Shown: positions 1 to 50,278, numbered from the stretch's first letter. The stretch is DNA of 50,278 nt from an uncultured virus (IMG/VR IMGVR_UViG_3300033233_000003) (IMGVR_UViG_3300033233_000003), one strand, 5' to 3'. A program made the numbers and translations. The notes: generated by a model from the sequence alone, not told the origin.

Positions 1-1
1 C

Positions 2-1393
2 TACGGTGGCTCGGGTCGCGACATCTCCGACATCCCGCCCGCGCAGCGACTCGCCTTCGAGGACGCGCTCGCGAGGAGCACCGACTCGGTCGGTCTCGAC
101 GGGCTCGCGACCACGCTCGACTGCATCGGATACTCCGTCGCCGCGAAGCGCTTCCGCCTGCGCGCCGCACAGCTGCGTGCCGACGCCGCGCGCGGCGGAG
201 GTGGCTTCCCAGGCGGAGGTCGCACTACCCCGCCCGTCGTCGGACCGACCGCCTACGTGCCCGGGTGCGTGCCGCCCGCCGGCTGGGCCGCGCCCGCAGG
301 CTGGAACCTCGGGATGGCGCTCGCTGCCGATCCCACGCACTGGCCCGGCATGCCCGAGGGCTACACGCTCGGCTCGCCGCTGTCGAACGCCGCGTCGTGT
401 CCCGTCGGCTGGGTCGACTCGCGAGGCGGCGCAGCCGACGCCGGCGTCGACGGGCTGCCGGAGCCGCTGAAGAGCGCGGTCAAGAAGGCGCTCGCGGAGA
501 GCAAGGACAGCGGCGAGATGTTCAAGCTCTCGAAGCACCTCGACGAGATGGGTCAGAAGATTGCGGGCGACGCAGTCCGCGCGAAGGCCATCTCGATCTT
601 GACAGGCGTCTCGTTGGAAGCGGCGCCGGCGAGACCGGCGTTCTGTCCGACCGGCAGCACTGTCGAGATCGAGAAGCAGATCGACGGCATCGCTGCGAGG
701 ATCATGCTCGGCGAACTCTCCGTCGCCGACGCGATCAAGATGGATGCCGACTACACTGCGGCATGCATTCTTCCGTTCTCCTGGGCCAAGGTGAGACACG
801 CGATCGCTGTGAAGACGCCCGGTTTCAAGTCGGTGTCGGAGCTTCCGTCCAGCGAGCCTGGAGAAGTCCCGCTCGGATCGCTCGGCCCCAAGGGCGAGCC
901 GATCTCCACAGATCCTTTCGCCGTGCTGCCTGGCGACATCAAGTCAGCGGTCCAGCTCGCCTACGACTCCGGAGATCCGCAGCAGCTCGACGACGTCGCG
1001 AACGATCTCCTGGTCGAAAATCCCACGTACCACCCGGCATGGCTGAAGGTGAAGGCCGACGCGAGGGCGATCAGGCTTCGCTGGACGACGCCGCTCACCT
1101 CCTTTCCGGACGGCGTGCCTGGTTCGCTCAACTCGCTCATGGCCGTGGAGATTTCGGAAGCGGCGAGCGCGCCGTGGTTCCTCAGTCCGGTGTGGAGGGC
1201 CGCGGCCGGCAAGAAGACCGAGTTCCTCTGGAACCTCGGAGCCGCTTCGGATCCGGCCGTTCCCGGCAGCGGCAAGGCCGTCGCCGACGAGTTCTGGAAG
1301 CGCGGCTACAAGACGGCCGCAAACGAGGTCGGAAAGAGCTTCTACCCGGAAGTCCATCCAGGCAACATCGACGCCTGGTACCCGCTGCCGTAA
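2..1393 (+). CDS. 5'-partial hypothetical protein with 3-4 helical repeats, putative virion protein
   Basis: Frame of ORF 257..1393 is open back to base 2 (YGGSGRDISDIPPAQRLAFEDAL...). Repeats: LATTLDCIGYSVAAKRFRLRA, LSKHLDEMGQKIAGDAVRAKA, VADEFWKRGYKTAANEV. Confidence 0.8.
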   Translation, partial: YGGSGRDISDIPPAQRLAFEDALARSTDSVGLDGLATTLDCIGYSVAAKRFRLRAAQLRADAARGGGGFPGGGRTTPPVVGPTAYVPGCVPPAGWAAPAGWNLGMALAADPTHWPGMPEGYTLGSPLSNAASCPVGWVDSRGGAADAGVDGLPEPLKSAVKKALAESKDSGEMFKLSKHLDEMGQKIAGDAVRAKAISILTGVSLEAAPARPAFCPTGSTVEIEKQIDGIAARIMLGELSVADAIKMDADYTAACILPFSWAKVRHAIAVKTPGFKSVSELPSSEPGEVPLGSLGPKGEPISTDPFAVLPGDIKSAVQLAYDSGDPQQLDDVANDLLVENPTYHPAWLKVKADARAIRLRWTTPLTSFPDGVPGSLNSLMAVEISEAASAPWFLSPVWRAAAGKKTEFLWNLGAASDPAVPGSGKAVADEFWKRGYKTAANEVGKSFYPEVHPGNIDAWYPLP

Positions 1394-1484
1394 GTCCCGC
1401 AGCTCAGTGAGTTCGTCCCGCAGTCAGCAGATCCACATTCCGCAAGCAGATCTCGAAACGTCACGCACACCAGGAGAATGAACG

Positions 1485-1817
1485 ATGCCCGCAGTTTCAG
1501 GAACGCTCGAATACGTCAGGACACGGGTCGCCAACGTCGCGGAGCTGCGCGGCATCCCGACCGCGGCGCTCAACACCGGCGACCTCGCCTACGTCGGAGG
1601 GATCCCGAACGTCGGGCTCTACTACGTCCTCGTCAAGGACGCGGTCAATGCCGACAACGGCACGACCGTCATCGCGACCCACGAGTCGCTCGCTGCGACG
1701 CTGCAGATCCAGGGATCTGGTCTCCCGCTGACGCCGCCGGGGCTGCCCGTCACGCCGATCACGACGCAAGGCCGGTGGTTTGCGTCGAACATCGCGACGC
1801 TCGTCGTCCCGCTCTGA
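1485..1817 (+). CDS. small protein resembling a spike/fibre N-terminal attachment domain
   Basis: AGGAG upstream; pattern VANVAELR...GDLAYVGG...ADNGTTVI...GRW. Product call is by recall only. Confidence 0.6.
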   Translation: MPAVSGTLEYVRTRVANVAELRGIPTAALNTGDLAYVGGIPNVGLYYVLVKDAVNADNGTTVIATHESLAATLQIQGSGLPLTPPGLPVTPITTQGRWFASNIATLVVPL

Positions 1818-1903
1818 TCGACGCACATCTGACCGTCATCGTCACGAGTAAAAACTCGTCTCGCGTCGGCGCGTGTCAGGGAACGGCAAAAGGCGGCAAA
1901 AGA

Positions 1904-2320
1904 ATGCGGACCGGATACGATCAGATCGCGCTGCAGCAGCTCGCTCTCGACATGCAGAGGCGAGCTGCGGCGCTTCCCTTCCAGAGCAAGCCTGGGATCG
2001 CCGGTGTACACACAGGTCAGCTCGATCCGCCGAACGTCGCCGCGCAGCGCGCGTGGTGGATCGCACGCTACGGGTACTATCCATACGCGAACGCCTACGG
2101 CGTCGCTGGGCCCTGGGACTACTACCAGGATCCGGCCGCCTACTACGGCTACGATCCCTACGTGCTCACGCCCGCACCGGCCTGGTACATCCCCTATCCG
2201 TACCCATACTGGGGCGGCGGCCGGGGAGGTTGGGGCGGCGGCGGTCACTGGCGCGGCTGGGGTGGCCATGGTCACCACGGCGGTCAACATCACGGCGGCG
2301 GAGGCCATGGTCACCACTGA
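1904..2320 (+). CDS. Tyr/Pro/Gly/His-rich low-complexity protein
   Basis: 3' part of ORF 1478..2320 from ATG 1904; YPY-rich core and GGH tail. Confidence 0.7.
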   Translation: MRTGYDQIALQQLALDMQRRAAALPFQSKPGIAGVHTGQLDPPNVAAQRAWWIARYGYYPYANAYGVAGPWDYYQDPAAYYGYDPYVLTPAPAWYIPYPYPYWGGGRGGWGGGGHWRGWGGHGHHGGQHHGGGGHGHH

Positions 2321-2348
2321 CCTCCAACATGTGCAGTCGTCGAAAACT

Positions 2349-2512
2349 CTCCGGCCGACCATCGGGAGGCGCGAGAAGAGGATGCGAAGCATCCGAGACG
2401 GCAGTCCGCGCGCCGAGCGCGGCGGAGGCTCTCTCGCCTTCGATCATGGCGATCGCTTCAGGCGCGCATCGCGATCGATGCACCTCACTTCCCGCCCTTC
2501 CCTCTCAGCCTC
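2349..2512 (+). repeat. ~165-bp intergenic repeat, copy 1 (left arm of long inverted repeat)
   Basis: CCGACCATCGGGAG...GGATGCGAAGCATCC...GGCAGTCCGCGCGCC...CCCTTCCC...AGCCTC; aligns with 2634-2801 (rc), 7949-8109 (rc) and 11255-11420. Confidence 0.9.
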
Positions 2513-2633
2513 CCCCTTCATCTGCGTCGATGTCCCCAGCACGAGCGAAGCGAGTGCGGATCGGGGAACGCTAGAGAGCGCATCGACTCTCGCGATCTCC
2601 TCTCGTCTCTCGTCTCCTGAAAAAGCAAGACGA

Positions 2634-2801
2634 GAGGCTATGGGGGAAGGGTGGAAAGTGGGATGCACAGATCGCGGTGCGCGCGTGAAGCGATCGTTGC
2701 ACTCGAAAGCGAGTGAGGGCTCAGCACCGCGCACGGGCGCGCGGACTGCCGTTTCGGATGCTGGCGCATCCTCCTTCGCGCCTCCCGATGGTCGGCGGGA
2801 G
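2634..2801 (-). repeat. ~165-bp intergenic repeat, copy 2 (right arm)
   Basis: Reverse complement reads CCGACCATCGGGAGGCGCGAAGGAGGATGCGCCAGCATCCGAAACGGCAGTCCGCGCGCC. Confidence 0.9.
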
Positions 2802-2842
2802 TCGGTTGCTTCACCTCTCACCTCTCGTGTCCAGGTAGAACT

Positions 2843-3640
2843 ATGAGCCGCGGGCAAAGCAAGCGCATCGACGGAGGGGCGCAGAAGGTCCCGCTGATGG
2901 ACTGGAGTCGCGACAAGGCGTCGCAGGACTTCTTCGCTCGCTTTGCGGGCGGCCTGCCGGGCGGCCCGAGCGTCCTGTCGCGGAGGGACGTGATGCTCGA
3001 TGCGTCCGAAGCGATCGCGCCAGACGTGGTGACCATCCAGTGGAGCTACGACTTCTTCACGGCCGCGGGCCAGATCGCGAACCTCATCTCGGAGGTGACG
3101 ACGATCGACACGGACATGTCCGACGTGCGCCTGATCGCCGAGTGGAACACCGGCGTCGAAAAGGAGACCGCGGCGTTCGACCTGACGCGCGGCGGCCACA
3201 TCACGGTCTGTGCCTGGCACGTAGCGCTCTACATCGACTACCCGAATCCTCCGGGACCTGGGCCCTACTTGCCAGGGGCTCGTCCGCCGATCAACGTACA
3301 CACCTCGATCTCGCTCAGGACCAAGGCCGACCACGGGATGCCGAAGTTCACGCAGCGGATCTTGCCGTCACCGCTGGCCGTGGGCGTCGAGAGTCCCCCG
3401 GTCGAGATCCCGAAGCAGGCGAGCCGCGTGGTGGTCGCGAACGCAGATCCGACCGTGCCGGCGATGGAGATCCGCCAGTACCGCAATCAATTCGTCGGCA
3501 ACTCGAACACCTCGGGCGTGCTCGCCGGCAAGACGGTCACGGGCGCGGTCGAGATCATCGACGGCGCGCTCTTCCTCACCGTCTTGAACCCAGGCCCCGT
3601 CCCGACCGACACCCGCGTCGTGTTCCTCTTGGACCTGTGA
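2843..3640 (+). CDS. beta-rich hypothetical protein, possible virion structural protein
   Basis: 265 aa with normal composition and alternating hydrophobic strands. Confidence 0.75.
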   Translation: MSRGQSKRIDGGAQKVPLMDWSRDKASQDFFARFAGGLPGGPSVLSRRDVMLDASEAIAPDVVTIQWSYDFFTAAGQIANLISEVTTIDTDMSDVRLIAEWNTGVEKETAAFDLTRGGHITVCAWHVALYIDYPNPPGPGPYLPGARPPINVHTSISLRTKADHGMPKFTQRILPSPLAVGVESPPVEIPKQASRVVVANADPTVPAMEIRQYRNQFVGNSNTSGVLAGKTVTGAVEIIDGALFLTVLNPGPVPTDTRVVFLLDL

Positions 3641-3647
3641 GATCGAG

Positions 3648-4133
3648 ATGCCGAAAGCTCACCCCTCGACGCTCACCGGACAGCTCGTGGCACTCTCGCA
3701 GGGGCGGACTTCGGCACCTCTCCACACTCAGTTTCTCCACGCTCGGTCGTCTCCGAGGCTCACGCTGCCTCCGAACCCTGCCGGAGAATATCGACGAGGC
3801 TTCGAGCGCGGCGAGAAGACCTGCACGGAGGATTTCGACAGCCACACTCCGATCGGCACGTCGTACTCGTCCGGAGAGTCGATCGATTTCCAGAGGGGAG
3901 TCTCCGACGGCTGCAAGCACGCGAAGAGCGAGTACGACGACGGCTATCGGCTCGGCGACCTCGACTGCCGCAGGAAGGTTCCATTCACACGCGAGATCGG
4001 CGGGACGAGCGCATCCTTCCAGAAGGGCTACCGCAAGGGCTGCGACCGCGCGATCAAGATCCGCGCGTGGTGCGTCGTCCACCGAGACGAGTGCGTCGGG
4101 CCCGCGTGGTTTCCGTACGTGGGAGGTGGATAG
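3648..4133 (+). CDS. hypothetical protein with GxxxG/Cys repeats
   Basis: N-terminus MPKAHPSTLTGQ shared with 10225..10920; YRRGFERG, FQRGVSDG, YDDGYRLG, FQKGYRKG. Confidence 0.75.
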   Translation: MPKAHPSTLTGQLVALSQGRTSAPLHTQFLHARSSPRLTLPPNPAGEYRRGFERGEKTCTEDFDSHTPIGTSYSSGESIDFQRGVSDGCKHAKSEYDDGYRLGDLDCRRKVPFTREIGGTSASFQKGYRKGCDRAIKIRAWCVVHRDECVGPAWFPYVGGG

Positions 4134-4177
4134 TGCGCAGGCCTAGCCGCAGAGCGACCGTGGGGCAGCTGCTCAAC

Positions 4178-6139
4178 ATGATGCCAGATCAACTCTTCCC
4201 CTTCGCGTGGGCGGCCGACGGCGCGCTCTCGCCCGCGTACGGCTACCAGCCTCCACCTGGATCTCCTGGCTATCAGCCGCCGCCCGGATCGGGCGCGCCC
4301 GGAGGCCCCGGAGGGCTCGGAGCCGGACCCGGATCGCCCGATCCTGGGGGTGCGCCACCGAGCGGCCCTTCGCCCGAAACGCCATCGCCGGAGCCTCCGC
4401 CTCCGGAACCGGAACCTCCTCCCGCGGAGACGGAGCCCGTCTACGATGCGACCTCTGTGACCGGCACGGTGGATCAACCCGACTCCGGCTACACGCCGAA
4501 GAGCGGCGACCTGCATATGTCTGCGCTCGGCGGCGGCAACCTCATGTATCCGAGGACCAGCGGCCGCGGAGCGGACCGCGTCGAGACAGCCGGCGCAGTC
4601 GTGGCCGGCGATTGGTCTCCAGAAGATTTCGCGGTGCCGGCCCACGCGGTCGAGGGCGGACGCGCCGCGGTCGCGGCGCTGCTCGGCACCGGCACCGCGC
4701 GCCCATCGACAGCCTCGTCCGAGCGAGATCAACAGTTCAAGGCCGTCTACACGGTCGATCGCGGCGTGGCCAGGCGCCACGTGTTCTCGATGCCGCATCC
4801 GATGACGCTCGGTGTCCTCCGGACCTCCGAGAGCCTCTGCGTCATGCGCGTCCTCGCCGACGGCGTCGTGCTCTGGAACGCGGACAATTACTCTGCGCCC
4901 GGATGCCCACACGATCTCCTGCCGGGCAAGTCTCCTCTGCGCGTCAAACATGACGTGACCATCGAGTTCGTCCACAACGATGAGCGTCACGTCGAATCCG
5001 AGACCGGATGGATCGTCCTCCACATGAAGGAAGAACCTTTCGTTGCACAGCTCGCGCCGCGGCAAACATCCAGCACCGACCTCGCCGTCGCAATTCCGAA
5101 ACAAGGCCGCTCCGCGCCGGCCGCGTCGCAGTCGCGCTTCCAGATGGCGAACGTGCACGGCGGCATAGAGACGGCGGCGATGCTCGGCACTACGAAGGCG
5201 AGTCCGCACGACCGACCGTTCTCGATCGACTCCACGGGACCGAACCCGGTCTTCACTTTCCGCCCATTTCCGGAGGACGGAGATTGGAAGGGCGGACACG
5301 TCGTCGCCGACGTACCTCTGACGAAGGAGGCTTTCCCGGGCATGGTGCTCCGCCCGCTCCGTCTCAAAAAGCTCGTGGCCGCTCCGGGCGTCTTGATCAG
5401 GTCGGCCGCGATCTTGGTCAAAGGAGTTCAGATCAAGGGACCGGAATACGACTTCTACATGGGCGACGGCTTCACGCACGTCGACTTCGATCTCTTTCCC
5501 GAGAAGCGTCTCATCTGGCCGGTCGGCGCGACGTTGCAGATCTGGGTTCAACTCTACGACTACGATCGGGTCGTGGAAGGCGGTCACGGCCCGTGGGTCC
5601 GAGTCTTCACCGCTGAAGTTCCCGCCTCAGGCATGGTTTTAGCGAGCCCTCCACAACATCCATCACGGTCGCCAGTTCCAGGCTCCATGCAGGGCCGCTC
5701 TGTCCCGCCCCTGCTCCAGCCGATCTCGATGCCGCTCTCCGCGCCGCACGTGCCCTCACAGGCGTCGAAGCCCCTCGTCACGTCCGCGCCACACACGCCT
5801 CTCGTCCAACCCAACCCGTATGCCGCGACCGTCGAGGCCTGCCGCAAGTGGGGCTACGAGCGAGGCCGCGACGATCGCAAGAAGGGTCACCCCTTCGATC
5901 GCGACGCCGTGAGCCACTACGGCACCGCGGGCATCGCGGGCGCTGCGCTGCAGCCGTGCGTCAACGCCATCATGGCCGCCTACAACGAGGGCTGGTCGAG
6001 CACGGGGCCGACGGCAGCGCCGATCTCCGCGGCGACGAGCGTCTCCGGTCATCTCGACGAGTACGCGGCGCATCCGTTCCATCGTCCCGACGATGCGCTC
6101 GTGGCCCTCATGAGCTATCTTCCTGGTCGTCGCTACTGA
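4178..6139 (+). CDS. large Pro-rich protein with two beta-rich domains
   Basis: ORF 4067..6139, likely start ATG 4178 after the stop at 4133. Confidence 0.75.
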   Translation: MMPDQLFPFAWAADGALSPAYGYQPPPGSPGYQPPPGSGAPGGPGGLGAGPGSPDPGGAPPSGPSPETPSPEPPPPEPEPPPAETEPVYDATSVTGTVDQPDSGYTPKSGDLHMSALGGGNLMYPRTSGRGADRVETAGAVVAGDWSPEDFAVPAHAVEGGRAAVAALLGTGTARPSTASSERDQQFKAVYTVDRGVARRHVFSMPHPMTLGVLRTSESLCVMRVLADGVVLWNADNYSAPGCPHDLLPGKSPLRVKHDVTIEFVHNDERHVESETGWIVLHMKEEPFVAQLAPRQTSSTDLAVAIPKQGRSAPAASQSRFQMANVHGGIETAAMLGTTKASPHDRPFSIDSTGPNPVFTFRPFPEDGDWKGGHVVADVPLTKEAFPGMVLRPLRLKKLVAAPGVLIRSAAILVKGVQIKGPEYDFYMGDGFTHVDFDLFPEKRLIWPVGATLQIWVQLYDYDRVVEGGHGPWVRVFTAEVPASGMVLASPPQHPSRSPVPGSMQGRSVPPLLQPISMPLSAPHVPSQASKPLVTSAPHTPLVQPNPYAATVEACRKWGYERGRDDRKKGHPFDRDAVSHYGTAGIAGAALQPCVNAIMAAYNEGWSSTGPTAAPISAATSVSGHLDEYAAHPFHRPDDALVALMSYLPGRRY

Positions 6140-6211
6140 TCCTTCGCATCGAACTTCTCTTCCAAGACCAGCAAAATTTCTGACATCGTCGCATGTCAGG
6201 GCAGGGCAAAA

Positions 6212-7108
6212 ATGGCCATCCCCATCCTTCCGATCCTCGCCGCCGGCGGCGCGCTCATCTTCCTGCTCGGCAAGGGCGGAGCCAAGAAGGCGGCGGTCAC
6301 GCCGATCATCACCAAGCCGCCGACGCCTCCCTACACGACGCCTCCCTACACGCCGCCGACGCCCTACGGACCTCCCGCGATCCCGCCGACGCCGTGGACG
6401 CCGCCTGTGATCCCACCGATCGCGGCACCTCCTCCCGTTCCGGAGATCCCGCCCGGCTGGATGACGCCGCCTCCCGGATGGACGACGCCGCCGGCAGGCT
6501 GGACGCCTCCCGCAGGTTGGACCGTGCCGCCGTGGGTCACGGCCGAAGCCAAGAGCAAGGAGCCCGGCGTGGTCGCCGACGAGTTCAAGCTCGGCTACAA
6601 CGACGGCTTCAAGGACGCAGCCTACAGCTCCGACTTCGGCACGAGCGCCGACAAGGCGAAGTACGCAAGCTCGCTCTCCTACAAGAACGGCTACGACGCA
6701 GGCTGGAAGGAGTACAGCAAGTCGGTCACCTCGGCCGGAGTCAGAGGACGAACGCGCGCCGGCCTCGACGTGATGAGCTTCGAGGACCCGAGGTTCATGA
6801 TGTACGTGAGGCCGCGCGTCGGCATCACGGCGATTGAACGCCCGGCCGACATCAGGGGCTTCAATCACATCCACGCCTCCCATCCGGCCGCCCGGCGCGC
6901 GGAGCTGCGTCGCTCAGTCGGCCGCACGCGCGTGAACACCGCCGTCTCCGGAGCAGCGGCCGCAGGATGCTGTCCAAGCCAAGGCAACCCATCAGGGTGT
7001 CAGTGTCCCGCGTGCGCGGGTCCAGGCCAGTACCTCGACGCGTACGGCAACCGGATCGATCAGACCGAGATGCTGCGGATGCTGCAGTACGCGGGCTGGA
7101 GGTACTGA
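6212..7108 (+). CDS. N-terminally anchored Pro-rich membrane protein
   Basis: MAIPILPILAAGGALIFLLGK anchor; PPGWT repeats; GYNDG/GYDAG. Confidence 0.8.
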   Translation: MAIPILPILAAGGALIFLLGKGGAKKAAVTPIITKPPTPPYTTPPYTPPTPYGPPAIPPTPWTPPVIPPIAAPPPVPEIPPGWMTPPPGWTTPPAGWTPPAGWTVPPWVTAEAKSKEPGVVADEFKLGYNDGFKDAAYSSDFGTSADKAKYASSLSYKNGYDAGWKEYSKSVTSAGVRGRTRAGLDVMSFEDPRFMMYVRPRVGITAIERPADIRGFNHIHASHPAARRAELRRSVGRTRVNTAVSGAAAAGCCPSQGNPSGCQCPACAGPGQYLDAYGNRIDQTEMLRMLQYAGWRY

Positions 7109-7117
7109 TTCACTGAG

Positions 7118-7786
7118 ATGGCCCTTCCGCTGATCCCGATCGCGATCGCCGGCGCGGCCGTCCTCCTCACGATGCTGTCGAAGGGCGGCGGAGGATCACG
7201 TCTCGCGAAAGGTCAAAAGACCCCGCTCGGGAAGTTCGTGTTGACGTGGTACTCGTTCCAGGACAACACGCCCGTGAACTCCGCGCGCAGCTCGTCGGGG
7301 CGCCCGCTCGTGCCCTACGTCTCCGTCGCGATTCCTTTTCGCCTCCTTTCGACGCATTCCCACGCAAGCGGGCGCGGCAAGCTCGACTACGGCGACAGGC
7401 TCTACGTCGAGTTCCTCGCCGGCAGGACGATGCCGAACGGTCGTAGGCACACGGGCTGGGTCCAGATCGACGACTTCTGCGGCGATAGTGGTGACGACGC
7501 GTATTGCCATCAGACACTCGGCGGGGAAAAATATCCGAACGTCGATCTGTACGTCGGCGACTTCACGGCGGCCGGCATCGATCCGAAGACGTGCTCAGGT
7601 CCCGCTGGAGGTGGTGCAGAGTTGACGAACGTTTTTGCCCTCTCTGGTCCAGGTGCTCTTCACGAAGATTACGGTGGCCGCACGATCGGAACCGGCAAGT
7701 GCGGAGATCTCGCGGCCGCGAAGCTGCAGCAGGGCGATTGCTGGACGTACACGCCACCGTCGGAGAGCGTCGATCAGTGTCGGTGA
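7118..7786 (+). CDS. membrane-anchored 3D-domain (MltA-like) putative lytic transglycosylase
   Basis: LTWY...SSSG...SVAI...YGDRLYV...IDDFCG...VDLYVG follows the 3D-domain pattern; hydrophobic N-terminus. Confidence 0.65.
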   Translation: MALPLIPIAIAGAAVLLTMLSKGGGGSRLAKGQKTPLGKFVLTWYSFQDNTPVNSARSSSGRPLVPYVSVAIPFRLLSTHSHASGRGKLDYGDRLYVEFLAGRTMPNGRRHTGWVQIDDFCGDSGDDAYCHQTLGGEKYPNVDLYVGDFTAAGIDPKTCSGPAGGGAELTNVFALSGPGALHEDYGGRTIGTGKCGDLAAAKLQQGDCWTYTPPSESVDQCR

Positions 7787-7950
7787 GCGAGAGGAGAGCG
7801 AGAGGAGAGCGAGAGAAGAGCGAGAGAAGAGCGAGAGCGAGAGCGAGAGCGAGAGCGAGAGCGAGAGCGAGAGCGAGAGCGAGAGCGAGAGCGAGAGCGA
7901 GAGCGAGAGCGAGAGCGAGAGCGAGAGCGAGAGCGAGAGCGAGAGCGAGA
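7787..7950 (+). repeat. microsatellite: four 11-mers then (GCGAGA)x20
   Basis: 7787-7830 GCGAGAGGAGA x2 and GCGAGAGAAGA x2; 7831-7950 twenty perfect GCGAGA units. Confidence 0.97.
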
Positions 7951-8109
7951 GGCTGTAAAGAAGGGCTGGGGAGTGAGCCGGGGGATCAAGTGCGCACGGG
8001 CGCAGTCGCTGCATGTCTAGTCGAGTGAGGGCCGACGCTGCGCACGGGCGCGCAGACTGCCGTTTCGGATGCTGGCGCATCCTCCTCTCGCGCCCTCCCG
8101 ATGGTCGGG
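7949..8109 (-). repeat. ~165-bp intergenic repeat, copy 3
   Basis: GCGCACGGGCGCGCAGACTGCCGTTTCGGATGCTGGCGCATCCTCC...CTCCCGATGGTCGG is near-identical to 2729-2795. Confidence 0.9.
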
Positions 8110-8219
8110 CCAAAGATCGCTCCCTCTCGATGGTTATCACGTCGTCCCTTGTCCACTTTCTGTTCCTTGAACCCACATCGTGCGCGACGACGCGAGCATC
8201 GTTCGCTAGGATCTAGACC

Positions 8220-9071
8220 ATGGCCTTTCCCCTGATTCCCATCGCAGCCGCGGCCGGCGTCGTCATCTTCATGCTCGCGAGCGGAAAGAAGAAGACCGCG
8301 CCCTCTCCCTTCATGCCGATCGTCCACAAGCCGCCTGCTCCAGGTCCGATGCCGACGCCTCCTGGCCCGCCGCCTCCGCCTCCGCCGCCTCCACCTCCGC
8401 TCGGCATCGATACCGACGCCGAGCGATGGAAGGCCGGTGGCCGCGGTGCCGGCTTCGCGCAGGGAAGTCTCGACGCGTCGAGTGGTCTGCCGGCCACGAT
8501 CGATCCGAGGCGCATTCCTGCGGGCTACACGGCTCCCTCCAATCCGGCGATGATGATCGCTTTCTCTCTGGGCTACGCCGACGAGATCTTCGGCTATCCG
8601 GCCGGATACAAAGCGTCTGCTTCGACGAGCGCGAGCAAGGACACGGGCAAGAGCGCGTGGGGCACCGAGCCCTTCGGCGGCTACGGCACGCCTGGCACCG
8701 ACACGACCGACACGACGACGCCCGCTCCGAAAGGAAGTCCCGCGTCGGACGCGACGATCGCGGCGACCGCCGACAACGCCGGCTACAAGAGCGGACACAT
8801 CGACGGGCAGAACGACGGCGAAGCTGGAGACGCGCCGCATCCGAAGGCCGATCCGCCCGCGACCGAGGGTGCGACGTACACGATGGCGTACGTCGGCGGC
8901 TACAACCGCGGCTACACCGACGGCTTCAACGCGGGCCACATCATCTACATGGCGAAGGACAAGCCGAGCGACAGCGGTTCGGGTTCGGGCGATTCAGGCA
9001 CCACCAACGCGGAAGGTCTCTTCGGGACGCGCGTCTCGGGCCGCGTCGCCTTCTGGCGCCACAGAAGGTAG
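8220..9071 (+). CDS. N-terminally anchored Pro-rich membrane protein with GxxxG repeats
   Basis: MAFPLIPIAAAAGVVIFML; poly-Pro; GYNRGYTDGFNAG. Confidence 0.8.
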   Translation: MAFPLIPIAAAAGVVIFMLASGKKKTAPSPFMPIVHKPPAPGPMPTPPGPPPPPPPPPPPLGIDTDAERWKAGGRGAGFAQGSLDASSGLPATIDPRRIPAGYTAPSNPAMMIAFSLGYADEIFGYPAGYKASASTSASKDTGKSAWGTEPFGGYGTPGTDTTDTTTPAPKGSPASDATIAATADNAGYKSGHIDGQNDGEAGDAPHPKADPPATEGATYTMAYVGGYNRGYTDGFNAGHIIYMAKDKPSDSGSGSGDSGTTNAEGLFGTRVSGRVAFWRHRR

Positions 9072-9074
9072 TCG

Positions 9075-9227
9075 ATGACGAGCGCGCTCACGCGAACGAG
9101 ATCGAAGGACGTGCAAGCACACGTCGGAGCTGCGACTCCAGAGTCGACGGCCAAGGTGTCGACCGCGATCGTGATCGGCGCGTTCCTCTACGCCGGCTGG
9201 CACCTCCTCTGGCACGCGGCGCGCTGA
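9075..9227 (+). CDS. 50-aa membrane protein (not in the ORF track)
   Basis: Hand translation MTSALTRTRSKDVQAHVGAATPESTAKVSTAIVIGAFLYAGWHLLWHAAR. Confidence 0.7.
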   Translation: MTSALTRTRSKDVQAHVGAATPESTAKVSTAIVIGAFLYAGWHLLWHAAR

Positions 9228-9284
9228 GAGAAACGAAGAACCAGCGGCGTCAGAGGCGACCGCGTCGAAAGAAAGGACGAAGAC

Positions 9285-9536
9285 ATGCTACCGCTACTCA
9301 TCGGAGCCGGCATCCTCGTGGCGGTGCTCGCGCTCAAGGGCTCGTCAGGGGGCGGAGGCAACACTCGGTGCGGCGACACCATGAGCGTCAGCGCCGCCGA
9401 GATCTTCGACAAGGGCATGTCCTTGCCACACCCGGATGGAGACGACATCCCGAAGGCGAAGATCATCGTCGCGACCTTCGACGCACAGGGCTACCACAAG
9501 GCGGCGAACTGCCTCCGCGTCCACTTCGGACTCTGA
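9285..9536 (+). CDS. small anchored protein with helical module
   Basis: MLPLLIGAGILVAVLAL; IFDKGM...FDAQGYHKAANCLR. Confidence 0.8.
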   Translation: MLPLLIGAGILVAVLALKGSSGGGGNTRCGDTMSVSAAEIFDKGMSLPHPDGDDIPKAKIIVATFDAQGYHKAANCLRVHFGL

Positions 9537-9545
9537 AAGAACGTC

Positions 9546-9842
9546 GTGGCCCTCCCCCTCGTCCCCCTCGCCATCGGAGCCGCCGTCCTCGTCGGCATCT
9601 TCATGATGAAGAAGTCGAACGGGACGTCCAAACCAGGAATGTCGAGAGAGGAATACCTCTCCTTCACGCTCGACGAGACCGAAACGCGGTGCGGAGAGCG
9701 AATGACGTACCTCGACGCACAGATCTTCGATCAGGGCATGCTTCACCTGAAGACCGAAGACGTGAAGAAGTTGATCCAGGTCTACGAGAACCGCGGCCAG
9801 AAGAACCTCGCGGATTGCCTTCGCGCGAAGCACGGGCTCTGA
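9546..9842 (+). CDS. small anchored protein, paralog of 9285..9536
   Basis: Both share TRCG..M....A.IFD.GM...G....A.CLR...GL. Confidence 0.8.
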   Translation: MALPLVPLAIGAAVLVGIFMMKKSNGTSKPGMSREEYLSFTLDETETRCGERMTYLDAQIFDQGMLHLKTEDVKKLIQVYENRGQKNLADCLRAKHGL

Positions 9843-9846
9843 ATCC

Positions 9847-9993
9847 ATGAGACCGAACGCACTCAACCGAACGAGAGTCGATCGCGGTCACGCGAGAGTC
9901 GGAGCGACCGGCGGAGAAGGCGTCAACGCCGGCTTCGTCTTCCTGACGCTCGGCGCCGTCCTCTTCGGTGCCTGGTACATAGGGCACCTCTGA
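9847..9993 (+). CDS. 48-aa membrane protein (not in the ORF track)
   Basis: MRPNALNRTRVDRGHARVGATGGEGVNAGFVFLTLGAVLFGAWYIGHL; TGATG overlap with the next gene. Confidence 0.72.
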   Translation: MRPNALNRTRVDRGHARVGATGGEGVNAGFVFLTLGAVLFGAWYIGHL

Positions 9994-10199
9994 TGCGACC
10001 GAACGCTCTCACCAGGACACGTGGGACACGAACCAGCGGTGCCGAAGGCAACCGCGTCTGGACCGGCGCCGTCGAATCGAAGCCCCTCTCCGAGGAGGAG
10101 AAGTCGAGCTTCGACTCGGCGGCCCAGGGCGCCTCGGTCGGCATCCTCGCCGGCGCGGCGCTCCTGGTCCTGGGCGTGCTGTGGATGAAAGACGCCTGA
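9993..10199 (+). CDS. small membrane protein, paralog of 9847..9993
   Basis: MRPNALTRTR N-terminus; C-terminal hydrophobic helix. Confidence 0.75.
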   Translation: MRPNALTRTRGTRTSGAEGNRVWTGAVESKPLSEEEKSSFDSAAQGASVGILAGAALLVLGVLWMKDA

Positions 10200-10224
10200 T
10201 CCGCTACGCTCCAAGGAGATCGAC

Positions 10225-10920
10225 ATGCCGAAAGCCCACCCCTCCACGCTCACCGGACAGATCATGATGCTGGCACAATCGCGTCCGAGCGCGCCGATGA
10301 TGCTCGCGCCGCGTCTCTCGGTGCCGACGATGCTCGCGCAGCGTCCCATGGCCCCAACGACGCCGACGGGCAAGTGGGCGCTCGTAAAGAAGTCGCCATT
10401 TACGCCCTATTTTCTTCCCAGTGGTGGGGAGGCTGGCACCTCGGTTCTATTCCAGAAAGACATGAATATCGACTCATTGACCTGGGACTTTAGTCCCGGA
10501 CCTGGCGTTAGCATCAGCCAGATCAGCAGCCATCAAAGCGGGGTAGGAACAAGTCCGCTGCTCGATCACGATGCCCACATCGGGACCGAGGATTCTCTCA
10601 AGAAGATCTTCGGCGTACCCGACACGAAGTGGTTCTACGATACATGGATGCGGATCGGCGGAAGCTGGCTTTCCGGAACCGTCGCGCAGCGCACCGCATG
10701 GGTGGGCGCGCTCGACTTCGTCGGCTACCACGACGCCGCACGCTTCGTCAACGCGCTGATAGCGCGTGGCGATCTCAGTCCGGCGGTCCGAGGCCGCAAC
10801 GTAGCAGCGGGCGATTTTATCGTATTCTATCTTCAAACCTGGAAGGACGCTGCGCCAGGAACTCTTTCCTTCCGCTTCTCCGGAAGCGACAGGCTCAGGC
10901 CGAAGTTCGGTGGAGGCTAA
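10225..10920 (+). CDS. hypothetical protein
   Basis: AAGGAG RBS; MPKAHPSTLTGQ leader; helical module LDFVGYHDAARFV. Confidence 0.8.
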   Translation: MPKAHPSTLTGQIMMLAQSRPSAPMMLAPRLSVPTMLAQRPMAPTTPTGKWALVKKSPFTPYFLPSGGEAGTSVLFQKDMNIDSLTWDFSPGPGVSISQISSHQSGVGTSPLLDHDAHIGTEDSLKKIFGVPDTKWFYDTWMRIGGSWLSGTVAQRTAWVGALDFVGYHDAARFVNALIARGDLSPAVRGRNVAAGDFIVFYLQTWKDAAPGTLSFRFSGSDRLRPKFGGG

Positions 10921-10929
10921 AATAGCCGT

Positions 10930-11247
10930 ATGAACCACCGCGCCCTCGTCCCGACCGGCCTCATCCCCATCTCGAACTACGTCACGTTCGAGCTGAAGCC
11001 GGGCCTCGTCTTTGCGGGCCAGTCCTTCCAGGAAGGCGAGCGCATCCTGGTGATCGGACAATTGCAGACCGACGTGGGACCGGTCGAGTGGATGAGCCGC
11101 ATGAGCCCAGAGGTCTACGTGGCGCTCCTGCAGAGGGCGCAGGCGACGCTCGACGGTCTGCGCGAGCAGCAGCAGCTCACGGCGCTGACGCACAGTCGCG
11201 TCAGCGGCATGCTCACTGCCTTCTACCCGAGGCAGCTTCGCCGATGA
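10930..11247 (+). CDS. hypothetical protein
   Basis: 105 aa in operon order; C-terminal ALTHSRVSG. Confidence 0.7.
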   Translation: MNHRALVPTGLIPISNYVTFELKPGLVFAGQSFQEGERILVIGQLQTDVGPVEWMSRMSPEVYVALLQRAQATLDGLREQQQLTALTHSRVSGMLTAFYPRQLRR

Positions 11248-11254
11248 CCAACCC

Positions 11255-11420
11255 CTCCCGCGACCATCGGGAGCGTTCTCGAAAAGAGGATGCGAAGCAT
11301 CCGAAGCGGCAGTCCGCGCGCCGGAGCGCGGCATCGCTCTCTCGCCTTCGATCGCGGCGACGGCTCCAGGCGCGCTTTGCGATCGACACGCCCCACTTTC
11401 CACCCTTCCCTCGTAGCCTC
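11255..11420 (+). repeat. ~165-bp intergenic repeat, copy 4
   Basis: CGACCATCGGGAG...GAGGATGCGAAGCATCCGA...GGCAGTCCGCGCGCC...CTCTCTCGCCTTCGATC...CCACTTTCCACCCTTCCC...TAGCCTC. Confidence 0.9.
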
Positions 11421-11449
11421 TCATCTCCTCTCCTCCGGAGTTCACTGAG

Positions 11450-11713
11450 ATGACGCATCTCGGAACGATCTGCTGCACCCGCGACGACGTGCTCTCCCGC
11501 ACACGCTACCCCGCCGGCGCCGCACGCGTCGGCGAGATGTCGCCAGCGATGTTGATCGGCGCCGGCATCGTCGGCGGCTTCCTCATCGCGTCCTTGCCGA
11601 TCCTGTGGATCCCCATCGGTGCGGGCGCGGGCTACCTCATCACCAAGACGGGAACCGGCGCGCTCGTCGGAGCCGGTGTCGGATGGTTACTGTCCGGCGC
11701 GAGCCGCAGATAG
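11450..11713 (+). CDS. small Gly-rich membrane protein
   Basis: VLSRTR...ARVG leader followed by hydrophobic glycine-zipper segments. Confidence 0.75.
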   Translation: MTHLGTICCTRDDVLSRTRYPAGAARVGEMSPAMLIGAGIVGGFLIASLPILWIPIGAGAGYLITKTGTGALVGAGVGWLLSGASRR

Positions 11714-11725
11714 ACGGGACTCTTC

Positions 11726-12232
11726 GTGAAGAAGCTTCCCGAGGAGATGGATCACTACGAGCCACACGCGTGTTCATACTCCGAAGAGCAACTCGCGATC
11801 GTGCGCCGCGAGTGCATCGGACAGATCTGCGGGTGCCCCGTCTTCACCGTCGACGGTGAATATATCCGGCGAGAGACGTTCTGCGACTTCGTCTTTGGAG
11901 GCACTTTTTCAAGATACCGTTTCTGTCCCGAGAACGAGATCTGGGTCGAGGACATCCTGCGTCCGACGGACATCGCGGCGACCAGTTTGCACGAGCTGAC
12001 GGAAATGATCTTGATGGTGGAGCAGAAGCAGACCTACGACACCGCGCACGACCACGCGACGAGCGCGGAGATCGTCTTGCGACGTGCGATGGTCGACTTC
12101 AAGATCCGCAGCAAGCGCGACGCCGTCAAGATCGCCGACGAGTGGTTCCAGACGCGCGTGCTCGAAGACGGTCGCTCTTCCGGTCGATCAAAGACGAAAG
12201 TGGCAAAGCTTGCGGTGAGGCGCATGCGATGA
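11726..12232 (+). CDS. hypothetical protein with HExxE...H metal-binding-like motif
   Basis: LHELTEMILM...YDTAHDHA. Confidence 0.7.
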   Translation: MKKLPEEMDHYEPHACSYSEEQLAIVRRECIGQICGCPVFTVDGEYIRRETFCDFVFGGTFSRYRFCPENEIWVEDILRPTDIAATSLHELTEMILMVEQKQTYDTAHDHATSAEIVLRRAMVDFKIRSKRDAVKIADEWFQTRVLEDGRSSGRSKTKVAKLAVRRMR

Positions 12233-12582
12233 AGCCCATCCCCGTCTTCCCGACAGCGTACGCCGCGACGCTCGACGACTACGCGATCCGCGTCGCGCGC
12301 TGGGCCATGCACCAGCTCAAGATCGACGTCGACGGCGCGACGAGGCTCGTCAACGCGTTCCCCTCCGTCGTCGAGCAGGCCTGGAAGAAGGGGCAAGCAG
12401 GAGGCTTCACGCCCGAGCCGCAGAGCGTGCCGGGGTACATCGTGAGCCACGTGCGCTGGCTCGCGGAAATCGACGAGAAAGAGGGCCAGACAGAGAGAGC
12501 CAAGGCTTTGAAAAAGCTGTACTTTTACCTGGCCTTCCAGCGCCTCCGGAAGCGCAAGGAGACGATGCCGCCGATTCCGTAG
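12229..12582 (+). CDS. hypothetical protein
   Basis: ATGA overlap with the previous stop; MKPIPVFPTAY. Confidence 0.7.
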   Translation: MKPIPVFPTAYAATLDDYAIRVARWAMHQLKIDVDGATRLVNAFPSVVEQAWKKGQAGGFTPEPQSVPGYIVSHVRWLAEIDEKEGQTERAKALKKLYFYLAFQRLRKRKETMPPIP

Positions 12583-12648
12583 CGACGCGATCGCGTGGTA
12601 GAGTCAAGTGCGACAGGCCGACGGGACGGGGGTCCAGCAAAGGCCAAA

Positions 12649-13413
12649 ATGCCAGGCTTCATTCCCATCCTCATCGGCGCCGCGATCCTCGGCGGCGCGG
12701 TCATGCTCTCGAAGAAGAGTGGCGCTGCGCCGCCGATGCCGCCAGCGCCGCCGCTTCCTCCGAGTCCACCGAGCCCTCCTCCGAGTCCTCCGAGCAAGGA
12801 GATCGGCAACCCATGGGTCGCGCTCACACGCGCGCAGATCGCCGCGACGCATCCCTACGAGGCCGACGCACCGACGGAGATCTCGCCCAAGATCGCGACC
12901 GTCAAGCCTGGCAGCTACGTCCACGTCTTCTTCCGCAACATGAACCCGAGCGTGCCCGGCGAGTGGGGCGTCATCGTCAAGATCACGGGCGGCCCGCACT
13001 TCATGGTGGAGGGCGAGGGCGCCGGCGTCTACTGGAGCGGCGTCGTCTCGGCCGAGAGCACCAAGCCGGGCGGACCCCCGGAGGGATCGACCGTCAACGA
13101 TTTCCCGAGCGAGGCGATCCTGCACGTCAACGAGCCCGTCGGCGCGGCCACGTCAGGCATCCCCTTCTTCGAGGTAGCGTTCCCGCCCACGCTCTCCAGG
13201 CACGCACCCGGTCGGGCTCCGAGTCCCTACGATCCCTATGGGCATCGACATCACGCCGCACCACTTCCCGCGCCCTACTCCTCCACGCTGGAGAACCCAT
13301 TCGGTCACCGCAGGCCTGACTCGCCCTACGATCCCTACGGGCGCCACGGGATGCACTCACCGCACTACCCCTACTCGCCCTACGATCCATACTGGTGGCA
13401 CCGAAGGTACTAG
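12649..13413 (+). CDS. N-terminally anchored Pro-rich protein with SPYDPY repeats
   Basis: MPGFIPILIGAAILGGAVML; three SPYDPY repeats at the C-terminus. Confidence 0.8.
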   Translation: MPGFIPILIGAAILGGAVMLSKKSGAAPPMPPAPPLPPSPPSPPPSPPSKEIGNPWVALTRAQIAATHPYEADAPTEISPKIATVKPGSYVHVFFRNMNPSVPGEWGVIVKITGGPHFMVEGEGAGVYWSGVVSAESTKPGGPPEGSTVNDFPSEAILHVNEPVGAATSGIPFFEVAFPPTLSRHAPGRAPSPYDPYGHRHHAAPLPAPYSSTLENPFGHRRPDSPYDPYGRHGMHSPHYPYSPYDPYWWHRRY

Positions 13414-13418
13414 CCCTG

Positions 13419-13994
13419 ATGGCCAAGCTAGACATCTCCCGCATCACCGACAAGCACTACCAGGGCGGCCATCCCGTCGCCGGCAGCGCTCTCTACGACG
13501 CGGGCTTCCGCGTGCTCGTGCTCTGCGCCCTGCCCGACGAGTACGAGCTGCAGTACAAGCTCTCGTGGCACGGCCTCTCCTACGACCGCCCCAGCGGCGC
13601 CGCAGGCGACCGCGTTGGAATCGAGGGGATGTTTCCTGGCCTGAAGATCATCCGCGCACCGAATGACGACGACTACGATCGTCCGATGAGCCTGCCCGAG
13701 ATCCAGATCGCCTGCGGCGCCGCCAAGATCGTGTCGCGCATGACGATCAGGGGCAGGCGCACGCTCGTCGCCTGCGCGAAGGGCAGAAATCGCAGCGGGC
13801 TCGTCAGCGCGCTCGCGCTCTGCGAGCGGTATGGCTGCGGAGGTCTCGCTGCAGTCGCCGAGGTGCGCGCGCGTCGCCAGCCCGACTGCGGCGGCGTGGT
13901 CCTTCAGAACCCGCAGTTCGTGCGAGCGCTCGCGGGGATCCGAAGCAGCAGATCGTCGAGCCGATGGGATCGAGAGATGGAGTCACATCCGTGA
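13419..13994 (+). CDS. dual-specificity/tyrosine protein phosphatase family
   Basis: CX5R loop LVACAKGRNRSGL, upstream PNDD acid loop, QNPQF. Confidence 0.85.
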   Translation: MAKLDISRITDKHYQGGHPVAGSALYDAGFRVLVLCALPDEYELQYKLSWHGLSYDRPSGAAGDRVGIEGMFPGLKIIRAPNDDDYDRPMSLPEIQIACGAAKIVSRMTIRGRRTLVACAKGRNRSGLVSALALCERYGCGGLAAVAEVRARRQPDCGGVVLQNPQFVRALAGIRSSRSSSRWDREMESHP

Positions 13995-15436
13995 ACGTGC
14001 TCACCAGGACGAGGATGGCGGCTCCGAAGGAGACTGCGTGGGGGCGACCTCGCGAAGAGCCGCGACATGCGGCTCTCACGCGTGTCGGAAAGCTCAGCGG
14101 CGACAGCACGTTCATCGGACTCACCTACGAGGGCGCGAATCCTTTCCCAGAGGAGAAGTTCCTCGATCCGTGGTGGCCCCTCGATGCGGGCCTGACCTGG
14201 CCACAGATCAACGATTATCGCGACATCGCTGGAAACGAGAGCGCGACGCCGAACAACGCCGCCGCGCGCATCGCGAAGATCTCCAGCGGCATCGCCGGCG
14301 CGACCGAGGCGCCTCCGCTCGATCTGAAGAACTTGTCCACGCGGCTCGTTGCCTACGCGGCGGACATGCGCAGCAAGTACGCCGAGCATGCGGGACAGAC
14401 GCTCAAGGAGAGCGCGCAGTACAAAGGCCTCAAGGCCGCCGGCGCCCTGATCGTCAGCTACATCACCACGCCGGCCGGCGGCGTCGTATTCAGCAAATGG
14501 CTTGAGTGGTCAGTGGATTTGGGAGAGGACATCCTCAAGGGGCTCAACGCGCTCGGATGGAAGGTCGGGCCGCAGAAGGACATCGAGGCGGCCGAGGCGA
14601 ATCTGGACGCGATGAAGGATTGCTTCACGGCAAACCTCAAGTTGGCCGTGCCGCCGGCTTGGCAGACCCTCGGCTTGCCTGTCATCGTCGGAAGCGACAA
14701 CGCGAGCACCCCCTACATCAAAGACGCCGTCTGCTACAACTTCTACAAGTGGGAGCACATGCCGCGCGTCGATCGAGACGTCGTCGTGCAATGGTGGGCG
14801 CTCTACTTGATGCAGGCCGACGATCCGGAGATCGCTACCGCGTTCGCGGGGCTTTGGAATTCGAGCGCGCTCGCGGACGACACGCAGGTCCTGCTCGTCG
14901 CGATGCCGATCGCGAAGGCCGCCGGAATCCCATGGAAGTCATTTGCTGAGCAGCTGTGGGCGCGCTCGGCCGGCTATCGCGGCAGACCCGATCTGCTCCT
15001 CGGCTGGGACGGCGGAAGCTTGATTCCGATGGCCGCAGGCCTGACCCCGGCGAACGCCTCGAACGTGCAATGGCAAGTGCTCGCATCCGACGCATTCAAG
15101 TTGGCCGAAGAGATCAAAGGCAAAGACACCCTGGCGCTCACCCTGGCGCTCACCGGACCAATTTCCGGCAGCAAGCCGAGCGACAGGCCGACCTCGAAGC
15201 CGAGCGGCGAACCCGTCAACGGCAAACGTTCCGGCACCATTCCGGGTCGCTCTGGGAGCATTCCAGGCCGGTCCCCCGGTGCGCCGCGCTACGGCACGCC
15301 GATGGCGAGCTGGTCCGGTGGCCCACAGACGCCTTCCGGCATCAGCGACAAGACGAAGGGCGGCATCGGCGCCGTCGCCATCATCGGCGGCATCATCCTG
15401 GGCGGCATCATGCTGCTTCGAGGAGGCCACGCGTGA
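13991..15436 (+). CDS. C-terminally anchored hypothetical protein
   Basis: GTGA overlap start MNVLTRTR; C-terminal IGAVAIIGGIILGGIMLL. Confidence 0.8.
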   Translation: MNVLTRTRMAAPKETAWGRPREEPRHAALTRVGKLSGDSTFIGLTYEGANPFPEEKFLDPWWPLDAGLTWPQINDYRDIAGNESATPNNAAARIAKISSGIAGATEAPPLDLKNLSTRLVAYAADMRSKYAEHAGQTLKESAQYKGLKAAGALIVSYITTPAGGVVFSKWLEWSVDLGEDILKGLNALGWKVGPQKDIEAAEANLDAMKDCFTANLKLAVPPAWQTLGLPVIVGSDNASTPYIKDAVCYNFYKWEHMPRVDRDVVVQWWALYLMQADDPEIATAFAGLWNSSALADDTQVLLVAMPIAKAAGIPWKSFAEQLWARSAGYRGRPDLLLGWDGGSLIPMAAGLTPANASNVQWQVLASDAFKLAEEIKGKDTLALTLALTGPISGSKPSDRPTSKPSGEPVNGKRSGTIPGRSGSIPGRSPGAPRYGTPMASWSGGPQTPSGISDKTKGGIGAVAIIGGIILGGIMLLRGGHA

Positions 15437-15488
15437 GGCACGCCTGAGGCGCGATGAATGCTGAATAGATCGTCCCTCGTCGCGGTCT

Positions 15489-15502
15489 AAATGTGATCAC
15501 AT
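15489..15502. promoter_or_regulatory. palindromic operator-like site AAATGTGATCACAT
   Basis: Identical 14-mer at 22661; overlaps the ATG of 15501. Confidence 0.55.
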
Positions 15503-16112
15503 GGCCGGGAAGAAGAAGCCGTGGCCCCACGATCCTCGCGTCCGCGAGCTGCTCCTGGCTTTCCTCAAGATGGCCTCGATCACGAGGAGGTCCTACGCGG
15601 TCGGCGGCGCGCTCGCGATGAGCGCCCACGGCTATGTGAGGCAGACGAGCGACGTCGATGCCTTCCTCCTCGACGAACATCGTCTGGAGTGGTTGCGTGC
15701 GGCGAGGTCCGTAGGCCTGATCGTCGACGAGGTGTTCAGCAAAGTCCATTACATGGCGTTCTTCCCGAGGCACGGCGACCCGCGCATCCGCATCGACATG
15801 CTCTTCCCGGCCGACGAGCCAGAGCTGAGCGCGGTCGAGTATCCGGTGCGCGCGAGCATCGGCGGAATCGCCACGAACGTGTTTCCGCTGGCGCTGCTCG
15901 CGATCGACAAGTTTGCCTCCGACAGACCGGAAGACCATCGCGACTTCGAGCGAATGCTTCACCTCGGCATGTTCGATCCGGCCGATCTGCGAGTCATCAT
16001 CGCGTCGTTCGACCCCGACATGGCGAAGCGCTTCGATCTGGCCATCTCCGACCTCTCCATCGCCGATCGACGCGTGAAGCCTGTGCCGTCCAACCGCATC
16101 CCCAGAAAATAA
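15501..16112 (+). CDS. Pol-beta-superfamily nucleotidyltransferase (AbiEii/MNT-like)
   Basis: VGGALAMSAHGYVRQTSDVD; IRIDML; K...RPEDHRDF. Confidence 0.78.
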   Translation: MAGKKKPWPHDPRVRELLLAFLKMASITRRSYAVGGALAMSAHGYVRQTSDVDAFLLDEHRLEWLRAARSVGLIVDEVFSKVHYMAFFPRHGDPRIRIDMLFPADEPELSAVEYPVRASIGGIATNVFPLALLAIDKFASDRPEDHRDFERMLHLGMFDPADLRVIIASFDPDMAKRFDLAISDLSIADRRVKPVPSNRIPRK

Positions 16113-16186
16113 GCCGCGGGATGCTGTAGCCCTTTGATCCCACCACGTTCGAGTTACCTGATTCGAGGCATGGTAAGCTACCAAAC

Positions 16187-16432
16187 ATGATCGATGACCT
16201 GAATGAAACCGCCCGCGAGACCGTGAAGATCAAGCTTCAAGAGATCGCCGACTTGCTCGCTGAGACCGTCGGACACGAGGCCGCTGCCGTTTGCCTGACC
16301 TCGTTCGGGCTCGGCCTCGCCGTAGGCCATGTCGGGTCTGCCGGCTGGAGCGACGATCTCATCGCGAAGGAAGCGATCGTGAGCCTCGCCCGAGTCAAGG
16401 CAGACTTTTCCCCTGAAAACACCCGTGAGTAG
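16187..16432 (+). CDS. hypothetical protein
   Basis: 81-aa ORF filling the gap between genes. Confidence 0.55.
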   Translation: MIDDLNETARETVKIKLQEIADLLAETVGHEAAAVCLTSFGLGLAVGHVGSAGWSDDLIAKEAIVSLARVKADFSPENTRE

Positions 16433-16435
16433 GAT

Positions 16436-18586
16436 GTGAACGTGCTCGCTCGAACCCGAGACAGCGCCGGCGGCGGTGGAAGCGGCGGCGGAGGCGGCGG
16501 CAGCCTTGATTCGCTCCGCAGTGCCGCAGCCGCGTCGCGCGCTCGCGCGGGCTTCCGGAACGACCGCGACCCGACCACCTCCGAAGAGGAGCACTACTGG
16601 AAGGCGCTCGGCAAGGCGCGCCTTTCGAGCAACGTGCGCGTCAACGGCGTCCTCACCCGCACGCGCTCCGATGGCGCCGACGCCAGCACGAACTCTTCTT
16701 GGCAGCAGCATCAGGATGAGGCCAGGACATCGTCAGACCCGAAGGTTCGGCGCGCCGCAGAGATCGCCGACTCGCTCCGAGCGTCCCTACGCAACGAGCG
16801 GTGGTTTGCCGACACTTGGCTGAGCTACGGCGGTCCGGTGCCGACGCCTGAATATCGAGACCCGCGTGTCCAGATCTCGATCAACAGCACCATCCCCGAT
16901 GCCTCGGGGCTCGACGACTACGATCGTGCGGACCTCGCGCTGCCGCTCTCGATCGACGGCATCCCGATCGATCTCTGGCACCACGACGTGGGTCTGCCTC
17001 GCGGGGGCATGCGAGAACGTCATCCCATGACGATGCCCTCGGGAGAGACATACGACACCTCCTCCATCCGAGTCTCGCAGGAGAAGCTCGCGGCGCTCCG
17101 TGCTCGCGATGCGCTCGCCGCTCAGCTCGGTCACATCGACGTTCGAGGCGCCACCATCGAGAAGCCGCACCCGCAGGCCCCGCCCGTGCTTCGCGTGAAG
17201 GTCGCGACGACCGAGGACGCGAAGCAGATCCCGGACGTGGTCTGGGGAATGTCGGTCGTGGTCGACCTCATAGCCGCAGTCATCCCCGTGGCGACGGTGC
17301 TCGTCGCCGGACAACCGTCGCAACTCAGCCGAACGATCGATGCGCATGCGCCTCGTGTGGGCACAAGCGCCGCCGTGACCAAGGTCGACAGGAACGGCGC
17401 AAGCTGGACCATCTCCGAGATCGAAACGAGCACCTTCTCCGGACGCTCCACCGTCTACTCGCCTCCGGGGACCGTCTACGCGACCACGTTGGAGGGAGTC
17501 AACAAGAAGATCGACGCTTACGCCGATGCGCACTCGATCACGACCATCTTCTCTTCTGTCGGCAGCTACATCGACGAGAACGACGGCATCTGGTTTCGGA
17601 CCGATCGCTGGAAGGTGACCTATCCGCCGAAGATTCCGACGGACGCCGTTCGCTACGTCGCCGAGACGAGCAGCTACAAGAAGACGCTCGGCTCCACGAC
17701 CAACACCACCGTGGAGGCCATGACCGAGATCGCGCTCAAGGGCGCGATCGACGCGTTCGCCCTGGCCCACAGATCGAAGACGGCTCCGAAGCCGCCGTTG
17801 CCGCCAGAGGAGGACACCGGCGTCTCCGACGAGGCACCACCGCCACCGCCGCTGCCGCCTGGAGCGGAGGAAGACACCGGAGTCTCGGATTCCATCGACG
17901 ACGTGGAGCCGGACAAGAAACCGCCGACCATGACGGAGGCGACGCTGCCGCCTCCGAACCCGACCGTCGCCGCGGCCATCCGCGCAGCCGCCGCGGTGCT
18001 CGATCGTTCGCCCTGGCGCAAACTCATCACGGCCGCTGGCCGTCAGGAGTTCCTCGGCGTCGGGCTCCTGGAGAACCTCTACGGCACGAAGTCGGACTGG
18101 TTTTTCACGACGCCGGAAGGCAAGTGGCAGCCCGCTTACAGCTGGGGCGCGACCGTCGCGCGCAAGGGCGACCTCTTCCTTCTCCACGGCGACAAGAACC
18201 CCGACGGCAGCAAGACCACGCGCAAGTTCGCGGCGTTCCGCACCGCCGACGAGGGCTTCGCCCGCTTCTGGCTCATCTTCGCCAAGCCCGACACCCTCGC
18301 TTCGGCGAACGATGGCAACGCCACCGACACGGCCGCCGCGATGTACGGGCACGGCTACTTCGGCGGCGTCGCCGGATCACCGACAGAGCGCATCGAGCGC
18401 TACGCGCGCGCCATCAAGGGCGCGTCCGACGTGGTCGCGAACGTCCTCGGGGAGAAGAAGCTCGTGCGACTCGAAGGCGCGCCGATCCTGGTCAAGAAGC
18501 CGGCGCCGAGCGGAGGCGGCGGCATCCTCCTCGCAGGGGCGGCGATCCTCGGGCTCGGCATCCTCGTCGTGAAGGGCGTCACGTAG
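16436..18586 (+). CDS. large multidomain protein with C-terminal glucosaminidase/lysozyme-like domain and membrane anchor
   Basis: MNVLARTR leader; duplicated PPLPP..EEDTGVSD; FAAFRTADEGFARF...GYF...YARAI resembles GH73/FlgJ-type folds; terminal hydrophobic helix. Confidence 0.7.
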   Translation: MNVLARTRDSAGGGGSGGGGGGSLDSLRSAAAASRARAGFRNDRDPTTSEEEHYWKALGKARLSSNVRVNGVLTRTRSDGADASTNSSWQQHQDEARTSSDPKVRRAAEIADSLRASLRNERWFADTWLSYGGPVPTPEYRDPRVQISINSTIPDASGLDDYDRADLALPLSIDGIPIDLWHHDVGLPRGGMRERHPMTMPSGETYDTSSIRVSQEKLAALRARDALAAQLGHIDVRGATIEKPHPQAPPVLRVKVATTEDAKQIPDVVWGMSVVVDLIAAVIPVATVLVAGQPSQLSRTIDAHAPRVGTSAAVTKVDRNGASWTISEIETSTFSGRSTVYSPPGTVYATTLEGVNKKIDAYADAHSITTIFSSVGSYIDENDGIWFRTDRWKVTYPPKIPTDAVRYVAETSSYKKTLGSTTNTTVEAMTEIALKGAIDAFALAHRSKTAPKPPLPPEEDTGVSDEAPPPPPLPPGAEEDTGVSDSIDDVEPDKKPPTMTEATLPPPNPTVAAAIRAAAAVLDRSPWRKLITAAGRQEFLGVGLLENLYGTKSDWFFTTPEGKWQPAYSWGATVARKGDLFLLHGDKNPDGSKTTRKFAAFRTADEGFARFWLIFAKPDTLASANDGNATDTAAAMYGHGYFGGVAGSPTERIERYARAIKGASDVVANVLGEKKLVRLEGAPILVKKPAPSGGGGILLAGAAILGLGILVVKGVT

Positions 18587-18588
18587 TC

Positions 18589-18939
18589 ATGGCCAGCAGG
18601 ACTGACACGGCGGACGCGGTGACGTGGCTCGCCGGCAACAGGAACAAGAATCCGTTCGCCTCCAACATGATGAGCAGAGCTTACGCGATGAGCCTCTTCG
18701 AGAAACTGCTGCAGGACGGCGCGAAGAAGCTCTTGGTCACGGAGATCTTGGACGATTCTCGGACCATCGAGGAGGAGGGTGGACCCTACTCGGCCACGCT
18801 GCTCATCGAGGCGAACCTCGGCAACCCGAGCGTCTTCATGGAGATCATCAGCACCCTCGTCACAGCGAAGGCCGACGAGGTCTCCGTCATGCCGAAGCTC
18901 GTCGGCAAGTGCAACGTGCTCCGCGCCTGGTGGGACTGA
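18589..18939 (+). CDS. hypothetical phage protein ending LRAWWD
   Basis: 3' part of ORF 18124..18939 from ATG 18589. Confidence 0.75.
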   Translation: MASRTDTADAVTWLAGNRNKNPFASNMMSRAYAMSLFEKLLQDGAKKLLVTEILDDSRTIEEEGGPYSATLLIEANLGNPSVFMEIISTLVTAKADEVSVMPKLVGKCNVLRAWWD

Positions 18940-18949
18940 TGGAGAGAAA

Positions 18950-19606
18950 ATGAAACAGAACCTCATGAGCCTCGCCGTCCTCACGACGATCCTGGCGGCA
19001 TCCTCTTGTCGCTGCCCGAAGCCGCCCGGTCCGAAGGGCGGCAGCTCGACGCTCTCGATCCAGAACGACACGGACGCCGACACGACCGTCTACGTCGCGT
19101 TCGGGAGCAACTCCGTCGTCCTGCCCGCGAGCTGGACGTTCTGCGCCGCAAGCTCGAACCTCACGTGCAGTTTCCCGCTGCCGGCACACGGCCAGAAAGA
19201 CCTCCCGCTCGGTCTCCTCGGTGGTCAATTCCTCAACGCGACGTTCGCCTTCGGGGCCGGCGTCGGCTGCGGTTCGACGAAGGCCGAGATGACCCTGAAC
19301 AACCCGGCCTGGTACGACGTGGCCGACGTGAGCCTCGTCGACGGCTACAGCAACCGGATCGCCATCACGGTGAACGGAATCACGACCCTCGGACCTCCGC
19401 TCGGTCGAGACGGCAACGAGAAGGTCTTCGGGCTCTTCCCCTACGGCTGCGACATCTGCGTCGCGCGTCAGGCACCGCCCTGCGGGATCCCGACCGGCAC
19501 ACAAGGGTGCAAGGCCGGCAGCCAGTACGCGCCCGACGTGCCGTGCCAGTACCAGGGCTCGGTCATGGGCGGCGGATCCATCGTCAAGGTGTCCCTGGTG
19601 AAGTGA
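18950..19606 (+). CDS. thaumatin-like Cys-rich putative lipoprotein
   Basis: STKAEMTLN...DVSLVDGYS matches the thaumatin TLAEFTL...DVSLVDGFN signature; signal peptide ending AASSC. Confidence 0.7.
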   Translation: MKQNLMSLAVLTTILAASSCRCPKPPGPKGGSSTLSIQNDTDADTTVYVAFGSNSVVLPASWTFCAASSNLTCSFPLPAHGQKDLPLGLLGGQFLNATFAFGAGVGCGSTKAEMTLNNPAWYDVADVSLVDGYSNRIAITVNGITTLGPPLGRDGNEKVFGLFPYGCDICVARQAPPCGIPTGTQGCKAGSQYAPDVPCQYQGSVMGGGSIVKVSLVK

Positions 19607-19609
19607 ACG

Positions 19610-20149
19610 ATGGCGCTGACGCGACCGCGTCGACAGAAAAAGACGAGGGAGGCCGCGCTCTCTCGACTCTCGCGCCTCTCGCAAACCGAGCTGGAGGCCG
19701 AACCGATCGAGGTGCTCGATCGAGCCGCGTTCGGGGCCGCCGTCGGCGATGAGATCGAGGTGCCGCTCCACGAAGTCGAGATCATCTATCCGGGCGATCT
19801 GGAGAACGCGGAGTGGGCCGTCGAGAACGACCCCGAGAGATGGCGACCGTTCATCGATCTGCCTGTCGACTTCCGCATCCAGAAGAGCGGACATGCCGGC
19901 CTCGACGACGGCCACCATCGTTTCGCGCTTCGCCTGAAGATCGGCAAGAAGACGATCCACGGCACGGTCGTCGATGTCGAGGGCAACCCGATCGTGAGGC
20001 TCGAAGAGATCTTCGTCGAAGAAGGGCTTCGACGATCGCCTGGGGCAGGCGCGTGGTGGTCGAGGAGCGACGCGGGCGTCTTCGGCGCAGCGGATCCTGG
20101 TCGTACGATCCGGCGCTCGTGGCAGAGGAGGACCCGTTCCGCTACGTGA
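19610..20149 (+). CDS. ParB/Srx-like domain protein
   Basis: LPVDF...LDDGHHRF...GKKTI. Confidence 0.6.
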   Translation: MALTRPRRQKKTREAALSRLSRLSQTELEAEPIEVLDRAAFGAAVGDEIEVPLHEVEIIYPGDLENAEWAVENDPERWRPFIDLPVDFRIQKSGHAGLDDGHHRFALRLKIGKKTIHGTVVDVEGNPIVRLEEIFVEEGLRRSPGAGAWWSRSDAGVFGAADPGRTIRRSWQRRTRSAT

Positions 20150-20442
20150 CCACGGTGCCGCGTGACTGCGGACGATGCGGCGACGTGTTCTTCGGCTACA
20201 TCGTAGACGACAGGACATGGGCGAAGCTGCCGCCGCGATGGCGGCCTTTCGAGCTGTGCGTGCATTGCTTTCGCGAGATCTGCGAGCACCCGCGCAGTTC
20301 TGGATCGCCTCGTCCGTACGCGGTCGTCTGGCTCCGCCACGACTCTGTTTCCACGCGGTCCGCTTCGCGGCCGCCTGGTGCGCCGATCGAGGGGCCGAGG
20401 AAGCTCACGTCGATCCTCATCGCTCACGACTTCCGTCGCTGA
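20053..20442 (+). CDS. small Zn-finger protein (start uncertain)
   Basis: CGRC...YIVDDRTW...LCVHC in the frame of 19813..20442. Confidence 0.55.
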   Translation: MVVEERRGRLRRSGSWSYDPALVAEEDPFRYVTTVPRDCGRCGDVFFGYIVDDRTWAKLPPRWRPFELCVHCFREICEHPRSSGSPRPYAVVWLRHDSVSTRSASRPPGAPIEGPRKLTSILIAHDFRR

Positions 20443-20662
20443 GGGCCAAGAAAGCGACGACGTACTCGCGAAGCGCGGCCGCGAGATAGTGACCATCCTT
20501 TCGCGCCTGATCGATCTCCCAGATGAGCGTCGATAGATCGGTGCCACACGTCTCCGCGATGCGTTCGAGCATTCGCCAGAAAACCGGCTCCAGAGAGGTC
20601 GTCGATCGCTTTCCTCGGATCGAGACATGTCGCACTTCATAGTATCGATGTGCTCTCGGCAT
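20417..20662 (-). CDS. ribbon-helix-helix DNA-binding protein (RHH_4-like)
   Basis: VSIRGKRSTTSLEPVFWRMLERIA...LIWEID...LAAALREYV. Confidence 0.8.
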   Translation of the reverse strand: MPRAHRYYEVRHVSIRGKRSTTSLEPVFWRMLERIAETCGTDLSTLIWEIDQARKDGHYLAAALREYVVAFLALSDGSRER

Positions 20663-21224
20663 CACAGCTCCGGCATGAAGCCCTTCGGCCAGGGCGACTC
20701 TTGCTGCTCGTGCCGCAGCGCGGAGAGCAGGCACGCCGCTTCTTCTTTCGTGGCGCCGGATTCGTGCATGGCGGCATGCACGGCGAGGTAGAGCACGTCT
20801 CCGCTCACTTCTTTGACGAGGCAGCGAACGAACGCGACGAGGAAATCGTGATCAACTTCTCCTTCTCGTTCCGATACTCCTCGCGCTCGGCCTCCGTCAT
20901 GCTCCGGAAGCGCTCCTCTCGCAGGCTGTTGAAGAGCGGCATGCAGCACCCTGCCCCCACGGACAATTGCCGTCGTAGATCTTCTCGCGCTTCCCCCTCC
21001 GCCTTCAGGATCTCTCCGCACCAGTACCTCCCTTCCTTCCAAACGAGCGATGGACATTCAGCTCCCGGACCGTGAACCATCACGCCGATGGAGCATCGAG
21101 CCTTCAGACAACAGAGCCCGCTGCCGACGCAGGGCTTCGCGTCGATGGCCCAATCCTCATCGTTCGGCATTCTTGTCACCCGTTCTTCCGGATGAAGTCT
21201 CGCGTGACTCGGCTCGCTGCTCAT
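20662..21224 (-). pseudogene. Cys-rich phage protein apparently split by a 1-nt frameshift near 20856
   Basis: N-part PCVGSGLCC...CPSL.W...RYWC...GAGCC; a protein-like continuation DHDFLVAFVRCL...GFMPEL in another frame ends in a TGATG overlap with the RHH gene. Confidence 0.5.
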
Positions 21225-22561
21225 CACGCGCTCTCCTTGGTTGATTCCACTTCCAACTCCACAGCCTTGCAGCGGTTGATCATCGTCTGCTTCTGTCCCT
21301 TGTACTCGTCGTGCTTCTTCACAAAGCCCGTCAGCTCGAAGCGCTTGCCCACGTCGGCCCGCGCGAGTTCGGTCGAGCTGGCCTTCCACACGATCGTCTC
21401 GCCCGCATCTGTAAGGAACTTCAGCACCGTCGTGTAGCCGTAGGTGCCCTCGTAGCCAGTCACGAAGTCGAGGGTCACGACGAAGGTCTGGCGCTTGCCG
21501 ACGACGCCCACGTGCGCGTTGTTGTTCGGGCGCGCAGCGCGCTCGGCCCGCTTGCGCTCGTCGCCGAGATAGCGCTGGTAGGCGGTGACCATGCTCGCCG
21601 CGATTCCGCAGGTGCGCGAGGTCACGAGGCCCGTGCGCGCGACCGCACGAAGGTTGTGGAGGTAGTCGCTCCTTCGACCGCGGTCGCCTTCGGCGCCGCT
21701 AGGGGCGCCGTCAACGGTCGCATCGGTCAGCGACTCGGCCCACACTTCGGCGGCGGCAGCGAGCGCCATGTCTTCGATCGAGGGCTCACACTTGGCCTTC
21801 TCCTTGGAGCGCGAATCCGTCATGAGGGTCCACGCGTGGTCGGCCGAGGCCATCCCGCCCTTGTCGCGAGCGATGGTGCGCGAGACCCAGCCGAGCGTGC
21901 GCACTTCCCACGCCACGAACCCGAGGTACTCGGCGAGCATGTGCGAGCCCGAACCACCGCCGCCTCCGAAGCCCTCCTCGCAGCCGCCCTCGGCGAGCCC
22001 TGCGGCGTCGGCGAGCAGACACGCGCGATCGGCCATCTTGCCGGCGGCGTCGGAGCCGAGGAAGTCCTCGATGCAGGTCGAGCCGACCTGGACGAACTTG
22101 CCGTCCTCCACGCGGTCGCCTGCGGCGCCGCTGGGCTCGTGGATCAGGACGTAGGTGTCGTTGCGGCGGCGATTCTGCTTGCAGTGGTCGCAGGCCGGAC
22201 CGCGCGTGCGGTAGATCGCGGGAAGCTCGATCTCGCCGACGGTCCGGATGATGTTCTCTCCGTCCAAGTGTTGAAGCGCCGCGACGAAGGTCCAGCCCGC
22301 GAACTTGGGAGCGTCGGCCGGCAGAGTCAGCGGAATTCGCACGACCGTGTACGAGGTCTCCACGCCGCCTTCAGAAGTACGCTTGAAGCTCTGCGAGGAC
22401 GCCTTGCCCCAGGTCCAGACGAGCGCCGGCAGGCCCTTGCGCGCGGCACGCTTCTGAAGGGCCACGAGGCCAGCCTCGACGCTGTCCTTGCGCGAGAGCA
22501 GCACGTCGAAAACGCAGATCTCGGCGACGGGAAGGGCTTCGGCGGCGGTCATCTCGGTCAT
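21224..22561 (-). CDS. phage protein with Zn-binding motif and C-terminal OB-fold-like domain
   Basis: CDHC...RRRNDTY...QVGSTC; HVGVVGKR...VWKAS...GFVKKHDEYKGQKQT. Confidence 0.8.
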   Translation of the reverse strand: MTEMTAAEALPVAEICVFDVLLSRKDSVEAGLVALQKRAARKGLPALVWTWGKASSQSFKRTSEGGVETSYTVVRIPLTLPADAPKFAGWTFVAALQHLDGENIIRTVGEIELPAIYRTRGPACDHCKQNRRRNDTYVLIHEPSGAAGDRVEDGKFVQVGSTCIEDFLGSDAAGKMADRACLLADAAGLAEGGCEEGFGGGGGSGSHMLAEYLGFVAWEVRTLGWVSRTIARDKGGMASADHAWTLMTDSRSKEKAKCEPSIEDMALAAAAEVWAESLTDATVDGAPSGAEGDRGRRSDYLHNLRAVARTGLVTSRTCGIAASMVTAYQRYLGDERKRAERAARPNNNAHVGVVGKRQTFVVTLDFVTGYEGTYGYTTVLKFLTDAGETIVWKASSTELARADVGKRFELTGFVKKHDEYKGQKQTMINRCKAVELEVESTKESA

Positions 22562-22587
22562 GGTAGCCAGACGGGCCTGGAAAGCAA

Positions 22588-22606
22588 TTCATTCAATCTG
22601 CACTAC
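22588..22606 (-). promoter_or_regulatory. 19-bp promoter-like motif GTAGTGCAGATTGAATGAA
   Basis: Exact copy at 39447-39465 on the plus strand; lies in the AT-richer divergent intergenic region upstream of 22561. Confidence 0.55.
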
Positions 22607-22660
22607 AAGGCTTCCATTTACAGCCTGGCTGGAACTACCGGAGGCTTGCCATCAGCCTGC

Positions 22661-22674
22661 AAATGTGATCACAT
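22661..22674. promoter_or_regulatory. palindromic operator-like site AAATGTGATCACAT
   Basis: Identical to 15489-15502; about 35 bp upstream of the helicase gene. Confidence 0.55.
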
Positions 22675-22709
22675 CGTGAATACGTCCCGATCCGGGGACG
22701 TCATGCACC

Positions 22710-25115
22710 ATGGCCGCAATGACCACCGATCCAGCTCCGAAAGGCGTCGTCCGGATCCTGCCCGACGGGCCGGGTCGAGTGACGTTCAAGCCCAAGGGCT
22801 ACCTCGGCGACGGTCTCTTCGGAGCGTACCAGGATGCGTGCTCCGGCTCGCGCTTCGACGGCACGCGACGCTGCCAGACTGCGACCGTGGAAGTTGCCCT
22901 CGGCATCGTCGGTCGCCTGCAGCGCGAAGGCTTCGCGCTGCAGATCGATGCGAGCCTCACGGAGACGCTGCGCACCGAGATCGATGCGACGAAGGAGCGC
23001 GTCGAGGACGCCTCCGCGCGCGTCGAGCGCATCGACGCGTCGCTTCGAGCGAAGGGACTACGACTCTTCCCCTACCAGAAGACCGACGTCTCCTGGATCT
23101 CTTCTCGAAAGCGCTACCTCAACGCCAGCGAAATGGGAATGGGAAAATCAGTGGAGACGCTCGCGAGCCTGCCCGACGCCGGCACGTGCGGTCTGCTCGT
23201 GATCGCGCCGGCGATCGCGAAGGGCGTCTGGACGCGCGAGGCCGCGAAGTGGCGCCCGGAGTTCAAGGTGACGACGATCTCGGGCCACGCACTCGAACGA
23301 TGCGATCGTCTTTCCCGCTCTCGACGCAAGCACAAGAACTGCTGTGCTCCTGACATTCGCTGGCTGAAAGAAGTGCCGATCTATTCCTTCGAGATCCGTG
23401 GCCATGTCGAGGTCTGCCCATCGATCCGCCTCAACGCGGTTGTCCTCGACGCCGCTCGTCCCTCCGCGATCCCGGCAGGCAAGCTCCTCCCGATCCTTCG
23501 CGTCGTCGAGAAAATCGATCGATGCCGCGACCACGTCGACAGCTTTCGGTGGCCGGCGACGGGCGAGATCGTCATCATCAACTACGACATCCTTCCGCCG
23601 GCCGCGAAGGTCGCGCGCAAGAAGTTCGTGAAGGTGATCGAGCGCCCCTCCATCCGAGGAGGCCTGCAGAGCCTCGGTCTGGTGGGAGCACTAGCACCTC
23701 CAATCACACCGGCGGCGCCAGAGCCTCCTCGACAGGCACCGCCTGCCTCCAGGCTTCCACCGTGTCCACAAGGCGTGATCGTGATCGCCGACGAAGCTCA
23801 CCTCGCAAAGGCCGGCAATCAGTCGGCGCGCGGCCGCGCCTTCCGCGCCATCTCCGAGGCTGCTCGAAAAGCACATGGCAGCGTCGGACTCCTCACCGCG
23901 ACGCCGCAGCTGAACCTCAAGCCCCAGGAGATCTGGAACGTCCTCGAAGCGGCCGACCTCGCGCGCGAGGCCTTCGGCAGCTTCAAGGAGTTCATGCGTC
24001 TCTACGGCGGTCGCCAAGGCAAGTGGGGCATCGAGTGGCCTGACTACAAAGCGAGCACGCAGTATCCACTGCCGGAGGTCGGAGAGCGCCTGCGCCGCGT
24101 GATGATTCGGCGCCTGAAGAAGGATCACTTTTCGGAAATGCCTCAGAAGATCCACCGATCGATCGAGGTCGACCTCGATCGTGGCGTGCTCAAGGAAGCC
24201 GATGAGGTGCTCGACGCGCTCGCCGAACGCGGGCTCGATCTCGACGATCCGGAGTTTCTGGAGAAGGCCGAGACCATCGCGTTTGCAGAAGTCTCGAAGC
24301 TCCGCAGTAGCCTGGCCACGGCGAAGATTCCGGCGATGATGCAGATGGTCGAGCAGCACGAGGACAACGACGAGCCGTGTCTCGTCTTCTCCATGCACCG
24401 CGCCCCGATCGACATGCTCGGCAAGCGCGAGGGCTGGATCGCCATCACGGGTGACGTGAAGACCGAGGAGCGCACCCGGATCGAGAACGATTTCCAGGCC
24501 GGCAAGTACAAGGGCATCGCGCTGACCATCCAGGCGGGTGGCCTCGCCATCACGCTCACGCGCGCGTCGAGCGTGGTCTTCGTCGACCGCGCGTTCACAC
24601 CCGCGCTCAATGACCAGGCCTCCGATCGCGCACACCGCATCGGACAGACCAAGACCGTGATCGTGACGAGTCTCGTCGGAGACCACAAGATCGAGCGCCG
24701 CGTCGACGAGCTGCTCACGCAGAAGCGCGCGCTGATCGAGCGCTCGGTCGAACGCGCGATCCAGAAAGAGGACTCTCCGGCACCGTCGATCCCGAACGTC
24801 GACTTTGCCCTCTTGGCCGCCGCCGCCGAGGCCGAGGAGAAGCGTCAAGGCACGGCGAAGAAACCGAGGCGAGGCCCGAAGACCCCACGCGAGGAGTGGG
24901 CGAAGCGCGCTCTCTTGACACTCGCCATGCTCGATCCGGATCGGGCTGCGGAACTCAACGACATGGGCTTCAATGCGACCGACGGCGGATTCGGCCACTC
25001 GCTCGCCGCGCAGGTCAAAGACCAGGGCCTCACCGAGAAGCAGTGGAGCATGGCGGTCGTGCTCTGCAGCAAGTACCAGAGACAAGTAGGCCCTTTGCCT
25101 CCGAGGAACGAATGA
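22710..25115 (+). CDS. SNF2-family (SF2) helicase
   Basis: EMGMGKS, DEAH, LTATP, RRLKKD, GLAITLTRA, QASDRAHRIGQ. Confidence 0.93.
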   Translation: MAAMTTDPAPKGVVRILPDGPGRVTFKPKGYLGDGLFGAYQDACSGSRFDGTRRCQTATVEVALGIVGRLQREGFALQIDASLTETLRTEIDATKERVEDASARVERIDASLRAKGLRLFPYQKTDVSWISSRKRYLNASEMGMGKSVETLASLPDAGTCGLLVIAPAIAKGVWTREAAKWRPEFKVTTISGHALERCDRLSRSRRKHKNCCAPDIRWLKEVPIYSFEIRGHVEVCPSIRLNAVVLDAARPSAIPAGKLLPILRVVEKIDRCRDHVDSFRWPATGEIVIINYDILPPAAKVARKKFVKVIERPSIRGGLQSLGLVGALAPPITPAAPEPPRQAPPASRLPPCPQGVIVIADEAHLAKAGNQSARGRAFRAISEAARKAHGSVGLLTATPQLNLKPQEIWNVLEAADLAREAFGSFKEFMRLYGGRQGKWGIEWPDYKASTQYPLPEVGERLRRVMIRRLKKDHFSEMPQKIHRSIEVDLDRGVLKEADEVLDALAERGLDLDDPEFLEKAETIAFAEVSKLRSSLATAKIPAMMQMVEQHEDNDEPCLVFSMHRAPIDMLGKREGWIAITGDVKTEERTRIENDFQAGKYKGIALTIQAGGLAITLTRASSVVFVDRAFTPALNDQASDRAHRIGQTKTVIVTSLVGDHKIERRVDELLTQKRALIERSVERAIQKEDSPAPSIPNVDFALLAAAAEAEEKRQGTAKKPRRGPKTPREEWAKRALLTLAMLDPDRAAELNDMGFNATDGGFGHSLAAQVKDQGLTEKQWSMAVVLCSKYQRQVGPLPPRNE

Positions 25116-25405
25116 TGAAGCAGCCACGCCGCATCTTCCGCCGCGTCTTCCACGAGACCACCATCAGTTCGTCGAGACTTCAGCAGATCATCAGCGAGGC
25201 GTGGTTCGACGGACAGCTCGCGATCGTCGAGTGCATCGACGGCCGGCGCAAGCTGCCGCACGACGAATATGCCTACAACACCGTAGAGGCGGAGAAGATC
25301 CCGATCATCACGATCCGCACCAGGACCGAGAGCGAGGTCATCCGAAAGGCGATCCAGAGGCACGACGCGCTCGTTGTTGAACGCTTGTTGGGAATGAAGA
25401 GCTGA
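25112..25405 (+). CDS. hypothetical protein
   Basis: ATGA overlap; GAGG RBS. Confidence 0.65.
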   Translation: MMKQPRRIFRRVFHETTISSSRLQQIISEAWFDGQLAIVECIDGRRKLPHDEYAYNTVEAEKIPIITIRTRTESEVIRKAIQRHDALVVERLLGMKS

Positions 25406-25407
25406 CC

Positions 25408-25875
25408 ATGCATACCTGCTACGACGACATCCTGAGCCGCGTCACAAGCGATCCCAAGTGGTTCGACGAGCACGCCGTCCCTCGCTACTGCGATTTCTCA
25501 CCCGACGAGTGCGCGGACATCTACGCCAGACAAGCGTGCCTCTTGCTCATCGAGTGTCAGAACTGCGCGCGACCCTTCGAGGTCGCCCTCTCGTGGTCCG
25601 ACTACAGCCCGAAGAACGCGCTCGACGGTCTCGTCCGACGGCAGGAGATCCATTTCGGCGATCCGCCGAACGTCGAGTGCTGCTCCAGCGGCCCGAGCAT
25701 GAACAGCGTGCCGAAACGCGTGCTGCAGTTTTGGCGAAGGAACCCGCCGCCCCGAGATCTGGAAGTGGCATGGATCCGCGACGCGACACTGGAAATCGAG
25801 ATCAACCCATCGTGGATGAAGAATCGCACAAGCGGTGTCGACGGCGACCGCGATGGAGAGGGCGACGACTCATGA
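25408..25875 (+). CDS. Cys-rich hypothetical phage protein
   Basis: WFDEHAVPRY...CQNC...HFGDPPN..CC. Confidence 0.75.
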   Translation: MHTCYDDILSRVTSDPKWFDEHAVPRYCDFSPDECADIYARQACLLLIECQNCARPFEVALSWSDYSPKNALDGLVRRQEIHFGDPPNVECCSSGPSMNSVPKRVLQFWRRNPPPRDLEVAWIRDATLEIEINPSWMKNRTSGVDGDRDGEGDDS

Positions 25876-26753
25876 TGCCGCTCATGTCGATCCTGCTCGC
25901 AGATGTCCCGATCGCACTCAAATTTCTCGAACAACAAAAGGCAAAGATGCGCGTCAAGAGAATCAAAGAGTTCACCACAAACGCCTGGAATCTGATCGGA
26001 CCGAAGCTCGTCGCGTACGACAAAGGACCGAGTCCCTCGGCCGAGATGTACGCGCTGATCCAGACATTGGCAAACCTCTACGCCGATCTCGGTACCGAAC
26101 GCGACGACTTCGAGAGCAAGGCCAAGGCCGTCGACGCGCTGCGCAAGGAGAGAGACGATCTCATCGTCGAGAAGAGCACTCTCCTCGCGAGCGTCACCGA
26201 GTTGAAAGTGAGGCTGAACAAGCTCTACGGCATCCACGCCGAGGCCTCCGCGAAGCACGTCGAGGCGCGCGTGGAATCACCGCAGCTGAACAGACTGATT
26301 TCTTCTTTCAATCATCCGAAGGAGCGCAAGGCCGATGTTGCGGCGCTCAAGCCGCCCGCGCTTCGGAAGATGCTGCACGCAGCGCTCTCCTGCATCGACT
26401 GCGATCGTCGACTCCATCAACTCGACGAGCATAAGGTCGTCATGGAGAGAAAGAAGCTCGAAGACGAGATCGAGTCGCAAAGGGGCCGGATCGAGGACAC
26501 CGTCCGCCAGGTCGACCTGCTCAAGACGATGTCAGAGGACTGGAAGAAGCAGAGGAGCCTCGCAGAGACGCGCATCGAGGACCTGCAAAAGCGAGTCGAC
26601 GCGCTCAAGGTCGAGAGCGACGATCAGGTCCGCGAGCGGGTCACGGCTCAGACCCAACGCGACGCAGCTCGCGTCGATGCCGACATGCTGCGCACGCTCT
26701 GCCGCGCGCAGCAGGCGATCGTCGAGCGTCACTTCGCCATGGAGAAACCGTGA
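25872..26753 (+). CDS. coiled-coil protein
   Basis: E/K/R/L heptads; ATGA overlap. Confidence 0.75.
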   Translation: MMPLMSILLADVPIALKFLEQQKAKMRVKRIKEFTTNAWNLIGPKLVAYDKGPSPSAEMYALIQTLANLYADLGTERDDFESKAKAVDALRKERDDLIVEKSTLLASVTELKVRLNKLYGIHAEASAKHVEARVESPQLNRLISSFNHPKERKADVAALKPPALRKMLHAALSCIDCDRRLHQLDEHKVVMERKKLEDEIESQRGRIEDTVRQVDLLKTMSEDWKKQRSLAETRIEDLQKRVDALKVESDDQVRERVTAQTQRDAARVDADMLRTLCRAQQAIVERHFAMEKP

Positions 26754-26820
26754 GCGCCGTCGCCGGAAGAACAGTCGTCACGCACTTCAAGCTTCGGGGC
26801 GCCGAGGAAGAGGAGATCTA

Positions 26821-27132
26821 GTGACCGATCCGGACACCATTTCCCAGGGTCTGCGTCCGCTCTGGCTCGCTCATCCGCGCCCCGAGTGCCCCGCCTACTG
26901 CGCGCTCTGCTGGGAGGCCAAGCGCAACGAGCGCCGGCGGCAGTATTACGAGCGCGACCGCCAGGAGAACGTCGTGCCCGTCCATCGGCTAGGCCCTCGG
27001 CGGCGCATCGAAGCCGAGGACGAGCGCAAGCCCGATCGCCTGCTCCTCTCTATCCTCTTCATCGCCGCCGTTCTCGCTTGCGGCATCATCATGGGTGGCG
27101 TCGGCATCTACTTCGGAGGCTTTCATCGATGA
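26821..27132 (+). CDS. small membrane protein
   Basis: AGGAG RBS; CxxxCxxC; C-terminal hydrophobic helix. Confidence 0.6.
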   Translation: MTDPDTISQGLRPLWLAHPRPECPAYCALCWEAKRNERRRQYYERDRQENVVPVHRLGPRRRIEAEDERKPDRLLLSILFIAAVLACGIIMGGVGIYFGGFHR

Positions 27133-27235
27133 CCTCTGATCAGAAGTGCGAAGTCTCGGATCTGTCGACGTGTGCCGCGTTGCGCGCTGCGCGCCGAGAA
27201 CTGAAAGTCGAGCGTCAAATCAAGAGGACCGTCAG

Positions 27236-27418
27236 ATGACCGATCGAGAGCACCTTCGCCGCGTCGTCGCCGACGCCGTGAAGCTGATGCGCGCGCTAGA
27301 CAGATTCACGGGCGGCGAGGCCACCCAGGCGGAGTACCAAGCGATGATGACTGGCGAGCACCTCATGCCGCTGCGCAAGAGCACGCGAGCAGCAACCGAG
27401 CACCTGGGAGAAAACTGA
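27236..27418 (+). CDS. hypothetical protein
   Basis: GAGG RBS; MTDREHLRR. Confidence 0.55.
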   Translation: MTDREHLRRVVADAVKLMRALDRFTGGEATQAEYQAMMTGEHLMPLRKSTRAATEHLGEN

Positions 27419-27648
27419 TGACCGTCTCCGACCTCGCACGCTTCCTCGCCGAGAGCCACCTCGTGCTCCACGTCGAGCGCCGCAAGCCGTCGAGAAGCTT
27501 CATCGCGACACTGGAGTCAAGCAGCGCATTTCGAGGTCATCACATCAATGCTTGGAGCAGCACCAATCTTTCACCCGCGAAGGCCATCAGCATCGCGATG
27601 GCCGAGTTCGAGACCTGGCTCCAGGGAAAGGCAAGGGAAAGCACATGA
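27418..27648 (+). CDS. hypothetical protein
   Basis: TGATG coupling; GGAG RBS. Confidence 0.6.
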   Translation: MTVSDLARFLAESHLVLHVERRKPSRSFIATLESSSAFRGHHINAWSSTNLSPAKAISIAMAEFETWLQGKAREST

Positions 27649-27998
27649 CGTACGACCTTGCCGCGATAGACCAGATGCGCAGATCCTTCGAGCCTCAGAT
27701 CATTTTTCGTCAAGGCGAGGCGGGATTCCAGGAGATGGAGATCGTGCAAGACGGCCTTCGAGTCATCCTTCGACTCCGATCTCAAGTGTTCTCGGTCGAC
27801 TATCATGGAGCCTCACCCAAAGTGCTGGTCGAGCAGGCCCTTCCGCTTCACGACTTCCGAAAACTCGTCACCGTGCTGCGCGACACATTGAAGAAGATCG
27901 ACGCCACGCTCGCAGCACCATTGCCTTCGGGCTCGCCGAGTCCGCAGAGGCCGCCCGAGAAGATCAAAGCGAAGAAATTGAGGAGGTCTCGTGGCTAA
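27645..27998 (+). CDS. hypothetical protein
   Basis: ATGA coupling; MTYDLAAIDQ. Confidence 0.6.
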   Translation: MTYDLAAIDQMRRSFEPQIIFRQGEAGFQEMEIVQDGLRVILRLRSQVFSVDYHGASPKVLVEQALPLHDFRKLVTVLRDTLKKIDATLAAPLPSGSPSPQRPPEKIKAKKLRRSRG

Positions 27999-28453
27999 CG
28001 GACTCAACCGCGTCATCCTCCTCGGAAACCTCGGTGCTGATCCAGAACTGCGCTGCTTCGGCGAAGGCGGCGACAAGACGCTCCTCCGCATCCGCATCGC
28101 CACGACCGAGAGCTACTTCGACAGACGCTCGAACGAGTGGAAGGACCGAACCGACTGGCACAAGGTGGTCGTGTTCGGAAAGCGTGCGGAGGGTCTGCAG
28201 AAAATCCTCGTTCAAGGGCTCGACCATCCTGGTCGAGGGGCGGCTGGAAACTTCGTCTTACGATAAGAACGGCCAGAAGATGTACAGCACGAGCGTCGTC
28301 GCGAACAACGTGGTCCTCTGCGGCGGTCGACGCGTCGACGGCTCGGCCGCGCGAGGGCGCGATCACACGCATCGCGAAGCTCCACCGACTCCATCGGCCG
28401 ATCAGGCTGACGCGGGGGATCCGATCGATGACGACGGCGACATTCCGTTCTAG
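27991..28453 (+). pseudogene. ssb: single-stranded DNA-binding protein with a +1 frameshift at about 28211
   Basis: GLNRVILLGNLGADPELR...TDWHKVVVFGK in one frame; KGSTILVEGRLET...DDDGDIPF in the next. Removing one T at 28211 restores it. Confidence 0.9.
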
Positions 28454-28456
28454 GAG

Positions 28457-28795
28457 ATGACCAGAGTGCCCAACGTCTTCGTCATCGTCGACCGAGAGGA
28501 CGGTCGCCCCTACGTCAAGAGGGGCTGGCGTCTGCGCGTGCAGGCCGAGGCCGAGCTTGCCGGCCTGCTCCGGTTCTTCCCGGAAGATCACGAGTGGCGG
28601 AGACGCCTCTACGTGGCCGAGGCGAGCCCTTCCATCTTCAGCGACGTGGAGGGCAGAACCTCTCGTCCCATCACCAAGCGAGACGCGCTACGCTCCATCC
28701 AGAACGCGGTCGCCCCTGGCGCCGCTCAGCAGGAAGCTCATCCGGAGGACCAAGAGGCGTCTCCGATCACTCTTCCCTCGGAGAACAAGTCGTGA
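28457..28795 (+). CDS. hypothetical protein
   Basis: 112 aa in operon order. Confidence 0.6.
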   Translation: MTRVPNVFVIVDREDGRPYVKRGWRLRVQAEAELAGLLRFFPEDHEWRRRLYVAEASPSIFSDVEGRTSRPITKRDALRSIQNAVAPGAAQQEAHPEDQEASPITLPSENKS

Positions 28796-29271
28796 AGTTC
28801 GAGACCATCGACGCCTGCATCTGGGGCCTGACCAGCCCGCACGGCGACGTGCCAATCTGCGCAGACGCCGATCGCGAGGTCGTGGTCCCCGCCTGGGCCA
28901 AAGATCTCGTGCGCAAGATCTACAAGGAGGTCCTGCCGAGTCGAAAAATCCCGCAGCTGAAGTTCGTGGAGGCAAAGGACCCGAGATCCTTCGGCGGACT
29001 GTGGCTGCCTGATCAAGACAGCCTGGGAGGGGGGGATGGACGCGGACGCATCGCAGTGTTCGCACATCCGGATCACGACTACGCGAAGGGCGTGCTCATC
29101 CACGAGTGCTGCCACGATCTCTGTCAGGAGTTTCTCGGCGACGACGTGGGCCACCATGACGTAGACTTCCTGCGTCTGGTCGAAGTGCTCTACATCGACT
29201 GCAAGATTCCCGCGCACGTGGCGCGAAAGATCGAGGCGAAGAGTCCGTCCACCAAAAGCTGGAGCTGGTGA
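28792..29271 (+). CDS. SprT-like HExxH zinc metallopeptidase
   Basis: VLIHECCH...GHHDVDF. Confidence 0.65.
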   Translation: MKFETIDACIWGLTSPHGDVPICADADREVVVPAWAKDLVRKIYKEVLPSRKIPQLKFVEAKDPRSFGGLWLPDQDSLGGGDGRGRIAVFAHPDHDYAKGVLIHECCHDLCQEFLGDDVGHHDVDFLRLVEVLYIDCKIPAHVARKIEAKSPSTKSWSW

Positions 29272-29585
29272 TGATCACGCGCGAGCTTCCGCCTACGACA
29301 CACGTCAGGGTTCTCTCGTCCGCCATCGACGCGGGACTCGAACGCGCGTTCGTCGGCGCTACCGGCGTCATCCAGCGAAACCTGCCCACACTCAAGCCAG
29401 CGAAACCACCCTATGACTGGATCGTGGAGACACTGTGCATCGTCGACCTCGATCGTCATCAACGTGCGGAGGACGGAATGATGGTCACACAATTGTGGCT
29501 CGCGCCTCGGGACCTCGAAGCCGTGAATCCGCGAGACCTGGAGCCCAGCGGCGCCGCAGGTGACCGCGTTGGAACGGTGACATGA
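29268..29585 (+). CDS. hypothetical protein
   Basis: Coupled overlap with both neighbours. Confidence 0.6.
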   Translation: MMITRELPPTTHVRVLSSAIDAGLERAFVGATGVIQRNLPTLKPAKPPYDWIVETLCIVDLDRHQRAEDGMMVTQLWLAPRDLEAVNPRDLEPSGAAGDRVGTVT

Positions 29586-29881
29586 TCACGCTCCTCCTCG
29601 CGCTCGCGACGCTCACGACGGCGGCCGGCGTCCACGTGCACGTCGTCGCCGACGACGTGGACTGCGGCCACGGCTTCGGCCGGACCTTCATCATCGACCG
29701 CTTCCGCGGCGGAAAGCCAGCTCGCGCGTGGGACGACGGGCATTGGTATCGACCAGGCGCCATCGTCGGCTCGATCTCGTTGACCGTGTGGCCCGACCCC
29801 ATGCACTGCTGGGAGGGGCCGTCGTGGAGTTGGCAGATCCACGGTCACCTCGCTCCATGGCAAGAGTGGGGGACACCGTGA
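29582..29881 (+). CDS. putative secreted small protein
   Basis: MITLLLALATLTTAAG signal-like N-terminus. Confidence 0.6.
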   Translation: MITLLLALATLTTAAGVHVHVVADDVDCGHGFGRTFIIDRFRGGKPARAWDDGHWYRPGAIVGSISLTVWPDPMHCWEGPSWSWQIHGHLAPWQEWGTP

Positions 29882-30156
29882 GCCCGCTGATCCTTCGATT
29901 GCTCTTGCCGCTCCTCCTCACCTGCGCGGAGGACGACTCCTGGAACATGAACGGCCGACTCTACGCTTGCTGCGAACACCCGCTGTCGCCACGCTGCCTC
30001 CGGGCCCAGGCCCACCTGCGGCTCTGCCCCACCGTCAACGGCCGTGACTACGGGGAGGCCATCGTACGACTGTACCTGGCCTTCCAGCCTTGGCAACCGC
30101 TCGTCGTCCGAGCCTCCGGAATGCCGCGACCGATGTGCGAAAGTACCGAGCCATGA
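29878..30156 (+). CDS. putative secreted Cys-rich small protein
   Basis: GTGA coupling; MSPLILRLLLPLLLTC. Confidence 0.55.
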   Translation: MSPLILRLLLPLLLTCAEDDSWNMNGRLYACCEHPLSPRCLRAQAHLRLCPTVNGRDYGEAIVRLYLAFQPWQPLVVRASGMPRPMCESTEP

Positions 30157-30515
30157 GCGACGACAAGAAGACCGAAGATGCTGTCCCGCACGTCGGCGTC
30201 GAGTTCGACCCGCCGATCCCGGTCGAAGATTTTCTCGACGCGGTCGATGCGGTCATCAGTCCGACGTTCTACGCGGCGAAAGTCGGGGCTCGTTATGCTG
30301 CCGCTTGGGCCAAGCACGATCCTTGTGAGGACTGCGGCCACGGCCGCCTCCTACACAAAAGGCAGAGCTACCAGAGCCAGCCCCATCGAAACTTCGACGA
30401 GGCCATGTCCGAGACGCAGTGCCGACAGAATGCCGGAGGACCCAGCGCATGCCTGTGCCCCGCATGGCGCGGGACGGAAACTCCGATGCCGGAAGCGCCA
30501 GAGTTCAAGCCATGA
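30153..30515 (+). CDS. Cys/His Zn-binding small protein
   Basis: CEDCGH...H...C...CLC. Confidence 0.6.
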   Translation: MSDDKKTEDAVPHVGVEFDPPIPVEDFLDAVDAVISPTFYAAKVGARYAAAWAKHDPCEDCGHGRLLHKRQSYQSQPHRNFDEAMSETQCRQNAGGPSACLCPAWRGTETPMPEAPEFKP

Positions 30516-30658
30516 TCACGTTGCTTACGCTGCTTCTCCAGCTCGAACTCGCCAAGCTACACACGCCTGTCTGCGAACCACCTGCACGCCTGTTCTGCGA
30601 AGGAGTGGGTGCCCTCCGTCGCTGTCGATGCACACCTTCCGCGCGCGGGAACTCCTGA
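30512..30658 (+). CDS. short hypothetical protein
   Basis: ATGA coupling; MITLLTLLL N-terminus like 29582. Confidence 0.4.
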   Translation: MITLLTLLLQLELAKLHTPVCEPPARLFCEGVGALRRCRCTPSARGNS

Positions 30659-30660
30659 CC

Positions 30661-31044
30661 ATGCACAACCTCAGCATGATGCAGGCGCTCTCGATCTGGG
30701 GAGAACTCGTGGAAGCGCGGCTCGGCGAAAACGGCTTCGGCGGCCACACCGCCGAGATCTACATCTATCGTCTGATGCCTTACGTCTCCGCGTGGCCCAA
30801 GGGCAGCAGCCTCGAAGAGGAACACAAAGTCGACGCCTGCCGTCAGGCCAACCGATCGCTCATCGCGCTCATCGAGCGATTCGAGGCGGAGCACGAAAGC
30901 TTCTCCGTCAAAATCGTGCTCGCTCGCCGCGACGACGGAAGCCACGACGAGGAGCCGGCCGCCGCTTGGATCACCCAGATCCTCGTCGACCCGAAAGCCT
31001 ACCTCGACCACCGCGTGCACCTCAAGGTCTGCAAGAGGGCCTGA
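30661..31044 (+). CDS. hypothetical phage protein
   Basis: 3' part of 30178..31044, MHNLSMMQALSIW. Confidence 0.65.
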   Translation: MHNLSMMQALSIWGELVEARLGENGFGGHTAEIYIYRLMPYVSAWPKGSSLEEEHKVDACRQANRSLIALIERFEAEHESFSVKIVLARRDDGSHDEEPAAAWITQILVDPKAYLDHRVHLKVCKRA

Positions 31045-31046
31045 CA

Positions 31047-31559
31047 ATGAGAACGACCTCCTCCCTCGTGCGCGTCCCAAAAAAGTCCAAGGCAAACGGC
31101 AAGGCTCCTCCCGAGCCGAAGAGGGAGAAGCTCGACCAGTCCTCCTGGCCCAAGGTCAGCAAAAAGATCGAGCGATTGCTCGCGCTCGCGGTCGGCGCCT
31201 CGACCGAGGAGGAGGCACGCACGGCCGCCGTCGCGCTCGCGCGCACCATCGATCGCCACGGCCTCAAGGTCGTCTGCCAGGAGTCACCCGAACCTGTAGC
31301 GCCCGAGGACGCGCTCATGGCGCCGGCGCGACCCGGCGAGACGTGGGCCTCGCGCGCCGGGTTCGGGGAGATGGTCGGCTTCGCCATCATGTGGCAGGAC
31401 CGCCTCGATCCATTCCACTTCGGACTTCTGACCCTGCCGAACGGCCGCCCCATCGTCTTCATGAACCCCCACGACGGCTTCCGCGAGATCGCGCGCATGC
31501 AGACTTTCCTGCGAAACCAGGACCACGGCTACGGCGTCATCCCCGTCCACAGGTTCTAG
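31047..31559 (+). CDS. DUF2786-domain protein
   Basis: KKIERLLALA...EEEARTAA...RHGL. Confidence 0.7.
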   Translation: MRTTSSLVRVPKKSKANGKAPPEPKREKLDQSSWPKVSKKIERLLALAVGASTEEEARTAAVALARTIDRHGLKVVCQESPEPVAPEDALMAPARPGETWASRAGFGEMVGFAIMWQDRLDPFHFGLLTLPNGRPIVFMNPHDGFREIARMQTFLRNQDHGYGVIPVHRF

Positions 31560-31599
31560 GGGTTCCAAGCATCAGGTCACGCGAAAGGACAAAAGAATC

Positions 31600-31630
31600 T
31601 TGCCACGGAGTCCAACGAGAGTGTATACAC
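31600..31630 (+). promoter_or_regulatory. putative sigma70-type promoter upstream of parB
   Basis: TTGCCA-18 bp-TATACA; the -10 lies inside the palindrome GTGTATACAC. Confidence 0.35.
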
Positions 31631-31679
31631 ATGAACCAACCCGGGGATCTCGCAACATCTGCGAGGGGAGTCGACGACG

Positions 31680-32615
31680 ATGGGCGCTGCGGCCGATGCG
31701 GTGAAACGAATCGGCGAGAAGGCCGAGAAGACTTCAGAGAAGTCCAACGGAAAGGGCGCCGAAGCCACGACTTTCCTGCCCGTCGGCAAGGGCAGGATCG
31801 AGATCATCAAGCTCGACGACATCGAGGTCGACGCGAAGTTCAACGCGCGGGGCCCGATCGACGTGCGTGAAAAGGACTTCCTGTTGTTCGTGAGCGACAT
31901 CAAGGAGCGGGGACTCCTGGAGAACCTCGAAGTCCGCACGCTGGAGAAGCCGACCAAATCCGGCAAACGATACAGTCTGGTGGCAGGATTCGTGCGGCAT
32001 TGCGCGTGCAAGCTCGCGGGCCTCACCGAGGTTCACTGCCTCGTCAAGGACATCAGCGAGTGCGACGCGATGCTCGACAACCTCGCCGAGAACGAGCATC
32101 GATGGAAGCTCCGCGCCTACGAGCTTGCCTGTCGCTGTGCGCTGCTCAAGAAGGATTACGACCTGACGGGCGATCAGATCGGACACAAGCTCCACAAGAG
32201 CAAGGGTCACGTCAACAACTTGATCCGCTGCATCGAGAGGCTGCCCGCGCCGATCCTCGACGCGTTCAAGCGCCACGACGACGCGGCGAGCACGATGGAC
32301 TACATCAGGCTCTCCTCGCTCGACTCCAAGGAAGAGATGATGACGGCCTGGCGACAGATGTTCGGCAAGTCCGCCGGCGAACCGGGCGTCCCCTTGGAGA
32401 AGTCCGCGCGCGGCGACAAGCCACTTCGCGTCAAGTCCCGCGACAAGATCCGGATCCTGATCCACGACCTGCGCCGCGCCGACGACATCTTCCTGGAGAG
32501 CGACTGGGCGAGCCTCACCGACAGAGATCGCGAGGTCGCTCGCCAAGTCTGCCGATGGATCATCGGCGAGGTACAGCGCTACCCCGTGAAGCTCCCGCCG
32601 GAGGACGCCGGATGA
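31680..32615 (+). CDS. parB: ParB/Spo0J-family protein with HTH
   Basis: FNAR...IKERGLLENLEV...YSLVAGFVRH...NLAENEHR...LTGDQIGHKLHKSKGHVNNL. Confidence 0.85.
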   Translation: MGAAADAVKRIGEKAEKTSEKSNGKGAEATTFLPVGKGRIEIIKLDDIEVDAKFNARGPIDVREKDFLLFVSDIKERGLLENLEVRTLEKPTKSGKRYSLVAGFVRHCACKLAGLTEVHCLVKDISECDAMLDNLAENEHRWKLRAYELACRCALLKKDYDLTGDQIGHKLHKSKGHVNNLIRCIERLPAPILDAFKRHDDAASTMDYIRLSSLDSKEEMMTAWRQMFGKSAGEPGVPLEKSARGDKPLRVKSRDKIRILIHDLRRADDIFLESDWASLTDRDREVARQVCRWIIGEVQRYPVKLPPEDAG

Positions 32616-32890
32616 TGCCCGGCGCCAAGAGTGAGATGAGAAGGACGGAGAGCCTTCCTTCTGCCCCCGATCTGAAGATGCTGCTCATCGCGCTTCGGAC
32701 CATGGAAGAGAGGCCTCAATTCTTCACCGCCACGATTCGGCACAGCATCATGCTCGCCGAGGCGTCGCTGAAGAGCTTCACCGCGCTCGAAGCCCGTGTC
32801 GCCGCGCTGGAAGCTCAGCATCCGGCAGGACCATGGTCAGCAGAGAGCCTGGCATCAGATCACGCATGTCAGGGAAGGGCAAAAAGATGA
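32612..32890 (+). CDS. hypothetical protein
   Basis: ATGA coupling; GGAGG RBS. Confidence 0.55.
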   Translation: MMPGAKSEMRRTESLPSAPDLKMLLIALRTMEERPQFFTATIRHSIMLAEASLKSFTALEARVAALEAQHPAGPWSAESLASDHACQGRAKR

Positions 32891-33210
32891 AGATCGAGAT
32901 CGACGACGGGGGACTGGTGATCGAAGACGGCGACCGCGAAGTGTGCCTGACGGTGCATCAGAAGGTGGACGACAGCGGCGCACTCATCAGCGCGCAGAAG
33001 GCGGTGCGCGGCAACGACGTGATCGATCTGGCCGCGTGGCTGATGACCTTCGCCCAGCTCGACGAACCGGAAGACCAGGACGTCTGGGAGCGATTCCACC
33101 AGGCGTGCAAGGACGCGATGACGCAGATCGCCCGCGAGAGCCGGCGGAAGAACCACAACCCCGAAACGGTGACCGTGCCGACCGGCAGCGGCGCAGAAGG
33201 AGACGCGTGA
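32887..33210 (+). CDS. hypothetical protein
   Basis: ATGA coupling; MKIEIDDGG. Confidence 0.65.
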   Translation: MKIEIDDGGLVIEDGDREVCLTVHQKVDDSGALISAQKAVRGNDVIDLAAWLMTFAQLDEPEDQDVWERFHQACKDAMTQIARESRRKNHNPETVTVPTGSGAEGDA

Positions 33211-33812
33211 TGTCCGAAAACGATTCCGAAGAGAAGCAGGCGTTCGACCGAGTCTACGGACAGATCATCAGCGGCGTCATCGCCGGCAATCCAGGCGGTG
33301 CGATCAGCAAGCCGGCGAACCAGTTCACGGATCTCGCGGCGACCATCGCGCTCGCAGCCGTGAAGTCCCGTGCCGCGGCCTTGGAGCAGCTGCCGAAGGC
33401 CAGCATCGCGCCGGTCGTCACCCAGGGCATCACGCTCGCTGGCGGCGGCGGCTACGCCGGCCCCGCTGCAGGAGCTGCAGGCACTGCCTTCATGCCGGCG
33501 ACGCCCGTCGGCATCTCCGTCGCCGGACCGCAGACCATCGGATCGCCAGGAGGAGCCGGAGTGCCAGTGGGAGCTGCTGCCGGCGGCTCCAACGCGACTC
33601 CGGCGGATCGCACCGCGAGGCTCGGCATCTCACAGGAGATCTGCCCCGTGTGCAAGGGCCCACGCAACGAGGCGAGCAAGACACAGGACGCGCAGTGCCC
33701 GATCTTCCACTTCCAGCCGCACGGCAACCTCGCGGCGCCGTCTGCAGCGCCGGCCGTGTCCACGAGCGGCCCGATCGCCACAAGTCCGACGGCGCCGATC
33801 TCGACCGGCTGA
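33210..33812 (+). CDS. Ala/Gly/Pro-rich protein with a CxxC...C...H finger
   Basis: AAGGAG RBS; TGATG coupling. Confidence 0.7.
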   Translation: MSENDSEEKQAFDRVYGQIISGVIAGNPGGAISKPANQFTDLAATIALAAVKSRAAALEQLPKASIAPVVTQGITLAGGGGYAGPAAGAAGTAFMPATPVGISVAGPQTIGSPGGAGVPVGAAAGGSNATPADRTARLGISQEICPVCKGPRNEASKTQDAQCPIFHFQPHGNLAAPSAAPAVSTSGPIATSPTAPISTG

Positions 33813-33818
33813 GGCGCC

Positions 33819-34601
33819 GTGAAACCTCTTCGGCACGAGTTCACCGCGACGGGCAAGACCGAGCGGTGCGGTCGCTGCGGCGTCGAGCGCAGCCGCAGCA
33901 AGGGCCTGCCGGAGTACCGCCTGCCAAGCGGTGCCGAAGGCGACCGCGTTCTGAAAAAGGGCACGTGGTCCTACCAGGATCCGGGCTGCCGCGACCCGCG
34001 GCAGTCCGACCTCTTCGCATCCGACCTCTCGCTGCCGGAGGGGTTCGCGCCCGTCGAGAAGACGCCGCCCGCGGAAGCGATCGTGGCGACGATCGAGCTG
34101 ACGCCGAACGAGAAGCTCGCGAAGATCTTCGCCAAGTCACATGTGAACATGGAGGAAGACGATCAACCAGTAGCGATCGACGAAATGCTCTCCATCTTCA
34201 CGGGCTCGAAGATCGTCCGCGAGGGTGACCCGGAATTCATGCACGCGGAGAGTCAACACCATGCGTCCATCGAACATGGACATCCGCATCCCCATGCGAT
34301 CATCTCGCTCGCGCTCGACCCCGAGGGAAGGCACCTCGGCATCTACGAACGCTGGCACGTCTTTGCCCTCTCTCCGAGACCGCTGGCGAAGGGCCTGGAG
34401 CAGATCGTAGAGGGCACGCTCGGCGACGCGCTGCAGAAGACCGAGTGGATGAAGAAGGCGCTCGTCTTTCGACCGGAAGCCATCCTCGTCGTGGACGGGC
34501 CGCGCAAACGCATCGAGCTGAGACAGCATTCGGCGAGCAAGAAGACGAAAGCCTTCTGGTCGATCGCGGAGACGGTCAAGATGGAGGTGGACGCGACATG
34601 A
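33819..34601 (+). CDS. hypothetical protein
   Basis: 260 aa; N-terminal H...CGRC. Confidence 0.7.
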   Translation: MKPLRHEFTATGKTERCGRCGVERSRSKGLPEYRLPSGAEGDRVLKKGTWSYQDPGCRDPRQSDLFASDLSLPEGFAPVEKTPPAEAIVATIELTPNEKLAKIFAKSHVNMEEDDQPVAIDEMLSIFTGSKIVREGDPEFMHAESQHHASIEHGHPHPHAIISLALDPEGRHLGIYERWHVFALSPRPLAKGLEQIVEGTLGDALQKTEWMKKALVFRPEAILVVDGPRKRIELRQHSASKKTKAFWSIAETVKMEVDAT

Positions 34602-35011
34602 GGCAAAACGACCACCTCACCGCGCTCCAGGGTTCGATCCTGAAGCGGTTGCCGGATCCACTGCGCGCCGTCCGACCGCAGTCGATCCGCGCGCTCCTCG
34701 CAAGGAAGCTGATGAACGGCGAGTGGGGAGGCAACTTCGTGCGCACGTCACTCGGCGACGCAGCACTCGACGCCCACGAGAAGATCGGCCGCGGCAAGCG
34801 AGGATTCGCCGCGATGAGCCGGGAGAAGCAGCGGCAGATCGCGTCTGCCGGCGGCAAGGCTGCGCATCGAAAGGGCGTCGCGCACGCGTTCCAGAAAGGC
34901 GACGCCTTCGCGATCGAGTGCGGCAAGCGCGGAGGCCTCGCCGCGCAGGAGAAGATCAAGCGACAGCTGCGCCTGCCCTTGCCGCAAAACCAGGCGGAGG
35001 TGTCATCGTGA
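34598..35011 (+). CDS. KGG-repeat (general stress/Con-10-like) protein
   Basis: RGFAAMSREKQRQIASAGGKAAH...AHAF...GKRGG. Confidence 0.8.
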   Translation: MRQNDHLTALQGSILKRLPDPLRAVRPQSIRALLARKLMNGEWGGNFVRTSLGDAALDAHEKIGRGKRGFAAMSREKQRQIASAGGKAAHRKGVAHAFQKGDAFAIECGKRGGLAAQEKIKRQLRLPLPQNQAEVSS

Positions 35012-35331
35012 AGACGGTCACGATGACCTCGAAGTGGATCACCTCAAAGATCGACGGCAAGGCTCATTGCCCAGACTGCGGTGGCACGTTGGACGAACAC
35101 ATGGCGGTCATCCTCTGCAAGAACCTCTGCAAAAGCGAACTCGATCTGCTGACAGCCACGAACCTCTTCGATCAGGTCGAGCGCGTCTCGAAGGCGAGTG
35201 CCGTCCTCGAAGCGCTGAAGAGGCTCTGTGCCGTTCGACGAGATCCGGAGAGCACCGATCCGATCAACCTGAAAGACTTCGATCACGTGCTCGACCTCAC
35301 CGAGATCTATTCCAGTGAGACGATGTCGTGA
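35008..35331 (+). CDS. Zn-ribbon hypothetical protein
   Basis: CPDCGG...CKNLC. Confidence 0.6.
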   Translation: MKTVTMTSKWITSKIDGKAHCPDCGGTLDEHMAVILCKNLCKSELDLLTATNLFDQVERVSKASAVLEALKRLCAVRRDPESTDPINLKDFDHVLDLTEIYSSETMS

Positions 35332-35552
35332 CGCGCGAGAAGAAGGAGGTTGAGCAGTACGTGCTCGAAGACGTCCGCATCGTCCGCGAGACCGACAAGG
35401 CGCTGCTCGTCGCCATCACCGATCACGATGAGGAGTGGATCCCGAAGAGCCAGATCGACGAGCACAGGTCGACTGCGCACGAGCCTGGTGACCGCGGCAA
35501 CCTCGTCATCTCCATGTGGCTGGCCAAGAAGAACGAATGGACACAATCATGA
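35328..35552 (+). CDS. small phage protein
   Basis: RETDKALLV...WIPKSQI...WLA. Confidence 0.75.
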   Translation: MTREKKEVEQYVLEDVRIVRETDKALLVAITDHDEEWIPKSQIDEHRSTAHEPGDRGNLVISMWLAKKNEWTQS

Positions 35553-35776
35553 GTAGCGCGTTCGGGAAGTTCGGAAGCGTCGGCGAGTTCTACCTCCGCG
35601 TCCATGACGAAGACAGAAGGGTGAGCCTCAGCCTCACGATCCGAGACAGCCACATCTGCGTCGATCTCGACCCGCAGCTGGCTCGCGAGGTCGCGTTGTC
35701 GCTGCTCGACGCCGCGAAACGCGTCGAAGATCGATCGAGCCTCACCGTCATCCGCGGCGGAAGGAGACAATTTTGA
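35549..35776 (+). CDS. hypothetical protein
   Basis: ATGA coupling. Confidence 0.6.
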   Translation: MSSAFGKFGSVGEFYLRVHDEDRRVSLSLTIRDSHICVDLDPQLAREVALSLLDAAKRVEDRSSLTVIRGGRRQF

Positions 35777-36972
35777 AAGCCCCTGTCGTCATCTCGATGA
35801 TCATCCGCGACGAGGAGGCAGTGCTGCGTCGCTGTCTCGACTCGATCAGTCCACACGTCGATCAGATCTCCATCGTCGACACGGGCTCGACGGACGACAG
35901 CTTCAAGATCGCGAAGAGCTACACCGAGCACGTGACGAAATTCCACGGAGCCAATGCTGACGGTCGAGCCGACGGCGTGCTCCTCTCCTTCGCGGACGCA
36001 CGCAACCACGCCCTCGAAGCCACAGAGCGCTGGACGAAATTCGCTGGAGTCGAGGCGTCCTTCATGATGTGGCTCGACGCCTCAGACGTGGTGGTCGGCG
36101 GCGATCAGCTCGCCGCTGCGATCGAGCACTCGAAGCTCCCCGAGATCGCGAGAGGCGGCGGCGCGTGCCACCTCTGCCTCGACACGCAGATGCTCGGGCT
36201 CAGAGGTCAAGTCGTCCAGCGCTTCAGCCGCGAGCGTGTTTTTGCCCGCGGCAAATACCGATGGCGGGGGCGCATCCACGAAGTGCTACACGCCGACGGT
36301 CCTAGCCACGAGGCTTTCTCGCCGCTCGTGGTCATCCAGAGGCCATTCCGCCAGGGGCCGCGTCGAGATCCCGATCGGAACCTCCGTATCCTCAAGAAGC
36401 TCGTCGAGGGCGGCGAGGAGCCGACCGCGCGCAACGTCTTCCATCTCGGCAGAGAGTTCGCCGATCGAGGCGAGTACGCGGCGGCCAGGAAGTGGCTGCT
36501 GCTCTACACGCAGATCTCACAGTTCGAGGACGAGTTGGCCTGCGCGCTGCTCCTCTTGAGCGAGTTGGCGGCCGCGCGTCTCGACCTCGACGAGGCGCTG
36601 CAGCATGCCCTGCACGCCTCCATCGTCAAAGAGCAGTGGAGAGAGCCGCTGATCGCCGCCGGCAAAATCCTCTACCTCAAGGCGAGCCGCGGCGAAGAGT
36701 TCCGGCGCAACCGAGAGCGCGCCATGACGATCCTCGTGCGCTCAATCGAGATGAGACCTCCACCGCCGACGAAGATGATCACAACGCTACATCTGGAGAT
36801 CGAGGCGTACAGGCTGCTCGGCTGCTGCCACATGGACCTCGGTGAGACCAACGAGGCTCGCCATTGCTTCGAGGACGCGCTCAAGATCGACCCGGGGGAC
36901 GAGGCGTGCAAGAACCTGCTGGAGCGCGTCAGCCGAAAGCCGAGCCAGAGCCCGAGTCCGGGTCCAAGATGA
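35773..36972 (+). CDS. GT2-family glycosyltransferase with TPR repeats
   Basis: MIIRDEE..LRRCLDS...VDTGSTD...FADARN...WLDASD...WRGRIHE, followed by TPR-like helices. Confidence 0.9.
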   Translation: MKAPVVISMIIRDEEAVLRRCLDSISPHVDQISIVDTGSTDDSFKIAKSYTEHVTKFHGANADGRADGVLLSFADARNHALEATERWTKFAGVEASFMMWLDASDVVVGGDQLAAAIEHSKLPEIARGGGACHLCLDTQMLGLRGQVVQRFSRERVFARGKYRWRGRIHEVLHADGPSHEAFSPLVVIQRPFRQGPRRDPDRNLRILKKLVEGGEEPTARNVFHLGREFADRGEYAAARKWLLLYTQISQFEDELACALLLLSELAAARLDLDEALQHALHASIVKEQWREPLIAAGKILYLKASRGEEFRRNRERAMTILVRSIEMRPPPPTKMITTLHLEIEAYRLLGCCHMDLGETNEARHCFEDALKIDPGDEACKNLLERVSRKPSQSPSPGPR

Positions 36973-37247
36973 AGATGAAGTGCCGCGCCGTCGACCGTCC
37001 GCGGAAACCGGCCGAGAACGGCGCGGAGTTCCTCGTAGCCATGGTGCGATCCTTCAAGGCGCCGCTCTGCGAGGAGAACGCCATCGCCGAGACGGTGCTG
37101 GGCCCGCGCTGCACGCGTCACCTCGAAGAGTTCAAGGCGGCCATGTCCGATCCCAACACGGCCGTCAACGTCCTGGCCGCAAAGGGCAAAGAGCCACGCG
37201 GCAGAACGCCCCAAGAGATCGACACGATGATCAGGTATCTGCAATGA
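36969..37247 (+). CDS. hypothetical protein
   Basis: ATGA coupling. Confidence 0.6.
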   Translation: MKMKCRAVDRPRKPAENGAEFLVAMVRSFKAPLCEENAIAETVLGPRCTRHLEEFKAAMSDPNTAVNVLAAKGKEPRGRTPQEIDTMIRYLQ

Positions 37248-37792
37248 AGACAGCGGAAGCCGTCCACATCGCCAGTATCCGCGACGCGCGAAGACGCGTC
37301 GATGTCGCTCGCGAGCAGCTGCAGAAGATCGCGACGGAGTCCGTCGCCGCGATCGTAACCGAAGGTCCGGCCCACCTCGTGAGCGACGAGATCGGCCGCG
37401 TGCTCAAACCGGGCGGTCACCTCGTCTGCCGCGCGTCCCTCCTGGAAGCCGAGATGCTGCTGTCCACCGGCATCCTCGAATTTCGCGCCGGCCTCATCCG
37501 CATCGAAAAGGAACCCATCCAAACCCATCGAGACCTCGTCATCTACGCCGACAAGTTCTCGCTCTTCCGGAAGATCTTCGACGGCACCGTCGCGAACTGC
37601 CTCCGCAGGCACGGGACCGGCGCGCTGCGCCGTGAGTCCAAGGAGCGTCCCTTCTTCGACGTGCACCCCTGCAGCCTGAAGGCCTTCCTCGACAGGATCC
37701 GCGTGGCGGTCCTGCCGCTGGGAGGCAGCGAAGGTCACGATCCGTTCGTGCTCGACCCGTTCCATTCCTACTCGAAAAGAGCAAAAAGATGA
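37244..37792 (+). CDS. degenerate beta-class DNA methyltransferase-like protein
   Basis: SVAAIVTEGP, RVLKPGGHL, GTVAN...GTGALR, HP, VLDPF; DPPY and FxGxG are absent. Confidence 0.6.
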   Translation: MKTAEAVHIASIRDARRRVDVAREQLQKIATESVAAIVTEGPAHLVSDEIGRVLKPGGHLVCRASLLEAEMLLSTGILEFRAGLIRIEKEPIQTHRDLVIYADKFSLFRKIFDGTVANCLRRHGTGALRRESKERPFFDVHPCSLKAFLDRIRVAVLPLGGSEGHDPFVLDPFHSYSKRAKR

Positions 37793-38028
37793 GCGAGCAC
37801 TGCGATCGATGCGGAGAGCCCACGATGCCCGGCAGCGCGCTCTGCCGCGCCTGCATCGAGCAGGATCAATGGCGTTCCAGACATCCACCCGAAAAGCAAC
37901 CCGAGCCATGCGACAGCTGTTTCGGAAACGGAGAAGGCCCATTCGACGACTGCCCCGAGTGCGCTGGAAGCGGCATGAAGCATCTGTTCACCACGCGGTC
38001 GCCTTCGGCGCCGCTGGGCAAAAGCTGA
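37789..38028 (+). CDS. Zn-finger protein (CxxCxGxG repeats)
   Basis: CDRC, CRAC, CDSCFGNG, CPECAGSG. Confidence 0.65.
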   Translation: MSEHCDRCGEPTMPGSALCRACIEQDQWRSRHPPEKQPEPCDSCFGNGEGPFDDCPECAGSGMKHLFTTRSPSAPLGKS

Positions 38029-38032
38029 CACC

Positions 38033-38851
38033 ATGCCGCGGCTGCACGTCCTTTCAGACCTTCATTTCGAGTTCATGGCTGACGCCGGCCGCAGCTTCGT
38101 CGAGAGCCTGCCGTCCGCCGAGGAGACAGGCGCTGACGCGCTCGTCGTCGCGGGCGACCTCTGTCCGGTGCCCGGCATGTACGGCGTCTTCGCCAAGAGA
38201 TCCCTGCCCGACGCGCTCGGACTCCTCTGCGACAAGTACCCGCTCGTGATCTTCGTTTCTGGCAACCACGAGTTCTACGGCTCGACCAAGCCGGCGCTCG
38301 ACGAGTGGCGCGTGAAGATCCTCACGAGCCCACGCTGCCGGAACCTCCGCTGGCTCGATCACGAGATCTGCACTGTCGGTGATGTACGCGTCCTCGGCAC
38401 GCCGCTGTGGTTTCACAAAAACAACCACGCACCGAAGCACCAGATGAATGACTTCAGCGTCATCTCCGACTTCGAGGAGTGGGTCTACGAGGAGAACGAG
38501 CAGGCCGAGAACTTCCTGCGCGCCGAGCTGCACGAGGGCGACGTGCTCCTCACACATTACCTCCCGAGCCAAGAGTCCGTCGCGCCGCAGTTTGCGGGCT
38601 CGCCGCTCAACGCGTTCTTCGTCTGCGACATCGAGGACCTCATCGCCGTGCGCAAGCCGCAGCTCGCCATCCACGGACACACCCACACGTCTATGCGATA
38701 CTCGCTCGGAGCGCCGCGCGTCATCTGCAACCCGTTCGGCTACGCGGGACACGAGGTCAACCCGGAGTTCGACCCCGGGCTCGTCGTCGAGATCACTCCA
38801 AACGCGGCCGCCTTCGGCGCCGCTGGTTCAAAGAGCATCCCGCTCCCGTAG
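38033..38851 (+). CDS. calcineurin-like metallophosphoesterase
   Basis: SDLH, AGDL, GNHE, THY, HGHTH, NPFGY. Confidence 0.93.
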   Translation: MPRLHVLSDLHFEFMADAGRSFVESLPSAEETGADALVVAGDLCPVPGMYGVFAKRSLPDALGLLCDKYPLVIFVSGNHEFYGSTKPALDEWRVKILTSPRCRNLRWLDHEICTVGDVRVLGTPLWFHKNNHAPKHQMNDFSVISDFEEWVYEENEQAENFLRAELHEGDVLLTHYLPSQESVAPQFAGSPLNAFFVCDIEDLIAVRKPQLAIHGHTHTSMRYSLGAPRVICNPFGYAGHEVNPEFDPGLVVEITPNAAAFGAAGSKSIPLP

Positions 38852-38885
38852 CCCCGCCGATCTCACCGATGCTACGATCTCGACC

Positions 38886-39431
38886 ATGAGTGTCCTCCTC
38901 CGCACGCGAGTCGAAGGTGTGTCTGTCGCCGGCATGGAGGTCGTCGGCACGCCTCTGACCGGCATGGTCGGCGTCGAGGCTCCCTGGGCCTTCTCCTATA
39001 GGGCGCTGCCGAACGGCGACTACGACTTGGCCTGGTTCTACACCGACAGGTTCCCGTTCATCGTCTACGTCGCCGCCAAGCGCGGCATGACCGAGAAGGG
39101 CGACTGGTTCCAGCCAGCGAGCAAGATCTTCACGCCAGCCGTCGACGCGATCGACCTGCGCGGCCTCGGCGGAGGCGAGAAGGTCGGCCCGAGCGCCATT
39201 CGCGCGCGAGGCGCGAGCGGCGACGAGATCGTGCTCGCCCCAGAGACCACGTTCGGAACGCTCGCGCAGGGCCCCGTGACCTCGTTCGCGAAGGCAGGAG
39301 GCGCATCGCCCTACGGCGACCTCTCCGGAGCCGCCCTCGGACCCATCGTGGCCAGGGCCTACTCTGGCATCACTAGCCTCGGGGCGACGCCGGCTATCTC
39401 TGCCAGCCCGCTCGGGTTCTTCGGTCTGTAG
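38886..39431 (+). CDS. hypothetical protein with LLRTR leader
   Basis: MSVLLRTRVEGVSVAG, in the frame of 38448..39431. Confidence 0.7.
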   Translation: MSVLLRTRVEGVSVAGMEVVGTPLTGMVGVEAPWAFSYRALPNGDYDLAWFYTDRFPFIVYVAAKRGMTEKGDWFQPASKIFTPAVDAIDLRGLGGGEKVGPSAIRARGASGDEIVLAPETTFGTLAQGPVTSFAKAGGASPYGDLSGAALGPIVARAYSGITSLGATPAISASPLGFFGL

Positions 39432-39446
39432 CGCATATTTCAATTC

Positions 39447-39465
39447 GTAGTGCAGATTGAATGAA
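39447..39465 (+). promoter_or_regulatory. 19-bp promoter-like motif, second copy
   Basis: Exact reverse complement of 22588-22606. Confidence 0.55.
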
Positions 39466-39605
39466 AAGACACCGCCACTCGTCTCAGGTAGAGGAGAATC
39501 TTCGATGCCCAGTCCGTCCATGGAAGCGTTCGTGAAGAAGCACCACCTCTCGATGAGGCATTCGATCACTCGATGTCGGTTAACAAGGATCGGAGTTAAC
39601 AGCCG

Positions 39606-40115
39606 ATGAGCAACTCAATCTTCCATGTCCGTCCGCTAGATAGCGGTAAAGGCTGGGCAATCGATGAATACGACGGACGCGGCGCTTGGCAGCACAGCGT
39701 GCCGATCGGGCCGGATGGAGCCCCAATGGACAAGATCCAGGCTCAACGCGCCGTCTTTCAACTGCGCCGGAAAGCGGTTAACAGCGCGAAACCGACCGCG
39801 CCGGTTAACAAGAAATGCCGATGCACTGGCCCTGAGTTCCACCCAATCGAGGGACACGATCCGGGGTGCGTGATCATGGCAGTGCCATCGGCGCCGCTGG
39901 ACTGGGAGTACCTCGAAGCCGAAGTGACCGAGCGCATCCGCGCTCTCGCCGCGACGATGGGCGACAAGTGCGACGCGCCGGCCGAGTTGAAAGCGAAACT
40001 CTACGCCGATCTCATCCAACCCAACGTGCGCTTGCTCGCTGAGTTCTGCACGAACGTGGCGTTCACAGACGAGGACCGAGAACCGCTCACTGACAATACG
40101 GGGTGCGACACATGA
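39606..40115 (+). CDS. hypothetical protein
   Basis: GGAG RBS; 169 aa. Confidence 0.6.
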   Translation: MSNSIFHVRPLDSGKGWAIDEYDGRGAWQHSVPIGPDGAPMDKIQAQRAVFQLRRKAVNSAKPTAPVNKKCRCTGPEFHPIEGHDPGCVIMAVPSAPLDWEYLEAEVTERIRALAATMGDKCDAPAELKAKLYADLIQPNVRLLAEFCTNVAFTDEDREPLTDNTGCDT

Positions 40116-40453
40116 ACGGGAATCCGCCGTGGCTTGCTGATGCCGCCGAGGCCCTCGGCGAATGTCGCCCTGAGGATGGCGCTCCGCTCGCGCTCAACTG
40201 GACGCATGTAATCGCTGCCATCAACGAGCTTCGCGAGGACCGCGACCACTGGAAGAAGCGCGCCGAGTCGGCCGAGTACGCGCTCGGCCCCTATCTGTGC
40301 CCGAAGTGCCGGAAATGCCTCTCGCCGCAGGAGCTCGACCACACCATGTGCCGCGCGTGCGCCGAGAAGGACATGGCCAAGCGACTCGGCGCCGGTCTCC
40401 TCGATCTGCCGTCTGACTGGTACGACCACACGCCGGATCGGGGGCCGCAGTGA
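40112..40453 (+). CDS. Zn-finger hypothetical protein
   Basis: CPKC...CRAC. Confidence 0.6.
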   Translation: MNGNPPWLADAAEALGECRPEDGAPLALNWTHVIAAINELREDRDHWKKRAESAEYALGPYLCPKCRKCLSPQELDHTMCRACAEKDMAKRLGAGLLDLPSDWYDHTPDRGPQ

Positions 40454-40647
40454 ACAAGCACCCCGCGAACAACGGCAAGGTCATGCTGTCGATCTGGGTC
40501 GAGGCGCCGCTGCGAGACTACGTGCGAGCCCGCGCGATGGAGGCGAAGCAGTCAGTCAGTGAGTGGGCCGGAAACGCGCTCATGGTGGCCGTGCTGAATA
40601 CGTCACTCGGTGCGTTCTGCTTTCCGCCGAAGGAGCCGAAGCCATGA
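40450..40647 (+). CDS. small RHH/CopG-like DNA-binding protein
   Basis: VMLSIWV...LRDYVRARA...SVSEW. Confidence 0.55.
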   Translation: MNKHPANNGKVMLSIWVEAPLRDYVRARAMEAKQSVSEWAGNALMVAVLNTSLGAFCFPPKEPKP

Positions 40648-41117
40648 ACCCGAAGGTCATCCACGCACAACGGGCCTGCGAAGCCGCCAAAGCCCGGCAA
40701 GCCGTCGTCGTGTTCCTCGACGAGGTAGGCCAGTACGCCGTTGCCAGCTACGGCGAGACGAAGGCCGAGTGCGCTGCCGTCAAGCCGCTCTGCAACGCCA
40801 TTGCCGATGCGCTCGATGAGGGCGAGCTGCCGATGCCTGGTGGGGGTTCGCGATTAGGCGGCGAGCGCAAAAGCGAGCGGCAACGCGAGTTCGATTCACT
40901 CGTCGCAGAGCGCGACAAGTACCACACTCAATCGCAGGACTTGGAAAAGAAGCTCGCCGCCATCGCCACACTGGTCTCGATCTACGACAACCAGGACGAG
41001 CCCGAGGGACAGGTGTCAGCCCGCCGTGCGCTCACGGCCATCGGCGAGACCATCGGCGACTCGTGCTCGGTCTGCCGCAGCAGGCACGGCTCAGAGGTGC
41101 GTCATGCGTGCGAATAG
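40644..41117 (+). CDS. hypothetical phage protein
   Basis: AAGGAG RBS; ASYGETKAEC. Confidence 0.7.
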   Translation: MNPKVIHAQRACEAAKARQAVVVFLDEVGQYAVASYGETKAECAAVKPLCNAIADALDEGELPMPGGGSRLGGERKSERQREFDSLVAERDKYHTQSQDLEKKLAAIATLVSIYDNQDEPEGQVSARRALTAIGETIGDSCSVCRSRHGSEVRHACE

Positions 41118-41153
41118 AGAGCGGGGAGAACATGGGACTGAGAACGCTGGTTC

Positions 41154-41549
41154 GTGCAGCGGACCCGAATGGGGACGTGCGAGAGCATCGATCGAAATCC
41201 GCTCATGGAGGGCGACGAATGGTCGAAGACGGCGAACCACTGGCGTTGCAAGATCGTCGCCCGAGCCGGCGGCAAGAAGCGCACGCTCAGCACCTACTTC
41301 TCGAAGGGCTCTGGCCACCACGGCGCCGAGCCGAGGATCACGGAGGTCTTCTCGGCACTGTCGCTCGATGCCATGGGCTTCGAGAACGCGAAGGACTTCG
41401 ACGACTGGGCGAGCGAATACGGCTACAGCACCGACTCGCGGAAGGCCGAGCACGCCTACAGGGCCGTCGGCAAGCAGGCCGCTTCCCTCAAGCAGCTGCT
41501 CGGCGAGGCCGCCTTCGACGAACTCCTCTACAAGACCGAGAGCGACTAG
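41154..41549 (+). CDS. hypothetical phage protein (true start may be ATG 41132 with a frameshift)
   Basis: FDDWASEYGYSTDSRKAE motif; the best RBS precedes the out-of-frame ATG at 41132. Confidence 0.7.
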   Translation: MQRTRMGTCESIDRNPLMEGDEWSKTANHWRCKIVARAGGKKRTLSTYFSKGSGHHGAEPRITEVFSALSLDAMGFENAKDFDDWASEYGYSTDSRKAEHAYRAVGKQAASLKQLLGEAAFDELLYKTESD

Positions 41550-41563
41550 GAGCAATCCGCATC

Positions 41564-41969
41564 ATGCCCATCCCCACCCAGGCCGAGTACGAGCGCAACG
41601 AACGCCAGCTCTTCCTCGCGAACCTCCGCGAGGTCGACGCCGACTGGAAGAAGCTCTCCCTCGCCGAGCGCCGCGCCGAGGAGCAGAAGTTCTACGAGGC
41701 CATGGCGCACGATCCGGGCCTCGTCGCCGAGCGCATCGACTGGATCCTCGACGGCTCCTAACGGCAAGGGCGCCTACGACGCAGCTCACGAGGTTCTCAC
41801 CAACACGCGCATGAATCGCGAGGCCTGGCTCACGCACACCGTCGCCGCCGCCGAGTGGCAGATTCCCCAGAGCGCTGCGATCCGAGCCTGGAAGAGGCTC
41901 ACGACGGGCCAGCAGAAGTCGCTCGATCTGCACGTTCGACGCGCCATGAAGGCCGTCTCCGAAAGGTGA
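41564..41969 (+). pseudogene. hypothetical protein interrupted by a 1-nt insertion at about 41760
   Basis: MPIPTQAEYE...WILDGS stop; removing one A in TCCTAACGGC gives GSYGKGAY...KAVSER with a stop at 41969. Confidence 0.6.
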
Positions 41970-42064
41970 TCACAAGCAGCTTGTTCCGCACAACCTCACC
42001 GTGCTACGGTCCTCTCTCCACTCTCGTTGCGGCTTGACCGCAGCCACCCCGGGGAGCATCCAAG

Positions 42065-42670
42065 ATGACCGAGCAGGAAAGCGGCGCCGAGGCGCGTCAG
42101 CAGGAGCCCACGTCGCAGCCGACGCCGCAGAACGGCACAGGCCCCCAGGCTCCGCAGGTCACACCGGGCAGACCGAAAGTCAAGCCGAGCGGCACCGAAG
42201 GTGTCCGCGCTGGGACGGAGGCCTCCGACAAGCCCACGCCCACGCCCACGCCCGCCAGCGTCGCGTCCACGCCCACCCCCGCCGCAGCGCCTCGCCCCGT
42301 CCGGCGCACCGCGCTCGTCCGGTGCAAGGGCGTCCTCTGCGTCCCAGGCAAGAAGGAGATCGTCACCTTCAACATGGGTCGCGAGTTCCATCCCGAACGC
42401 ATCGTGCTCCACCACCTCTGCGTCCGAGGCCTCCTCATCGAGGACATCCGCGTCCGCAAGGAGGGCTCGACCGACCTCGGCGTGAGCAAGCTCGACGGCG
42501 AAGGCGAACTCATCGGCGAGGCCTTCATCGCCTCCATCGCTGAGAACCACACGCCGGACCTCGGCATGATCGAGAAGAACGGCGCGGTCGACCTGCACGT
42601 GAAGAACGTCGCCCCCAACCCCGTCATGGTCCACGGCCACATCCTCGGCTTCGTTTATGCCGTGCCCTGA
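42065..42670 (+). CDS. Pro-rich N-terminus plus C-terminal beta-sandwich domain
   Basis: GGGGAG RBS; FHPERIVL...IEDIRV...VDLHVKN...VHGHILG. Confidence 0.75.
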   Translation: MTEQESGAEARQQEPTSQPTPQNGTGPQAPQVTPGRPKVKPSGTEGVRAGTEASDKPTPTPTPASVASTPTPAAAPRPVRRTALVRCKGVLCVPGKKEIVTFNMGREFHPERIVLHHLCVRGLLIEDIRVRKEGSTDLGVSKLDGEGELIGEAFIASIAENHTPDLGMIEKNGAVDLHVKNVAPNPVMVHGHILGFVYAVP

Positions 42671-42779
42671 CACGCGCCCTCTTGCCGAGCCCTGACATGC
42701 GCCTTCGACACGTGGTTCACCAAAACGAATCGCATCGAACAACAACGACACGCCTGAGAGACGAGAGACGGGTGAAGTG

Positions 42780-43616
42780 ATGATGGAGGCCTGGCATCAG
42801 CTCAGAGCGGCGCTCGGCGCCGTCGGGCCCGCGCTCGTCACGTTCCTCTTGCTCAGCACGATCCATGCGTACAGCAAGCGCGGGATGTCGGAGTTCAACG
42901 TCCCGCCGCGATTCAAGATCGGCACACGCACGATCGAGCCGCTCACGACCATCCCTCTCGATCTCTTCGTCGCAGTCGTCACGCTCCCCGTCGGCCTCGC
43001 GCGACACGGCGACCTTCGCGTCATGATCGGCCTCGGCGCGCTGACCTACTACGCCGCCGGCATGCTGCAGATCCTCGTGAGGATCCCGAGGGAGAGCGTC
43101 CTCTACGAGATGGAATTTCGATCCATGCTCGCGGCCAGAGTGCGCAATCCCGATCATGCCGCCGAGATCTCCGAGACCTTCGAGCACAACGTCTCAAGCC
43201 TCTGCGCGAACCTCCCCGCGTGGCAGAAGCGCCGCATCGAGCTGCGCGTCGCGAAGACGCCGCTGCCAAGGTGGACCGCCGGAGTCACCTACGACACTGC
43301 CACCGGATTCACGACAGACGACGGCTTGTCCGAAGCCCAGCGGAAGGCCGTGCAGTTGATCTTCGACGAGATGGACCGGGCCGATCTCGAACCGCTCGCG
43401 CGATACGAGGGGCTGCTCCAACATCTGCGACGCTGTCGCACCGACGACGGGCTTCCCTTCCCGGAGGTAGAGCGCGCATTCATCCAAAAACTCGACCAGC
43501 TGTCGGCCAAGATGGACCCGGACGACGTGGTGAAGGCCGCGAGCCTGCTGGCCAACTACGCGTGTGAGACCTACACGAGTGAGGCTTCCAAGAGCGGCAA
43601 GAAGGACATCCCGTGA
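42780..43616 (+). CDS. membrane protein
   Basis: About three hydrophobic segments in the N-terminal part; GTGA coupling to the next gene. Confidence 0.75.
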   Translation: MMEAWHQLRAALGAVGPALVTFLLLSTIHAYSKRGMSEFNVPPRFKIGTRTIEPLTTIPLDLFVAVVTLPVGLARHGDLRVMIGLGALTYYAAGMLQILVRIPRESVLYEMEFRSMLAARVRNPDHAAEISETFEHNVSSLCANLPAWQKRRIELRVAKTPLPRWTAGVTYDTATGFTTDDGLSEAQRKAVQLIFDEMDRADLEPLARYEGLLQHLRRCRTDDGLPFPEVERAFIQKLDQLSAKMDPDDVVKAASLLANYACETYTSEASKSGKKDIP

Positions 43617-44476
43617 AGATCTGGGTCCTCGGCGCATCCGGCATGCTCGGTCACAAAGTCTGCGAAGTCCTTGGTAAGCGTCACGAGGCGGTCGGGTTCT
43701 CACGCAGTGCCACAGATCCAGGCGGAGATGGGCTCGTCTGCGACTTCTCAAGGGAAAGCGATCGTCACGACTTCGAGTCCAAAACCATGCCCGATGCAAT
43801 CGTCAACTGCGTGGGTGTCATCAAGCAACGTCCGAAAGCCGAGGCGGATTCGGCCGACACCATCCTCATCAACAGCTTCCTACCACATTGGCTCGCACGC
43901 CTGCCGACTCGACTCATCCACATCAGCACAGACTGCGTCTTCGACGGCACTCTGCCGTCTGGACAGTCCTATACAGAGCACGACACGCCAAACGCGACTG
44001 ATCTGTACGGTCGAAGCAAGATGCTGGGCGAAATCGTGAACCGCCCCAATGCGCTCACGCTTAGGACCTCGATCCTCGGCCGAGAGAGATCCAGGCACTT
44101 GGGCCTCCTCGATTGGTTCTTGTCCCAAGGCGGAAGAACCGTTCGCGGCTTTGAACAACACATCTTCTCGGGCGTCTCAACCAGCTATCTCGCCTGGCTC
44201 ATCGGACTCATCCTCGAAGAAAAGGCCACGCTCCATGGTCTCTATCACGTGACTTCAGCGGCACTCAACAAACGAAGACTCTTGGAAATCCTACGTGACG
44301 CGCTCGACATGGATGTCCAGATCCAGGTCGACCAACAAACGCCACCATGCAATCGCGCTCTCTCTGGTGCGCTTCTCCAGAAGACCATCGGGATCGTGCA
44401 ACCGACATGGTTTGAACTTGCAGACGGCATCGCGCGCGATGCGGCCGAATATCCGAAAGTGCGGCCATGTCCCTGA
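43613..44476 (+). CDS. RmlD-like NDP-4-keto-6-deoxysugar reductase (SDR)
   Basis: GASGMLG, HISTDCVFDG, YGRSK. Confidence 0.9.
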   Translation: MKIWVLGASGMLGHKVCEVLGKRHEAVGFSRSATDPGGDGLVCDFSRESDRHDFESKTMPDAIVNCVGVIKQRPKAEADSADTILINSFLPHWLARLPTRLIHISTDCVFDGTLPSGQSYTEHDTPNATDLYGRSKMLGEIVNRPNALTLRTSILGRERSRHLGLLDWFLSQGGRTVRGFEQHIFSGVSTSYLAWLIGLILEEKATLHGLYHVTSAALNKRRLLEILRDALDMDVQIQVDQQTPPCNRALSGALLQKTIGIVQPTWFELADGIARDAAEYPKVRPCP

Positions 44477-45543
44477 AGGAGAGGATGCCGCCTCTCGCCG
44501 GTGCCTCAGTTCTCATCACCGGCGGCACTGGCTCGCTCGGCAAGAACCTGATCCGGCGTATCTTGACAGGCGAGGCGGGTCAACCGAGTCGCATCACGGT
44601 GTTCTCCCGAGATGAAGCGAAGCAGCACGCCCTCGCACTCTCGCTAGAAGAAGCTTGCAAGACGTCGAAGACCCACGTGGATTTCCGTCTCGGCGACGTG
44701 CGCGATCCAGACGACATAGACTCAGTCATCGCCGAAGCCGAAATCGTCATCAACGCGGCCGCGCTCAAACAAGTCCCAACCTGCGAGCACCAGCCATTCG
44801 AGGCCGTCAAGACGAACGTGATCGGCGCTGAGAACATCGTGCGCGCAGTAGAGCGGCACGATCGCAATACGGAACGCGTTGCGCGCACAGTGGTATGCAT
44901 CTCCACCGACAAGGCGTGCAAGCCCGTCAACGCGATGGGAATGAGCAAGGCACTCCAAGAGCGCATCTTTCTGCACGAAGGCAATGCGCGTTGTTTGGGC
45001 TCCCGTTTCATCGCCGTCCGTTACGGTAACGTGATCGCCTCACGCGGATCGGTCCTGCCACTGTTCCGAGATCAGATCCGGCGCGGTGAGCCTTGTACGA
45101 TCACGACGATTGAGATGACGCGATTCCTACTCACGCTAGATCAGGCCATCGACACCATCTTCGCGGCCCTGGCCATTGGCCATCGAGGCGAACTCTTCGT
45201 GCCTTGCGTCGGAAGCGCGAACATCCTGGATGTGGTGGACGCAGCCTTTCGGCTTTGGAGCCCCAAACAATCCTGTTCCTACAGGGTCACGGGCATCCGG
45301 CCCGGCGAGAAGATCCACGAGATATTACTGAGCGAGGAAGAATGCCCGCGTACGAGCCGACGAAGCGTCAACGGCAAACCCTACTTCGTCATCTCACCTT
45401 CCGTGCCTGTTGAGCCCACCGATACATTGCTTGGCATCAGCCCGAGCCACCCGAACCATGAATACAGCTCGGCCGACAACGTGATGAGCGTGTCTGCCAT
45501 CTATGATCTGTTGCGCAACGTCGATGTCGACGCCGCATCCTGA
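44467..45543 (+). CDS. UDP-GlcNAc 4,6-dehydratase/epimerase (FnlA/CapE/PseB-like)
   Basis: TGGTGSLG, SRDE, AAALKQVP, STDKA, MGMSK, RYGNVIASRGSV, GIRPGEKIHE. Confidence 0.92.
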   Translation: MSLKERMPPLAGASVLITGGTGSLGKNLIRRILTGEAGQPSRITVFSRDEAKQHALALSLEEACKTSKTHVDFRLGDVRDPDDIDSVIAEAEIVINAAALKQVPTCEHQPFEAVKTNVIGAENIVRAVERHDRNTERVARTVVCISTDKACKPVNAMGMSKALQERIFLHEGNARCLGSRFIAVRYGNVIASRGSVLPLFRDQIRRGEPCTITTIEMTRFLLTLDQAIDTIFAALAIGHRGELFVPCVGSANILDVVDAAFRLWSPKQSCSYRVTGIRPGEKIHEILLSEEECPRTSRRSVNGKPYFVISPSVPVEPTDTLLGISPSHPNHEYSSADNVMSVSAIYDLLRNVDVDAAS

Positions 45544-45560
45544 GACTCCTTGAGCTTGAT

Positions 45561-46154
45561 ATGGATCGCATCCACCTCATCCAGGCTCTCATCGATCGAC
45601 GCGCTTACCAGTCTTATCTGGAGATTGGTTGCTACCTCAACGAATGCTTCTCCGTCGTTCGCTGCCGGCGCAAGGTCGGCGTGGACCCCGTCTGTGGCGG
45701 GACCCTCAAAACCACCAGCGACGCATTCTTCTCCAGCAATCAGGAACGATTCGACCTCATCTTCATCGACGGCGATCACCACCACTCCCAGGCCTCACGT
45801 GATCTTCATCACGCCATCGAGGCACTCTCCGAGGGAGGCGCAATCGTCATGCATGACTGTAACCCGCACAACGAGCAGTACGAGGGCATCACCTACTGTG
45901 GAACCGCGTGGCGCGCGTTTGCCGCTGCCCGTGAGTCACCCAATCTCCGTGCGGCCGTCTTCGACTTTGACCACGGCGTCGGCGTCATTTTTCGGGAACC
46001 CAATCCAAATCCGATCCAGATTCACAAAAGCCTCGACGAACTCGTCTACCAAGACCTCGTCGAGCACCGCAGTGATTGGATGAATCTCAGCCCCGCAACC
46101 GACCTTGAAGCCTTCATCTCGCGCACCACGTCTTCAATGGAGCAAAGGCGATGA
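45561..46154 (+). CDS. class I SAM-dependent methyltransferase (Methyltransf_24-like)
   Basis: YLEIG, GVDP, FDLIFIDGDH, VMHD. Confidence 0.85.
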   Translation: MDRIHLIQALIDRRAYQSYLEIGCYLNECFSVVRCRRKVGVDPVCGGTLKTTSDAFFSSNQERFDLIFIDGDHHHSQASRDLHHAIEALSEGGAIVMHDCNPHNEQYEGITYCGTAWRAFAAARESPNLRAAVFDFDHGVGVIFREPNPNPIQIHKSLDELVYQDLVEHRSDWMNLSPATDLEAFISRTTSSMEQRR

Positions 46155-46894
46155 TCGTGACGATGCCCTTCCGCAATTCCGATCCAAGTCGGCTCTCTTC
46201 CGCCAAGATAGTGATCCCAAAACTACAACAACTTGGATTCCAGATCTTCTTGGTAGAGCAATCCACGACACCGACGCCAAACAGCACCCTGCCGTGGGAC
46301 CACAAGATCATCGTCGAGGACGACGGACCGATCAATCGACCCAAGCTCCTCAACACTGTCTTCCACCACTTTCCGTCCGAAGATCACTACGCCTTCTGTG
46401 AGACGGACATGCTGATCGAACCGTCCGAGTGGCAGAAGGCGATCGAGGCCAGCCTCACCCACGACGTGGTGTCGCCCTATCACAGCTACGCAGTGGCGAC
46501 CGAAGAGGGCACGGCTGCTTATTATCAAAGTGGCAATCAAGAGGATCTCGCCCCTGGAAGTCACCTCATACGACATGGAGGCACACTCTGCGGCGGTGCG
46601 GTCATCTTCTCCTGGAAAGCGTTCATCGCGAGCGGTGGATGGGACGAAGACGTGAAGTGCCTCGGCGGCGACGACTTCATCCAAACGCAGAAGGTCTACA
46701 AATTGGGCCTCTCCTACCACGAGGTCTACTCAACCGCCTATCATCTCTGGCACAAACCATGGAGTCCCAGCGAGCGCGATCAATCCGCCGAAAACCACAA
46801 CTACACGGCTGAATGGATGAATCTCTCTACGAAGCAAATTCGCGCGCGAATCGCGCGACGAAATTTTGCCAGCATCCAGGAGAAGAAACAGTGA
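46151..46894 (+). CDS. GT2/GT7-like glycosyltransferase
   Basis: MPFR, VEQ, ETDM, GGWDE...GGDD, HLWH. Confidence 0.82.
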   Translation: MIVTMPFRNSDPSRLSSAKIVIPKLQQLGFQIFLVEQSTTPTPNSTLPWDHKIIVEDDGPINRPKLLNTVFHHFPSEDHYAFCETDMLIEPSEWQKAIEASLTHDVVSPYHSYAVATEEGTAAYYQSGNQEDLAPGSHLIRHGGTLCGGAVIFSWKAFIASGGWDEDVKCLGGDDFIQTQKVYKLGLSYHEVYSTAYHLWHKPWSPSERDQSAENHNYTAEWMNLSTKQIRARIARRNFASIQEKKQ

Positions 46895-47865
46895 AGCTCC
46901 TTGCCGACGTACACATGTACCCACCGCACCACAACGCGGGTGCGGAGTGGATGCTGCACAGCATCTTCAGGGATATGATCCGTCGGGGCCATGAGTGCCA
47001 CGTCATCACGCACCGCGGGGAACGGCGCGTCTACGACTTCGAGGGCGTCTCCGTGCACGTCTACCCGACCATGGCCGAGCGAGGTCGACTTTGGCGAGCG
47101 TGCGACATCGGCTTCACGCACCTCGATCGAACGAGAGAGGCTCAGCGATGTGCGGAGACCTTCGAGAGGCCACTCGTGCACATCATCCACAACGACAACA
47201 ACGACTGGATCGACGGACCCGATCTGGCGATCTTCAACTCGCAGCATCTCTGCGATGGGGAGCGCGCCAGGTGGAGCAAGACCAGGATGCCGGAGACCAT
47301 CGTGTGCAGACCACCCGTCTTCTCCGACGACTACCGCGTGGAGAGGGGAGAGAGAATCACCCTTCTGAACCTATCCATAATGAAGGGTGGCCCGGTGCTC
47401 CTAGCGCTCGCCAAGCGCATGCCGGACGCCGACTTCCTCGGCGTCATAGGCGCCTACGGCGAGCAGACCATTCCGTCACCCATCCCGCCCAACGTCAAGA
47501 TCGCGGGAAACACACCGGACGTGCGAAAGGTCTATCGAGAGACCAAGGTCCTGCTCTGCCCGTCGGGCTACGAAACTTTCGGCCGCGTCGCCGCAGAGGC
47601 GATGGCGAGCGGGATCCCCGTCGTCGCGCACCCCACGCCGGGACTGCGCGAATGCCTCGACTTCGCGGGCGTCTACCTCGATCGAAGCGACCTGGAAGCG
47701 TGGGAGGCAGAGTTGCGGAAGCTGCTCTTCGATCCAGCCTACTACGCGGGCAGGAGCAACCTGTCGCGACTGCGAAGCGCCCAGCTCGACGAGATCTGCA
47801 AGAAGGACCTCGACGGGCTCGCGCTCGCCATCGAGAGCCTGGCGCCTAGTCATACTTCCGCTTGA
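46891..47865 (+). CDS. GT4-family glycosyltransferase
   Basis: YPPHHNAGAE, KGG, ETFGRVAAEAMASGIPVV. Confidence 0.88.
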   Translation: MKLLADVHMYPPHHNAGAEWMLHSIFRDMIRRGHECHVITHRGERRVYDFEGVSVHVYPTMAERGRLWRACDIGFTHLDRTREAQRCAETFERPLVHIIHNDNNDWIDGPDLAIFNSQHLCDGERARWSKTRMPETIVCRPPVFSDDYRVERGERITLLNLSIMKGGPVLLALAKRMPDADFLGVIGAYGEQTIPSPIPPNVKIAGNTPDVRKVYRETKVLLCPSGYETFGRVAAEAMASGIPVVAHPTPGLRECLDFAGVYLDRSDLEAWEAELRKLLFDPAYYAGRSNLSRLRSAQLDEICKKDLDGLALAIESLAPSHTSA

Positions 47866-49186
47866 GCCAGCTGTTGCCTCGCCGCTCGAATGATCCGCCG
47901 AACGCTCGATCGACCGCCGCGATCACCCCGGGCGCCCAGCTCGCATAATCATGTCCGGCGAGGAGACCGCCAAGCTTGACCTTCGGCCACCAGGCCGAGA
48001 TGTCGGCTGCGACCGAGACCTCGTCGTGCGCGGCGTCGACGAAGACGAAGTCGAGCGAACCGTCGTCGAAGATCCTCGCCGCTTGAACCGAATCGATTCG
48101 CAGAGGCCGCACCACGTCAGACACGTCGCCCTCCGCCATGTGTCGGAGGAAGAGGTCGAACGAGCGATGGCGAACGGCATCGAGCTGATGCAGCGTCTCC
48201 TCCTCCGGGTCGCGCCAGGTATCCACGACGTAGAACTCGATCGGCTTGTGAGCGTTCGCGATCTCGACCGCCATGAACGCGGTCGACTTCCCGTGAAACG
48301 CGCCGACCTCGACGAACTTGCCGCCGTGCTCGACGCGCCCGACCGCCTCGCGGTACAGGTCATCAAAATCGAACCAACCCGTGATCGCTTCGTGGAAGTA
48401 TCGCCGCGAGAATTTCGGAGAGGCCAAGCCACGCCCAGAGAAGTCGTTGCCTCGCACATACGCGAGAAGCCCGTCGCGATCCATCTCGGCCACGCGGTCG
48501 ACGGTCCCGACGTTGCGCGCGTGCCGCTCGCGATCCTCGTCGCCCCATTCCGCACGACCGTGGTACAGATGATGGGCGACGCGAGGTAGCTCCAGGCAAC
48601 GCATCCCGAGCTTTCGGAGCTTCATCCCCTGCACGTCGTCGTCGCCTCCCCAGCCGACGAGGTTCTCGTCCCAACCGCCGACGGCCTCGTGGCAACTGCG
48701 CGTCATCGCCAGCACGCCGCCCGCGATCGTCCACCTCTCGCCCCTGCCGACGATCCTGGCATCATCGTGCGATGGCAACCGGCCCGACGAGAGATGCGCA
48801 CCCGTCTCCTCCTCCGTCAGTCGAACGAATCCATCGTACGGGCTCACCGCGTCATGGCGACTCAATTCGTCGAGGCAGCCGACGAGCGTCTCGACGGGCA
48901 CCATCATGTCGGACTCGTGGAAGAACAGCGCGTCGGCCTCCGGCACGGCCCTCGCGCCGAGGTTCAGGAGACGCGCGCGGCGAAACGGCCCCTCGTCCTC
49001 GACGAGGAGGTGATCTCTCTCATCCACCGGCAACTGCGTCCTCTGCCTCGCCTGCTCGACGACGAGGACGCGAAACCCCGTCTCTCGAATCTTCGGGATC
49101 ACATGTCGCGCGGCCTGCAGCCTGCCTGCGTCGCCCACGCGAAACGGCACGATGACGACAGCATGCGCGAGCGTGTACGCGATCAC
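47846..49186 (-). CDS. fusion of GT2/GT7-like glycosyltransferase and class I methyltransferase
   Basis: GGWDENLVGWGGDD/HLYH, then VEVGAFHGKS...VFVDAAH...GHDY. Confidence 0.88.
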   Translation of the reverse strand: MIAYTLAHAVVIVPFRVGDAGRLQAARHVIPKIRETGFRVLVVEQARQRTQLPVDERDHLLVEDEGPFRRARLLNLGARAVPEADALFFHESDMMVPVETLVGCLDELSRHDAVSPYDGFVRLTEEETGAHLSSGRLPSHDDARIVGRGERWTIAGGVLAMTRSCHEAVGGWDENLVGWGGDDDVQGMKLRKLGMRCLELPRVAHHLYHGRAEWGDEDRERHARNVGTVDRVAEMDRDGLLAYVRGNDFSGRGLASPKFSRRYFHEAITGWFDFDDLYREAVGRVEHGGKFVEVGAFHGKSTAFMAVEIANAHKPIEFYVVDTWRDPEEETLHQLDAVRHRSFDLFLRHMAEGDVSDVVRPLRIDSVQAARIFDDGSLDFVFVDAAHDEVSVAADISAWWPKVKLGGLLAGHDYASWAPGVIAAVDRAFGGSFERRGNSWLKRKYD

Positions 49187-49819
49187 TCAGGGAGCATAGA
49201 CCGAGAAGCCGGAGGTGGGATCGTTCGGCTCGCGCAGCGCGCCGCAGCCCGTGGACGCCGGTCCAGACACCACTTCGTAACGCAGGTAGAACCCGGTCGG
49301 GATCTCTAAGGCAGGAAAGACAAGCTTGAAGCGCACGACCGGGCCGCTCTTCGCCGTCACGTCGAAGATTCCGACGTCGTAGCCGGTGAGTCGCACGACG
49401 AAGCGAACGACGCAGCCCGGCACGTCCACGAGCCCATTGTCCACGTGCCACTCTCCCGCGAGGCGCCCCACCGTGATGCTCGTCCCCTTCGGCGTCGGAA
49501 AGACACCCACGAAGAAATCGCCGACCGTCTTGATGTCCGGATACGCGGCGATCCCGTAGTCGCGAGAGAGCCCCTTCGCCCGAACTGGAAAGCCGGTGCC
49601 AGACGCCAGCGGCGAGGTCCAACTGGCCACGTCCTCACCCACCTCGCCGACCTCTATGCCAGCCTCCGCGTCAACATCGAGACGCGGCGCCACGTCGCCG
49701 TTGCCGTCCATCACAATGCCGTCGTCGGCCGTGCCCACGTCCTCCTCCGGAAGGGTGGAGAAGGCCGGCGAGGAACAGGCGCAAAGCAGCAGGGGGAAGG
49801 CCAGATGGACGCATCTCAT
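49187..49819 (-). CDS. putative lipoprotein
   Basis: LLLCACSS lipobox-like signal; Asp-rich linker. Confidence 0.65.
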   Translation of the reverse strand: MRCVHLAFPLLLCACSSPAFSTLPEEDVGTADDGIVMDGNGDVAPRLDVDAEAGIEVGEVGEDVASWTSPLASGTGFPVRAKGLSRDYGIAAYPDIKTVGDFFVGVFPTPKGTSITVGRLAGEWHVDNGLVDVPGCVVRFVVRLTGYDVGIFDVTAKSGPVVRFKLVFPALEIPTGFYLRYEVVSGPASTGCGALREPNDPTSGFSVYAP

Positions 49820-50014
49820 GAAGGGCAGACGGAGAGACCCGCGAGGTCATTCAAGAAATTGTGATCCATTTGTGATCACGCACACGAGTCCTCCCTCTCC
49901 CCTAGTCAATTCGATCGACTGACGATACGATCACCGCTCACACGCGGGGCAGCTGCGCAAGGCGCTCGGCTTCACCCCCAAGGTCGCCTACCGCCACAAC
50001 TGAGGATCCACACC

Positions 50015-50278
50015 ATGGCCAAGCACGGCAAGTCGGAAGTCGAAGAGGCGAAGGCCGAGCTGAAGAAGCTCTTCGCACGCAAGGACGTCTTCAGGACGCG
50101 CGCCGGAAAGCCGGTGATGTTCGCGATCGTTCGTCACGTCGCCCCCTCCGGCATGAGCCGCATCATCGACCCGATCATCTTCACGACCGACGGGCCGCTC
50201 TACATCTGGCATCGCGTCGGCATCCTCCTCGGGCTCTCGTACGACGACAAGCACAACGGGCTGCGCGTCGGCGGCGTC
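50015..50278 (+). CDS. 3'-partial phage protein (not in the ORF track)
   Basis: GAGG RBS; MAKHGKSEVEE...VRHVAPSGMSRII...GLRVGGV runs off the window end. Confidence 0.7.
   Translation, partial: MAKHGKSEVEEAKAELKKLFARKDVFRTRAGKPVMFAIVRHVAPSGMSRIIDPIIFTTDGPLYIWHRVGILLGLSYDDKHNGLRVGGV

What the first reader, a model, noticed from the sequence alone, without database searches (positions are those of the whole stretch)
4557..42213. Dispersed bulged GNA-loop hairpin with compensatory changes, embedded in genes on both strands
Seen: about 15 clear and 4 degenerate copies of GCGG-[4 bp]-3-nt loop-[4 bp]-bulge-CCGC-G(T). The inner stem changes sequence but keeps pairing: CGCC/GGCG (13591, 21676, 22108, 28703, 37991, 38801), TGCC/GGCA (10033), CTCC/GGAG (14015), CACC/GGTG (42186), CCGC/GCGG (4557, 20351), plus G-T variants. 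Loops are mostly GAA, GCA or GGA and the bulge is usually A. Orientation is independent of gene direction, and the motif is read in different frames (PSGAAGDRV, TRSPSAPLG, NAAAFGAAG, MAAPKETAW), so selection is on the nucleic acid. Mean spacing is about 2 kb, and I saw none in the glycosylation cluster. Known: d(C-GNA-G) mini-hairpins are very stable in ssDNA; GNA-loop hairpins act as N4 virion RNAP promoters, and other DNA hairpins act as priming signals and HUH/RAYT substrates. Inference: an undescribed ssDNA or cruciform signal system for priming, packaging, transcription or micro-mobility.
Basis: partly seen in the sequence, partly recalled or inferred. Interest (0 to 1): 0.92.

Follow-up and report, generated by a model that had tools for sequence, protein, structure and literature searches.

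The report
Mobile hairpin mini-insert in phage genes
A 30-base palindromic DNA unit has copied itself into many genes of a large phage, each time adding ten harmless amino acids, and a sister version is a dispersed repeat in soil bacterial chromosomes.

Summary
A covariance model finds 17 copies in the window at 31.7 bits or more; the next hit scores 13.2. The strict descriptor gives 14 fully paired copies against 0.22 in dinucleotide shuffles.

The unit is about 30 nt: CCCA, GCGG, four variable paired bases, a GNA loop, the pairing bases, a bulged A, CCGC, then GTTGGA.

It is not a fixed signal. In the phrog_2319 protein, both copies are exact 10-residue inserts. Site 2 is filled in 1 of 120 homologues and site 1 in 3 of 120. 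Two close relatives carry the same peptide at other sites. Orientation is random along the genome.

Thirteen of 14 intragenic copies begin at a codon boundary, in both orientations.

A sister family with a GTCCAGGA tail lies mostly between genes, sometimes in tandem, on about 70% GC bacterial contigs. IMG/VR holds no carrier.

Best reading: a REP-like, RPE-like mobile palindrome tolerated in frame. The mobilising enzyme is unknown, and the GTAG hallmark of RAYT-type REPs is absent.

The parts
2081..2110 (-). 30-nt unit; outer stem GCGA/TCGC, loop GTA, bulge T; antisense in gene 1904-2320, codon phase 0 (PYANAYGVAG)
4556..4585 (+). 30-nt unit; inner stem CCGC/GCGG, loop GGA; sense in gene 4160-6139, phase 0 (TSGRGADRVE)
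   Evidence: the homologue alignment is ambiguous
9240..9269 (+). 30-nt unit; CGTC/GGCG with one T-G pair, loop AGA; intergenic, 16 nt upstream of the start at 9285
10032..10061 (+). 30-nt unit; TGCC/GGCA, loop GAA; sense in the weakly called ORF 9993-10199, phase 0 (TSGAEGNRVW)
13590..13619 (+). 30-nt unit; CGCC/GGCG, loop GCA; sense in gene 13419-13994, phase 0 (PSGAAGDRVG)
14014..14043 (+). Degenerate unit; CTCC/GGAG, outer stem 3' arm CTGC; sense in gene 13991-15436; the only copy in the other benign frame (MAAPKETAW)
20349..20378 (-). 30-nt unit; CCGC/GCGG, loop GAA; in a non-coding spacer between convergent genes
21674..21703 (-). 30-nt unit; sense in gene 21224-22561(-); equals the 10-residue insert PSGAEGDRGR, present in 1 of 120 homologues
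22106..22135 (-). 30-nt unit; sense in gene 21224-22561(-); equals the 10-residue insert PSGAAGDRVE, absent from the 84% identical P0002
23430..23459 (-). 30-nt unit with one C-A mismatch (CGTC/GACA), loop GAG; antisense in the SNF2 helicase gene, phase 0 (LNAVVLDAAR)
25828..25857 (+). 30-nt unit; TGTC/GGCG with two T-G pairs, loop GAC; sense in gene 25408-25875, phase 0, just past the end of the phrog_27600 match
28700..28729 (-). 30-nt unit; CGCC/GGCG, loop AGG; antisense in gene 28466-28795, phase 0 (QNAVAPGAAQ)
29544..29573 (+). 30-nt unit; CGCC/GGTG with one G-T pair, loop GCA; sense, phase 0, three codons before the stop of ORF 29268-29585, whose stop overlaps the next start (ATGA)
33924..33953 (+). 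30-nt unit; TGCC/GGCG, loop GAA; sense in gene 33819-34601, phase 0 (PSGAEGDRVL)
   Evidence: homologues too distant to test insertion
37989..38018 (-). 30-nt unit; CGCC/GGCG, loop GAA; in a spacer with no coding periodicity
38798..38827 (-). 30-nt unit, bulge G; antisense in the metallophosphoesterase gene, phase 0 (PNAAAFGAAG), after the end of the family match
42185..42214 (+). 30-nt unit; CACC/GGTG, loop GAA, bulge T; sense in gene 42065-42670, phase 0 (PSGTEGVRAG)
21224..22561 (-). phrog_2319-family gene (a homologue is annotated 'RecT-like' in one phage record); host of two units; its homologues give the filled-versus-empty comparison

Best explanation
The motif is a short, non-autonomous mobile palindrome of about 30 nt. 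Its parts are CCCA, GCGG, a 4-bp variable stem closed by C-G around a GNA loop, a bulged A, CCGC, and a tail GT(N)TGGA whose TGG often pairs with the leading CCA.

It has spread recently within one clade of large phages. A sister family is a dispersed, mostly intergenic and sometimes tandem repeat on chromosomes of about 70% GC soil bacteria.

Shown:
- Copies are gained, and possibly lost, as exact 10-codon blocks at different sites in closely related phages.
- The surviving copies are read in a frame that gives a small Gly/Ala/Ser/Pro-rich peptide.
- In the one protein modelled, the inserts lie in loops.

Inferred: the unit moves as a folded single strand. The C-GNA-G mini-hairpin and the bulge would mark the active strand. 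A structure-specific enzyme supplied in trans would move it, either from the host or from the roughly 125 kb of this genome not seen here. It needs no role in phage gene expression; it persists because in-frame copies cost little.
For: Real and non-random:
- 14 strict copies against 0.22 in shuffles.
- 17 copies separated by 18 bits from the background.
- In 10 high-GC bacterial genomes (about 70 Mb) the pattern GCGG-N4-GNA-N4-ACCGCGT matches 27 times. By my own count, it matches 8 times in this 50-kb window.

Structure:
- 98.5% of stem cells pair.
- 3 pairs show changes on both sides.
- 0 of 500 shuffles reach the observed score.
- DNA folds of -8.3 to -10.7 kcal/mol, with z-scores of -1.5 to -3.0.

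Insertion:
- In alignment A1, both copies in P0001 are 10-residue gaps in all 15 other sequences, except for a different insert in P0003 at site 1.
- Over 120 homologues, site 2 is filled in 1 and site 1 in 3.
- P0005 (71% identical) has PSGAEGSRVL at a third site.
- P0004 (75% identical) has SPAAPKATALE, the unit read in its other harmless frame, at a fourth site.
- The AlphaFold model puts both inserts in loops with pLDDT below 50 (residues 147-152 and 288-294).

No positional logic:
- Orientation is 9 plus and 8 minus in the window.
- Counting the L091 copy, there are 8 runs against 9.9 expected.
- 14 of 17 copies are intragenic.

Sister family:
- 23 distinct loci carry the GTCYNGG tail; 13 are clearly intergenic, and several of the other 10 lie near the ends of a called ORF.
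- Direct tandem arrays occur in L102 and L141.
- The contigs encode aconitase, AcrB, DisA and a sigma-54 activator.

Absent elsewhere:
- 13 flank-pattern hits in all of IMG/VR, 0 of them with a paired stem.
- 11 exact-hairpin hits there, each a single copy.
- 0 family-like copies in 70 loci of distant relatives.
Against: - No nucleotide-level pair of filled and empty sites was available, so the boundaries, any target duplication and the direction of change (gain or loss) rest on protein alignments of one gene family.
- Two other host genes gave no clean 10-residue gap. The 4160-6139 homologue differs by only 3 residues at the site. The SNF2 copy lies in a variable lineage-specific region.
- No transposase or HUH enzyme was found in the window or in L091.
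- Laying the source run's contigs on 20 kb showed no 30-nt indel at any copy.
- The near-absence of decayed copies, the compensatory changes and a density more than 10 times that of the bacterial contigs could instead mean the hairpins are kept by selection for a phage function.
- The strong codon-phase bias (15 of 17, counting L091 and two relatives) is not explained by peptide tolerance alone.
- The copies used for the covariation count were partly chosen for pairing.
Confidence: 0.65

Rival explanations
1. Domesticated element. The units arrived by insertion but are now kept because they help the phage. They might recruit host proteins that bind REP-like hairpins, or act as recombination hot spots for the phage's own annealing protein and helicase.
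For: - Density is 17 copies in 42 kb, against 2-3 non-seed copies in about 94 kb of the bacterial contigs that carry the sister family.
- There is no tail of half-decayed copies.
- Stem changes are compensatory.
- In P0002 versus P0003, the switch from a divergent to an identical sequence lies at insertion site 1.
Against: - Copies are not conserved in position between 71-84% identical relatives.
- The lack of decayed copies also fits recent spread.
- No binding protein has been identified.
Confidence: 0.15
2. One reading: in-situ ssDNA or cruciform signals for priming, transcription (N4-like hairpin promoters) or packaging.
For: - The C-GNA-G triloop hairpin with a conserved bulge and flanks suits recognition as folded ssDNA.
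- An SSB gene lies in the window.
Against: - Both orientations occur although nearly all genes are on one strand.
- 14 of 17 copies lie inside genes at scattered positions.
- Orientation shows no switch point.
- Sites are not shared with close relatives.
- Loci of other phages carrying the proposed partner gene lack the motif.
Confidence: 0.1
3. Duplex palindromic binding sites for a phage DNA-binding protein, for example the ParB-like protein at 31680-32615 (parS-like sites).
For: - A ParB N-terminal domain protein is encoded in the window.
- parS-type sites are dispersed palindromes that may lie inside genes (my own knowledge).
Against: - The inner stem changes sequence while keeping complementarity, which a dimer reading bases would not require.
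- The bulge and the asymmetric loop break the dyad.
- Copies arise as 30-nt inserts.
Confidence: 0.05
4. RNA hairpins acting on mRNA stability, processing or translation.
For: - 10 of 14 intragenic copies are in the sense orientation.
- G-U-type pairs outnumber C-A mismatches on the motif strand, 6 to 2.
Against: - Four intragenic copies and one intergenic copy are antisense to the flanking genes.
- The 6:2 ratio is not significant.
- No Rfam family matches.
- Insertion polymorphism points to DNA.
Confidence: 0.03

Closest known systems
REP sequences / REPINs mobilised by RAYT (TnpA-REP) Y1 transposases
   Same: - Short, GC-rich, imperfect palindrome with a stem irregularity that could mark the active strand.
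- High copy number.
- The sister family is mostly extragenic on bacterial chromosomes.
- The hairpin is presumably recognised as ssDNA. The role of the bulge in E. coli REP is from passages of PMC8266576.
   Different: - No GTAG/GTGG tetranucleotide 5' of the hairpin; the 5' flank is CCCA, and a GTNG lies 3'.
- Bacterial clusters are direct tandems, not inverted pairs.
- The phage copies are mostly inside genes.
- No RAYT gene was seen.
- Bertels and Rainey state that RAYTs are absent from horizontally mobile agents (passages of 10.1101/2021.07.10.451892).
Rickettsia palindromic elements (RPE)
   Same: Palindromic repeats inserted in frame into many unrelated protein-coding genes, adding a peptide judged compatible with the fold (passages of the review PMC10969869).
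   Different: - RPEs are about 150 bp and occur in a bacterial chromosome.
- This unit is 30 nt, lies in a phage, is read in both orientations, and has a bacterial extragenic sister family.
Yeast mitochondrial GC clusters
   Same: Short GC-rich palindromic mobile units. In-frame insertion polymorphism occurs in a coding gene (var1). They have been suggested to be recombination hot spots (passages of PMC8811140).
   Different: - An organelle genome with an AT-rich background.
- Terminal AG/TAG repeats are read as target duplications; no such duplication could be shown here.
N4 virion RNA polymerase hairpin promoters
   Same: A small DNA hairpin with a 3-nt purine-rich loop, used as folded ssDNA (recalled, from no call).
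   Different: - Those are a few sites upstream of early genes in one orientation.
- Here there are 17 sites, both orientations, mostly intragenic, and not conserved in relatives.

Membership tests
REP / RAYT (REPtron) | Conserved GTAG (GT[AG]G) tetranucleotide immediately 5' of the palindrome on the active strand | tested here: not met
   Alignment A2: the 5' flank is CCCA, or CNAC on the other strand. A GT[TGC][GC] lies 3' of the hairpin instead. The feature is taken from passages of PMC8266576.
REP / RAYT (REPtron) | Imperfect palindrome forming a hairpin with a stem irregularity (group 2) | tested here: met
   8-bp stem with a 1-nt 3' bulge in 17 of 17 copies; 98.5% of cells paired.
REP / RAYT (REPtron) | Extragenic location at high copy number on a bacterial chromosome | tested here: inconclusive
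   Sister family: 13 of 23 loci are clearly intergenic, and several of the other 10 lie near the ends of a called ORF. Copy number per genome is unknown. No GTDB species genome holds more than one exact match. Phage copies: 14 of 17 are intragenic.
REP / RAYT (REPtron) | Inverted pairs (BIME/REPIN) | tested here: not met
   The clusters in L102 (3 copies) and L141 (2 copies) are direct tandems. There are no pairs in the window.
REP / RAYT (REPtron) | A cognate RAYT gene in the genome | not testable with these tools
   No Y1_Tnp hit among 68 window proteins or 12 L091 proteins. About 125 kb of the 188-kb contig was not available. The bacterial records could not be searched.
RPE-like in-frame palindromic elements | Insertion into unrelated protein-coding genes that preserves the reading frame | tested here: met
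   14 intragenic copies in 13 genes, none with a stop. Exact 10-residue inserts in P0001 (2) and P0005 (1).
RPE-like in-frame palindromic elements | Element length of about 100-150 bp encoding a conserved peptide | tested here: not met
   The unit is 30 nt (10 codons). The RPE length is from PMC10969869.
N4-type hairpin promoters | Placement upstream of transcription units, in one orientation relative to the genes | tested here: not met
   9 plus and 8 minus copies with genes nearly all on the plus strand; 14 of 17 are intragenic.
Yeast mitochondrial GC clusters | Terminal direct repeats read as target-site duplication | tested here: inconclusive
   Site 1 could be read as GAG...GAG; site 2 shows none. 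No empty-site DNA was available.

The most novel reading that the evidence does not exclude
This is a hairpin micro-transposon adapted to a coding-dense phage genome. It is a 30-nt unit that enters between codons in either orientation, so that it is always translated as a harmless ten-residue loop. It is mobilised on phage replication intermediates by an as yet unseen enzyme, and it is shared between the phage clade and the chromosome of its bacterial host. That would make it both a new class of phage-borne selfish DNA and a sequence marker linking uncultured phages to their hosts.
Probability: 0.25. Interest if true: 0.8.

Novelty: new variant of a known kind. Interest (0 to 1): 0.62.

Why it matters
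Short palindromic repeats of the REP type are treated as chromosomal, extragenic and vertically inherited. In-frame palindromic inserts are known from Rickettsia and from yeast mitochondria.

Here a 30-nt unit behaves like both, but inside a large phage, at roughly one copy per 2.5 kb. In one gene family there were four independent insertions among five close relatives.

If the reading holds:
- Phage proteins can gain loops from selfish hairpins.
- Comparing filled and empty sites gives a clean system for studying how such minimal elements move.
- A repeat family shared with bacterial chromosomes may help assign hosts to uncultured phages.

My four searches of the held paper library for REP-like or palindromic elements inserted in phage coding sequences listed no such report, judging from titles and abstract starts. 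(REPIN, RAYT, phage) also listed none. That library does not hold most subscription journals.

Tried and rejected
- Whole-genome search: no genome is held for this window.
- Megablast of 24 kb against known phages: no match.
- A 34-nt unit against known phages with blastn: only chance-level hits, E of 0.4 or more.
- Close relatives in IMG/VR by protein: none.
- A profile search gave 70 distant loci (47% identity or less) with no synteny beyond three genes, so no DNA-level empty sites were obtained.
- The look-up of sequencing runs listed only the probable source run. Laying its contigs at 80% likeness showed no 30-nt indel at any copy. The 'joints' between copies look like partial alignments of repeat-bearing contigs.
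- Homologues of 33819-34601 were too distant to use: 26% identity and no gap at the site.
- Taxon of the bacterial carriers: the protein-atlas look-up returned only generic aconitase clusters. Ten genomes reached through single genome-contig hits hold no family.
- A RAYT search in the bacterial records was not possible.
- Rfam: no family at the copies, at gathering threshold or at E up to 1.
- Earlier scan notes: nothing on record.
- Rejected: a protein-level repeat, because antisense and intergenic copies exist.
- Rejected: a CRISPR array, because there are no spacers and the tandem units abut.
- Rejected: terminators, because there is no T run and most copies are intragenic.


Full report
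**Context**

The window is 64-65% GC. Genes lie almost all on the plus strand, and few have family matches. The matches are an SNF2 helicase, an SSB, a ParB-like protein, a metallophosphoesterase, a phrog_2319 protein, and a sugar-modification cluster at 43.6-49.8 kb.

No whole genome is held for it. The protein search shows that its genes sit on a contig of 188,059 bp. Homologues of the phrog_2319 protein occur in 54 phage records, many of them 150-310 kb.

A JGI contig piece, L091, overlaps the window's end and continues the same genome for 13.4 kb. That piece carries a GH25 lysozyme and a tmRNA. I therefore treat the window as part of a large phage.

**Is the motif real?**

Yes.

- The strict descriptor (GCGG, four bases, three-base loop, four pairing bases, one bulged base, CCGC) has 14 fully paired sites. 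200 dinucleotide shuffles average 0.22, with a maximum of 2.
- Codon-order shuffles leave 4.17 and synonymous shuffles 4.5. Four of those are copies outside my gene calls, which these shuffles do not touch.
- A covariance model built from 17 aligned copies was run without filters on the window plus L091. It gives 17 window copies at 31.7-50.2 bits and one copy in L091. The next hit scores 13.2 bits.
Its outer stem has changed on both sides, to GCGA/TCGC.
- On the alignment, 98.5% of stem cells pair, three pairs carry changes on both sides, and no shuffle out of 500 reaches the observed score. The copies were partly chosen for pairing. A cleaner figure: of the 13 sites picked only by GCGG...ACCGCG, 12 have all four inner pairs.

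Outside controls agree.

- Ten high-GC bacterial genomes (about 70 Mb) hold 27 matches to GCGG-N4-GNA-N4-ACCGCGT. By my own count, the 50-kb window holds 8.
- All of IMG/VR has 13 matches to the flank pattern, none with a paired inner stem.

**Anatomy**

Its consensus is (C)CCA GCGG CGCC GAA GGCG A CCGC GT(T/G)GGA.

- Folding as DNA shows that the leading CCA often pairs with a TGG in the tail. The whole 30 nt is then one interrupted hairpin of -8.3 to -10.7 kcal/mol.
- The loop is GNA in 13 of 17 copies and the bulge is A in 14 of 17.
- The loop-closing C-G pair never varies.

**Fixed signal or insertion?**

The phrog_2319 gene (21224-22561, minus strand) holds two copies.

- In an alignment with 15 homologues, both copies are exact ten-residue inserts, PSGAAGDRVE and PSGAEGDRGR. 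Both are missing from the 84% identical P0002.
- Over 120 homologues, site 2 is filled only in the window's protein. Site 1 is filled in 3: the window's protein, P0003 with a different 11-residue insert, and P0068 in part.
- P0005 (71% identical) carries PSGAEGSRVL at a third site.
- P0004 (75% identical) carries SPAAPKATALE inside a C-terminal insert. That peptide is what the unit encodes in its other harmless frame.

So five close relatives show four insertions at four sites. An AlphaFold model of the window's protein (mean pLDDT 81) places both inserts in loops with pLDDT below 50. The gaps in the alignment would lower confidence there anyway.

Two further genes were uninformative.

- The 70% identical homologue of 4160-6139 differs by only three residues at the site. 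It reads TAGAAG-V, possibly a decayed copy.
- The SNF2 copy lies in a variable lineage-specific segment.

The source run's contigs showed no 30-nt indel at any copy.

**Frames**

I take the unit as 4 + 20 + 6 nt, boundaries that fit the ten-residue gaps.

- 13 of 14 intragenic window copies start exactly at a codon boundary. Nine are sense, including 29544-29573 in ORF 29268-29585, and four are antisense. The L091 copy does the same.
- Sense copies read P-S-G-A-E-G-D-R-V-G. Antisense copies read S/P-N-A-V-A-F-G-A-A-G.
- Only 14014-14043, and P0004's copy in a relative, use the other benign frame.
- The Arg-rich frame never occurs.

Loss of the Arg-rich frame is what selection on tolerated peptides predicts. 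The preference for one of two harmless frames, in both orientations, is not explained: 15 of 17, roughly p = 0.001 if the two were equal. I flag this as open.

**Position and orientation**

- Window copies are 9 plus and 8 minus. Counting L091, there are 8 runs against 9.9 expected.
- 10 intragenic copies are sense and 4 are antisense.
- 3 copies are intergenic.
- There is none in 42.3-50.3 kb, where GC drops to 0.59-0.60. About 3 would be expected at the density of the rest of the window.

This pattern does not suit promoters, priming sites tied to fork direction, or packaging signals.

**Relatives of the motif**

A scan of JGI metagenome contigs for the commonest hairpin variants gave 86 loci.

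- A large subset shares C(C/T)A-GCGGCGCCGAAGGCGACCGC-GTCCAGGA. Its GC is about 66-75%.
- Direct tandem arrays occur in L102 and L141.
- These contigs encode ordinary chromosomal genes: aconitase, an AcrB-type pump, DisA, a sigma-54 activator, and Ser/Thr kinases.
- Of 23 distinct loci, 13 are clearly intergenic. Several of the other 10 sit near the ends of a called ORF.

This is a REP-like family of bacteria, and the phage unit differs from it mainly in the tail.

The carriers are not named. The same pattern in one genome each of 185,579 species gave 39 single hits. Ten of those genomes, when checked, hold no family.

Density in the bacterial contigs beyond the seeding copy is low, 2-3 copies in about 94 kb. 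The phage has 17 copies in 42 kb.

No phage in IMG/VR carries the family, nor does any record in the cultured-phage collection.

**Comparison with known kinds**

- **REP/RAYT.** The unit works like a REP: a small GC-rich imperfect palindrome with a stem irregularity, dispersed at high copy number. It fails the RAYT-REP hallmark of a GTAG 5' of the hairpin (feature from passages of PMC8266576). Its clusters are direct rather than inverted. No RAYT gene was seen in 63.8 kb. RAYTs are reported absent from horizontally mobile agents (passages of 10.1101/2021.07.10.451892).
- **Rickettsia palindromic elements.** In its in-frame life inside genes, the unit works like these (passages of PMC10969869).
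- **Yeast mitochondrial GC clusters.** The same holds for the var1 insertions (passages of PMC8811140). The unit here is much shorter than an RPE and sits in a phage.
- **Rfam.** There is no match.

**Verdict**

The interpretation as a signal system for priming, packaging or transcription is not supported. The 'micro-mobility' option is supported.

The best-supported account is a 30-nt mobile palindrome that spreads within this phage clade and is tolerated as a ten-residue loop, related to a bacterial REP-like family.

- Shown: non-random copies, a conserved hairpin, and insertion polymorphism in one gene family.
- Inferred: movement as folded ssDNA, by an enzyme that has not been found.
- Open: the codon-boundary rule, the high density, and whether the copies now do anything for the phage.

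Noticed in passing
L091:8195-8509 (-), about 5 kb beyond the window's end in the same genome: A tmRNA gene (Rfam RF00023, 92 bits) is encoded by the phage. A GH25 lysozyme gene lies next to it at L091:8968-9822 (-).
   Followed up: no
L097, L103, L111, L119, L120, L122, L142, L154 (metagenome) and L202 (Xenococcaceae cyanobacterium MAG): Low-GC contigs (35-43%) carry a repeat with the same 20-mer hairpin, GCGGTGCCGAAGGCAACCGC, followed by GTAGCGGGTCGC. GTAG is the REP/RAYT hallmark, but here it lies 3' of the hairpin. L142 has two copies 433 bp apart.
   Followed up: no
window 22106-22135 (insertion site 1 of gene 21224-22561); proteins P0002 and P0003: P0002 and P0003 are 100% identical over the C-terminal roughly 280 residues but diverge in the N-terminal roughly 115. 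The switch lies at insertion site 1, where P0003 has an 11-residue insert, DGTGSDGLDRS. This may be a recombination junction at a decayed copy.
   Followed up: partly
window 23400-23700 within the SNF2 helicase gene 22710-25115: A roughly 90-residue Cys-rich lineage-specific insert sits between helicase motifs. Among the 12 aligned homologues, only P0123 and P0124 share it.
   Followed up: no
window 44000-48000: The sugar-modification cluster (RmlD-like, polysaccharide biosynthesis protein, methyltransferases, GT4 glycosyltransferase) has lower GC (0.59-0.60) than the rest of the window and holds no copy of the unit. This would fit recent acquisition.
   Followed up: partly
window 1904-2320 (+): The predicted protein ends in a Gly/His/Trp-rich low-complexity tail (GGGRGGWGGGGHWRGWGGHGHHGG...).
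   Followed up: no
window 21224-22561 (-): A homologue of this phrog_2319 protein is annotated 'RecT-like ssDNA annealing protein' in Tunturiibacter phage Tunturi_5 (308 kb). The family has an invariant CDHC...C motif.
   Followed up: no
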